DNA of 64,000 bases from Centroscyllium fabricii (GCA_051313645.2 JBNRSN020000018.1:37758001-37822000), one strand, 5' to 3'; positions 1-64,000 are shown, counted from the stretch's first letter. A program made the numbers and translations. The notes: generated by a model not told the origin, from the letters alone.

Positions 1-425
1 ATGCTTGTTGATCTACATTAACTTCCAGTCCATCGATACCTCTGATTTAAAATTCTCATTCTTGTGTTCAAATCCCTTTATGGTTTTGCTGCTCCCTGTC
101 TGTGTAACCTCTTCCAGCCATTTAACCCTTCAGGAACCCTTGTTGTTCCTCCAACTCTAGGATCGTACACATCTCCCACTCTTTCACCCAGCCATTGGTA
201 GCTGTGTCTTCAGCTGTCCAGACCTGACGCTCTGGTATTCCCTTCATAAAGCTCTCCACCTCACTTTCCTCCTTTACTTTTAAGAACATCTTTTAATGCC
301 TAGCTCTTTGGCGAAGCTTTTAGTCACCTTCCTAATATCTCCTTTTCTGGCTTGGTGTCAATTTTTGTGAAGCACCTTGGGGCGCTTTCCTACAAAAAAG
401 GCACTATATAAAAGCAAATAGTTGG
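1..425 (+). mobile_element. L2-type LINE 3' end, degraded
   Basis: Typical L2 3' region (ttcaaatccct...aacctcttccagcc...) ending gtgaagcaccttggg...ggcactatataaaagcaa. Related copies lie near 34000-34390 and 38860-40270. Confidence 0.6.
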
Positions 426-1830
426 TCAAAAATATTGTGAAAATCAATGAAAGCGGTGGTTTCCTCTGCGTATCGAAATTTTGCAATCTTCTATGAAGCT
501 ACAAACCGTCTTGCATGTTTTTGGTAACAGTAAGTCCAGTCTGTCCCTTTTCTGATAATGTCACATGCCTTTAAAGCATCTAATCTTCATGCAGCAACAA
601 CCCGGAAAAACACCTCGAGAGCCAATGATAGCAACGAGATTCCTTGTACGTTTTCAGTTATACAATGAATTTGACACCTTGTGGATAGAAACCATAAGTG
701 TGCCTTGTTGGCCGTTGGGTGCGTGGGGCTGTGAACTCCATTTCCTCCCAGCCTTCTAACTCTGCAATCCATTCCACTGATTCAACCTAGGGTTGCCTGC
801 TTTCTAAGCCTTATGAATCAGCATTTAAAAATATTTACACTCTCCATCTGTATGAGCCATTCTTTAAGCGGTCACTGTTGCCTACTTGATAAATGTTAAT
901 GATCATTATAGAAAGTTTTATTCTATAACCAATTTACTTGTGCATTTGTATAGCAAGTTCACTCTCAACTGTGCAATTCTCTCAGTGAAATTTCTGTTTT
1001 TGGGTTAACATAGAAACATGGAGCAGGAGTAGGCCATTCGGCCCTTCGAGCCTGCTCCGCCATTAAAAATTGTCCTATTACAGAAAGCTGATTTCATTTG
1101 AAGAAGCCATTGATGACTGTTCTGGGAAAGCTAGTAATTTCAAATTGTTAGCAGTTTGTACAGTATGTTGCACCTGTTTGTATGGCTACTGTAAAATCCT
1201 TAATTTCAGATTTTGTAATGGTAATGTAGTCAATTTAGGGGGTCAGATGATGAGAGTAATATTGAGTAACTGGTCGTCTTGAAGCTGAAATCACTGAATA
1301 TGACCTGACAGTTGTAAAATATTAAGTGCTTTGAAGCTCTGTAGTGTGGACCTTATGACCAGATCCACATCATTATTGCACATAAAAGCAAATGAAAAAT
1401 ACTCCTTCTTTAGTTTGGATCTATAGTTCGGAGGTAAGGGTGATTTAAAAAAAATCATATGCATGCTTAAGATCTGAATTGAATGAAACATCAGTATAAA
1501 AATGTCTTTAAATCTGGCTGCACAATGGTGAGCAGCCCTGATGAAGAATCAAAGATACTCCATATTAGCTGATGGGTACTTGCAGTAAGCTGAGCTGATT
1601 GCTTCGTTGTTGTAATGTTCAGAGAACTATTAAACTCAATATATCAATATTGTTCTTTGCGCTGAGCACTTTGCACTAGGTCGGTTCCTCTGGTTTTTGA
1701 AAGGCTTGTATTCTAGTACCTTATTGGTGTCTCACACATCTCCAAGGAGCTTCATTGTGAATGAACTACTTTTGAAGTGTGGTGACTATCGGCAAGTTCA
1801 GTGACCAACTGTGCAGTGTGGTCTATTGCT

Positions 1831-2430
1831 GAAATAACAGAAGAAAACTCTGGAGAAACTCCGCAGGCCAGGCAGCATTGGTGGCGAGCGAAACAGTTAA
1901 CGTTTCCGGTCGGTGACCTTTCGTCAACTGGAAAAAACAGGAGAGGCGATCGGTTTTCAAGCAAGTGGGGGCTGGGGAAAGAACAAAAGGGAAGATCTGC
2001 GACAGGATAGAAAGCAGGAGAGATTAAGAGACATTGAGAGATATTCAAGGAACACAGGATGGCTCTGGATGAAGTGTGAATGGCTCTAGCAGAGAGAAGA
2101 AAAAAGCCCAGACAAAAGTGTGGATTAAAAAAAGAGAAAATATATACTGTACAGGTCTGTGTGTGTATGTGTATATATATAATGTGTGTGTATAAATAAA
2201 TATATAAATAGGGCCCAAAGTTATGATCTGAAATTGTTGAACTCTATGTTTAGTCCAGAGGGCTGTAGAGTGCCTAAGCGAAAGATGAGGTGCTGTTCCT
2301 CGAGCTTAGGCTGAGTTTCCGTGGAGCAATGCAAGAGGCCGCAGATAGTGAGGTCTGAATGGGAGTGGAGTGGAGAATTAAAGTGACAGGCCACCGGGAG
2401 CTCGGGGTCCCTCTTACTGAACTGTACTGA
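1831..2430 (-). mobile_element. Penelope-like element 3' fragment (GIY-YIG C-terminus plus pseudo-LTR)
   Basis: Minus ORF ends KLEEQHLIFRLGTLQPSGLNIEFNNFR. Terminal repeat with a degenerate hammerhead at ~1893-1928. Confidence 0.75.
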
Positions 2431-2449
2431 TGGGAGAAACACTGGTTTG

Positions 2450-2550
2450 ATTTCAGTCTGTGTTGTCTCTACCATGGCTGGACTTGCCTCAGTGTCCCTA
2501 GCCTAGGGAGAGAAACTCAGCCAGGGTTCTCATTCTTGATTGGCATCGAG
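2450..2550 (+). mobile_element. LF-SINE-like fragment
   Basis: gcctcagtgtccctagcctagggagagaaactcagccagggttctcattcttgat resembles the LF-SINE core as I recall it. Confidence 0.5.
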
Positions 2551-2612
2551 CCCTTCATGTTTTGCTGAAGGTGCTCAGATCCCCAAGTAACTTAATGTTT
2601 TATTACTTACAG

Positions 2613-2754
2613 GACACCCAGAAAGCCAAGCAGTTCCTGCCATTCCTGCAGCGAGCCGGGCGTTCAGAGGCTGTGGTTGAATATGTTTTCAGTGGCTCCC
2701 GCCTGAAGCTCTACATGCCAAAAGAGACCTGTCTGATCACCTTCCTACTGGCAG
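2613..2754 (+). CDS. SND1: Internal coding exon of SND1 (Tudor-SN), probably equivalent to human exon 15
   Basis: Translates [47 protein letters not shown](G), near-identical to vertebrate SND1. Acceptor ttacttacAG ends at 2612 (phase 0); donor CAG|GCAAGT at 2755 (phase 1); 142 bp. No next SND1 exon was recognised in the window. Confidence 0.95.
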
Positions 2755-3354
2755 GCAAGTAGCTAAATATTAACTTGAACTTGGTACCAATTATACCACA
2801 TCTGCAGCATTGGAGGAAAACTGTGTGTGGTAGAGGTTTTAAAAAAAAATCTTAAAGCAAACTGTTGAAACAGCTGCATGTTCTGAAGGTAAACTATAGA
2901 CCTTAACAATTCAACATTACTGTACTACATGGTGACCAGGTGTTGGAGGTACTGGGTGCAAAATACGTTAACTTTTAGCTGATTACCTGGCATTGAAGTG
3001 TTATATTTTATTTGGATGGATGTGGTTCTTCACACACGGAGTGACTAACACTTGGAATGGATTGCCAGGTAGTGGAGGAAGAGCTCCAGGAATCAGGTAA
3101 TCAACAGACCATTGAATGGGAGTAAGTGGTCTGATGGAGCAGATTGTGGGGATTTTGTAACATGGGAGGCATGAAGCAAATTTCAGTATTACTGCTCCTA
3201 ACATTTCTGAATAATTTGAAACGAATTGAGGTTTCAGCCACTGTCTTCAGACAATGTGACCGATGTGTACACTGCAATCTTCCACCTGGTCCGTGTAGCA
3301 TCAGTTACACGGTGTTGTGGCTTGGTGCATCTGTTCTATAAACCTTCTTTCTTG

Positions 3355-3941
3355 GTCTCTCCTGGTCACTAAACACCTCCTCTCTGGTTAAGAAGGCCCA
3401 ACAGCGCCTGTACTTCCTAAGGAAGCTGAAGAAAGCCAGGCTGTCATCCGGCATCCTCTCCAACTTCTACCGCTGCACAATAGAAAGCATACTGACAAGC
3501 TGCATCACTGTCTGGTATGGGAATTGCACCATCTCGGACCGGAAAACCCTGCAGCGGGTAGTCAAAACTGCCCAACGAATTACCGGTACCCAGCTGCCGT
3601 CAATGGAAAGCATCTACCTCAAACGCTGCTTACGGAGGTCTATGACCATTATTAAAGACCCCACACACCCCAGCCACAGTCTGTTCGCCCCCCTGCCCTC
3701 CGGGAGACGCTACAGAGCAATTTGCACCCGCACGACTAGATTTCAGAACAGCTTCTTCCCCAGGGCTGTCAGCCTCCTGAACTCTAAAAAGAAACTCCGG
3801 TACCTGCACGCCTGATAATGAACTTTACTGCATGCAATTTGCATGTAATTTATTTATTTTATCTGCACTACTCTCGGGAGAGTCGAGTCTTCGTCTCGTT
3901 GTACTGTGCAATGACAAAACTTGAATTGAATTGAATTGAAT
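3355..3941 (+). mobile_element. Rex1/Babar LINE, 5'-truncated
   Basis: Open frame WSLNTSSLVKKAQQRLYFLRKLKK...FYRCTIESILTSCITVWYG...HPSHSLFAPLPSGRRYR...RFQNSFFPRAVSLLN; (TTGAA)n tail at 3921-3940. Confidence 0.85.
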
Positions 3942-4767
3942 TCTTGTCAATATGTGACGACAGACTAAAAGATAACTCCGCTCTGATCTTATTCAGGGGA
4001 TGACTTGCTTTGGTCCCAAGAGTGGTAACTCTTTGGAATGAGCCTGCCAATTGAGAGAAGGGTGTCAGATTTAGAATCACAAATACAGTTGGTGTGTAAT
4101 TAGGATGTTGCCTGAGTTGCAGGCCAGTGTAGTCTTGTTTGCAGGTGGATTTGAAAAATGATTATCGATGTGTTTGTTGTTTTGTTGCACTCATTTAAAA
4201 AGGTATTGGTCTTTGTAGAAGTAGTATTGGGGGAAACTTTTAAATCTCACTCTTTTTCAGAATGGGAGCTTCACTGTTCACTCAATGATTTTCTTATGAT
4301 CTGGATGGACTTGAAAGAGATTATCTTTTATTATCTCTGTGTTACTGTGGGTTTTTACAGATTGTGAATCTGTCAGTACATTCATTTGTTTGAAGACTAA
4401 ATTTGAATTTGACAGTAAAAGTATGTCCTTACCCAATTGCTCATTAAGAATTTATGGATCACAATTTTGGTATATAAATGGCATTTGGGTGTAGAAGCAA
4501 TTGCTAAAGGCAGAGCTTTATCAATCGGACCTTGCTTTACATTTTTTTTTGAAAGTGTCTCATTATATAACACCCTTTGGGTTTTTTGACTATCTTCTGA
4601 TTTTTTTGGGGGAAAGCTAATCTCACCATTGGAGGGCAAGCTTGGTTACTGAGCCTGTTGGGAGCTGAATTAATCTGTCTGTGGCCTTTAACTGATGCAA
4701 TGCTTTGGTGCAATGTGTACACAATCGGTGCAAATTTAGCATGAAATGAATAGTGTAACTGCGTCGA

Positions 4768-5425
4768 CAACAGAAAATGCTGGAAAAACTCAGCAGGCCA
4801 GGTCGCATCCGTGGAGAGAGAAATTGAGTTGACGTTTCAGGTCTGGGACCCTTCATCCGAACTGGAATAAACTGGAAATGTAACAGCTATTAAGCAGGTG
4901 CAGAGACAGTTTGGGGGGGGGGGGGGGGTGCGGTTTGGAGGGGAGGAAGGATTGAAAGAACATGCTGTGAAAATGTAGCAAATGGGAATGGCAAAATCAT
5001 ACAACATGAAAAATGGGGGCAGGGATTATTATCTGAAAATATTGAACTCGATATTGAGTCCGGAAGGCTGTAAAGTGCCTAATTGAAAGATGAGGTGCTG
5101 ATCCTCGAGCTTACGTTGAGCTTCATTGGAACAGTGTAAGAGTCCGAGGACAGAGAGATCAGAGTGGGAGTGAAGTGGAAAATTGAAGTGACAGGCGGCC
5201 GGAAGCTCAGGGTCACCCTTTACGACTGAACGGAGGTGTTCCGCAAAGCGGTCGCTCAGTCTGCGTTTCGCCTCCCCAATGTAGAGGAGGCCGCATCGTG
5301 AGCAGTGAATACAATATATTAAATTGCAAGAAGTACAAGTAAATCACTGTTTCACCTGGAAGGGGTGTTTGGGGTCCTGGAGAGTGGGAAAGGAGGAGGT
5401 GAAAGGGCAGGTGTTTTGTTTTTGG
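4768..5425 (-). mobile_element. Penelope-like element fragment
   Basis: Minus strand encodes a GIY-YIG region (FTCTSCNLIYCIHCSRCGLLYIGE...); same terminal repeat as 1831-1930. Confidence 0.8.
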
Positions 5426-5770
5426 AAAACCCGTACCCCTTGATGTGATATCCCTGTCGGACCCTCGCAGTGTGTGATGCACTGCTTACTTTTATTGCCA
5501 GTTACAGCTGGCGCAGGCTCCCCAAAACTGATGCCTGGAAAGCCAGCATTCTCCTTACATGAAGAATTGCCAGGAGAAGTTACTGAGCCCAATCATGAGC
5601 TGAATTAGCATTAGTAAATGTCATTACTCCATGGGGCACCTTTCAGCTCTCTAAGTTCAGCTTGCTCTGTTGGATTGAGTAACGTTAATGAGATGGTTCT
5701 TTAAATTAGGTTATTGGTACTTCATACATTTTTGAAAGCACGAGCTGACGATCTTAGATTGCGTTCATTA

Positions 5771-6225
5771 GGGGAGTACGGTAGTATAATTGTTATTGGA
5801 CTAATAATCCAGAGAATTTGAGTTCAGATCCCACCATGGCAGTTCGAGAATTTGAATTCAGTTCATAGAATCCTAGAATGTTACAGCACAGAAGATGACC
5901 ATTTGGCCCATCTTGCCTGTGCTGACTCATTGAAAGTTTAAAAACAAAGGCTGGTGTTCGTAAAAGTGACCGTGAAGCTGTCAGATTGTCACGAGAACCC
6001 GGCTTTCCTTGCCTGGTCTGGCCGATATATAACTCCAGTCCCACACCAAAGTGGTCAACTCTTCGCTGCCCTCTGAAGTGAACTAGCAAGCCAATCAGTT
6101 GAATGAAACCAATACAAAGAATACTATGCGAACTGCACAGTAGGCCCACCACCACCTTCAAGGCAATTAGGGATGGGCAATGAAAGCCGACCCTGCCAGC
6201 GACTCCCACATCCAGAGAATGAGTT
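5771..6225 (+). mobile_element. tRNA-derived SINE with the 3' tail of LINE family 2
   Basis: B-box-like gagttcagatccc. The 3' end caccaccaccttcaaggcaattagggatgggcaat...cccacatcc matches the 3' end of the LINE at 17981-18800. Confidence 0.6.
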
Positions 6226-6607
6226 TTAAAATAAAACAAAATCCGAGCGAATTCCGCTGGGTGCGATTGCCTCTTTTCTACCCATTCAACTGGGCTTGAA
6301 GCCTTTTTAGGTGCCTGGGTGGGATGAAGTTATCTACCTGGCTCGTGCTAGGATTAGGAGATTCATGTTTAAGGTAGCTTGGCACTAATCACTGACTTTT
6401 TGTGGATCGTAGCTACACTAAAGGACAAGAATGTCTCGGGGGTCATAAATAATTCGAGCAGGATTTATACTGGTCTCCTATGCATTTGCTTATAAGTTGC
6501 TGCTTGCGTGGCAGCAGTTTGCATACGAGCATAATCTTAATAAGTCCCTTTCTCCTGGATTCTATTTTATATTTGGACAATCGCAATGGAATGGTGAAAA
6601 TGCAATA

Positions 6608-6944
6608 CAGGTACACAATCCTTTATCCGAAAACCTCGGGACCGCATAGCTCTCTGATTTCGGATAATTTCAGTTTTCGGAATGGTCGCATTAACGTACG
6701 TTTTTCTGCAGCGAATCTTGTAAATATTCACAAAAGTGGGTCAGTCTGCTGCGCTTTTAGGCATTTTTCCAAAAAATAACGCCGCAAATTCGCAAAAATA
6801 TCGGAGATCAGCTGTCAGATACTGACGCCTCTGACCTGCGTGGGTCACGTCGGGTCATTTTTCGCGCGCAGCTCGGGTCATTTGAAATTTCATTTTTTGG
6901 AGGTTTTTAGTTTTCGGAGTTGCGGATAAAGGATTGTGTACCTG
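6608..6944. mobile_element. pogo/Tigger-type MITE, family B
   Basis: Perfect TIR CAGGTACACAATCCTTTATCCG / CGGATAAAGGATTGTGTACCTG, with TA on both sides. Confidence 0.9.
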
Positions 6945-7212
6945 TAATTTGCAAATTTCAATGTTCAGGTGTGGTGGTATTGAACCATGCTGTTGGGTTC
7001 TCTTTCTTTTCTCCTTCAGGCATAATTTATTCCAAAAAAAAACCTGTCTCCTGCTTGGTGCCATCCACTTCTCCCTTGTAAACCGCTGAGACATTCTTTG
7101 AGATGTTGGGCTGCAAATGCATCTTGTGGATGGTGGTTGCATTCCTGTCGACGTTTAATTAATGTGGATTTTTGTAAAATTTGGAGTGGGATGGGCAGGG
7201 TAATGGCAACTA

Positions 7213-7413
7213 TGATGTGGAGGTGCCGGTGTTGGACTGGGGTGGACAATTGCAAGAAGTCACACAACACCAGGTTATAGTCCAACAGTTTTATTTTAAA
7301 TCACAAGCTTTCGGAGCCTCTCTTTCCACCTGACGAAGGGGCGAACGCTCCGAAAGCTTGTAATTTAAAATAAAACTGTTGGACTATAATCTGGTGTTGT
7401 GTGACTTCTTGCA
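7213..7413. mobile_element. Penelope pseudo-LTR inverted pair (hairpin) with hammerhead motif
   Basis: Arms ~7250-7317 and ~7348-7413 are reverse complements. Contains CAC-CTGACGA-AGGGGC..GCTCC-GAAA-GCTT. TSD-like taatggcaacta on both sides. Confidence 0.85.
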
Positions 7414-8317
7414 ATAATGGCAAGCAATAATGGCAACTAGTTGGAGCACTGAAGAATGGTTGGGAAATGCGACTTGGGAAAGGCAGCTGAAGGCACGACT
7501 ACCACTGGTGGAGCAATTCAAATCGAAGATGCGCAAGAGGCCAGAATCGGAGGAGGAGTGCAGCGATCTCGAAGGGTTGTAGAGCTGGAGGAGGTTGGAG
7601 ATAGGAAGGGGCAATGTAAGGAGGTACAAGAAGAAAATAATTGAAGTCTCGCACTCGACTAAACAGAAGCGGGAAAAGAAACGCGAGTGTAGTTGCACCG
7701 TGACAGATGTGTACAGCCAGCTGACATATTTAGTGATCAAAGCGCTCATGCAAGGTCTTATCAATGAAGAGAACCCTCCAACTGTGAACAGCGAGACTCG
7801 GAGAAGGAGGGGGCATGCACCTGACGGCAACAGCGCTGATCTTATCATGTGAGTGATCGGCCATGCTCTTGAAACAAACTTGACACGTCAGCCTGTTTGA
7901 GGGATCTTTAGAGAATAAGCTATTTGCGCTTTCTCTGAGGCTTTTTGTTAAGAAGTCTGGGTCATTAATAGGTGATTAATGGTATGGCCCACAGGATTGC
8001 AAGGTCACCTTAGATCAGTGGGGTGCACTGCAGCTCAATGTTCTTGGAAACCAACCTGCCTGCAATTCACAGACAGGTACAATGCAAACCTTTTATAAGT
8101 GATCCATGTTGCCCTGTTTTATTCAACTTAACAAATGTCCATTAAATCTAGGAAATGTGACCGTCAGATGCACCCCAATAATGACGGTTCCATATCTTTA
8201 AATCAAAGTGCCTTTACAATTCACCCGTGTAGATATTTAACTGATTTTATTTTGATCAGTCAGCTGAATAACTTCCTATGTGAATTATTAAGCATAAACT
8301 GGGAGTAATATCTCAAT

Positions 8318-8972
8318 GGGGCGGCACGGTGGCATAGTGGTTAGCACTGTTGCCTCACAGCTCTGCAGACCCGGGTTCAAATCCGGCCTCGGGTGACTAT
8401 CTGTGTGGAGTTTGCACATTCTCCCCGTGTCTGCGTGAGTTTCCTCCCGGTGCTCCGGTTTCCTCCCACAGTCCAAAGATGTGCGGGTTAGGTTGATTGG
8501 CCAGGATAAATTGACCCTTAGTGTTAGGGGGATTGATTATGTGGGGTTACGGGGATAGGGTGGGATATGTGTCGGTGCAGGCTCGATAGGTGTGGTGAAC
8601 CATTTAGTGTGGTTCACACTGTTATTATTGTATATAGTTTGTGCTAATAAATCTGTTCCTTTCTGTAAGGACCTGGACCAGCTGACCCCGCCTCCGGGTA
8701 TGAGTATAAAGGAGGATGTTCCGCCCACCCGACTCTCATTCCGGGCGGACTCATCCCGGACCAGGTCTAGTTCTTAGCTAATAAAAGCCTTCAATTACTT
8801 TTCACCAAAGACTGGCGTAATTGATTTGCGCATCAATAGGGATCGAGGGGTATGGGGAGAGGGCAGGGGCGGGGTACTGGGTTTGGATGATCAGCCATGA
8901 TCTCATTGAATGGCGGAGCGGGCTCGAAGGGCCGAATGGCCTACTCCTGCTCCTATCTTCTATGTTTCTATG
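8318..8972 (+). mobile_element. HE1-like V-SINE interrupted by a solo LTR
   Basis: A box TGGCATAGTGG, B box GGTTCAAATCC, V-domain tgtgtggagtttgcacattctccccgtgtctgcgtg, CR1-derived tail with (tttctatg)n. Confidence 0.9.
8591..8835 (+). mobile_element. Solo LTR (Gypsy-type)
   Basis: TG...CA ends, TATAAA and AATAAA, 5-bp TSD ATAGG (8586-8590 / 8836-8840). Confidence 0.9.
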
Positions 8973-8979
8973 ACTTGTA

Positions 8980-9346
8980 CAGGTTGTGCACCGTTAATCC
9001 GGCACTCTCGGGACCAGGTAGGCTGCCGGACTGCTGAAAATGCCGAACCACTGAAGGTTCGGGGAGCGCATGCGCAGACCAGTCAAAATGGCCGCTGTGC
9101 ATGCGCAGACCAGTCAAAATGGCCGCTGTGCATGCGCAGACCAGTCAAAATGGCCGCTGCGCATGCGCAGACCAGTCAAAGAGTGATGGAATGGGACTCT
9201 CCGGTGCTGCCGGGGAGAGGCCCGCGCATCGCGGGGTGCTGCCGGGGTGAGGCCCGCGCATTGCGAGCGTCCCTTGGATCACGTGGGCCAGCCAGCGGGA
9301 TTCGTGCTGGACCACTGAAGGTGCCAGATTAACGGTGCACAACCTG
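8980..9346. mobile_element. pogo/Tigger-type MITE, family A (NRF1/YY1-rich)
   Basis: TIR CAGGTTGTGCACCGTTAATC / GATTAACGGTGCACAACCTG, TA TSD, internal 31-bp tandem array. Confidence 0.9.
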
Positions 9347-9991
9347 TATTTATATGGCGCCTTTAATGTAGTAACACATCCCAAGGCACTTCACAGGAGC
9401 GTTATCAGACAGAATTTAATACCGTGTCACAGAGATATTGGGGCAAGTGACTGGGTGGGTTTTAAAGAGCTGCTTAAAGGAGCAAAGAGGGGTAGAGAGA
9501 TGGAGAGGTTTAGGGAGGGAGTCCTGGGTATAGACTCCAGAAGTGAGGTGTACTAAAGGCAGAAGACCGATTCCAGCTAGACAAGTCATTGCTAATTTAA
9601 ATTTCCTGCCACTATTCTACTTGTTCTTGTCTGGTTTATCCATGTTGTTGGGACAAACAATATCCCCTATAAGTAGAGCGAACACTAGTTCAACAGTCGG
9701 GAGATTTGCATTTGATACTGAGACTAGACTTGGTCTTAAATTAACTCCTTTGTTGTAAAATTCTGCCTAATTTATGACAAGTCTGTCGTCAGCTGTTTCA
9801 GTGGAAGCTCTCTTCATCGAAATTATAACATGATCCTGAAGGTTGATAACCTGAGCTGAGGCTATCCGAGAATAGATGTTCAGTGTGAAGAAATGCATGT
9901 GCCTGCTGTAGTTCTGTTGTGGCCATATGGCTCGTTTGTTTGCCAACTACAGTCATCTCTAATGGATTTAGGATATTTAGTTTCCCTTCAC

Positions 9992-10401
9992 GGGGCGGCA
10001 CGGTGGCATAGTGGTTAGCACTGTTGCCTCACAGCTCTGGAGACCCGGGTTCAAATCCAGCCTCGGGTGACTTTCTGTGTGGAGTTTGCACATTCTCCCC
10101 GTGTCTGCGTGGGTTTCCTCCGGGTGCTCCGGTTTCCTCCCACAGTCCAAAGATGTGCGGGGTTAGGTGGATTGGCCAGGATAAATTGACCCTTAGTGTT
10201 AGGGGGATTGAATATGTGGGGTTACGGGGATAGGGTGGGATATGTGTTGGTGCAGGCTCGATAGGGATCGAGGGATATGGGGGGAAGGCAGGGATAGGGT
10301 GCTGGGTTTGGATGATCAGCCATGATCTCATTGAATGGCGGAGCAGGCTCGAAGGGCCGAATGGCCTACTCCTGCTCCTAGTTTCTATGTTTCTATGTTT
10401 C
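9992..10401 (+). mobile_element. Full-length HE1-like V-SINE
   Basis: A/B boxes, V-domain and CR1-type tail. Confidence 0.9.
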
Positions 10402-12413
10402 AGTATTTACTGCTGGATTAATGGCAATGGAAGGAATGGATTTTGTTTATATAGTGCTTTATTCCAGCTCTCACCTAGCGATGTTTCCCATACACTAGAT
10501 TGCTTTGAAATATACTGATGAGAATATATGCAAACGAGACAGCTGTTTTTCATACAAGAAGCTTCCACAACAAGCAGTGGCGTGAATGGCCAGTTAATCT
10601 GATTGTGGGAGCATTGGTTGAGGTATGATTGTTGGACAGGACCCCAGGAGAATTCCTTTGAGTATTGCCATGGAATCTTTAGTGTCCATCTGAACCATGA
10701 GAACAGCCACGTGGAACCTTGGTTTAACGTTTCATTCCAAGGATTGCACCATAGACAATCCGTCATTCCCTCCGTGCTGAGCGTCGGGTTGAATCACATA
10801 CATAGAATTACCTAGAATGTACAGCACAGGGACAGGCCATACGGCTCAACTGGTCCATGCCGATGTTTATGCTCCACACAAGCATTGAATCTCCACACGT
10901 TTAATCGGTGTGTAAAGTAGATGGGTTGAGTCCAGCCTGCCTGTCCTTTGGTTTAGAGGTGAAGGGCACTCAAAGCCGTTATGCCACCCAATACACATTT
11001 GCTTCCTTTTGGTTCTGGAACTATAAGTGTGCAGCAGCACGTTCACTCGCTGTCTGAAACCATCATCTTGGGCGACGGCAGCCTATGAATTTAATACTTA
11101 ATCCCTACTTGGATTTTTAAGACGTTGTCCAGTCATAAGTGATGTATTGAGCTGCATTAAATGGCCTCCCTCCTTGTGCTAATCCTCAGTAAATTCAGCT
11201 GCATTTTAATTTCAATTTTTTCTTTCTTTCTTTCCACCATGCTGGCGTGGGACTACTGCTGCACAGTGAGCAGAGACAATACTCGCGTTTACATAAATGC
11301 ACATTTTGGGATGGTGGCATACGGTCTCACTGTCAAAGAAGCCCTTTTGTAATTTGACTTGTTCCCTGTTGTGTATACACTCTGTATCCTTTACAAATGA
11401 AGAATGGTGCTGCCATTTTCCTTGACCATCTTGTCTCGGAAGGGGGGGGGGGTGGAATTGGGTGCAGTTTGTGAGACTTTTGGATTGACATGGTTCTGAG
11501 AATACCATGTTCTTGAAACCAATGGTTTAAATACCTGAATGTTCAAACTTTTCTGATAGCTTTGCAGTGTTGGAAGACACTTATAGTTGAAAGTTATTGT
11601 ATCCTGTAACAGACATGAATATTGAGCAAATGGACCGAGGTGTTTCAGTGATTAATATAAATCTGCTTTTGCCTGTTGTGACTTCTTTTGCACAGCACCT
11701 GTTATGGCACTAAAATCCAATCACCATTAATATTAACAAATCATTTTTCAATCTCTCACTGATGTGTTCATGGAAAAAATTGTGGCAATGCAACCAGAGA
11801 CAGGTTGCACTTTCCATGAAGTATTTCAAATGGTTAAAATGTTCCTGGAAGTGTTGATTTTTCTGACTTTTCTTGTCTCCCTCTCTTCCTTCACCTTGAT
11901 TTCAATTGAGTGATTAGTCTGCCACATTTGTCAAGCCTTATCCCCTTTTGTCTTTTTGGTTTTCTCGCTTCATCTGTGACTGAGGAAGCCTTTGGTGAAA
12001 TATTTCAAGGAAAACAACTTTCCTTGCAATTTTATTGCTACCAGTCCAGAGGTAAAATAAAACAACTGACAGGTTACAATATCCTGTAATATGTTGAGTA
12101 ATGTCTTCCTAATGTGAGCTGCAGGCTGATTTAGAGGTCTTCACACAGAACTTGCATTTTATAGCATCTCATTGCAATTCTCAAAGCACTTCACTTCTAC
12201 CAGATGACTCTTTTATATTATGCCCATCACCCTGTGTGTGTAAATCCTCAGTACCTGTACTGCGCTGAAGTGTTGACCTAAATTGTGTGTGGGAGTCCTG
12301 GAGTGGGGCTTGAACCTGCAACCTTCTGACTCTGGAAGGCAAGAGTGCCACAGACAAACCAAGTTGTGGCATTTTTGGCCAGGGGAGTAGAGCTGGAAAG
12401 GATTATAGATATA

Positions 12414-12830
12414 GTGTATCAACTCTGGCTCAGTGGGTAGCACCCTTGCCTCTGAGTCAGAAGGTTGTGGTTTCAAGTCCCACTCCAGAGACATGAGCAC
12501 AAAAATCTAGGCTAACGCTCCAGTACTGAGGGATTGCTGCACTATCGGAGGTGTGCCATCTTTCAGATGAGACGTTGAATCCCATGGCATTATATTGAAG
12601 AGGAGCAGGGGAGTTATCCCCAGTGTCCTTGACGATATTTATCCCTCAATCAACATCATTAAAACAGATTATCTGGTCAGCATCACATTGCTGTCCGTGC
12701 GCAAATTGTCCGCTACGTTTCCTCCATTACAACAGTGATTAACCATCAAAAATGTACTTCATTGGCTGTAAAGCACTTTGGGACATCCGGTGGTCGTGAA
12801 AGGTGCTATATAAATGCAAGTCTTTCTTTT
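12414..12830 (+). mobile_element. DeuSINE/SacSINE1-like SINE
   Basis: tRNA head (tggctcagtgg...ttcaagtccc), Deu-domain-like middle, L2-type tail gaaaggtgctatataaatgcaagtctttc. Confidence 0.75.
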
Positions 12831-13045
12831 TGTAAAGTCCTGTAGCTAGATTATAGGTTGAAGTTTGGATGTCTGTGCACTCAATAGTGTGAAAATATTT
12901 ATAGCGTATGAAAATTTATTGACTGTTTTTGAAGAAATTAAATTTGACACTCAATTTTACAGACTATTTTCTTGTGGCGTTGCTCAAAGTGAATCGGGGA
13001 CATGCTGCTCTATACTGCGAGTTCTGTCAGATAATGCACTATGGG

Positions 13046-13388
13046 AAAGAAAAACTTGCATTTATATAATGCCTTTATGACCTCAAGATGTCAGAGTGCT
13101 TTACAGCCAATGAGGTATTTTTGAACTGTAGTCACTTGTGATGTAGGAAATGCGGCAGCCAATTTGCACACAGCAACCCACAAACTCCCCTGCTCCTCTT
13201 CGAAATAGTGCCATGGGATCTTTTACATTCACTCGAGAGGGCAGACGAGGCCTCGGTTTAACGTTTCATCCGAAAGGCGGTACCTCCGACAGTGCAGCAC
13301 TCGCTCAGTACTGCACTGAAGTGTCGGCCTATATTTTGGGCTCAAGTCTTGTGGCAAGAGTGCTTACCACTGAGCCACAGCTGACACC
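13046..13388 (-). mobile_element. DeuSINE/SacSINE1-like SINE
   Basis: Reverse-complement similarity to 12414-12830. Confidence 0.7.
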
Positions 13389-13561
13389 TAACAATGTCAT
13401 AATGAGTGGGGGGGGGGGCATTTATACAGGTTGAGATCCGTTAGCCGAAAAACCGGCAGCTTCAGTCGACCAGCACAGGTTTTCCCGACTGCCCAGCGCA
13501 TGCGCAGACAATTCAAACTGGCCACTGTCGGGGCTGGGCTTCCCTTTCACCTAACACTCAC

Positions 13562-13683
13562 TGGATCCCGGCTTAGTGACCATCCCGATGCCGATGGTGA
13601 ATCCCAGACTCAGAAGATGAGCTGTTGTGCCAGCCGCCTTTCACAGGACGCGGTACAGCCAAAACTCGGCCCGGCTCTGCCAT
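13562..13683 (-). pseudogene. CYB561D2: Captured first coding exon of a CYB561D2-like gene (frameshift and stop)
   Basis: Minus strand: ATG at 13683, a frameshift within the first codons, then AEFWLYRVL*KAAGTTAHLLSLGFTIGIGMVTKPGS(S), followed by donor GTGAGTG (13561-13555). Resembles human CYB561D2 [32 protein letters not shown]. The TGA at 13643-13641 fits CGA CpG decay. D2 rather than D1 is assigned by its head-to-head position with NPRL2. Confidence 0.85.
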
Positions 13684-13826
13684 CGCTGCCGGAGGCTCCT
13701 GCCTGGCTGCGTGCTGACGTCACCGCGTTCCGAAGCTGGCGTGCAGTGGAGTCACGTGAGCCGGGCTTGAGCCGTGCATTGGGCCTCAGGCCCGCTGGAG
13801 CCGTGCAGCCCGCTCCCTGATCCGCC
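13684..13826. promoter_or_regulatory. Captured bidirectional promoter / 5' UTRs
   Basis: GC/CpG-rich 143 bp between divergent ATGs. CRE TGACGTCA at 13715-13722; E-box/CLEAR-like GTCACGTGA at 13751-13759. Confidence 0.75.
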
Positions 13827-13898
13827 ATGGGCAGCAGAATCGAGTGCGTCTTTTTCAGCGAGTTCCACCCGACCCGTGGCCTGAAAATCACCTTCCAG
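13827..13898 (+). pseudogene. NPRL2: Captured exon 1 of NPRL2 (GATOR1 subunit)
   Basis: Kozak GCCATGG; [24 protein letters not shown] vs human [26 protein letters not shown]; ends CAG|GTAC, where I recall the human exon 1 boundary. No further NPRL2 exons were seen. Confidence 0.92.
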
Positions 13899-15120
13899 GT
13901 ACCGGCGAGCGCATGCGCAGAGCATTCAAAATTTTGCAGCGGCCATTTTGAATGCTCTGCGCATGCGCCGCCGCAGCTTCAATCATTCGGTGTTTTCAAA
14001 AATTCGGCTGAGTGCTGGTCCCGACCCTGACGGATTAACGGTGTTCAACCTGTATATTGATACCCATTCTGAATCAGTATAAAGGGACTGCCTCGGGTAA
14101 ATCTGTCCGCTGCTGAGGTGGGGTTTCAATCCTGCCTGTGTTGTTAAGGTAACAAAATCTAACTGGGCCTTTGTAGAAATCTGATGATCTTGCTCAACTA
14201 TCCCCTGTGGGTGAAGTTCAATAAATAAGCATGTCCTGAAGTCAATTAAAGGCTAATTGCAGGTGCTCAAAATTTTCCTGTTTACTAAAAAGATACAATT
14301 TCTTTTTAAGACGCCACTTGCTGAATCGTGATGACCTATAATTTTTATGAATGGTATTTGAGCCAATCAGGTGCAAGTGCGATCCACATTTTGGATATGT
14401 GCCATTTTGAGGGGTGATAGACAATTTATTTTATGTGCTAGCAGATTTCACATTGAATTGGGGGTTTTCTAAGCACGTGGCGATGTCATAGCAAGTAGTA
14501 TTAGCTGGGGCACTGACATGGCAGCATTGGGAAGGGATGCTAAGGTCTGACAGTACTGGGTGAGTTTTGGCACTCAGTGATATTTTAGGGGGAAAGGGCA
14601 GGGATGAGGTTACCCTCAACGCAGAAAAGGGGTGTTCTGGGGAATATTGGGGCAGGTCTGGTGAACGAGGTCTCGGAGCAGGTAGCATTGGGGGTGATGC
14701 TGGGAATGGGGGCTGTGAAAATGCAATTTAGGGGTTTTGAGCACTGCAAGACTGTCCTGGGGAAGTGGGGTGGGGTGCAGTTTGGGGATGGGGTCTCTTG
14801 GGGTCCAACATGATTGGATAGCGGCCTTGGGGAGGGATGAATTTTGGGAGGTTGGTGGAATCTGCCAGTGTTAGAGGAGAGCAGGATCCAGAAGACCTGT
14901 GGAGAAGGGGGAATCGCCAAGCTAATGGGACCCAGTGTACCATTGGGCACCAACTCTCCCAACCATGTTGGCCCCTTACCCTGACCTTTGTACAGCCTCA
15001 TTGGTTTGCCCCGCAGCTTTCCCTATCGCCGGCCAGTCCCTGTCTTTTGTATTCCTTACAACATTTAAGGGGAGATTTTCAGCTTCTGTGCTCCAGGTAC
15101 ACACTGGGTGGGGGTGGGGG

Positions 15121-15936
15121 GGGGGGCCGATTTTCATGGCCCCGTGAGGCGGGGTTTTTGGTGGCCCGGCCGGCAAAATAGCGGATCCGGCGGGTCCCGC
15201 CCCTCCCTGCCGCTTTCTCATTTTCATGCCCCCAGATTCCCCGCCCCGAAACCTTCCCCCCCGCCGACCGGCGGGGATGGGTTGTCACCTCGTTAAGGGC
15301 ATCTTTAATGCCATTTTAAGGGCCCTCAGCCATTTTGCCGTGTTTTCCGCCCTAACCCCGCCACCGTAAACCCCGCTGGGTGAAACCCAGCAGGAGCACA
15401 GCGCTGGTTATAACTTCTGGACTATAACCTGGTGTTGTGAGTTCCTGAATTTATTACTTTCTCCTTGAAGGTTTGAAGGACATGCTGCCAAATGCTTAGC
15501 ATGCCTCCAGCACCTTAGAGGAGATAGTGACTCCGTTCTGCCTTCAGTATCAGCTCTGACCAGAAACTGAGCAATCTCAGTTCTCACCATGTCCTCACAG
15601 CCGCTGCCGAGCTGTGAGGCATTCAGAGCCCGCCCGCCCACCTGTCAGTCACCAGCACTTGGCCTTTCCCATTGGCTCCACTCCACTGTGATGTGACAGT
15701 AGAGTGTTGCCATGGGAACTGATAACAAGAAGTGCTGGAACTGTGAATCAAAGTGCTCGCAGCTCTGCTGCAGCCCGACTCGATTCACCTAATCACCTCC
15801 CGCTGCCGCCGACGGGGATTTAACAACCTCATTAGCCTAAAATTGCGTGGGCTTCCCAGCTGGTTGGGCGGGCGGGACCGGAAGCCTCCCAGACCAATCC
15901 CCACCAGGTGCCCGCCCTTCCATCAAAATTGCCCCC
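15121..15936. mobile_element. GC-rich non-autonomous DNA element, probably PIF/Harbinger-type
   Basis: Termini GGGGGCCGATTTT / AAAATTGCCCCC; collinear with 30857-31654. Confidence 0.7.
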
Positions 15937-17980
15937 TCGGAGTGCAGAATTGTCAAAGTTACCCTTTACTGCGCGAAGAGTTTGACAACTTTAGGCAGTC
16001 TTTAACAAACATAAATGTCTATAAACAACAATTATCGCATAAAACATTCAAACATTCATTAATATACAGTTTTGAGTTTTAATAAAAATATTGTTGAGAA
16101 ATCATTCAGAAGACTTTTTTAAACTGAACTTTCAACTGAAATAGAGGGAAATGTCTTATTAAAAATCCATTCTCAATAACCGGTATTTTTGTTTTCTATC
16201 AACAAGGAAACCAAAGCTGTTCTAATTACAGAATTGCCTGGCTCTGAATTTAAGTGTCATCACTTGCCTGAAATAAAGCTTTGATTAATTCAAACTAACT
16301 TGGCAGAGGGATGGGATACAGAGGGGAACAAAAACAGGGGGTGATGTGCAGACAAATATAGAGGAAAAAATAAGTCTGCTTGGAAGGCCGTACAAATATG
16401 TCTCAGCATAAGGGGGTAGGGCAAGGTTAAATGGCATTTATTTTAATGCAAGGAGTCTGGCGAATAAGGGGGATGAATTGAAGGTGTTGTTAAACACATG
16501 GGAATATGATATTGTTGCCATTACAGAGGCATGGTTGAGGGAGGGGCAGGACTGGCAGCTCAATATTCCGGGGTAAAGAATCTTCAGGCAAGACAGGGAG
16601 GGGGGAAAAGAAGAGGGGGTGTCGCGATATTAATTAAGGAGTCAATTACTGCTGTAAGAAGGGATGATATATTGGCAGGGTCCTCTAATGAGGCTATTTG
16701 GGTGGAACTTAAAAATAAGAAGGGGGCAAGCACATTACTGGGAGTATACTACAGACCCCCAAACAGTCAGAGGGAAATAGAGGAACAGATTTGCAGGCAA
16801 ATCTCGGAGAAGTGTGGAAATAACAGGGTAGTAATAGTAGGGGATTTCAACTTCCCCAATATTGACTGGGATAGCCAAAGTGTGAAGGGCTTAGAGGGTG
16901 CAGAATTCTTAAAGTGCATCCAGGAGAGCTTTTTGAGCCAGTATGTAGGAAGTCCTACAGGGAGGGTGCGGTATTAGACTTAATTCTGGGAAATGAGGCT
17001 GGGCAAGTGGTAGAAGTGTTAGCAGCAGAGCACTTTGGGGACAGTGACCATAATTCGGTAATATTTAAGGAAGTAATGGAAAAAGACAAAGATGGACCAG
17101 AAATAAAGGTTCTAAATTGGGGCACGGCCGATTTTTAATATGATAAGGACTGGGCCCAGCTACTCGAAGGAAAGTCCGCATCAGAACAGTGGGAGGCGTT
17201 CAGAAAGGAAATTGAGAAAGTACAAGGGAAACATGTTCCCCTAAAGGTCAAGGGTGGGACCAATAAGCCCAGGGAACCTTGTATGTCAAGGGATATATGC
17301 GAATTGATTCGGGGAAAAAAGGGGGGCTTTCGGCAGACATAAAGAACTAAAGACAGAGGAGGCTCTAGAGGAGTATAGAAGGTGCAGGGGGGTACTTATT
17401 AGGAGAGAGAGGAGGGGCCATGAGATAACCCTGGCGGGCAAAATAAAAGAAAATCCTAAGATGTTTTTTAAGTATAAGGGCAAGAGGATAACGAGGGAAA
17501 GGGTGGGGCCCTCAGGGACCAAAGTGGAAATCTGTGTGTAGAGCCAGAAGATGTAGGTGGGGTTTTGAATGAATTTTTTGCATCTGTGTTCACTGTGGAG
17601 AAGGGCGATGTGGACTTAGAAAGAAGACCGGAGGAATGCGATACACTTGATCGTATTAGTATTGACAGGGAGGAGGTACTAGCGGTTTTAGCAGGCTTAA
17701 AAGTGGATAAGTCTCTAGGCCCTGACGAGATGTATCCCAGGCTGCTGGGTGAGGCTAAGGAAGAGATTGCAGGGGCTCTGACACAAATTTTCAGAACCTC
17801 TCTGGCCACAGGGGATATGCCGGAGGACTGGAGAATGGCCAATGTAGTGCCATTATTCAAGAAAGGTAGTAGGGGTAAACCAGGGAATTACATGCCAGTG
17901 AGCCTGACATCAGTGGTGAGGAAATTACTAGAAAAAATTCTGAGGGACAGAATTAGTCTCCACTTGGAGAGGCAAGGATT

Positions 17981-18800
17981 ATTTTTTAATTTTTTAAAAA
18001 TTGTTCTTTGATGGGATGTGGGCGTCGCTGGCTGGCTAGGCCTGCATTTAGTGCCCATCCCTAATTGCCCTTGAGAAGATGGTGGTGAGCCGCCTTCTTG
18101 AACCGCAGCAGTCCATATGGTGTAGGTACACCCACAATGTTGTTAGGAAGGGAGTTCCAGGATTTTGGCCCAGCGACAGTGAAGGAGCGGCGATACAGGT
18201 CCAAGTCAGGATGGTGTGTGGCTTGGAGGGGAACTTGTAGGTGGTGCTGTTCCCATGCGTCTGCTGCCCTTGTCCTTCTAAGTGGTAGAGGTCGCGGGTT
18301 TGGAAGGTGCTGTTGAAGGAGCTTTGGCGAGTTGCTGCAGTGCATCTTGTAAATGGTACACACTGAAGCCACAGTGCGCCGGTGGTGGAGGGAGTGAATG
18401 TTAAAGGTGGTGGATGGAGTGCCAATCAAGCGGCCTGCTTTATCCTGAATGGTGTCAAGCTTCTTGAGTGCTGTTGGAGCTGCACTCATCCAGGCAAGTG
18501 GAGAGTATTCCATCACACTCCTGACTTGTGCCTTGTAGATGGTGGAAAGGCTTTGGGGAGTCAGGAGGTGAGACACTCGCCACAGAATTCCCAGCCTCTG
18601 GCCTGCTCTTGTAGCCACAGTATTTATATGGCTGGTCCAGTTCAGTTTCCGATCAATGGTAACCCCCACGATGTTGATAGTGGGGGATTCAGCGATGATA
18701 ATGCCATTGAATGTCATGGGGAGATGGTTCGAGTCTCGCTTGTTGGAGATGGTCATTGCCTGGCACTTGTGTGGTGCGAATGTTACTTGCCACTTGTCAG
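17981..18800 (-). mobile_element. CR1-superclade LINE family 2, 3' part, nested in CR1
   Basis: ORF 18061-18816 (-): KWQVTFAPHKCQAM...IYKAQVRSVMEYSPLAW. The host CR1 frame resumes after ~18800. Confidence 0.85.
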
Positions 18801-19661
18801 CCAGGATCGTCAGCATGGCTTTGTCAAGGGAAGATCATGTCTGACTAATTTGATTGAATTTTTTGAAGGGGTGACCAGGTGTGGATGAGGGTAGTGCAGT
18901 GGATGTCATATACATGGATTTTAGTAAGGCTTTTGATAAGGTCTCACATAGGAGACTGGTCAAGAAGGTAAGAGCCCATAGGATCCAGGGCACCTTGGGA
19001 CAGTGGATCCAAAACTGGCTTAGTGACAGGAGGCAGAGGATGATGGTCAAATGTTGTTTTTGTGACTAGAAGCCTGTGTCCAGTGGGGTACCGCAGGGAT
19101 TGGTGTTGGGTCCCTTGCTGTTTGTAGTCTATATTAATGATTTAGATATGAATGTAAAAGGCATGATCAGTAAGTTTGCAGATGACACAAAAGTTGGTGG
19201 GTTGGTAAATAGCGAGGAGGAAATCCACAACATGCAGGATGACATAGATGTGTTGGTCAGATGGGCGGAACAGTGGCAAATGGAATTTAATCCTGAAAAG
19301 TGTGAGGTGATGCATTTCGGTCGGTCTAACATGGCAAGGGAATACACCATGAATGGTAGGACGCTAGGGAAGACAGAGGATCAGAGGGACCTTGGTGTGC
19401 AGGTACATTATGTCCCTGAAGGCAGCAGGACAGGTGGATAAGGTGGTTAAAAAGGCATATGGGATACTTTCCTTCATTAGCCGAGGCATAGAATATAAGA
19501 GCAGGGAGGTTATGATGGAGCTGTACAAAACGCTGGTAAGGCCACAGCTGGAGTACTGTGCGCAGTTCTGGTCACCACACTATAGGAAGGATGTAATAGC
19601 TTTGGAGAGGGTGCAGAGGAGATTCACCAGGATGCTGCCTGGGCTGGGGAGCTTCAGCTGT

Positions 19662-19894
19662 GAAACACAGAAACACGAGCAGGAGTAGGCCATTCGGCCC
19701 TTCGAGCCTGCTCCGCCATTCAATGAGATCATGGCTGATCATCCAAACCCAGTACCCCCCTCCTACCCTCTTCCCATATCCCCCATCACATATCCCACCC
19801 ACCCTATCCCCGTTACCCCCAGATATTCAATCCCCCTAACACTAAGGGTCAATTTATCCTGGCCAATCAACCTAACCCACACATCTTTGGACTG
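19662..19894 (-). mobile_element. HE1-like SINE 3' half nested in CR1
   Basis: Reverse complement of the 3' half of 9992-10401. Confidence 0.85.
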
Positions 19895-20605
19895 GATAGG
19901 CTGGGGTTGTTTTCCTTGGAGCAGAGGAGGCTGAGGGGGGACCTGATTGAGGTGTACAAAATTATGAGGGGAATAGATAGGTTGGATGGAGTGGAACTTT
20001 TTCCCTTGGTAAAGGGGTCAATAACTAGGGGGCATAATTTCAGGCTGAGGGGCAGGAGGTTTCGTGGGGATGTGAGGAAGAACTTTTTCACCCAGAGGGT
20101 GGTTGGAGTCTGGAACTCACTGCCTGAAAGGGTGGTAGAGGTGGCAACACTCACAATGTTCAAGAAGCATTTGGATGAGTACTTGAAATGCCACAGCATA
20201 CAAGGCTATGGACCAAATGCGGGAAAATGGGATTAGAATAGACTGCGATTGATGGGCGGCACGGACGCGATGGGCCGAAGAGCCTCTTTCTGTGCTGTAT
20301 TACTCTATGACTCAACCTCCAGTTTCTTTCAAAGTTTAATGTAAAAAGCAAGGAAACTCAAATCCTCAAAGGATAAGAGACACGCCCTCTTCCAGCAACT
20401 CACAGGCTGTAAATTGCTGGGAATTTCTGCAAACTCCATGCGTCAAGTGCTCCGAGATGGTTGGAAGTTCTCCCCAACTGCTACGGTATAAATATCGAGT
20501 TGAAGCCCATGCTTCTGACAGGCTGAGGCCTTGAAGCAAAAACTTTAAGCAAGGCCTTTAATAGAGACGAAAGACAATTCAATGGGCAAATTTAATCATC
20601 ATATA

Positions 20606-22920
20606 CAGGAAACTCATGGATTTTCTCTTACCCGGCAAAATTCTCGCTCCGAAAACCACACCTCAATAACCGGCCATGTTGCCAAGTCTCCCACAGTGGC
20701 CGAGTTAGTCAATCGGGGTAGTTCTCCAAACTTCCACTACTCGGCTTCTTGGCACTGTCGGAAGTTGGAACACCTCAATCCCCCTGTAACAGGAGCCTGA
20801 CTCTCCTGCGCTGCCGGTAGTTTCTTCTGATCCGCCATTTTACAGGGGTAATGTGTGTCTCCCACGCTACTGGTAGTCATTGCATTGCATTATGGAAATC
20901 CCAAAAGTTGGTTCAAGCAAAAGGAAGAGCGTGGTGTTAACTTTAAAACAAAAAATCGAGATATGCCAACGACTAGAAAGAGGAGAGAAACGTATCAACA
21001 TTATGAATGAATTCAAAATCGGTTTGTCAATAATCTACGACATCAAATCACAGAAGGATAAGTTGCTCAAGTTTTATTGAAGCTCGGAGACATCTAAGAG
21101 TGTAAAGAAATGGCGTACGCTTCGTAAGCCGAAGCTTGAAGAGCTGGATACCATGCTTTATGCATGGTTTTCTCTTAAGCATTCAGAGGGTGTTCCGATT
21201 TCCGGACCCATGTTAATCGAAAAAGCAAAATATTTCCACGCAAAGATGGAGCTCACTGAGAAGTATACTTTCTCCGAGGGCTGGCGACGACTCGATAGTT
21301 CCGGGGAGAAGAAATCAGCTGATCACGACGCCGCAGAAGAATACTGCAATTATTTCAATCGGATTGTGCAGCAACATGATTTGTCGCCAGCACAGCTATA
21401 CAATGCCGATGAAACGGGCTTATTTTGGAGGTTTTTGCCAGAATCAACGCTTGCTGGGGCTAGTGAGGCTAATGCTTCAGGTTACAAGAAAAATAAAGAT
21501 CGTGTAACCGTGCTAACATGTGCGAACGCTGCTGTATCGCACCAGGTTAAACTTCTTGTTATTGGGAAGTATAAAAATCCCCATGCATTTAAAAATGTGA
21601 GGCACTTAGCTGTTGCGTACAAAGCTCAAAGAAATGCTTGGATGGATAAGGAAATCTTTTCGAATTGGTTCCATCATATTTTTGTTTCATTTGTGAGGGA
21701 ACAGTTCCGTAGAATAGGGAAACCTGAAGATAGCAAATGCATTTTATTGCTTGATAATTGTAGAGCCCATCCGCATGAATCCGAATTGGTTTCAGGAAAT
21801 ATTTTCACCATTTATTTGCCACCAAATGTAACTTCTCTCAAACAACCCATGGACCAGGGAGTTATCCAAAATCTCGTGTCATTACAAGAAAGACTTCCTA
21901 TGTAAACTGATAAGCCAAGATGACAATATTCACGCATTTCAGAAGGAATACAATCTTAAAGATGCCATCTTTAATGCTGCATGTTCCTGGAACTTGGTGA
22001 AAGGTCACACTTTGAAACAAGCCAGGTGCAAATTATGGCATTCTGTAATGTTTACTGAAGGTTCTTCAGAGGAGGAATTTCATGGGTTCAATGTTCGTCC
22101 CAAGAGGAGTACAGTAATGGAAATGGCTGTAATGGTGAAAAATGTAGGCCCAGCAAACCCTCTAGGTCACCTCAGTGAAAGTGATATTGAGCAGTGGGTT
22201 GATGCAGATCGAGAAGTTGCTGTTGTGCATATGTGAAGTGATGATGAAATAATGGAGAATGTTTTGAATCCAAAGAAAGAAAAGGAAAGTGAGATGGAAA
22301 GTGAAGAGGATGAGATTTCTGAAGAGATGATTTCTTGGGTTAAAGCTGCAGAAAAATTGGCTTTATTCCTCAGATTTGCTGAAAGCCATTCTTGCTATTC
22401 TGCCCAAGAAGTTATGCAACTCCATATTCTGAATTCCACCTTTCTGCAAAAAAGGCAAGAGTCCACTAAGCAAGCAGACATCCGGGACATGTTTAGGAAA
22501 GCCTCCAAAAGAGTTGAAGCAGTGGAAGTGCCTGAAGAATCTGTTGAACTGCGTGATCCTGATGACCCAGCTGACATGGACATTCCTGCTGAACCAGTTG
22601 ACTTGGAATAAGTGTCCAGTCAACCACAGTCATTTATAGTGTACTGTACAGTCGTTTATAAGTTTTGTTTTATTGTTAAGTAATTAAAAAGTTATGGATT
22701 ACACTCAACTGGCAGTACTGTACTTAATCAAGCATCTTCCACCATCCATTTAACACAACATTCTGTAGGTGAGTACCCAATTACTGTATACTGCACATTT
22801 CTTGATCTTTTAATTTTTCTTTGTTTAAAAATAGCCTTGGTAGATAACCCGGTATCCGGACTTTTTGATAAACCGGCAACGTGCCGGTCCTGTCGGTGCC
22901 GGATAAAAAAGAGTTTCCTG
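20606..22920 (+). mobile_element. Full-length Tigger/pogo DNA transposon
   Basis: TA-CAGGAAACTC ... GAGTTTCCTG-TA, 2.3 kb, contains a transposase remnant. Confidence 0.9.
20892..22611 (+). pseudogene. Tigger/Jerky-like DDE_1 transposase, disrupted
   Basis: CENP-B-type HTH (KRKSVVLTLKQKIEI; [13 protein letters not shown]) and catalytic motifs [27 protein letters not shown]; split over four ORFs. Confidence 0.9.
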
Positions 22921-23951
22921 TATTGTGAAATATGTAACTTTGATTGTTTTATTTTGCTTAAAACCTTCTTTTGGAGATGAGAAATTTCAGTCACTGAGGG
23001 AGAAAGAATGGTGGATACAAATATTTTCTAAAATCATCATTTCGGTTGCTTCATCAACAAATTGTGATGGTAATGTTATATTAACATGGGTTTTCCATTG
23101 GCAGTGTATGGATTTTCCATAGCATGACACAGGAAGGTACATAAAATGCACTAGGTTTTTAAAAGATATAAAAATGAAGAAAATTATTTTTTTTCTCTGG
23201 AAAGCCAGCACGCAATGTTACACAAAGTTATAGCATGATATGCAAACAGCTGGTTAGTAGTGCTTAACTGACCTTTTCATTCAAAAATTTGTGATACAGT
23301 GGTCGCTCCAGATTGGTCAAGAATTATGTATCAACTCTGAATAAGACTTCAGTTTTACAGGTCTCTGATGCCAAATAGTTTCAGCCATTTAGGACTGAGA
23401 TGAGGAGAAATGTCTTCACTCGGAGGGTGGTGAATATTTGCAATTCTCTACCCTAGAAGGCTGTGGAGGCTCAGTCGTTAAGCATATTCAAGACGGAGAG
23501 CGATAGATTTTTGAATATTAAGAGTATCAAGGGATATGGGGATAGTTCAGGAAAGTGGAGATGAGGTAGAAGATCAGCCATGATCTTAGTGAATGAAGGG
23601 CCAAATGGCCTACTCCTGCTCCTATTTCTTATGTTATGTTCAAATATGAGTTATTATAGTGGGTAAATTGTAGATAGCAGTTTGTTAAAATCCATCATTT
23701 TGTAAAGGCGGCAGAAATGCAGCATATGTAATGTGACGCTCTGAGTTATATCCTCAATCTCAACTGTGCTGAATAAACAGCTACTCTGTCGTGTTGCACA
23801 GTCAGTAACTCTTACCATGCTGAATAAACAATTGTGGGGTGGCACAATGGCATTCTGGGATTAGTCCTTAACAAACTAATTAATTTCAGACTCTCTCTCT
23901 TTGATGTGACCATTCCCAGTAAGTGCAACAAACAAATGCATCAAAAATTTG

Positions 23952-24080
23952 TTCTGACTAAAGGTCTTCGACCTGAAACGTTAACTCTGTTTCTCTCTCC
24001 CCTGATGCTGCCTGGCCTGCTGAGTTTTTCCAGTGTTTTCTGTTGTTATTTCAGATTTCCAGCATCCGCAGTATTTTGCT
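23952..24080 (+). mobile_element. Penelope pseudo-LTR fragment
   Basis: ctgactaaaggtcttcgacctgaaacgttaactctg..., a degenerate hammerhead plus terminal repeat. Confidence 0.7.
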
Positions 24081-24194
24081 ATTGTAAAAAAAATCCATCA
24101 ATTGGATTGTGACATTATCATCCTACTTTGTGGAAGCTGGAATTGGTCAAAGTTTATTCAATAATCCTTTGATGAGTTGTCATCTTGGTTATAA

Positions 24195-24641
24195 AAGAAA
24201 GAGCGACTTGTATTTCTAGAGCGCCTTTCACAACCTCAGGACCTCCCAACACACTTTACAGCCAATGAAGTCGTTTTGAAGTGTAGTCTCCGTTGTAATG
24301 TAGGATAACAGGGCAGCCAATTTGCGCACAGCAAGCTCCCACAAACAGCAATGTGATAATGAGCAGATAATCTGTTTCAGTGATGCTCATTTGGGGATAA
24401 ATATTTGCCAGATCACCAGGGAAACTCCCCTGCTCCTCTTCGAAATAGTGCCATGGGTTCTTTTATGTCCACCTGAGAGAGCGGACGGGGCCTCGGTTTA
24501 ATGTCTCATCCAAAAGATGGCACCTCTGTCAGTGTAGCACTGGAGTATCAGCCTAGATGATAAAGTCTCTGGAGTGGGATTTGAATCCACAACCTTCTAA
24601 CTTGGAGGCGAGAGTGCTGCCCACTGAACCACAGACGACAC
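24195..24641 (-). mobile_element. DeuSINE/SacSINE1-like SINE
   Basis: Reverse-complement similarity to 12414-12830. Confidence 0.75.
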
Positions 24642-25191
24642 TTTATGCTGCATGTTATGTGGTATTGTGAAGTATTTGAGAAGTTAGTGTGCGTTACTAT
24701 GTGCTGGGAATGATAGCGTGCTAACATTGGTCACATTGCAAACCTGCTGAACGGCAGTGACTGAGCTGAGAAAGAAAAGACCAGGTACAAGTGTTTATGC
24801 TCCTCACGAGCTTCCTCCCACCCTACTTCATCTCAACCCTATCAGCATAACCTTCTATACCTTTCTCTCACGTGTTTATCTAGCTTATCGTTAAATGCAT
24901 CTGTGCTATTCATTTCAACTACTCTCTGTGGCAGCAAGTTCCACATTCTAACCACTCTCTGGGTAAAGAAGTTTCTCCTGAATTCCTCATTTGATATATT
25001 CATCTCTAGTTTGGACCCCCCCCCCCCCCCCCCCCCAAGCAGAAACATTTTCTCTATGCCTATCCTATTGAAACCTTTCATAATCTTATGAAACCTCTTA
25101 TCTGCTCACCCTCAGCCTCCTCTTTTCTAGAGAAAAGAACCCCACAGCCTGTTCAGTTTTTCCTGATAAATATAACCTCTCCGTTCTGATA

Positions 25192-25548
25192 CAGGTTGAG
25201 CACCGTTAATCGATCAACTTCAGTCGTCCGGAACGAATCCGGCCAACTGGTGCGCGCATGCGCAAAATGGCCGCCGCACTTGGCTGCGCATGCCCAGGCC
25301 TCTCCCCGACTGGTCTGCACATGCGCAATATGGCCGCCGCGCTTGGCTGCGCATGCCTGGGCCTCTGCCCAAACAACTGATGCTTCGGCGAGCGTGTGCG
25401 CAGACCACTCAAAATGGCCGCCGGCGTTCATGGCAGCCATTTGGAATGGTCTGCACATGCGCTCGCTGAAGCTTCAATTGTTCGGATTTTTCAAAAATCG
25501 GGGCCCCGTCCTGGTCCCAGCCGTGCCGGATTAACGGTGTCGGACCTG
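25192..25548. mobile_element. Family A MITE
   Basis: TA-CAGGTTGAGCACCGTTAATC ... GATTAACGGTGTCGGACCTG-TA; several GCGCATGC and AAAATGGCCGCC motifs. Confidence 0.9.
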
Positions 25549-25561
25549 TATTATCCTTGTA

Positions 25562-25828
25562 CAGGAAACTTTTTATCCGGCACTGATGGGACCGGCATGG
25601 TACCGGTTGATCAAAAAGTCCAGATTACAGAGAGGTATACTTACCAAGGTACGAGAACCCCGTACACGACCAGAGGTGCAGGAGCCCCGGTTACACGGCC
25701 ACAGATCCAGGAACCCCGGTTCCATGGCCACTAATATATAGTAAAACTTATCTGAACCTACTCCTGAATTTTGCCGGTTAAGAGAGATTTCCGGATATTT
25801 AGGTGCCGGTTAAAAAAAGAGTTTCCTG
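25562..25828. mobile_element. Family C MITE (TIRs of the Tigger at 20606)
   Basis: TA-CAGGAAACTTTTTATCCGGCAC ... GTGCCGGTTAAAAAAAGAGTTTCCTG-TA. Confidence 0.9.
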
Positions 25829-26134
25829 TAAATGTTTTTTGCACCTTTCCCAGTGCCTGTGTATGCTTTTTGTAATATGGAGACCAGAACTGTGCACAGT
25901 ACTCACTCGGTAAGTGAGAGCTGGAGACTGGAACAAAACAGTGGGATGGTTGACATCAATTGCTATTGGTGCACTGCATGGTGTGGTGCTAAGGACGTAC
26001 AGGCCTTGAGTGTTCACGTGCCATATCTGGGCTCTGCTTAGTTATCTGATCTCACTGGGGCAGCAGTTGTGTGTTAGTGTTGTTCAATGGGTCTGGGCTG
26101 TTTTTTTTAATTTTTGTTCTCTGGCTTCTAGCTA

Positions 26135-27420
26135 TGATGTGGAGGTGCCGGTGTTGGACTGGGGTGGACAAATGCAAGAAGTCACACAACACCAGGTTAT
26201 AGTCCAACAGTTTTATTTTAAATCACAAGCTTTCGGAGCGTCTGCCCCTTCGTCAGGCGAAGTGTCAAGATTCATTTAAACATAGCAAATATATAGAGAG
26301 AGAGAACAATGTGGTCTCTCCAGCTGTTTCACATCACACCTCAGCTGAGGGACATCAAAGCAATCAAAGGTGTTCTAACATATCAGTCAGCCTGAGATCA
26401 AAGGGTGCAGTCACAAAGGGTCAAACGTTACAGTCTGCTGTCCTTGAAAATCCCACAGAATGATTTTTAAAAACAAGGATTTTTCTTACTGAAAATCGCA
26501 GAACAAGCCAAAGATGGTTCGAGTCTGGATGACTCTACATCAGGCGGGGTCACATGTAGCGCGACATAAATCCAATATCACGGTTGAGGCCGTGCTCATG
26601 GGTGCGGAACTTGGCTATCAGCCTCTGCTCAACGATTTTGCATTGTCGTGTGTCTCGAAGGCCACCTTGGAGAATGCTTACCCGAAGATCGGAAGCTGAA
26701 TGTCCTTGACTGCTGAAATGTTCCCCGACTGGGAGGGAACACTCCTGCCTGGCGATTGTTGCGCAGTGCCCGTTCATCCGTTGTCGTAGTGTCTGCATGG
26801 TCACGCCGATGTACCATGCCCCGGGGCATCCTTTCCTGCAACGTATGAGGTAGACAACATTGGTCGAGTTACATGAGTATGTACCATGTACCTGGTGTGT
26901 TGTGTCCTCACGTGTGATGATGGTATCTGTGCTGATGATTTGGCACGTTTTGCAGAGGTTGCTGTGGCAGGGTTGTGTGGTGTCGTGGTTGCTGTTCTCC
27001 TGAAGGCTGGGTAATTTGCTGCGAACGATAGTCTGTTTGAGGTTAGGCGGCTGTTTGAAGGCGAGTAGTGGAGGCATGGGGATGGCCTTAGCGAGGTGTT
27101 CGTCGTCATCGATGACATGTTGAAGGCTGCGAAGAACATGGCGTAGTTTCTCTGCTCTGGGGAAGTACTGGACGACAAAGGGTACTCTGTTGGTTGTGTC
27201 CCGTGGTTGTCTTCTGAGGAGGGCTATGCCATCATCGTGGGGGATACTGGTGTAGAGACCAGTATCTACACCAGTATCCCCCACGATGACAGCATCGCTG
27301 CGACAGCTTCAGTACTCAACACCAACAACAGCCAATCTCCAGACATCATCCTACAACTCATCCGCTTGTGATTTAAAATAAAACTGTTGGACTATAACCT
27401 GGTGTTGTGTGACTTCTTGC
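26135..27420 (-). mobile_element. Penelope retroelement, internally deleted, with inverted partial pLTR
   Basis: ORF 26550-27284 (-): RT remnant LYTSIPHDDGIA fused to GIY-YIG (VVYLIRC..WYIG..LRQRMNGH). TSD-like tggcttctagct / tggattctagct. Confidence 0.9.
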
Positions 27421-27706
27421 ATGGATTCTAGCTGTAATACTGTTGGTGATGGTGCTCTAAGGAATTCCAGGACTTTGATACAATGAAGCTATCCATCCTA
27501 GCCAGAATGTTGTGTGGCTTATATGGGAACTTGGTGATGGAGGAAGGAAAAAAGAAGTTGTGAAAGGTGCCAGTTTTGATTCCTATCTGGTAACCCCAGC
27601 TGGAAGGTGCACGTGTATGCAAGGACAGGAGCAGGCTTTGCTGTCATGCCCTCCATAGTTAAATAGCCATATTTGATTTGCCATTTCAAATAATGTATGA
27701 GAAGTA

Positions 27707-28096
27707 CAGGTTGAAGACCGTTAATCCGGTAACCGAAAAGCCGGCAACTTCAGTCATCTGGCATAAATTGCCCCGACAGCCCTGCGCATGCGCAAAATGG
27801 CCACCGCGATTGATGCTTCGGCGAATGATCTGCGCATGCGCCACCAAACGGCGGGCGCATGCGCAGATCATTCCAAATGGCCGCCGGAAGTTTTGAAAGG
27901 TTTGCGCATGCGCCCGCCGTTCGGCGCATGCGTAGATCATTCAAAATTTTGCGGCGGCCATTTCCAATGTTCTGCGCATGCGCGCAGCCATTTTGAATGG
28001 CGCGCACGCGCACTGGACGACTTCATTCTTACGGCTTTTTCACTATACCGGCGCGGGCCTGGTCCCGCCCGTGCCGGTATAACGGTGTTTAACCTG
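27707..28096. mobile_element. Family A MITE
   Basis: TA-CAGGTTGAAGACCGTTAATCCGG ... ATAACGGTGTTTAACCTG-TA; about six GCGCATGCG motifs. Confidence 0.9.
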
Positions 28097-28298
28097 TACG
28101 CGAATGTTGCATTTACAACAGTACCGTAGCATAATTGAGAAGTGGTTTCATTTTGCACCAGTGCTAACAAGTTGCAGTGTAACTGTGGAATTGCATCCAC
28201 TGACTTGACTCCACAGGGAAGTGGAGTGAAACTTTTTCCTCCTGGTCGTCTCTGCAGGGTCAAGTTGGTCCTCGAGTCTGGATTTATGCTGCAACTTT

Positions 28299-28511
28299 GA
28301 TAAATTGACCCTTAGTGTTAGGGGGATTGAACGTGTGGGGTTACGGGGATAGGGTGGGATATGTGTTGATGCAGGCTCGATAGGGATCGAGGGAGAGGGC
28401 AGGGGCGGGGTACTGTGTTTGCATGATCAGCCATGATCTCATTGAATGGCGGAGCAGGCTCGAAGGGCCGAATGCCCTACTCCTGCTCCTAGTTTCTATG
28501 TTTCTATGTTT
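28299..28511 (+). mobile_element. HE1-like SINE 3' half
   Basis: Matches the 3' half of 9992-10401. Confidence 0.85.
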
Positions 28512-29152
28512 ACCATTGGTACAAACCAAAACCGCTAATCATTCAACGTTAAGAGTTGTAGAGCAAACGCAGCTTAAAATTGACCTTGCGTAACGAACAG
28601 TTGCAGTTAGCCACCTCACTCTTCTCTTCCCCTTCCCTTTAAAAAGGAATTCCTGTGAGCTGAGTGTAATTACACATCGGGAAGTAAAAACTTCATCTCG
28701 TGCTGCATTTGCAACCTGATGATAAGGATATAGCAATTTAGACCAGTGATTCGATCAGTATCTCCCAGGTGCTAGATGCTTTCTTGATGCAGACCATAGT
28801 CTGACTAGCAGTTAGCTGGAGCTCTGTGAAGCATTTTACAGCATGCACAAAGCACTGCTCCTTAACTGGGAGATGGCCTTCATGTCCTCTGGCCATCAGG
28901 AGCTGGCACCCAAAACCACTTCTCATTGACATGAAAGTGACCGTGTAACTGCAGCCTTGTATGAGTAATACAAACAAAACAAACCTGGATAGGGTGAGAG
29001 AAGTGTTTAATTCTGACCTTTGTTGAAAGAAAGAACTTGTGTTTCTGTTGCGCCTTTCACGCCCTCGGGGCGTCCCAGAGTGCTTCACGGCCAATGAAGC
29101 ACTTTTGCAGTGTAGTCACTGTCGTAATGTAGGAAATTGTATTGTTACTAAG

Positions 29153-29280
29153 GAGGTGAATTTCTGCAGAGGTTCTCCGTACCTCTGATGGAAAAGCCAC
29201 AGGAACCCTGGGAAAAACACTGGGAAAGTCTAGCAAAGTTGTGGCAGACAACCGGGAGAACCCCTGTGAAAATTAATCTC
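29153..29280. mobile_element. Small old MITE
   Basis: Imperfect TIR gaggtgaatttctgcagaggttctcc / ggagaacccctgtgaaaattaatctc. Confidence 0.5.
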
Positions 29281-29890
29281 ATAAATCTTTCAGACCTGGA
29301 GATAGCTGCGAAATTGCTGTTGAATCGTCCCTGACCTCTTGTTTCATAATTTCTGACACTCCCAACAAAAAGCTTCATATTGTTGTCGACTAACTAGGAT
29401 GAATGTTCTTCTGTTCACTGCCCCTGATCTGCTCTTCAACAGTGTAATATCCTGCTCGCTCTCTCTCTCTCTCCTTCCCCCCGCCACACACACACACATA
29501 CCACATGCACTAATGTTGCTCTTTGTTATGAAATAAATAATGGAAATTTTGCTATTTCCCCAAACTCTGACTTTTTCTGTTGGAGTATTTCAGTAATGAC
29601 CTTGTCTGGAAAAGAGAGAAGAGCTGTCGGATTGCATGATGGCCTTATTTCGGTATGCTAGCTTTGTGTGGTGGCGACAGTATTTTAAATGATTAACAAG
29701 GCTTCAAATGTGTTTGGACGTGACAGTGCTGTTTTAATAAGAGAATGAGCATGGCTCAAATGTACCCGAATGTTGCGTTACATTTTTAAATTGGTTCTGT
29801 TGCATGAATTAATTTAATGTGCTGTGTTGGCTGACATAAAAAGTCCTTCCCCAAGACATTTTCTTTTAGTCCACTGCTGAATTTTTTTAA

Positions 29891-30120
29891 TGATGTGGAG
29901 GTGCCAGTGTTGGACTGGGGTGGAGAAATGCAAGAAGTCACACAACACCAGGTTATAATCCAACAGTTTTATTTGAAATCACAAGCTTTCGGAGCGTAGC
30001 TCCTTCCTCAGGTGTTTAAGAGTTGAATCTCTCAAACACCTGAGGAAGGAGCTATGCTCCGAAAGCTTGTGATTTCAAATAAAACTGTTGGACTATAACC
30101 TGGTGTTGTGTGACTTCTTG
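29891..30120. mobile_element. Penelope pLTR head-to-head hairpin with a hammerhead on each strand
   Basis: ~90-bp near-perfect inverted arms centred at ~30025; CACCTGAGGAAGGAGCTATGCTCCGAAAGCTTGTG; TSD-like gaattttttt. Confidence 0.9.
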
Positions 30121-30856
30121 AATTTTTTTTAAACCATTAAGTTTTTCTGTTGCAAAGTGCTGCCAAATTGATTTAGGTTTGCAGTTGTCCCTTCAACTCT
30201 GCCTTCAGTTGATGCATCTTGAGAAAAATTACTTGTTTGAGGCACAACCAGTGGTCATTTAAAAAAAAAAAAAAAATCAGAATCACCAGTCTGCTGCTTA
30301 CAGAGGCTTCCGGATTCATTGCATTTCCAGATTGCCAAAGGAAATGACTGCACTAATGGGAAGATTCACTCTTAACAGAGACACCTGATGAGCCAGCACC
30401 TTGCAAGGCGAGAGGAGGATTGTGCAGAGGTTGCAGGCTGTTTTGTTAACTGCGTGCTTTAAAGGAACATGATTTAAAAATTGTGCAGCTATTTATGTAT
30501 TCAAATATAATGTAGACTGAGCTAATGTCAGTGGTGAATTGGAATATAATTTTGACTGTGCAGGAGGCTGGTAGTTAATGGTATTTTGATTCAGTTGATA
30601 CGAAATTGTAACCTCATTCTCCTCACCTTGAAAAACACATCCCTATTTCGCTGCGGAATGCTTTTTATATTACTGTGAACATACTTTTCCTGTAACTACT
30701 GTGGCTTCACAGAAACATTGAAGTAAATAAATATAATTGAATGCAGGCAGGTTAAATAGTTGCAGCATTTTGCAACATGTTTATAACCGTGACTGACTGT
30801 AAAACCCAGGGGATGCAAGAGGGTAAACAATCCCTTGTAAAGCTCCAGCACTATAT

Positions 30857-31654
30857 GGGGGGGCATTTTCATGTCCCCGTGAGGCGGGGTTTTCGGCGGC
30901 CTGGCCGGCAGAATAGCGGAACCGGCAGGTCCCGCCCTCCCCCGCTGTATCCCCGCCGCTTTCTCATTTTCGCCCGTCCAGATTCCCAGCCCCGAAACCT
31001 TCCTGCCGCCGACCGGCAGGGATGGGTTGTCACCTCGTTAAGGGCCCTTAATTGGCATCTTTAATGCCAATTTAAGGGCCCTCGGCCATTTTGCCCTGTT
31101 TCCCGCCCTAACCACGCCACCCTAAACCCCTTTGCACAGCGCTGGTCATTACTTTTGGACTATAACCTGGTGTTGTGTGACTTCTTGCATTTATTACTTT
31201 CTCCTTCAAGGTGTGAAGGACATGCTGCCAAATGCTTGGCATGCCTCCAGCACCTTCGAGGAGTAAGTAACTCCGTTCTGGCTGCAGCAGCAGCTGTGAG
31301 CAGAAACTGAGCAATCTCAGCTCTGAACATGTCCTCACAGCCTCTGCGAGCTGTGAGGGATTCTGAGCCCGCCCGCCCACCTGTCAGTCACCAGCACTTG
31401 GCCTTTCCCATTGGCTCCACTCCACTGTGATGTCACAGTGGAGTGTTTCCATGGGAACTAACAACAACCAGTGCTGGAACTGTCGATGCAGCCCGACTCG
31501 ATTGACCTAATTACCTCCCGCTGCCGCCAACGGGGATTTAACAACCTAATTAAACTAAAATTGCGTGGCCTTCTCAGCTGTTTGGGCAGGCGGGACCGGA
31601 AGCCGCCCAGACCAATCCCCACCAGGTTCCCGCCCTTCCGGCAAAATCCCCCCC
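30857..31654. mobile_element. GC-rich Harbinger-like non-autonomous element (sister of 15121-15936)
   Basis: GGGGGGGCATTTT / AAAATCCCCCCC termini; TAT(AT) on both flanks. Confidence 0.75.
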
Positions 31655-31751
31655 TATATCTGATTAAAAAGAACTGGCGACATCGCCTGAGAGTAGCTGA
31701 CCAGAAAAAGAATGGCAGATATGGACCCATGTCCCATCATTCCCTGTGTTA

Positions 31752-32147
31752 GGAACATAAGAACAGGAGGAGGCCATTCAGCCCCTCGAGCCTGTTCTTC
31801 CATTCTATGAGATCATTGATGCTCTGTATCCCAACTCCATCCACCTGCATAATCCCCTAATACCCTTGTCTAGCAATAACCTGTTGATCTAAGATTTAAA
31901 ATTATTAATTGAGCTAGTATCTGCTGCTTTTTGTGGGAGAGAGTTCCACACGTCTAACACCCTTTGCGTGAAGAAGCGTTTCCTAACTTCTCTCCTGAAT
32001 GGCCAGGTTCTGAGTTTTTCTCCATCTATCCTATCAAGTCCTTTGAAAGTCCTTAGAAACCTCAAACAAATCACCCCTTAACCTTCCAGATTCCAGGGAA
32101 TACAAGCCTAGTTTATGTAATCTCTCCTCATAATCTAACCCTTCGAG
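31752..32147 (-). mobile_element. CR1 3' fragment
   Basis: Minus ORF RKRFFTQRVLDVWNSLPQKA plus CR1 tail. Confidence 0.8.
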
Positions 32148-32649
32148 CCTTGCACGCTGCGGTCTTCCCGAGTCTGGCCCTCCCTTGCGCCCCTCGGCAA
32201 AAACCCTTGTAAACAACCACACAAGCTTTGGTGTGTTTCAAAGCTATAATGTGCCTTGGGGTCAGATGAGGAAGTTCAACTCGTGTTATTTTTGCCATTT
32301 GAACTTCTTGTGCGCTGGCTTTTATTTGTAATTTTTGATTAATCTGAGGTTTTGCACATTGAGATGGGGGGAGAGTCCTGATGCATCCATGCAGTAAGTA
32401 ATTGTCCTATAATAAAAACAGAAAATGCTGAAAACACTCAGCAGGTCAGGCAGTATCTGTGCAGAGAAAAGCAGAGTTAACGTTTTAGGTCAATGATACA
32501 ACATAATTCTTCTATGTTACAACACCTGGTGGCCATGGTGTCCAGATTTATTTTTAAAAATGGGTTATATGTGACCCATTCTGAGTCTGCATGAAGTCTG
32601 GTAAGTTTCCTGAGCAGCGACTGAACTTCTGCGTGCATAGTTTAATTAC

Positions 32650-33294
32650 AACGCAAAATCGTCGAGCAGAGGCTGATTGCCAAGTTCCGCACCCATGAGC
32701 ACGGCCTCAACCGTGATATTGGGTTTATGTCACGCTACATGTGACCCCGCCTGACGTAGAGTCATCCAGACTCGAACCATCTTCGGCTTGTTCTGCGATT
32801 TTAAGTAAGAAAAATCATGGTTTTAAAAAAAATCATTCTGTGGGATTTACAGCAGACTAACATTTGACCCTGTGACTGCACCCTTTGATATGTTGGAAAA
32901 TCTTGGACTGCTTTGATGTCCCGCCTGACGTAGAGTCATCCGGACTAGGGACATCTTTGTCTTGTAAGGAAATTCCCTTTTTTTAAATCATTCTGTGTGT
33001 TTTGCAGCATTTGACCCCCCTTGTGACTGTGCCTCATTGCTCGCAGACTGAGGTGTTAAAATATGTTAATATGCCTTTGTGTGCTCTCTGTCTCTGCTAG
33101 GGTGAGATGTGGAAGAGATCGGATTTCTCCCTTCCTCCGATATGTGTGATCTTTAAGTCAGTCTCTCTGTCCACCTGAGGAAGGAGCAGTGCTCCGAAAG
33201 CTTGTGATTTAAAATAAAACCGTTGGACTATAATCTGGTGTTGTGTGACTTCTTGCATTTGTCCACCCCAGTCCAACACCGGCACCTCCACATT
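32650..33294 (+). mobile_element. Penelope 3' fragment
   Basis: ORF end IVEQRLIAKFRTHEHGLNRDIGFMSRYM*, pLTR with hammerhead at 33172-33206, TSD agtttaattac. Confidence 0.9.
33172..33206 (+). ncRNA. Minimal type I hammerhead ribozyme (Penelope)
   Basis: CAC-CUGAGGA-A-GGAGC agu GCUCC-GAAA-GC-UU-GUG: core boxes, stem II, palindromic stem III, CAC/GUG stem I. Confidence 0.75.
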
Positions 33295-33399
33295 AAGTTT
33301 AATTACTGGTATTGCTCCTGCCCTTCAACAGTATGAGCAAGTCTTAGTAACAGAAATAAATGTACAGAAGATGGCAAACAAATAAAGATGGTGTAGAGA

Positions 33400-33822
33400 G
33401 AGAGTAGAGGAGCTGGGATTGTTCTCATTGGAGCAGAGAACGTTACAGGGAGATTTAATAGAGCTACTCAAAATGATGTGGGGTTTTGATCAAGTAAATA
33501 AGGAGGAACTCTTTCTGCTGGCAGGAGGTTCGGTCACCAAAGGACACAGACTTAAGATAATTGGCAAAAAAAGCCAGAGGGGAGGAGAGATTTTTCTTAT
33601 ATGCATTGCGTTATGATCTGGAATGCACCACCTGAAAGAGTGATGGAAGCAGATTCAATAGTAACTTTCAAAAGGGAATTGGATATATGCCTGAAAAGGA
33701 AAAGAAATTCTGGACTATGGGGGGGAGAGCAGGGGAGTGGGACAAAATTGGAGGGCTCTTTCAAAGAACTAGCACAGGCAGGATGGGCCGAATGGCCGCC
33801 ACCTTTGCTTTAAGATTCTATG
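33400..33822 (+). mobile_element. CR1 3' fragment
   Basis: FSLEQRTLQGDLIE...WNAPPERVMEADSI. Confidence 0.75.
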
Positions 33823-36800
33823 TTGCAATTCAAGAGCACATCTGCATCTAAGACTAAATAGAGCAAAGTGTGTTGATATATTAATATGCCACAGGGGCAT
33901 GGGATAGCGGTTTAAGCCTATGATTCCCCTTGTAATAAGTTTACAGTTTCAGGTGAGCTGCGAAAGGGGTTGCCTTCCTGCTTTCCAGCTTGAGGCAGTG
34001 ATCGATAGCTGGATTTTAAAATTTGTGTCCTTGTGTTCAAATCCCTCCATGGCCTTTCGACTCCCTAGCTCTAACCTCCTCCAGCCCCACAACCCTTCGA
34101 GATCTCTGTTTTCCTTCAACTCTGGCATCTTGTGCATCCCCCACTTCCTTTGTCCCACCATTGGCAGCCGGCGATTCAGCATATAGGCCCGCAGCTCTGG
34201 AATTTCCTCGCTAAATTTCTCCACCTCCCTTTTAAGACCCTCCTAAAAACTACCTCTTCAACCAATCTTTTGGCCACCCATCCGAATATCTCCCTCTGTC
34301 GCTCGGTGTCAATTTTTATCAGATTATTCTGCTGTAACGTGCCTTGGCTGTTTTCCTATAAAGGCCCTATATAAATACAAATTGTTGTGTGATGGGGTGG
34401 GGAGGTGAGTCAGTGGTGTAAATGGCTGCACCATGTCTCAGTGGGGTGGGGTTGATAAACCAGGTGATCTTTTCTCTGTTCTTTATGTTTTGTACATATT
34501 TTAACAGTTTAAAAAAACATTTATATTATGAGACTAGCTATGATGGACTCCAACTGTTTGGTATGTAACCAACTGTCTCGCTCTTGTGTTCATGATTAGC
34601 CGGAATTAAATGCACAACTATATTATGAATCTGAAAACTGCGTACATCATTTTTGTGCTTTTATTCTTGCATTGGGAATTAGGTGTATTATGATAGAGCC
34701 GGGACCAATAAGAGTAGGGATTTTACGCTATTGTGTTTGAAATGCCAATCTTGAGTTTTATTAACATTCTCTTTGTTAGTGGGTGTGCTGTGTGTTTACT
34801 GGGAGACTATGATATCCTACGGCAATGAATCTCGAGAAATAACACTTCCTATGAGGTGGGGGGGGGGGGCGGTAGGTGGGGGAGTTGATGAAAAATTGAA
34901 ATGCTGATTTGTGCAGTTGATTTCTTGCATCCCTTGATAATGGGAGAGTGAAGAGGCGCTGTAGAGAATAGCAGCCGCATGTTCTGTTCAGCTGGTGTAT
35001 TGTGAGATAATAGCATTAATGTAATCACAGAATCAAGCTTTGACTTGTGTTATAAATCACTGTAGCCTAAACAGCTCTCTTCTGAAGTAGCATTGAAACT
35101 GCATTGAGAGGGCAGTTTTGCTTATGCTTATCAATGCTCATGGTTGGCATGGAAACAGTGCAATTCCATTGCTTCTGACGCTAGAACTTGAATACTAAAT
35201 TTCAGACATTTTGAACTTGAGCAATCAGTGGTTGATTACTTCAGTTTGTAGATCCTGGTATGAAATGTGCAGATCAAAATATATATCCCGTGTGGTGTAG
35301 TACAAAGCTATGCAGACCAGAACCCTTCCAATCTGATTCCACTCCAAGGTTAACCAATCTCTGGTCAGGGCTGTGGTAGGGGTGCGGCAACTATCCTTGG
35401 TGTCGCTGGATCTAGGAAGGAGAAAAATCAGCCACTCCCGATAGCTATCCAGCTATCCCTGTCCCTTCATACATGGACAGGACTGGATTCAACTGCGGTA
35501 CTTCATTAGCTTGCTGTCGAGGTTTCTGTAAGAAAAATGTCCACTTGGGAGGGATGCTGCCAAGGCCCGTGGAACTGTATCTCTGCAAGAATTGGTATCT
35601 TCAGGAGACGAGTGGAGAAAATTAGCCAAAGAAAGTGTCAAAGTGTCTGGCTCAAAAAAGGATTGATTAAACTGTTCTCCTTGCTCGAGAGAACTTTGTT
35701 TTGCATGGCTCCTGAACATGTGTCATTTGTGTTTGATTTGTCAGAGTTGCTTCTTTGATGGCAGCAAGGCCACACAGCTGGCGTAGGGTGCAGTGTGAAA
35801 GGCGGGGAATGTTTCTATGTCTCCCCTTTATTCCTGGTTTGGGATTTGTACGAGCCATGTTCATGAGTTAACCATCAGACTCGGAATGGTGCATGCTGTG
35901 CAGAATCCAGACAAACTGGAATTAATTCAAAGAACGTGGTCTTGCTCATTGTTGCACGTGTTCTCTGGTTGATTGTCAATTGGATGGTGGAAATTGTAGT
36001 TCAACGGGAAAGATCCAATTCATCTTGGTGTAATGGTAAAAATATTTTTTATTGCAAACAAATTGTGTGGGGGCAAACTGGGTGTTCAAAGCAACGTGCT
36101 CCTTCAAGCTTTTATGCATTCCCTGTGTTGAGCGTGTGCTCAGTAAAGTAGTAAGGCACGTCTTTGGAGCCAAGGACGATGCTGATTATGAAGTGAATCC
36201 ATTTATAGAAGTTATGGACCTGTCACAGATTTGAAAGAATGTTGCTTGTGAATAGGCTGAAAATCAAAGGGTCAAGTGAGATGGCAGTGGATGGATGATG
36301 CGAGCAGCTGGACTGGGAAGTTACCTAATGGCAACGCAGTCAATCTGTGGCAATAAACCATCAAGAGGTGTAGCAGAGGTGGAGCCCCTTATGGTCAGAC
36401 AATAGCTAAAGGACAATATGATGAATTGTAATTTGGTGCTGTACCTCTCAGCTAGCATATTTAATGATGATTGCAAAGCTGAAAGTTATCTCGGACTGGA
36501 TGTTACTTCATAAACTATGTCCCCTTTTGGGTTCTGAATTGCTCATTGCTATTTATGACTGGACAGTCTGTGTGCACTTTCTTATTTTAATAGATCTTGG
36601 GATCAATGCATTTTAACCCCCACAATTGTATTAATGTCTAGGCTTGAGGGATTGCACAATCTCCTGCTGATGATAGCTGGTGAATCCCCAAGAGAATCAA
36701 CGGTGCAAAATAACCCACAGATATCAAGCTTCATAACATTTGAGAGGGTTCATTCTTTTTGTAGGCATCCAGAAAATCAACTTTTTTTTTTTAAATGGCC

Positions 36801-37269
36801 CACGTTTTTTTCCCCATTTCCCTACCTTGGCTTTTCTGTATTGTCTGAGATCGAGTTGTAATTTGCTCGAACTCTCTTCACCTTATGTCTGGAACTGGAT
36901 AGCAGGAACTGTGTGAAGATCGCCTACGATTGACTCGTTGCCACTTGCCTGCAGTGTTGTCAGCTGAGAATTGCAACTTCATACACAGTTGGTGGGGGCG
37001 GGGGGGTGGTGGCAGGCAGATTGAAGCTCAGTGTGTGCTGGAAGTAAAATTGCAGGCTGGAACCCACTCTGGGGTGCAATAGTCCTACCCCCTATTCTAG
37101 TTCTGTTCAGATTGTTTGGAGAGTGAGCTCTCATCTCTGTCTAGGCCATATGGAAACTGAATGTTAGAATAGAAATGATGCACTGATCCAGCAACAACAT
37201 CAACTTCCATTTATATAGCACCTTTCACATAATAAAACGTCCCACGGCGCTGCACAAGAGTCTTATCAA

Positions 37270-38440
37270 TCATTTAAAAAAATTTGTTCCTGGAATGTGG
37301 GCGTCGATGGCAAGGCCAGCATTTATTGTCCGTCCCTAGTTGCCCTTGAGGCGGTGGTGGTGAGCCGCCGCCTTGAACCACTGTAGTCCGTGTGGTAAAG
37401 GTGTTCCCACAGTGCTGTTAGGGAGGGAGTTCCAGAATTTTGACCCAGCGGTGATGAAGGAACGTCAATATATTTCGAAGTCAAATGGTGTGATTTGGAG
37501 AGGAGCTTTGAGGTGGTGGTGTTCCCTTGCGCCTGCTGCCCTTGTCCTTCTAGGTGGTAGAGGTCCCGTGTTTGGGAGGTGATGCCGAAGAAGCCTTGGC
37601 GAGTTGCTGCAGTGCATTTTGTAGAAGGGGTACACTGCAGCCACGGAACGCCGGTGGTGGAGGGAGTGAATGTTTAAGGCGGTGGATGGGGTGCCAATCA
37701 AGTGAGCTGCTTTGTCCTGGATGGTGTCGAGCTTCTTGAGTGTTGTTGGAGCTGCACTCATCCAGGCAAGTGGAGAGTATTCCATCACACTCCTGACTTG
37801 TGCCATGTTGATGGTGGAAAGGCTTTGGGGAGTCAGGAGGTGAGACACTCTCCGCAGAATATCCAGCCTCTGACCTGCTCTTGTTTCCACAGTATTTATG
37901 TGGCTGTCCAGTTAAGTTTCTGGTCAACGGTGACGCCCAGGATGTTGATGGTGGGGGATTCGGTGATGGTAATGCCATTGAATGTCATGGGGTGGTGATT
38001 AGACACTCACATGCTGGAGATAGTCATTGTCTGGCACTTGTGTGGCGCGAATGTTACTTGCCATTTATCAGCCTGTCGTCCAGGTCTTGCTGCATATGGG
38101 CATGGACTGCTTCATTATCTGAGGAGTTGCGAATGGCACTGAACACTGCAGTCATCAGTGAATATCCCCACTTCTGACCTTATGATGGAGGAAAGGTCAT
38201 TGATCAGCTGAAGATGGTTGGACCGAGGACATGCCCTGAGGAACTCCTGCAGTGATGTTATGGGGCTGTGATGATTGACCTTCAAATACCACAACCATCT
38301 TCCTTTGTGCTAGGTATGACTCCAGCCAGTGGAGAGTTTTCCCCCCTGATTCCCACTGACTTCAGTTTTACTAGGACTCCTTGATGCCACACTCGGTCAA
38401 ATGCTGCCTTGATATCAAGGGCAGTCACACTCACCTCCCC
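37270..38440 (-). mobile_element. LINE family 2 fragment nested in an L2 remnant
   Basis: Minus ORF RAGQRLDILRRVSHLLTPQSLSTI...QVRSVMEYSPLAW. Confidence 0.85.
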
Positions 38441-38859
38441 CCATAATCATAATTCGACACCGAGCCACATATGGAGATATTGGGACAGGTTACCAGAAGG
38501 TTGGTCAAAGAGGTAGATTTTAAGGAACGTCTTGAAAGAGGATAGAGAGGCGGAGAGGTTTATGGAGGGAATTCCAGTGCTTAGGGCCTAGGCAGCTGAA
38601 CACATGGTGGAATGATTAAAATCGGAGATGTGCAAGAGGCCAGAATTGGAGACGCGCAGAGATCTCGGTGGCTTGTAATGTTGGAGAAGGTTACAGAGAT
38701 AGGAAGCGGGCGATTCCATGAGGAATTTCAAAACATGGATGAGAATTTTAAAGTTGCGGCGTTGCTGGACCGGGAGCCAGTGTAGGTCAGCGAATACGGA
38801 TGGTGGGTGAACAGGACAGCAGTTTGTATTGCAAGTGCAGCTTTACATCACTTCAAGCA

Positions 38860-40270
38860 ACAGCAACAACTACTTTCATTTATATAACCCTTTCAATGTA
38901 GAAAAACAGCCTAAGGTGGTTCAGAGGTTTAAAAAAAAATTGGTGCTGAGACAAAGCTGGAAATATTAGGAGGGGTAGCTGAAAGCTTGGCCTGGGAGGT
39001 GGATTTTAGAGAGTCTTAATGGAGGCGAGTGAGATGGAGAAGGAAAGAGGTTTAGCAAGGAAATTCCAGAATACATGGCCACCAGTGGTGGGATGAAGGG
39101 AGAATGTACAAGAGGCTAGAGTTGGAGGAAGTGAAGGCTCGTTGCACAAGGCGTAGAATTTTAAATGTGAGGTGTTGGGTACCAGGAGCCAATGCAAATC
39201 AGCAAAGATGGGGCTGATGGGTGAGCGAGGCTTGGTGCAGAAGAGGACACGCAGCAGAATTTTGGATGTGTTGAAGTTTACAGATGGTGGAGAGTGGAAG
39301 GCTGGCCACGAGAGCATTGGAATGGTTGAGTGTGGAGGTGGCAAAGACTTAGATGAGAGTTTAAACAACCAATAGGCTGAAGTAGGGTTGGAGGCAGTTG
39401 GTATTGCAGAGGTGGAAGTAGGCAGTCTTTGTGGTTGAGAAGATGTAGGATCAGTAGCACAGTTTAGAGTCAAATACAACATGGAGTTTGTGAACAAAGT
39501 GGTTCAACTTGAGATGGTGGCTGGGGAGGGGGATATAATTGGTGACAACGGAATGGAGTTTATGGTGAGGGGATGAAGACTATGGCTTTTGTCTTCGCAG
39601 TGTTTAACTGGAGGAAATTATAGCCCATCCAAGATTGGATGTTGAACAAGCAGTCTGACAGTAAAGATGGGCTAGCGAGAGATAAAGTTGGTGGAGAGCA
39701 AGAAATTGAAGTCGTAGGTGTACATGTGGAAGCTGATCCTATATCTGTGGCTGATGTTGTCGAGGCAACATGCAGATGAGGGGGGGGGGTAAAAGTTCAG
39801 GGGACTCCGGAGGTAATGGTACAGGAAGAGAAGCCGGTGCTGGAGATGCTCTGGTAACCAGCGGATAGGTAAGAGTGGAACCAAATGAGGGCAGTCCCAC
39901 TGAACTAGACAACGCACGAGATATGTTGGAAGACTATGGCGTTGTCGACTGTGTCAAACGCTGCAGAGTGGCTGAGGGAGGATAATGCACCATGGTCACA
40001 GAGATGCTATTTGTTACTTTGGTTGAGGCTGTTTTGATGCCGTGTGCGATGGGTGGCAACCTGATTGGAGAGATTCAAACAGGTAGTTGTAGGAAAGATG
40101 GGCACGAAATTTGGAGGTGCCAACATATTAAAGGACGTTGGAAAGGAAAGGGCGATTCCAGATGGAACGGTAGTTTGCAAGGAAAGAGGGATCTTGGGTG
40201 GGTTTATTGATGAGGTGGAGGAGGATAATGATTTTGAAAGATAACGAGACAATTTAGTAATCCATGAGCC
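38860..40270 (-). mobile_element. Degraded L2 LINE
   Basis: L2-type tail (caacaactactttcatttatataaccc) and decayed RT C-terminal similarity (SPISPIFADLHWL). Confidence 0.6.
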
Positions 40271-40793
40271 CATTTGTGTTTTTGCAGGGTACTGAGTTCA
40301 AAACATGCTGATGTTAGTTAATACCCCTTCTTCTCCCCACCCCACCAAAATAAAAACTTGATTACACCTTTATGCGTACATACTTTTGTTTTAAATTCCA
40401 TGTCATTATTTACAATCCTTCCATGTCTTCGCCCCACGTCTGCCACACTGTCTTAACTTGCGACTTCTCTCCTCCTCAAAATTCATCTCTTTGACCAAGA
40501 CGTCATTTACCTTTCAACTCTCCTGCAAAAGCTTGACAATCATTCCTTTCTTCTGTCATAAAACACCATGAGGTGTTTTTCTACATTACTTGCACTGTAT
40601 AAGTGAAAATTGTTACTGGTCTGTTCTCCTTATGATTTCCAAAAAGATCCATTTTTGATCAATTTAATCAGCAAGGTGCACATTTTATTTGCAGTGGTTG
40701 GTTTATAGGTCTGGTCATTTTGCTCCTTGAAGAGTGCATACATTATTCTTGGAACGTCGTATTATTAAGTTTGTAATACAGAGCCGGCAAGTA

Positions 40794-41446
40794 CAGGTAC
40801 ACAATAATTTATCCGAAAACCTTGGGCCCGGATGGTTCTCGGATTTTGGATAATTTCGGTTTTTGGAATGGGAACAATTAACTTGCGTTTTTCTGCAGCG
40901 AATCTTGTAAATACAGGTTGTAATGGCCACCGTGATTGATGCTTGGTGGAGCTTGCCTGTCCAGGATCAGGTGGTGTGTGAGCTGGGCTGTGATTGGTGG
41001 AGCTTGCTTGTCTAGGATCAGGTGGTGTGTGAGCTGGGCTGTGATTGGTGGAGCTTGCCTGTCTAGGGTCAGGTGGTGTGTGAGCGAGGCTGTGATTGGT
41101 GGAGCTTGCCTGTCTAGGGTCAGGTGGTGTGTGAGCTGGGCTGTGATTGGTGGCGCTTGCCTGTCTCGGGTCAGGTGGTGTGTGAGCCCCGGGGGCTGTG
41201 ATTGGCTGCAGCCACTGAGTTTAAACTTCCGGCGGCCATTTTGAATAATCAGTCAGTCGGCATTCACAAAAGTGCGATAAAGAACGACTTTCAGCAGTTT
41301 ATAAATGCCCCAATAAAGTTTATTTGTAAGGGAAACATTCAATAAAGTGCGTCTGGTCATTTTTCGTGCGCAACTTGGGTAATTTGAAATTTCAGTTTTC
41401 GGAGCTTTTCGGTTTTTGGACGTGCGGATAAGGGATTGTGTACCTG
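40794..41446. mobile_element. Family B MITE with CCAAT tandem insert
   Basis: TA-CAGGTACACAATAATTTATCCG ... CGGATAAGGGATTGTGTACCTG-TA; extra 40914-41261 relative to 6608-6944. Confidence 0.9.
40944..41187. repeat. 51-bp minisatellite, ~5 copies
   Basis: Unit ctgtgattggtggagcttgcctgtctagggtcaggtggtgtgtgagctggg. Confidence 0.95.
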
Positions 41447-41803
41447 TACTTATTTCTTGTAAGAAAACAACAATAAATAAAACCCTGAGTTCTGCATTAT
41501 TCATTTAAGTTAGAATTTAGCACTTAAAGTGACTGAGCGTAAAGGTTGGGGTGGTGGTAGTTGCGGAGTTCATTCGTACAGTAGTGTTTTAAATTCCATG
41601 CCCACAATTCATTGTTTGCTGGAGTTGGGCAGCAGTACTTCAGTCTGCGGCCCAGTAATTACTGTTGAATTTATATTTTCATGTCTTTTCTCCCCACATC
41701 TTCTGAGTTGACTCCTTGCTAAGTTATGGTTCACTACCTGTCGCTCCCTGGTACCTTGTTCCGATGCAAGCCTAGATGGCGAGTAGCAGGGCTGGGAATA
41801 GTA

Positions 41804-42184
41804 CAGGAAACTCTTGATTTACCGGCATCTAAATAACCGGAAATCTCTGTTAACCGGCAAAATTCAGGAGTAGGTTCAGGTAAGTTTTACTTCATATTAG
41901 TGGCCGTTCCTGCATGTGTGGCTGTGTAACCGGGGTTCTTGCACCTGTTGCTAAGCAACAGGGAAGCCTGGATTTGTGGCCGTGATTCTTGCACCTGTTG
42001 CTAAGCAACAGGGAAGCCTGGATTTGTGGCCGTGATTCTTGCACCTGTTGCTAAGCAACAGAGAAGCCTGGATTTGTTGCCATGTACGGGGGCTCTCGTA
42101 CCTTTTACTATACCTCTCTGTAGTCCGGACCTTTTGATAAACCTGCACCACGTCGGTGCCGGATTTAAAAAAAAGAGTTTCCTG
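41804..42184. mobile_element. Family C MITE with 50-bp tandem array
   Basis: TA-CAGGAAACTCTT ... AAGAGTTTCCTG-TA; reverse orientation of 25562-25828; 50-bp unit x~2.8 at 41941-42080. Confidence 0.9.
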
Positions 42185-43137
42185 TATATTTTTCTGTCCA
42201 TTGGTATCCACACGTATACACGTGCGCGCAGACGCATGCTTCGAGCAGCAGTTGTTTAAATTGTGATCAGGAACAGCAACCCTTGCTAATTATGACACTC
42301 GTGCCATTTTACTGGCAGAGATCAGCTAACTCAGCACAAGACTGGGGTTCAAATCTGAGAGATTATTTTTGTATTTATGCCTCGGCTACTTCTCTGCCTT
42401 AACCAGCCAAATCATTGGGGAGCCAGTTTCACATAGTTTAAGTTGAAAAATGTATTTACGGCATTCTGACTGTTCATCTCGGCAGAAGAGAAAAACATTC
42501 CAGCAATTCAGGAAAATGAATAAAATTGTCAGCGTGTGTGTAAGTCTTTGTCACTTTTTTTTTGCCAGAAAACAGTCAATAAAAAAGGTAATGCAGAGCT
42601 GAAAAGCCTGTGGAGTTGAAAAGCTAGCAGATTCTCCAACAGAGCTGGGTTTTAAATCTAACTGATGACTAGTCAAATCAAACCATTCAGACTTGACCCA
42701 ATTTCTAAATTGAGGAATCAATCACTGGTCTGTGAGGAAGGCTGGTGATACTTTTTTTTAAATTTCATTTATATTTTTGGGTGAATTTCTGTGTTCAGAC
42801 AAATGACAGTGCTGGAATATATAACATTTTCAATATTTGTCCCCTGTGTCGGTATCTCGTTTGGTTGGGCTGACGATGAGCATCGGTTAGATGCTGAGTG
42901 GAGCTCCTCTGTGCTCATCTGACCCCGGAGCAGCCTCTCCCTGCTGCACACTGTGACGTTGATTTTACTCATCATCCGCCCCTGTAGCCTGAGTGAAATT
43001 TGGCACCAAATTTGCATATTTTTCTCTGTTGTCTGAGCTTTGTGCTGCAGGTAGGTGCCTGCTTGGAATTGGATTGTTGTAAACAAACAGACTTCATTTG
43101 TGCCACTCTGCTGAGGAATATTTGGCGGCAAAATTTT

Positions 43138-43799
43138 GGGGAGAAAATTCAGTTGCTTTGTTCCTCCAGTTAGCGCCCGGGCGCGACACAGCCAACGCCT
43201 CCCGTGAAATTCAGCGGGAGGTTAACGGCGGTGGTAATCGGTACCGCGGCGTTGCGCCGCCGGCAATGACGTTATCGCCGTGCACAGCGTCCCACTCATG
43301 CCCCAGCCGCCATCTTCAGGAGCACCCCCCTGACTTACTGCCATATGCTATGTCCAATGGGGTCAGGGGGACCGACCTGCGGCCGGGGAGGCGCTTTTTA
43401 AAGGCACGGTGCAGGGCGGCCATTTTTGTTGCTGGCCGCCTGCCAACACCTGCCTCCGCCCCCAGCCTCCTTACCCGCCCTCCCGCGGAGTGCCGGCTGC
43501 ATTCCATGAGCCTGGCACTTCTCTGCCGGGCTCTCTCGCTGGCACTCCCGATCACCGGTGGCCCACCTGGGTCCCGGGTCGCGCTGCGCAAGGCCCCTCC
43601 CCTTTAAGGTGGTGAGGAAGGCCTGCAGTACTGCGGCACGTAGCGCCATGATATTCCCTCGCAGCGCCCCAAGGGGGAGGTGGGGCACTCCAGTAGCGCC
43701 CCACTTCTCTCTCGGGGCGCTACCACTCAACTTTTGTCGCGGGGGCGCTGATTTTTCTAGGGTGCTAAAAGGCGAAGTCAGCTACTCAATTTTTATCCA
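43138..43799. mobile_element. GC-rich non-autonomous DNA element (Harbinger-like)
   Basis: Imperfect TIR ggggagaaaattcagttgc / gctactcaatttttatcc bounding a CpG-rich block in AT-rich DNA. Confidence 0.55.
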
Positions 43800-44791
43800 T
43801 TGAACTCTTGTACCTGGAAGTGAAAGTCCTTGGGATTGTGATTTAAAGGTGATTGTGTTGCACATCATGATTGAAGAAGACCTGACCAACTTTTTTTTAT
43901 AATAGAAACTATCATTTACTTATACTTGATCTACACTATTTATTGAAAAATAAAAGCTACACCTTTGAGGTGTGATGATGCAGGCCCATGCTCTTAAGTT
44001 ATCTCACTGTGGGTGGCTGACCAGAATCGCTGCTCCTATTTTGGAAGGGAGAACAACAGGAGTGAGGAGCATCCTTATAACGCCAGCTGGTGCAAATAGT
44101 TTGACCTCTTGCCTTCAGAACTGCATGGCCTGGCAATACACATTTGCTGGGCGTAGAAGAAGAATTTGATTTTTTTTAACATAAATAGTTAATATTGCAC
44201 CTGTTGTGCAAGGTGGATGGTAGTGTTAAGCTTGCCATGCATAGCACTGACGTATGGTTGTTAAATGCAGTGCAGTTGCCATGTCACTGCTAACATACCA
44301 ATGAGTCTATAACACTGCTTACTATAATGCTTTCTTTTGTGCCATTTTCCCCATTTGATAACCACTGATAGCTGCTAAATTAGTGGCGGTTCTGTTGTAT
44401 TCGACTCTTAATAGACCCATCATTGTATGCTTCTTGCATAATTTACCAAGAACAAGTGTTCGAGAAAGTTCCTTTTAAAAGGTTCTCTAAAAAGCTTGCA
44501 TTAGCAGCTCATGATTTTGAGGATTGGTGTCCCGTCTAAGCATCATACAATCTAGTTGTTTTTTGCTGTGTTCGTATTCTCAATCAGCTTGACTGTCAGT
44601 TGTTCAATTGGACCAATATTTTAAAAGGATGGCAAGGCTGAACGAGTTCCTGGGAAGACACGTCTTCCTCATAATGGTAATTGAAACTCGATTATTGATT
44701 TACCTTAAAACAGAGAAATGTCTGTGTTATAGCTCCATATTTAGTTTTAAAGTTATTGATGTAATCCTCCTGGATTTTTGGATTCACGCCA

Positions 44792-45735
44792 GAGTTATCG
44801 GGGAACATAGGGTCTAATGAAAGGAAGGAACTGAAAGAAATCAGTATTTGTAGGGAAATGGTGGATGCATTGCTGGTCATCTTCCAAAATTCTATAGACT
44901 CTGGAACAGTACCCATGGATTGGAGGGTAGCTAATGTTACCCCACTATTCAAAAAAGGCGGTAGAGAGAAAACGGGGAATTACAGACTGATAAGCCTGAC
45001 ATCGGTAGTGGGGAAAATGCTAGAGTCCATTATAAAAGATGTAATCGCAGAGCACTTGGAAAACAGTGACAGGATTGGACAAAGGGTAAATCATGCTTGA
45101 CTAATCTACTGGAATGTTTTGAGAATGTAACTGGTAAAATAGATAAGGGAGAACCAGTGGACGTGGTGTACTGCGACTTTCAAAAGGCGTTCAATGAGGT
45201 CCCGCATGAGAGATTAGCGTGTAAAGTTAAGGCACATGGGATTGGGCGCAAGGCATTGACTTGGATAGAGAACTGGTTGGCAGACAGAAAGCAAAGAATT
45301 GGAATAAACTGATCTTTTTCCGAGTGGCAGGCAGTGACTAGTGGGATACCGCAGGGATCGGTCCTTGGACCCCAGCTATTCACAATATATATTAATGATC
45401 TAGACGAGGGAACTAGATGTAATATCTCCACGTTTGCAGATGATACAAAGCTGGGTGGGCGTGTGTGCTGTGAGGAGGATGCGGAGAAACTCCAGTATGA
45501 TTTGGACAGGTTGGGTGATTGGAGCAGAAGCATGACAGATGAAATATAACGTGGATAAATGCAAGGTTATCCACTTTGGTGTCAAAAACAGAAAGGCAGA
45601 TTATTATCTGAATGGCAATAGATTGGGAGAAGGGGAAGTGCAACGAGACCTGAGCGTCCTTGTACACCAGTCACTGAAGGTAAGCATGCAGGTGCAGCAG
45701 GTGGTTAAGAAGGCAAATGGTACGTTGGCCTTTCA
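44792..45735 (+). mobile_element. CR1 RT fragment
   Basis: DWRVANVTPLFKKG, DFQKAF, GIPQGSVLGP, FADDTK. Confidence 0.9.
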
Positions 45736-46474
45736 CTGTCTAGCTCCCTCTTTTCCTCAACCCCCCTCAAAATAAAAATAGTCATCTCCCATTTGGATTT
45801 GGACATCACTTTTCTAAATCTCCCCTCATTACTCCGTAGTGATTCTGTTGCAAAATACATATCTAACATCTCGTCACTTGTGCTGGTGTTCTGTGCAGAG
45901 TCTGCCAGCACAGATCCAGCGGATGAACAAGATGCGCAGTAAAATGTCCTTGTCCATTCATGTCTGTAGTACACAACTTTGTGCGTATCTGTTACTATTC
46001 TATACAGCAGGTGCATGGGAATAACATCACCTCCAAGTTCCCTTTCAACTCACACACTTGGAAATATATCGGCGTTCCTTCATCGTCGCTGAGCTGATAC
46101 CTTGGAACGCCCTACCTAACAGCATTGTGGGAGTACCTCCACCACACTGACTGCAGCGGTTCAAGAAGGCGGCTCACCATTACTATTTCAAGGGCAACTA
46201 GGGATGGGCAATAAATGCTGGCCTTGCTAGCAATGCCCATGTCCCCCCCCAAAAACCTCTTTGGCTCTGCATGTACTGTATACATGTTTTGTTTCCCAAT
46301 TCTGACGAGCACGTGTAACCCAAATAAGTTGTAAGCCCACCATACTGTCGGGCTCGAAGAGAGAGCAGAGCATGCTGTGTTAAATCCAGTATTTGCTTGA
46401 CTACTATTTCTAAGTAGTGTACAAAGGACAATGTCTCCAGGATAGACTGCCTGTGTCTCCTATAAAAATAACAC

Positions 46475-49400
46475 ACATAGACATAGAAACATAGAAGATA
46501 GGAGCAGGAGTCGGCCATACGGCCCCTTCAGCCTGCTCCGCCATTCAATGAGATCATGGCTGATCATCCAAATTCAGTACCCTGTCCCTGCCTTCTCCCT
46601 ATATCCCTTGATCCCGTTAGCCTGAAGAAATATATCTAACTCCTTCTTGAATATATTTAATGAATTGGCCTCTATGGCCTTCTGTGGTAGAGAATTGCAC
46701 AGGTTCACCACTCTCTGGGTGAAGAAATTCCTCCTCATCTCAGTCCTAAATGGCTTACCCCTTATCCTTAGACTGTGACCCCTGGTTCTGGACTCCCCGG
46801 CCATCGGGAGCATCCTTCCTGCATCTAGTCTGTCCAGTCCTGTTAGAATTTTATAAGTTTCAATGAGATCCCCTCTTAATCTTTTAAACTCCAGTGAATA
46901 TAAGCCCAATCGACCCAATCTCTCCTATTCTACCAGTTACATCATCAAAAGATTCCAGTAGATTAGTCAAGCACGATTTACCTTTTGTAAATCCATGTTG
47001 ACTTTGTCTGATCCTGTCACTGTTTTTCAAGTGTTCAGCTATTACATCTTTTATAATGGACTCTAGCATTTTCCCCACTACTGATGTCAGGTTTACCGGC
47101 CTAGAATTCCCTGTTTTCTCTCTACCACCTCTTCTGAATAGTGGGGTAACATTAGCTACCCTCCAATCCATGGGAATTGTTCCAGAATCTAGAATTTTGG
47201 AAGATGACCGGCAATGCATCTACTATTTCTAGGGCCACTTCCTTAAGTACCCTAGGATGTAGATTATCAGGCCCTGGGGATTTATCGGCGGCACAGCGGT
47301 TAGCACTGTTGTCTCACAGCACTGGCGACTCGGGTTCAAATCCAGCCTCGGTACTATCTGTGTGGAGTTTGCACATTCTCCCCGTGTCTGCGTGGGTTTC
47401 CTCCGGGTGCTCCGGTTTCCTCCCACAGTCCAAAGATGTGCGGGTTAGGTTGATTGGCCATGATAAATTGACCCTTAGTGTTAGGGGGATTGAATATGTG
47501 GGGTTACGGGGATAGGGTGGGATATGTGTCAGTGCAGGCTCGATAGGGATTGAGCCACATGGGGACAAGGCAGGGACGGGGTACTGGGTTTGGATGATCA
47601 GCCATGATCTCATTGAATGGCGGAGCAGGCTCGAAGGGCCGAATGGCCTACTCCAGCTTCTATGTTTCTATGTTTCAATCCCATCAATCTACCGAACACC
47701 ATTTCCCTACAAATACTGATTTCATTCTGTTCCTCCCTCTCGTTAGACCCTATTTTCCCCGACATCTTTGGGAGGTTATTTGTGTCCTCCTTTGTGAAGA
47801 CAGAATCAAAGTATGTACTTAATTGGTCTGCCATTTCTTTGTTCTCCATTATAAATTCCCCATATTCTGACTGCAAGGGGCCTATGCTTGACTTCACCAA
47901 TTTTTTTCTCTTCACATATCTATAGAAACTTTTACAGTCAGTTTTTATGTTCCTGCAAGTTTCCTCTCATACTCTATTTCGCCCCTCTTAATTAATCCCT
48001 TTGTCCTCCTTAGTTGAATCTTAAACTGCTCCCAATCCTCCAGTTTGCAGCTTTTTCTGGCCAATTTATATGTCCTCTCCTTGGATCTTATGCTATCCCT
48101 AATTTCCCTTGTTAGCCACGGTTGAGTCACCACCTTTGTTTTATTTTTATGCCAAACTGGGATGAACAAATTCTGTAGTTCATCCATGTGATCTTTAAAT
48201 GTTTGCCATTGCCTAGCCACCGTCAATCCTTTAAGTAACCTTCCCCAATGCATCCTACCCAACTCGCGCCTCAAACCATCATAGTTTCCTTTTAAATTCA
48301 GGACCCTAGTCTCTGAGTCAACTCCTTCACTCCCCACCTTAATGAAGAATTCATCATATTATGATTGCTCCTCCCCAAGGGGCCTCGCACACCAAGATTG
48401 CTAATTATTCCTTTCTCATTACATAATACCCAGTCCAAGATGGCCTGATCTTTAGTTGGTTCCTCGACATATTGGTCCAGGAAACCATCCCGTATACACT
48501 CCAGGAATTCCTCCTCCACAGTACTGTTACTAATTTGGTGAGCCCAATCTATATGTAGATTAAAGTCACCCATGATAACTGCTGTGCCAATATTGCATGT
48601 GTCTCTAATTTCCCATTTAATGCCATCCCCAACCTCCGCATTACTGTTTGGGGGTCTGTGTACCACTCCCACTAATGTTTTATACCCCTTGGTATTTCTC
48701 AGCTCTACCCATACAGATTCCACATCATCAGAGCTAATATCCTTCCTTACTATTGTTAATCTCCCTTTTAACTAGCAATGCTATCCCACCTCCTTTTCCT
48801 TTTTGCCTGTCTTTCCTGAATATTGAATACCCCTGGATGTTGAATTTCCAGCCTTGGTCAGTCTGGAGCCGTGTCTCCGTAATCCCAATTATATCATATC
48901 CGTTTACATCTATTTGCGCAGCTAATTCATCCACCTTCTTATGAATGCTCCTCGCATTAAGACACAAAGCCTTCAGGCTTGTTTTTTTAACACTCTTAGA
49001 CTTTTTAGAATTATTATTTACTGTGGCCATGTTTGATTTTAAACCCTTGATATATCTGACTGCCACTTTTGCTTTTCTCCTTCCTGTCTTGCTTCTATCC
49101 TTACTTCCCTTTCATCTGTCTTCCTGCACAGGTTCCCAACCCCCTGCCATTTTAGTTGAAACCCTGCCCAACAGCACTAGCAAACACTCCCCCAGGACAT
49201 CGGTCCCGGTCCTGCCCAGGTGCAAACTGTCCAGTTTGTACCGGTCCCACCTCCCCCAGAGCCGGTTCCAATGTCCCAGGAATTTGAATCCCTCCCCCTT
49301 ACACCATTCCTCTAGCCACGTTTTCATCTGAAATATCCGTATATTTCTACTGACTAGCACGTGGCACTGGTAGCAAACCTGAGATCACTACCTTTTGAAT

Positions 49401-49610
49401 TCCGATTTTTTAATTTACCTCCTAACTCCCTGTATTTGCTTTTAGGACCTCATCTCTGTTTTTACCTATATCATTGGTACCTATGTGCACCGCAACAACT
49501 GGCTGTTCCCCCCTCTCCCTCCAGAATGCCCTGCAGTCGCTCCAAGACATCCTTGACCCTTGCACCAGGGAGACAACATACCATCCTGGGGTCTCGTTTG
49601 CGGCCGCATA
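46475..49610 (-). mobile_element. CR1 with ORF1 esterase, APE and deleted RT
   Basis: ORF1 SGNH-like VHIGTNDIGK and WLEEWC..EGF; ORF2 CLNARSI, GDFNLHIDW, RRNFFTQRVV; (ctatgttt)n-type tail. Confidence 0.9.
47287..47675 (+). mobile_element. HE1-like V-SINE nested in CR1
   Basis: Matches 9992-10401. Confidence 0.9.
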
Positions 49611-50770
49611 AGTGAAAGATGCAGCTTTATTAAGAGGCCCCACTTTGATAATTTTCTAGCTTGGATCCCTAATTTATGATTCTCATCTCCCTGCATAAAA
49701 GTGTAATTTATTGTGGTTCATGTTTACACTACAGTGATGTGCTTCCTCTGGATGCTGCAAGTCTTGTTCCAGAAATACGTAGGTCACATAAATCCATTTA
49801 GGATTCATGCTATCCAATGGATTTTTTTCTATGCTTGCTGTCTGATTGAAGGGCGGGCATTGCCACCTCATGTATTGTACAATTTACTAGGTGGGAATAC
49901 TCGTTTCATTTGCCAGGGTAAGCAGCAGCCTTCATTGTTTCATTGCTGAAGTGTGTCACACAGAATGTTTTCTCAATATACTGTGTGATAAAAAGCAATT
50001 GAAAGGTAGGGGAGGAGGAGTTGGAGCTTAGTGATTATTAGTATTTGCTGGAGTGCAAGATTTCCTGGGCAGAGTATGCGGCATGAGTAGGAATTTAAGT
50101 GTACATGTAAGCACCTCAATGAGATGATAATCCTTTAAACTGTTAACGCATGTAGTGAAAGGAAATGATTCTTCTCCCAGGTGGTCTGGGCCTTCAGTAG
50201 TCATGTGTAGTTATTTATATATTTATTTTGCATTTCCTTGCTCATACCTTGGTGATGTTTTAAAAAACTTGGTACAACTCTGCACGGGCACATGGAACAG
50301 AGCCTGCATGGGTAAGGTGTCAAACCACTACTGTAGACCATGAAGGTTAATTGCATCTCTGCTTGCTTCACTTCATACAGCAAATTCTACACTGACGTGA
50401 GAGGCTTGCAGTTTGTAATGGAGTACACCAGGTTTGTGTCGCAAACAATTAAGAGACTGTTTCATTTTATTTTGAATGCTGCCTAATCAGTTTGACGAAT
50501 CTGCCGTAATTTTTTTTTGATGCAGCTGCTTCTGTTCCAGACCTTTTTGATACTTGAGGTTGTAGCTCTCTTTCTCTGAATTACCATTTTATTCATCACT
50601 TGTAGCCTATATGGATTGGACTTGCTGACTATTTCAAGGGTGCAGCTAGTAATTCTCCTCCTCTTCTCCCTCCACCGCTCCTCCATACTAAGGCTGCCAG
50701 GGTTACTGACTGCTCTCTGGTACCTTGTCCAAGTGGCACTTCTTAATGATTATTACGTGCGTGCAAGCTA

Positions 50771-51300
50771 CAGGTTGAGCACCGTTAATCGGGCACGGGT
50801 GGGACCAGGCCCGTGCCGTGAAATGGAAAAAACCGGGAGAACGAGTTTGGACACTGCGCATGCGCGCCAGTCAAAATGGCCGCGCGCATGCGCGCAGCAT
50901 TGCGATTGGCTGGCGCGCGCATGCGCAGATCGGGCCCGGGTCCGCCATCCCTCTCCATCGCCTTTGGGGTTGCTGCTGCCGCCGAGCGGGACTCAGGCTG
51001 ACAGCTGTTGCCTAGTGACTGTCCGCCTCAGTCACGGGGCTCAGCTGTGGAGAAAATAACGGGCGGCCGTATTGAATTATCTGCGCATGCGCTAACCGTC
51101 CGGTGACGCATGCGCAGATCATTCAAAACACCGCAGCTATTTTGAATGATCTGCGCATGCGCTCGGCGCATGCGCAGATCATTCGCTGAAGCCACGATGG
51201 GGGCTGCCATTTTGCGCATGCGCAGTGCAGTCGGGGCAATTTGTGCCGGCAGACTGAAGCTGCCGGCTATTCGGGACACGGATTAACGGTGCTCAACCTG
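50771..51300. mobile_element. Family A MITE with possible cargo
   Basis: TA-CAGGTTGAGCACCGTTAATC ... GATTAACGGTGCTCAACCTG-TA (perfect 20-bp TIR); about eight CGCATGCGC motifs. Confidence 0.92.
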
Positions 51301-51450
51301 TATTTGAGTGTGGATGGTACCATAGCCAAGCTGGACCTTGCTCTCGTCTGACATCCCTGGATTGACGTGTTCCAGTATGAGTCATTTGATAGTGATCAGG
51401 GGCAGGAACCTTGATGGCCCCTCCCTCCAGCCCAAGTGTGCTGAGGCCAA

Positions 51451-52797
51451 TTTTTTTTTTATCCATTGATGGAATGTGGGCGTCGCTGGCTGGCTAGGCC
51501 TGCATTTTAGTGCCCATCCCTAATTGCCCTTGAGAAGATGGTGGTGAGCCGCCGCCTTGAACCGCTGCAGTCCATATGGTGTAGGTACACCCACAATGTT
51601 AGGAAGGGAGTTCCAGGATTTTGGCCCAGCGACAGTGAAGGAGCAGCGATACAGGTCCAAGTCAGGATTGTGTGTGGCTTGGAGGGGAACTTGTAGGTAG
51701 TGATGTGGAGAGTATTCCATCACACTCCTGACTTGTGCCTTGTAGATGGTGGAAAGGCTTTGGGGAGTCAGGAGGTGAGACACTCGCTGCAGAATTCCCA
51801 GCCTCTGGCCTGCTCTTGTAGCCACAGTATTTATATGGCTAGTCCAGTTCAGTTTCCGATCAATGGGAACCCCCAGGATGTTGATAGTGGGGGATTCAGC
51901 GATGATAATGCCATTGAATGTCATGGGGAGATGGTTAGAGTCTCGCTTGTTGGAGATGGTCATTGCCTGGCAATTGTGTGGTGCGAATGTTACTTGCCAC
52001 TTCTCAGCCCAAGTCTGAATGTTGTCCAGGTCTTGCTGCATATGGACACGGACTGCGTCAGTATCTGCCGAGTCTCGAATGGTGCTGAACAGTGTGCAAT
52101 CATCAGCGAACATCCCCACTTCTGACCTTATGATGGAGGGAAGGTCATTGATGAAACAGCTGAAGATGGTTGGGCCTAGGACACTGCCCTGAGGAACTCC
52201 TGCAGTGATGTCCTGTGGTTGAAAGGAATGACCTCCAACAACCACAGCCAACTTCCTTTATGCTAGGTATGATTCCAACCAATGGAGAGTTTTCCCCTTG
52301 ATTCCCATTGACTTCAGCTTTGCCAGGGCTCCTTGATGCCACACTCGATCAAATGCTGCCTTGATGTTAAGGGCAGTCACTCTCACCTCACCTCTTGAGT
52401 TCAACTCTTTGTCCATGTTTTGACCAAGGCTGTAATGAGGTCAGGAGCTGAGTGGCCCTGGTGGAACCCAAACTGGGCGTCAGCAGGTTATTGCTGAGTA
52501 AGTGCAGCGTGATAGCACTGTCGACGACACCTTCCATCACTTTGCTGATGATTGAGAGTAGACTGATGGGACGGTAATTGGCCGGGTTGGATTTGTCCTG
52601 CTTTTTGTCAACAGGACATACTTGGGCAATTTCCACATTGCTGGGTAGATGCCAGTGTTGTAGCTGTACTGGAACAGCTTGGCCAGGGGCACAGCTAGTT
52701 CTGGAGCACAAGTCTTCAGTTATATTGCCGGAATGTTGTCAGGGCCCATAGCCTTTGCAGTATCCAGTGTCTTCAGCCGTTTCTTGACATCACGTGG
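51451..52797 (-). mobile_element. LINE family 2 RT fragment
   Basis: ORF 51520-52251 (-): GVPQGSVLGPTIFSCFINDL..MFADDCT. Confidence 0.9.
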
Positions 52798-53091
52798 AGT
52801 CCAATTGTGGAATCTCAACTAATTCAGTACAGAGTGAGGATCAAACTCTGACTGTCAAACTTTAAATTTCAGTCTTGGCTGGACTGGGTTCCCCCCCCCC
52901 GGCTTCTCTGGGTAAGCAGCAGTATTTCCCCATCTCTTCTTGGTTCTGCATTGACCAAGATGTTGGAAATCATGTTAATTTCATATCCACAAGAGTTTCT
53001 TTTATTGGGGGGAAAAAAAAGCATTTACATTTATATAGCACCATCCACATCCTCAGGATTTTCCAAAGTGCTTCACCGCCAATCATAGAAT

Positions 53092-54060
53092 CATAGAATC
53101 ATAGAAATTTTACAGTGCGGATAAGGGCCATTCGGCCCATCCAGTCCGCACCGGCCCAGAAAAACTCCTCACTGTTCTAACCCCAGTTGCCCGCACCTGG
53201 CCCATAACCCTGTATGTTATGGTCCTTCATGTGCTGGTCCAAGTATTTTTTAAATGTTGTGATGGTTCCTGCCTCCACCACCCTCACAGGCAGGGAGTTC
53301 CAGTCTTCCACCACCCTCTGGGTAAAGAAATTTCTCCTTACCTCCCCCCTAAACCTCCCCCCCCTGATCTTGAATCTATGTCCCCTAGTGCTTGACTCTC
53401 CCACCAGGGGAAACAATGCCCCTTTGTCTACCCTATCGTGTCCCCTCATGATCTTGTACACCTCAATCATGTCACCCCTCCACCTTCTTTTCTCCAAGGC
53501 AAACAACCCCAGCCTGTCCAGCCTTTCCTCGTAGCATAGGTCCGCCAGACCAGGTATCATCCTGGTAAACCTTCTCTGCACCCTCTCCAGGGCAGCCACA
53601 TCCTTCCTGTAGTGCGGTGACCAGAACTGCACACAGTACTCCAGCTGAGGTCTCACCAGTGTGTTATACAGGTTTAACATTACCTCCCTACTTTTGTATA
53701 CTATGCCCTGGTTAATAAAGGCGAGAATTCCGTATGCCTTCTTAACCACCTTGTTAACGTGTCCAGCAACCTTCAGGGAGCTGTGCACCTGTACCCCCAG
53801 GTCCCTCTGCTCCTCGGTCCTATTTAACGTTTTGTTGTTCATGGTATATTCCCTTACCCCATTTGGTCTACCGAATTGAATGACCTCGCATTTCTCTGGG
53901 TTGAACTCCATTTGCCATTTTTCTGCCCAATTAACCATTATATCTATATCCTCCTGAAGCCCCTTACTATCCTCATCGTTGTTTACCACCCTTCCGATTT
54001 TCGTATCATCAGCGAATTTGCTGATCGTACCCCCTACTCCCATATCCAAATCGTTGATGT
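53092..54060 (-). mobile_element. Young 5'-truncated CR1
   Basis: Uninterrupted frame YINDLD..KFADDTK..RRNFFTQRVV..GYG; (atcataga)n tail. Confidence 0.92.
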
Positions 54061-54068
54061 AATACTTT

Positions 54069-54170
54069 TTGAAATAAAAATAGAAAATGCTGGAAATACT
54101 CAGCAGCTCGGACAGCATCAGTGGAGAGGGAAACAGAGTTAACGTTTCAGGTCGATGACCTTTCGTCAGA
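54069..54170 (-). mobile_element. Penelope pLTR fragment with intact hammerhead core
   Basis: Minus strand CTGACGA-A-AGGTC atc GACCT-GAAA-CG-TT. Confidence 0.75.
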
Positions 54171-55336
54171 TATTTATTGAAGCGCAGCCACTTGCGTGGG
54201 CAAATGCATCAGGCAATTTTGCATTCACAGTCATACAAACAGCATTGAGATAAACAACTAGTGAATTTATTTTTGATGCTGTTAATTGAGCAATAAATGT
54301 TGGCCTGAACACCGGGCGAACTTTCCTGCTCATCTTTTGAATAGTCCCGTAGATCTTTCATGTCCACCCAAACAGGCAGGCGGGGCCTCGATTTAACGAC
54401 TCATCTGAAAGCCGGCATCTCCAACAATTCAGCACACCTAACATCATCATCTATTTACAAAGCCCCTTTTAATGTATTAAAACATCCCAAGGCTCTGGGT
54501 AGAAGGTCGATTGCATACCAGAGTGAGTTTGTGTCAAACAAAAAATTGACACCGAGCCTCGTGAGATATTAGGACAGGTGACCACAAGCTTTATCAAAGA
54601 GGTTGGTTATAAGGAGCTTCTTAAGAGTTGAGAGAGGTTTAGGGGTGGAATTCCACAGCTTGGGGCCCAGGCAGCTGAAGGCACAATGGCCAATGGTGGG
54701 TGGGGCGATGGAAATTGGGATTATGCAAGAGGCCAGAACCCCGAGATATCGGAGGGTTGTAGGGCTGGAGGAGATGACGGCAATAGTTCAGCACTGCAGT
54801 GCAATGGCAGCTTTAGTTGTGCTCAAGTTGTCGCGTGCAGTTTGAAGCCACAACCTTCTTACTCGGGAGGGTGTAACCAACCGAACCAAAGTGACAGTTT
54901 AAAAAGAAGTATGCTAACCCATTCTGCCACCAGTCACCATTTACTTTATATAAAAAAAAAATTTAAAAAAAAAATCAATTTCAATTTTTAAAACTAGTGC
55001 ATTTTAGTAAAACTAATCCAAAAGTAACACATCGGTGTACAGAAGATGGTTTTGTAATTGAGCTTTGAACATGGTACCTCGTAAGATATCAAGGGAAAAA
55101 TGGTACTTACTTAACAGGAATTTATGGCCAAAATGATTCAGTTTGCAGGACTGAATAGAAGGGCTGCAGACTGAAAATGGTTTTGATTTTTCAATTTCTA
55201 TTCAAGGATTAGATCCACACTGAAGCGTAGCAGAGTGTTTCAGGTTATTGTATACTGAAACGAAATGACACTGCAGACGTGTGCCGCGAGCGGCCCCAAC
55301 CCACACACTTAACCGACAAATCAATTTCTTTAAATT

Positions 55337-55625
55337 AAGTGTCAGCTTGGCTCACTGGTAGCGTCTTCGCCTCCGAGTCAGGAGGTCTTGGGTTCGTGCC
55401 CCATGGCACCATTTGCAGATGAGCAGAGACGTTCTCCCAGTGTTCTGAGCAGCAACACCACCAAAAATAGAACAACTGGCTGATTATTTCAGTGCTGTTT
55501 GTGGGACCTTGCTTTGCGCAAAATTGGCTGCTGCATTTTCCTATAGAAGTGGCTCCACTTCAAAAAGTAACTTATTGGTTGTGAAGTGCTTTGGAACATC
55601 GTGAGGATGTTGCTATAAAAATGGA
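55337..55625 (+). mobile_element. DeuSINE/SacSINE1-like SINE
   Basis: tRNA head and L2-type tail similar to 12414-12830. Confidence 0.65.
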
Positions 55626-57344
55626 AATTCTCACATTCTTTGGTTCCGTTTTTGAGATCTGGAATCAAATCCAATTTAGTTAGGAGTTAGTGCCCTTCCT
55701 TTGCCAGTGTGAAGTCCTCAAGTGGAATTGGTGTTAAAGATCACAGCCCATTCCTAATTGGTGCAATTCCCTACCATCAGTCTGTCTACATTTGTGTTGT
55801 TGGCAATCTCAGCAAAACCACAGGATGGTTAATATAGGAAATGGGAAAAGTCACAATGGGCTGTACTTCTGAGGTTTAATTTTAAGGCACAATGTCTGTC
55901 GTGATGGTGCAATTTCTGCCAAGTACTCCATATAAGCATTCATGTCATCAGTTACTTATACTTGTACTTGGCATGACAGTTAACTTCCATTAGCCAAGAT
56001 CATAATGGTTAAGCTGATTTAAAATTGCCTCCATTCAAGAATATGATGGTACTTTTCAATTTTGATTGAAAAAATTGTGGCTATAGTAAATATGTGACTG
56101 AGCCAGGGTTGCAAAATTCCAGGAATTTTTAAAAGAGGAAACTTTCCATGGGAATTTATGGGAATTTTGAGTTTTTTTGCACACTGATGGTTTTTGTCTC
56201 TGACCCTTATATTATCGTTGTCTACAAAATAGACATACTGTTCCATACAAATAAAAACAGGCTTTCAAAACTTTATTTAGGTTATAATTTTGAACTTTAT
56301 TGAACCCCCACAAAAAAGACCCATCTAAAATAAAATAAAAAGAGCGTCAGCTTATTTAGCCTGTAATTTGTCCTTATGTTGTCCCTTTGAGTCTTCTACT
56401 CATCATTGCTCCTCCTGATTCTCTGGCTCTGACGTGTCCATTTCCTCCTCTGTGTCACTGTCCAGCTGTGTGGTGGACACTTCTGAATCTGGCTCAATAA
56501 GTTGTAGGTTCGCCCGGATAGCCACCACTTTATCCACTCTCTTGTTCGTCAGCCTGTTGCGCACCTTTGTATGCATATTCCCAAAAAATGACCAGTTTCA
56601 TTCAGAGGCCGCTGATGAAGGTGGGATTTGGAGTGTCCCCGATGCAATAGGTGACAGGGCCTCAGATGCACAAAGTCCCTTCCACCAGGTATGTGCACTG
56701 ATATGCTTGCATGATTCCCATATCCCGTCCCCATTCCAAAGACCTTGCTTGGTAGAGAACTTTGTCAGACTTCCCAGAACTTTGCCCACATCCAGATTGA
56801 GATGGTGTGAGACGGTAGAAATCACACTGTAAGCAGCGCTGTTGATCTGTTCTCCAGACAGTATTGGTCTCCCAGCATGCTTTGGGTCCAGCGTGTATGC
56901 TGCAGCATGAATCGGCTTGACACAAAATTCTTGACGCGTCTGTATGAATTGAACAATTGCCTTCTCCTCTGCTTTGAGCAGCAGTGATATGGGTAGGTCA
57001 ATGCTGATTTGTTCTTTTAAATCAGTAAAAAGCCTGAGAACATCTGACAAGACCGCGTCATCTCCTTCAATCTGAGCAATTGCAGATGCTACTGGTGAGA
57101 GTAGTTTAAGGCTGCTAACCACTCTCCCAAAACACATCATCCAGCAGTATTTTCTTGATGGTGGTTTCCATATCCCCAGACTGGGATATTACCATTTCTT
57201 GCAGCGACTCCTTACCCTCCAGAAGGCTGTTGTACATTATGACAACACCACCCCATCTAGTGTTGTAGGGCAGCTTTTTGTTCTTTGGCATTTGCTTGGA
57301 ATTGTAGGTTGCTGCAACTACCTGTTTTCCCCTGACATACTTAA

Positions 57345-60300
57345 TGTGGTAACCCATATTGTATGATATACCACAGTATTCTTGTAACCAATAATTGGCT
57401 GTGTATATGGATACACAGCCCTGTAACACTGTTGTAACACTGTTGGGAGCCAGGTCAGCCACACCTCTAACTCCTCCCCCAGGTGAGGCCTTTATAGGTG
57501 GAGACTGGCTGAGGCTCCCTCATTCCTGTTCAGATGTTCGTTCGGAGGGTAGCTCCTATGTAAGCGATTAAAAGCCTATAGTTACGGTAACTACTCGTCG
57601 AGTCTTTTAATCTAAAGATATTGACGATACGTCAATTTTAATCGCTTAAAGTTTTAAAATGGAGAGCGGCGCAGTAAAGCCAGAAAAGCTGGATATCAGT
57701 CCACGGGACCCTGCTGCTGCCACCACGTTCGAACACTGGTTCGGCCTCCTGGGGGCCTACATGGACGCCGCCAAGGCTACAACAGACGGGAACAAGCTAC
57801 AGGTTCTCCGGTCCAGGATCTCCAGCAGAGTATTCTCCCTCATCCGAAACGCCAAAACCTACCCAGCGGCAGTGGAAAAACTGAGGAAATGCTACGAGCG
57901 CCCGGTCCATTAGGTCTACGCCAGACATGTGCTCGCGACCAGATCACAACTACCGGGTGAGACTAACGAACAGTTTGAGCAAGCGCTCCAGGCCCTGGTA
58001 CGGGTCTGTGGCTGCCAAGCACGGACAGCAGAAGAGGAGGCGAATCTCCTCGTCCGAGACGCGTATGTAACCGGCCTAAGGTGCGTGGAAGCCCACCAGC
58101 GGCTGCTAGAGAAAGACACCTTGTCCCTCGAGGACGCGATTGCGATAGCCAACTCCGTAGAAGGAGCACGCAACAAGGTACAGGCATATAGCGGCACTAA
58201 CCCGCAGGCCTACGACATGTGGGCCGCGCCACAACGAACCCAGGTCTGGGCAGCACCACAACGTGTCGAGACCCCCACGATGGCTGCGACGGCCACTAAA
58301 GACAAACGCTGCTACTTCTGCAGCCAGGGACTGCACCCGAGAGCGAGATGCCCAGCAAAGACCGCGACCTGCGAGAGGTGCGCCAAAAAGGGACACTTTG
58401 CAAAGGCGTGCAGATCAGCTCCAGCAGCGCCCAACTTCAGGTACAACAGCGCAGCCTGTGAAAGCACCGACAGACACCAGGTAAGCTGCAATAGCAGCGC
58501 GATCCAGCGACGGTCCGGGGGTAGAAGACAAGCGCCCCCATCTCCCACCCCGATGCGGCAAAGGCTGGCCAAGCGCGATCCCCCAACGCGGCCGGCTGCG
58601 TGCGAATCACGGGCACCGCCAACCCGACCACCGCGGCTCGCTGCGTGCGAACCACGGGCACCGCCAACCCAGCCACCGCGGTCTGCTGCGTGCGAACCAC
58701 GGGCGCCGCCAACCCAGTCACCGCGGCCCGCTGCGTGCGAACCACGGGCGCCGCCAGCGCGCTCACAGCGGTCAGCCGCGTGCGAACCACGGGCGCCGCC
58801 ATCTCGCCCCCAGCAGCCCACCATGTGCGACCCCTCGGCGCCGCCGTTTTGTCCCCAGAGCCCCACCATGTGCGAGCCAGGGGCGCCGCCATTTTGTCTC
58901 CAGGGCCCCACCATGTGCGAGCCAAGGGCGCTGCCATTTTGTGTACAGCCCCGACTAGCAGGGGGCCCACACACACGAAAGCACACGGCGGCTTCAGCCA
59001 TACCCAGAGTGGACCAGGACAGCCCACATACCCTGTCTAACTCAATAATGCCCATCAAAATAAACGGCCATACTATCAACTGCCTATTTGATACTGGAAG
59101 CACGGAGAGCTTTCTGCACCCCGATACAGTGCAGCGCTGCGGACTGCAGGTCCTGCCCACAAACTACCAAGTCTCCCTTGCTTCAAAGTCCCACACCGCG
59201 GACGTCACCGGCTACTGCTCCGTCACGCTCACGGTCAAGGGGTGCGTGTACCGTAATTTTAAATTGTACACCCTCCAGCAGTTGTGTGCCCCAGCCTTAC
59301 TAGGTCTGGATTTCCAGTGCCACCTCAAGAGCGTGACAATGGAGTTCGGCGGGACCTTGCCCCCCCTCACCGTCAGTAGCCGGGACAATCCCTTCCCAAA
59401 GCGGAGCCCGGCCTGCGGCCTCTCTACCCTGAAAATCGAACCCCCTCACTGTTCGCCAACCTCGACCCCAAGTGCAAACCTATTGCTACCAAGAGTCGGC
59501 GGTACAGTGCGGGGAATCGCATGTTTATCAGGTCGGAGGTCGGGCGTATGCTGAAGGAGGGGATAATTGAAGCCAGCACCAGCCCCTGGCGTGCCCAGGT
59601 AGTAGTGGTAAAGTCTGGCGAGAAACAACGGCTGGTGATCGACTACAGCCAGACCATCAACCGCTACACCGGGCTCGACGCCTACCCCCTCCCCCGCATC
59701 TCGGACATGGTCAACCAGATCGCCCAGTATAAGGTGTTCTCCACGATCGACCTTACGTCGGCGTATCACCAGCTCCCGATCCGGAAAGCCGACCGCCCCT
59801 ACACCGCCTTCGAGGCGAACGGTCGGCTCTACCACTTCCTCCGGGTCCCCTTTGGCGTGACCAACGGAGTGTCAGTGTTCCAGCGGGAGATGGACCGCAT
59901 GGTCGACCAAAACGAGTTGCAGGCCACCTTCCCCTACCTGGACAACGTGACCATCTGCGGCCACGACCAGCAGGACCACGATGCCAACCTGGCCAAATTT
60001 CTCGACACGGCGAATAAGCTGGACCTCACGTATAACAAAGACAAATGTGTCTTTAATACAGACCGGCTCGCCATCCTCGGATACGTGGTGGAGAACGGGG
60101 TCCTCGGCCCCGACCCACAGCGTATGCAACCCCTTCAGGAACTGCCCCTACCTCACAACCCTAAAGCCTTGAGGAGATGCCTAGGATTTTTCTCCTATTA
60201 CGCACAATGGGTCCCACAGTTCGCGGACAAGGCTAGACCACTCCTCAAGGCTGCCGTTTTCCCCCTTTCGGTAGAAGCCCAAACGGCATTCGCCCGGATA

Positions 60301-62227
60301 AAGGAGGACATCATCAAGGCGACCATGCTCGCTGTTGATGAATCCATCCCTTTCCACGTGGAGAGTGACGCTTCGGACTTCGCCCTTGCTGCCACCCTGA
60401 ATCAGGCAGGCAGGCCCGTAGCGTTTTTCTCCCGCACCCTACAGGGACCCGAAACTCGCCACTCAGCAGTGGAAAAGGAGGCCCAGGCCATCGTGGAGGC
60501 CGTGCGCTACTGGCGTCATTACCTGGCCGGTAAGCGTTTTACCCTGCTCACCGACCAACGGTCGGTGGCGTTTATGTTTAATAATAAACAACGGGGTAAA
60601 ATCAAGAATGATAAGATCCTGCGGTGGCGGATCGAACTCTCGACTTACGAGTACGACATTCTTTACCGACCAGGTAAACTCAATGAACCCCCGGACGTAC
60701 TGTCCAGGGGAACGTGCGCCAGTGCCCAGCTGGACCGGCTGAAGGACCTCCACGACCGCCTCTGCCACCCTGGTGTCACCAGACTCGCCCACTTTGTCAG
60801 ATCCCGTAGCCTCCCCTACTCCATCACGGAGATCAAGGCTATGACCCGAGAGTGCCCTGTCTGCGCCGAGTGAAAACCCCACTTTTTCCGGCCAGACACG
60901 GCGCACCTCATCAAGGCCACCCGCCCCTTTGAACGTCTCAGCGTGGACTTCAAAGGCCCCCTCCCCACCACCGACCGCAACTCATACTTCCTCACGGTCG
61001 TAGATGAGTTCTCCCGCTTCCCTTTCGCCTTCCCCAGCGCAGATATGACGAGCGCAACGGTGATCAAACACTTCACCACGCTGTTCGCCATTTTCGGTCT
61101 CCCCAGCTACATCCATAGCGACCGGGGGTCATCGTTCATGAGCGATGAACTGCGTCAGTTTCTGCTCCAGAAAAGGGTTGCCACGAGCAGGACGACCAGT
61201 TATAACCCCCGGGGGAACGGCCAGGTAGAAAGGGAGAATGGGATCATCTGGAAGGCGGTCACCCTGGCTCTGAAGTCCAGAGGCCTTCCAGTGGCCCATT
61301 GGCAGGCAGTCCTCCCAGACGCGCTGCACTCTATACGCTCTCTCCTATGTACGGCCACTAACGCCACTCCTCATGACCTGATTTTTGCTTTTCCCAGGAA
61401 ATCGACTTCGGGGACAGCTCTTCCTCCATGGCTCACGACACCGGGGCCGGTCTTCCTTAGAAGACACGTCCGTGGCCACAAGACCGACCCCCTGGTGGAC
61501 AAGGTGCAGCTCCTGCATGCGAACCCGCATTATGCATTCGTGCAGTTCCCGGACGGGCGTGAGGACACGGTATCTATCAGGGACCTGGCGCCCGCAGGAA
61601 GCACCACAGCAGAGCCCCTGGTCGGCCAGCAGGCCGCTCAGCCACAGTACCCAGAACACTCACTACACCTACGATGGCCTCCGAGTTTTCCAGAGCCCCA
61701 GCAGTGGCCAGCCCAGGACCACCACTCGGATGGCTCGGACCAGCTGGGTCCATCACCACCAGAAACCATGGCACCAGAGCCACTGTCACTACCGGCGGAC
61801 TCGAGTGGCACGGACCAGGAAGGACCACCACCGGAACTCCGGCGGTCCTCCAGGCGGACACGACCGCCGGATAGACTAATATTGAACTGCTCGGTCCATT
61901 CACCCCCCCGGACTTAAAATTTTCAAGAAGGGGTGAATGTGGTAACCCATATTGTATGATATACCACAGTATTCTTGTAACCAATAATTGGCTGTGTATA
62001 TGGATACACAGCCCTGTAACACTGTTGTAACACTGTTGGGAGCCAGGTCAGCCACACCTCTAACTCCTCCCCCAGGTGAGGCCTTTATAGGTGGAGACTG
62101 GCTGAGGCTCCCTCATTCCTGTTCAGATGTTCGTTCGGAGGGTAGCTCCTATGTAAGCGATTAAAAGCCTATAGTTACGGTAACTACTCGTCGAGTCTTT
62201 TAATCTAAAGATATTGACGATACGTCA
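57345..62227 (+). mobile_element. Full-length Ty3/Gypsy LTR retrotransposon
   Basis: 290-bp LTRs at 57345-57634 and 61938-62227 (TG..CA, identical by eye), TSD CTTAA, PPT AAGAAGGGGTGAA. Confidence 0.97.
57659..61917 (+). pseudogene. Gypsy gag-pol (2 CCHC, protease, RT, RNase H, integrase) with 3 lesions
   Basis: CYFC..H..C and CERC..GH..C, LFDTGS, YLDN, SDASD, DFKGP/HSDRGS/NGQVER. In-frame TAG at 57911, frameshift near 59440-59520, in-frame TGA at 60871. Confidence 0.93.
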
Positions 62228-64000
62228 CTTAACAACTTGCTTGGCTCTCTTGTACAGTGCTTCCATGGTTCTCAAACCCATGATGCCCTTGAGGAACAGG
62301 TGCTGCGTACCCAATAGATGTAATATGAGGGTAGGCCTCCTCCACTTGAGCCCAAGCAGCCTTCATATTCGCAGCATTGTCAGTAACTTCTGCAAAGACC
62401 TTTTGTGATCCAAGATCGTTGATGACCGCTTTCAGCTCATCAGCAATGTATGTGCACGTGTGTCTGTTGTCCTTCGTGTCTGTGCTCTTGAAGAACACTG
62501 GGAGAGGAGTGGAGACGATGTAGTTTATGATGCCCTCCCCTTGTACATTTGACCACCCGTCTGAGATAACTGCAACATAGTCTGCCATCGCTATCGTTTC
62601 TTTGAGCTTTCCTTGGACTCTGTTATACTCCGCCTCCAGCAAATACGTAGACAAAGCATGTCTGGTGGGAGGACAGTATGCAGGGCGAATAACATTGAAA
62701 AATCTCTTACAGTACATATTGGCTGTGAGCATGAGGGGTGAGCCTGTTGGATATACAGCTCGAGCAAGGCACTCATCTACATTCTTCTGGCTATTGTTAT
62801 CCATTGTATCAAAGAACCTTCCAAGTGGGCCAGGAGTTGCTGATGATAAGGAGCCTGATGCTGAATGAGAACTATCATCTTCTTGAATGGCAGCAGAGGA
62901 ACTCTGGGCTGACTGCTGTGAGCTTTGAGTGAAGTTGTTGCATTTGGATAAATGCTGCTGCATCTTTGTGGCATTCTTTACATATGGCTTTGTACACTGT
63001 TTGCACATGTACACAGTCTTTCCATCTTTAATGCCTGGGGTAAAATGCTTCCACACATCCGACGGTAAACGTGGCATTGTTCTATGCAGAGAAATAAAGG
63101 GCATTCATCTCTGTGTCGAACTGCGGTCGATCAGCACGATTGCAACAGGATGAGTACATTTTTGCTGATGCTCCATGTGATGGAAGCATGACCTGTACAC
63201 ACACGACGCTACATCACCAATAGTGTATTATTTTGTATATTTTAAATTGAAGGACAACAGAGTTCAACAAGTAACTGGTTTATTTGGTATAAAGTCTGAT
63301 TTGCTTACTGCATCATCACAACATCAGCAGAAAACAAAATGACTTCCCTCAGGACCCCTAACCTGGATCTTTAAAAAAACTATAGCAGTCTTACAGATGC
63401 CTGCAGGCCAATCACAATTCGATATGCAAATATTACAAATAGAAGGAGCTAATCACTCATCCACTCATCCAACCAATCAGGACACATTTGTTCACAGTCA
63501 CACACAAAACTTGTAATTATTAAAACAAGCCAAGTAAGAAGATAAACATATATTGATTAAGACATTCCTTAATAATTAAGATTCCATCTGTTAGTAATTT
63601 TAAGAGAGGACCTGTGGGGGGGAAAAAAAGAAAGAAATACAAAAAAAACAATATTATGCTAGCATGTGCTTTTTTGGGCAAAATTCCCGAGCTAAACTTC
63701 CTGTGGAAAATTTCTGGAAATTTACTGGAAACTTTCCACCCCTTTGCAACCCTAGACTGAGCCCAAAGCAGTGGGGCGCTTGTCTGTTCTTGTTGGCCAG
63801 GTTATATGCACCCCTTTACTGCTGCTACCTTTGTATTGCAAACTATAAAGAGAATTCATTTGTGAACAATTGGGGCACTTCCATTTCTTGCATCTATAAT
63901 ATTTTGGCACTGTTAAATTAGAGAATTCTGATTATCCTTGTGCATTCCACGAGTTCCTTCGCCCCACCATTGGCGGCCGTGCCTTCTACTGCCGAGGCCC

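Follow-up and report, generated by a model that had tools for sequence, protein, structure and literature searches.

The DNA analysed here (64 kb in total, hereafter referred to as the window) consists of vertebrate intronic DNA lying downstream of an SND1 exon (2613-2753, E 3e-25). Its SINEs resemble those of sharks, a similarity on which the designation as shark DNA is based. Its repeat content is high, about 20.8 kb matching other places within the window upon self-comparison. A search for TA-bounded inverted ends, combined with this self-comparison, recovers nine elements with TIRs, in agreement with the first-pass annotation of this DNA, which had reported nine TA-flanked MITEs belonging to families A, B and C. 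Three TIR families are present, A with two, B with five and C with two members. As is characteristic of MITEs, the elements are short (271-657 bp, 3,944 bp in sum), possess TIRs of about 14-27 bp and are devoid of transposase coding. TA, the target duplication to be expected, is found at both ends of all nine of them, C1 starting at 25560. A comparison with Rfam gave no matches. The elements and the segments distinguished within them are the following:

6606-6946, plus strand: A1, family A MITE with TA-flanked TIRs and no strict match to any of seven motifs
8978-9348, plus strand: B1, family B MITE with an NRF1-YY1 module present as a 31-bp tandem
9181-9294, plus strand: GC-rich interior of B1, 114 bp, unshared (self-comparison, composition)
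13425-14054, plus strand: B2, promoter-bearing Pack-MITE of family B with TA at both ends and TIRs of about 24 bp
20604-22922, plus strand: decayed jerky-like (Tigger) pogo transposon with family C TIRs and no strict motif match
25190-25550, plus strand: B3, family B MITE consisting of the backbone alone, with a 63-bp tandem and an internal inversion of the module
25560-25830, minus strand: C1, family C MITE without any strict motif match
27705-28098, plus strand: B4, family B MITE consisting of the backbone alone, with nested inverted module copies and one ETS site adjoining YY1
40792-41448, plus strand: A2, family A MITE split by a B-derived insert (TIRs, self-comparison)
40912-41261, plus strand: insert in A2 that opens at a TA with the outermost nine bases of the B TIR; from 41262 on the A backbone continues
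41802-42186, plus strand: C2, family C MITE with an RFX-type palindrome in a repeated 50-bp unit
50769-51302, minus strand: B5, family B MITE with seven NRF1-type sites
50932-51061, minus strand: unshared insert of B5, 130 bp, GC 0.65; an RFX X-box-like site lies at 51007, close to two ATGs

The transposon at 20604-22922 encodes a broken transposase with matches to CENP-B_N (E 4.5e-16), HTH_Tnp_Tc5 (E 1.6e-8) and DDE_1 (E 3.8e-37). Counted on the translation, 32 residues separate the second and the third D (DD32D), and the best protein matches, at 70% identity, are designated “jerky protein homolog”. Going by the available text of PMC7386202, the Tigger family of pogo is recognised by these same three domains, by DD29-36D and by TA duplication. 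On these grounds the element is a Tigger-family pogo, and it resembles the JRK clade in its TA duplication, short TIRs, domain set and DD32D. The TIRs of the transposase element recur in family C only and not in A or B. The ends of C1 and C2 match those of the transposon (84% over 69 bp), whereas families A and B have just the first 5-7 terminal bases in common with it and do not match it otherwise. The TIR of family A weakly resembles that of the metagenome pogo loci L010-L012 (E 0.03). Family C is shown by these end matches to be pogo; families A and B are likely to be so by resemblance. A search for an autonomous parent of family B with exact family B TIR patterns yielded no match in viral contigs and none in metagenome contigs. 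Twenty pogo loci were gathered from metagenomes, and the 13 scanned for motifs contain no NRF1 and no YY1 site, three ETS sites, one CCAAT box and one RFX-like site. Clear TIRs are present only in L010 and L011, and these relatives were dropped as a guide to the family B parent, being too distant.

The interior of B2 differs from those of the other eight elements in that its host derivation can be demonstrated. It is composed of the following parts:

13526-13905, no strand assigned: captured host segment, 380 bp, with a divergent promoter, two first coding exons and both donors (organism C and G contigs)
13562-13683, minus strand: first coding exon on the divergent side, with GTGAGT as its donor, read from the sequence; the B2 copy has a frameshift and one stop
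13684-13826, no strand assigned: core of 143 bp separating the two ATGs, with a CRE at 13715 and an E-box at 13751
13827-13898, plus strand: first coding exon of NPRL2, 24 codons long, with GT next to it at 13899 (phmmer, Pfam)

This cargo has a GC content of 0.63 and a CpG o/e of 0.79. Its plus-strand exon corresponds to the N-terminus of NPRL2, as phmmer assigns it to human NPRL2 with an E value of 1.1e-8; Pfam adds a match to NPR2 which, at E 0.0012, lies below the curated cut-off. A sequence search for a name of the divergent exon gave no matches. We take it to be that of CYB561D2, which in human presumably lies head to head with NPRL2; this NPRL2/CYB561D2 arrangement was not found stated in the literature searched. 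The cargo includes the start of an intron on either side and has therefore been captured at the DNA level. The NPRL2 exon of B2 points in the same direction as SND1 and ends in phase 0, and the SND1 intron is apparently of phase 1, so that, as read from the sequence, a spliced SND1 chimera would be out of frame. Among the nine copies B2 is the one for which the host-derived interior defining a Pack-TIR is demonstrated.

Contigs of four of 21 listed runs (organisms A, C, F and G) were compared with positions 13250-14250 at 80% likeness. In organisms C and G the depth of the family B ends is 0 and the cargo is covered by single contigs at a depth of 14-26. The match of one 588-base contig of organism G extends exactly over the interval 13526-13905, with 26 differences and 7 gaps, and beyond either end of it the contig has different sequence; two contigs of organism C span 13526-13742 and 13757-13905. 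In both organisms two bases are inserted behind 13668 and the base at 13643 is G; the divergent exon is therefore open in them. This single-copy locus is the source locus and sets the captured interval at 380 bp. Together with the NPRL2 match, these contigs confirm that one copy holds a real promoter, as had been claimed at first pass. In organism C, which has no B depth, a contig matches the right flank of B2 from 14053 on, and no joint across B2 occurs among those listed.

A markedly different picture is obtained for organism A, a contig of which matches the window flank over 220 bases with zero differences. Here the median summed depth amounts to 2.9e5 over 11 cargo bins (range 4.5e4-6.5e5) versus 2.8-16.9 in six flank bins, an excess of about 10^4-fold, where summed contig depth is no copy number and may be inflated up to about 31-fold by overlapping short contigs. 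The family B ends reach depths of 1e5-1e6, some contigs join the cargo with B backbone, single variants are common to up to 107 contigs (with 128 as the cap), and several alternative indels occur. In some copies of this organism the core is tandemly duplicated from 13704 to 13825, with joints leading from 13823/13825 back to 13704. The amplification seen in organism A recurs in organism F, though with less depth. The lowest bound, calculated from the lowest cargo bin, the highest flank bin and the full 31-fold inflation, is about 86 copies, and the uncorrected median ratio is 1.7e4-1e5. Extrapolation from one cargo copy in 64 kb to a genome of 2-4 Gb gives 8e2-3.5e5 copies (95% Poisson range). 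The neighbouring repeat has only two other partial copies in the window, too few to calibrate depth. We consider thousands of B2 cargo copies or more to be likely. B2 appears to be a lineage-restricted, strongly amplified, promoter-bearing Pack-TIR.

Greater depth of the bins at 13692-13827 had raised the possibility of preferential amplification of the promoter core. This was rejected: the dips in depth coincide with indels private to B2 (13555, 13668, 13824 and 13851-13855), and the exon bin 13590-13623 is equally deep.

The usual animal Pack-TIR is single-copy (PMC8277862, in its available text), and the window itself contains only one copy of the cargo, as would be the case if B2 were due to a single gap-filling event that placed duplicated sequence in a dead MITE independently of transposition. 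In organism A, however, there are about 100 variant contigs per site and the depth exceeds that of the flank by four orders, organism F being alike, and such an origin is highly improbable. Calling these MITEs portable promoter cassettes is justified for the B2 subfamily, in which a genuine promoter of the host has undergone strong amplification, but it applies to this one subfamily only.

The cargo copies bear signs of CpG decay. Five of 12 changes private to B2 with respect to the organism A majority are CpG transitions, the 12 having been found among the 40 listed of 254 variant rows. Of 327 variant places in organisms A and F, 158 are C>T or G>A, whereas for C and G, where the family is absent, the figure is 40 of 147 (P 1e-5), with flanking repeat being included in these counts. 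Such decay fits germline methylation of the copies, some of which may nevertheless be open, and it argues against a general escape from silencing, a possibility which the first-pass annotation had envisaged.

That annotation had further ascribed to the three families collectively a vocabulary of seven motifs close to that of vertebrate CpG-island promoters. We searched for these with strict consensus patterns, the counts being consensus matches, and used 500 dinucleotide shuffles of the MITE sequence as null model. All seven kinds are found within the 3,944 bp of MITEs, and no shuffle exceeded three kinds. All 19 NRF1-type sites of the window lie inside MITEs, without exception in family B (shuffle mean 0.30), as do 11 of 16 YY1-type sites (0.09), both ETS sites (0.08), all three RFX sites (0.02) and the only CRE (0.03). 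The single strict E-box of the window is likewise located in a MITE (shuffle mean 0.08), which taken alone corresponds to P 0.07; for NF-Y (2 of 20 sites, shuffle mean 0.74, P 0.17) there is no enrichment. The enrichment of NRF1 and YY1 in the MITEs is real and that of NF-Y is not. Motifs of Sp1, ZNF143 and BANP are also typical of CpG-island promoters; their patterns gave no match in the nine MITEs.

The proposed spread of these motifs over three families is not confirmed. A1 and C1 lack any strict match, NRF1 is confined to family B, the motifs of A2 lie in its B-derived insert, CRE and strict E-box occur in the B2 cargo only, and strict RFX is restricted to the tandem of C2. As to motif density, a GC-matched set of other transposons from the window (about 7.2 kb, comprising one LTR element, one element at 43130 and both copies, at 15120 and 30857, of a further family) contains no NRF1-type site, but four YY1-type, two NF-Y, two Sp1 and one relaxed RFX site do occur there. 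The claim that motifs are tandemly amplified is borne out in B1 (31 bp, 3.6 repeats), B3 (63 bp, 2 repeats), A2 (51 bp, 4.8 repeats) and C2 (50 bp, 2.9 repeats).

Alignment of the family B ends reveals where most of these sites reside. A YY1-type box occupies identical columns in all five right ends, and an NRF1-type site is located 65-80 bp inside four of the five left ends. Pairwise identity between B ends is 100/110 (91%) for the YY1-type box compared to 400/613 (65%) for the spacer and 204/240 for the TIR. Since the best 11-column spacer window reaches 0.85 as against 0.91, the box represents the best-conserved non-terminal stretch. This lends modest support to selection on a TF-bound interior. 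In the alignment of right ends the NRF1 columns (76/120) do not exceed the spacer in conservation, since two ends carry a shifted variant. Extra module copies have arisen through tandem repeats in B1 and B3 and through internal inversions in B2, B4 and B5. NRF1 and YY1 hence belong to a single module which has a fixed subterminal place in family B and has been duplicated both in tandem and in inverted orientation, and their counts are not independent of each other. The module is probably the retained promoter or a protein-binding site of the parent transposon, although it may in turn go back to an old capture.

The remaining motifs have separate sources. Within the insert of A2, stretches of 23 and 28 bp match B4, and an ETS-YY1 pair and a 51-bp tandem with CCAAT are also located there. 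The ETS, YY1 and CCAAT content of A2 resides in this nested, B-derived insert. The RFX site of C2 is a 19-bp palindrome within a 50-bp unit repeated 2.9 times (41936-42081) and is not present in C1. The insert of B5 is a candidate second capture of host DNA. All motif kinds therewith reduce to about five origins, namely the B backbone, the B2 cargo, the B5 insert, the C2 unit and the A2 unit, and host derivation is shown for one of them only, the B2 cargo. The wider motif vocabulary stems from these sources, and not from three families having captured promoters again and again. The systematic capture bias inferred at first pass rests on pseudo-replication, with one proven capture in nine copies, and is unproven.

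Repeated, preferential promoter capture by shark pogo MITEs, with promoter-bearing or TF-bound variants out-transposing others as in bat Helitrons, is rather unlikely in our view. It would account for the sole proven cargo being a divergent promoter that is highly amplified, and for a cargo depth (up to 6.5e5) as high as is reached close to the TIRs in the B ends (1.2e5-5.1e5). The GC-rich B5 insert with its RFX-like site and ATGs, the conserved YY1 box, the lack of NRF1-type sites from the 7.2 kb of GC-matched transposons and the bat precedent (PMC4224331) also argue in its favour. It is at odds with a single proven case among nine, with the small number of motif origins and with the motif-free state of A1, C1 and the transposase element. 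Moreover, YY1-, CCAAT-, Sp1- and RFX-like sites are found in other transposon families of the window as well, and CpG decay speaks against methylation escape.

Alternatively, the motifs, as palindromes or near-palindromes, might be a neutral by-product of hairpin-driven inversion and slippage within the MITEs, the NPRL2 cargo having been carried along by an active subfamily and nothing binding to any of the sites. With the structural part of the explanation we prefer this proposal agrees; it differs on function only. The consensus sites of NRF1, RFX, CRE and E-box are self-complementary, the inversions in B2, B4 and B5 are centred on the module, and the 19-bp RFX palindrome of C2 is missing from C1, all of which is in its favour. 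Tandem growth inside MITEs is, moreover, already known, reportedly from Hikosaka and Kawahara (2004). The YY1-type box is, however, non-palindromic and yet better conserved than any other non-terminal stretch. Furthermore, although the elements are only 70-78% alike and every NRF1-like site contains two CpGs, 18 of 28 such sites are perfect, a proportion biased upward by the motif search through which the sites were ascertained. A purely neutral origin appears doubtful to us.

The explanation which we hold to be probable is that family B, likely moved by a Tigger/jerky transposase, has a built-in NRF1-YY1 module, and that one of its subfamilies has amplified the 380-bp divergent promoter of NPRL2 in one lineage. 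A single capture would have taken place by template switching or gap repair, for which models are given in the available text of PMC8277862, at a housekeeping promoter accessible in the germline. Ordinary cut-and-paste amplification would have followed, effected in trans by a Tigger-type transposase. Every new copy would constitute a two-way promoter and exon trap, with an ATG exon and a donor on both strands, and most copies would by now be methylated and decaying, as they appear to be. By analogy with HelibatN3 (PMC4778049), outward transcription and splicing may potentially proceed from both strands. The interiors of B1, B5 and A2 (in the last case 40943-41187) may represent further captures. 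We regard it as unlikely that a cut-and-paste MITE lineage of vertebrates scattered one intact bidirectional housekeeping promoter in tens of thousands of copies, every one of them a two-way exon trap, because promoter-like interiors raise germline transposition, which would amount to selection for open chromatin among non-coding transposons.

As promoter-like interiors, that last reading counts the NRF1-YY1 module, the NPRL2 capture and the RFX-bearing B5 insert.

The closest precedent is provided by bat Helitrons, in which, as in B2, a host promoter, first exon and splice donor were captured at the DNA level and amplified (available text of PMC4224331 and PMC4778049). For these, about 1,000 copies are reported for NUBPL, and 4,690 copies carry promoters that come from 15 genes. 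The hypothesis of the first-pass annotation has been demonstrated there, in that gene 5' ends are taken up preferentially and attain higher copy numbers (PMC4224331), and exon trapping and transcript initiation by HelibatN3 have been shown experimentally (PMC4778049). Helitrons are, however, rolling-circle elements with one-directional cargo, whereas B2 is a TA-flanked TIR MITE with an exon and a donor on each strand. Also, a 5' bias over many captures has been shown for bat Helitrons, while B2 is a single proven capture. Animal Pack-TIRs share with B2 a few hundred bases of host sequence between TIR ends. As far as the available text of PMC8277862 goes, 370 of them were found in 100 reference genomes, with host segments of 224 bp in median, TcMariner as a common carrier and one frog 5' UTR among them. 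Only four are multicopy, these tending to be GC-rich, and the illustrated multicopy case has three copies; the word “shark” is absent from the main text. Compared to such low numbers, the B2 subfamily is apparently orders of magnitude more abundant. The capture bias towards open chromatin proposed at first pass has a counterpart in rice Pack-MULEs, which capture from GC-rich, broadly expressed, open-chromatin genes (available text of PMC5861414). These belong, though, to the plant Mutator superfamily and comprise thousands of distinct low-copy captures, in contrast to one cargo at high copy in B2. A search of main texts for promoter-bearing MITEs, shark pogo/Tigger elements and links of NPRL2 to transposons retrieved no paper on the B2 element; family B may have been catalogued in repeat libraries without its cargo being noticed.

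A highly amplified Pack-MITE carrying a divergent promoter is the solid result, the concept of promoter capture as such being already known from bat Helitrons. On a practical level, B2-type copies would confound NPRL2 annotation and read mapping in these genomes. If our explanation is true, the mass amplification of host promoters known from bat Helitrons extends to cut-and-paste elements. One CpG-rich promoter placed at thousands of dated sites would then amount to a natural experiment on when promoters stay unmethylated, and would allow one to ask whether TF-bound interiors aid non-autonomous transposition and how many chimeric transcripts arise.

The three families of TA-flanked, pogo-like MITEs (A, B and C) cluster and nest within one another, as is evident from the insertions of the copies B3 and C1, which are separated by 9 bp (25550-25560), and from the family A copy A2, which harbours a B-derived insert. 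The right subterminal region of family A (6855-6890) contains an E2F-like site at 6860 and a CHR-like TTTGAA at 6881; in A2 the counterpart of the former is changed at a CpG. Immediately to the left of B2, the copy carrying the captured NPRL2 promoter segment, a very abundant repeat, present as nested copies, forms a large inverted pair (12423-13349); it was found in all four sequencing runs compared.

Further elements of the window are:
57343-62230, Gypsy-like LTR retrotransposon, identical LTRs of 295 bp
7210-7415, 26132-27422, 29890-30125 and 32648-33293, repeated elements bearing one 60-100 bp sequence as long, inverted copies at their termini
15120-15937 and 30857-31655, two copies of a GC-rich element with inverted ends and G-rich termini
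43130-43800, single-copy GC-rich element (GC 0.62, CpG o/e 0.82)

The Gypsy-like element, whose gag contains a 45-bp tandem array, is inserted into an old hAT-like transposase remnant (minus strand, about 56300-63100). The inverted termini of the repeated elements resemble Penelope-type ends. At the SND1 exon, a GC donor (G|GCAAGT, 2754-2760) instead of GT appears to close the exon.

In the single-copy element, which looks like a further MITE, there are two sites of the YY1 type and a single Sp1 site. Since the two-copy GC-rich element exhibits CCAAT and Sp1-like sites and, in its first copy, an RFX-like site at 15706, the pogo-like MITEs are not the sole carriers of promoter-like motifs in the window.
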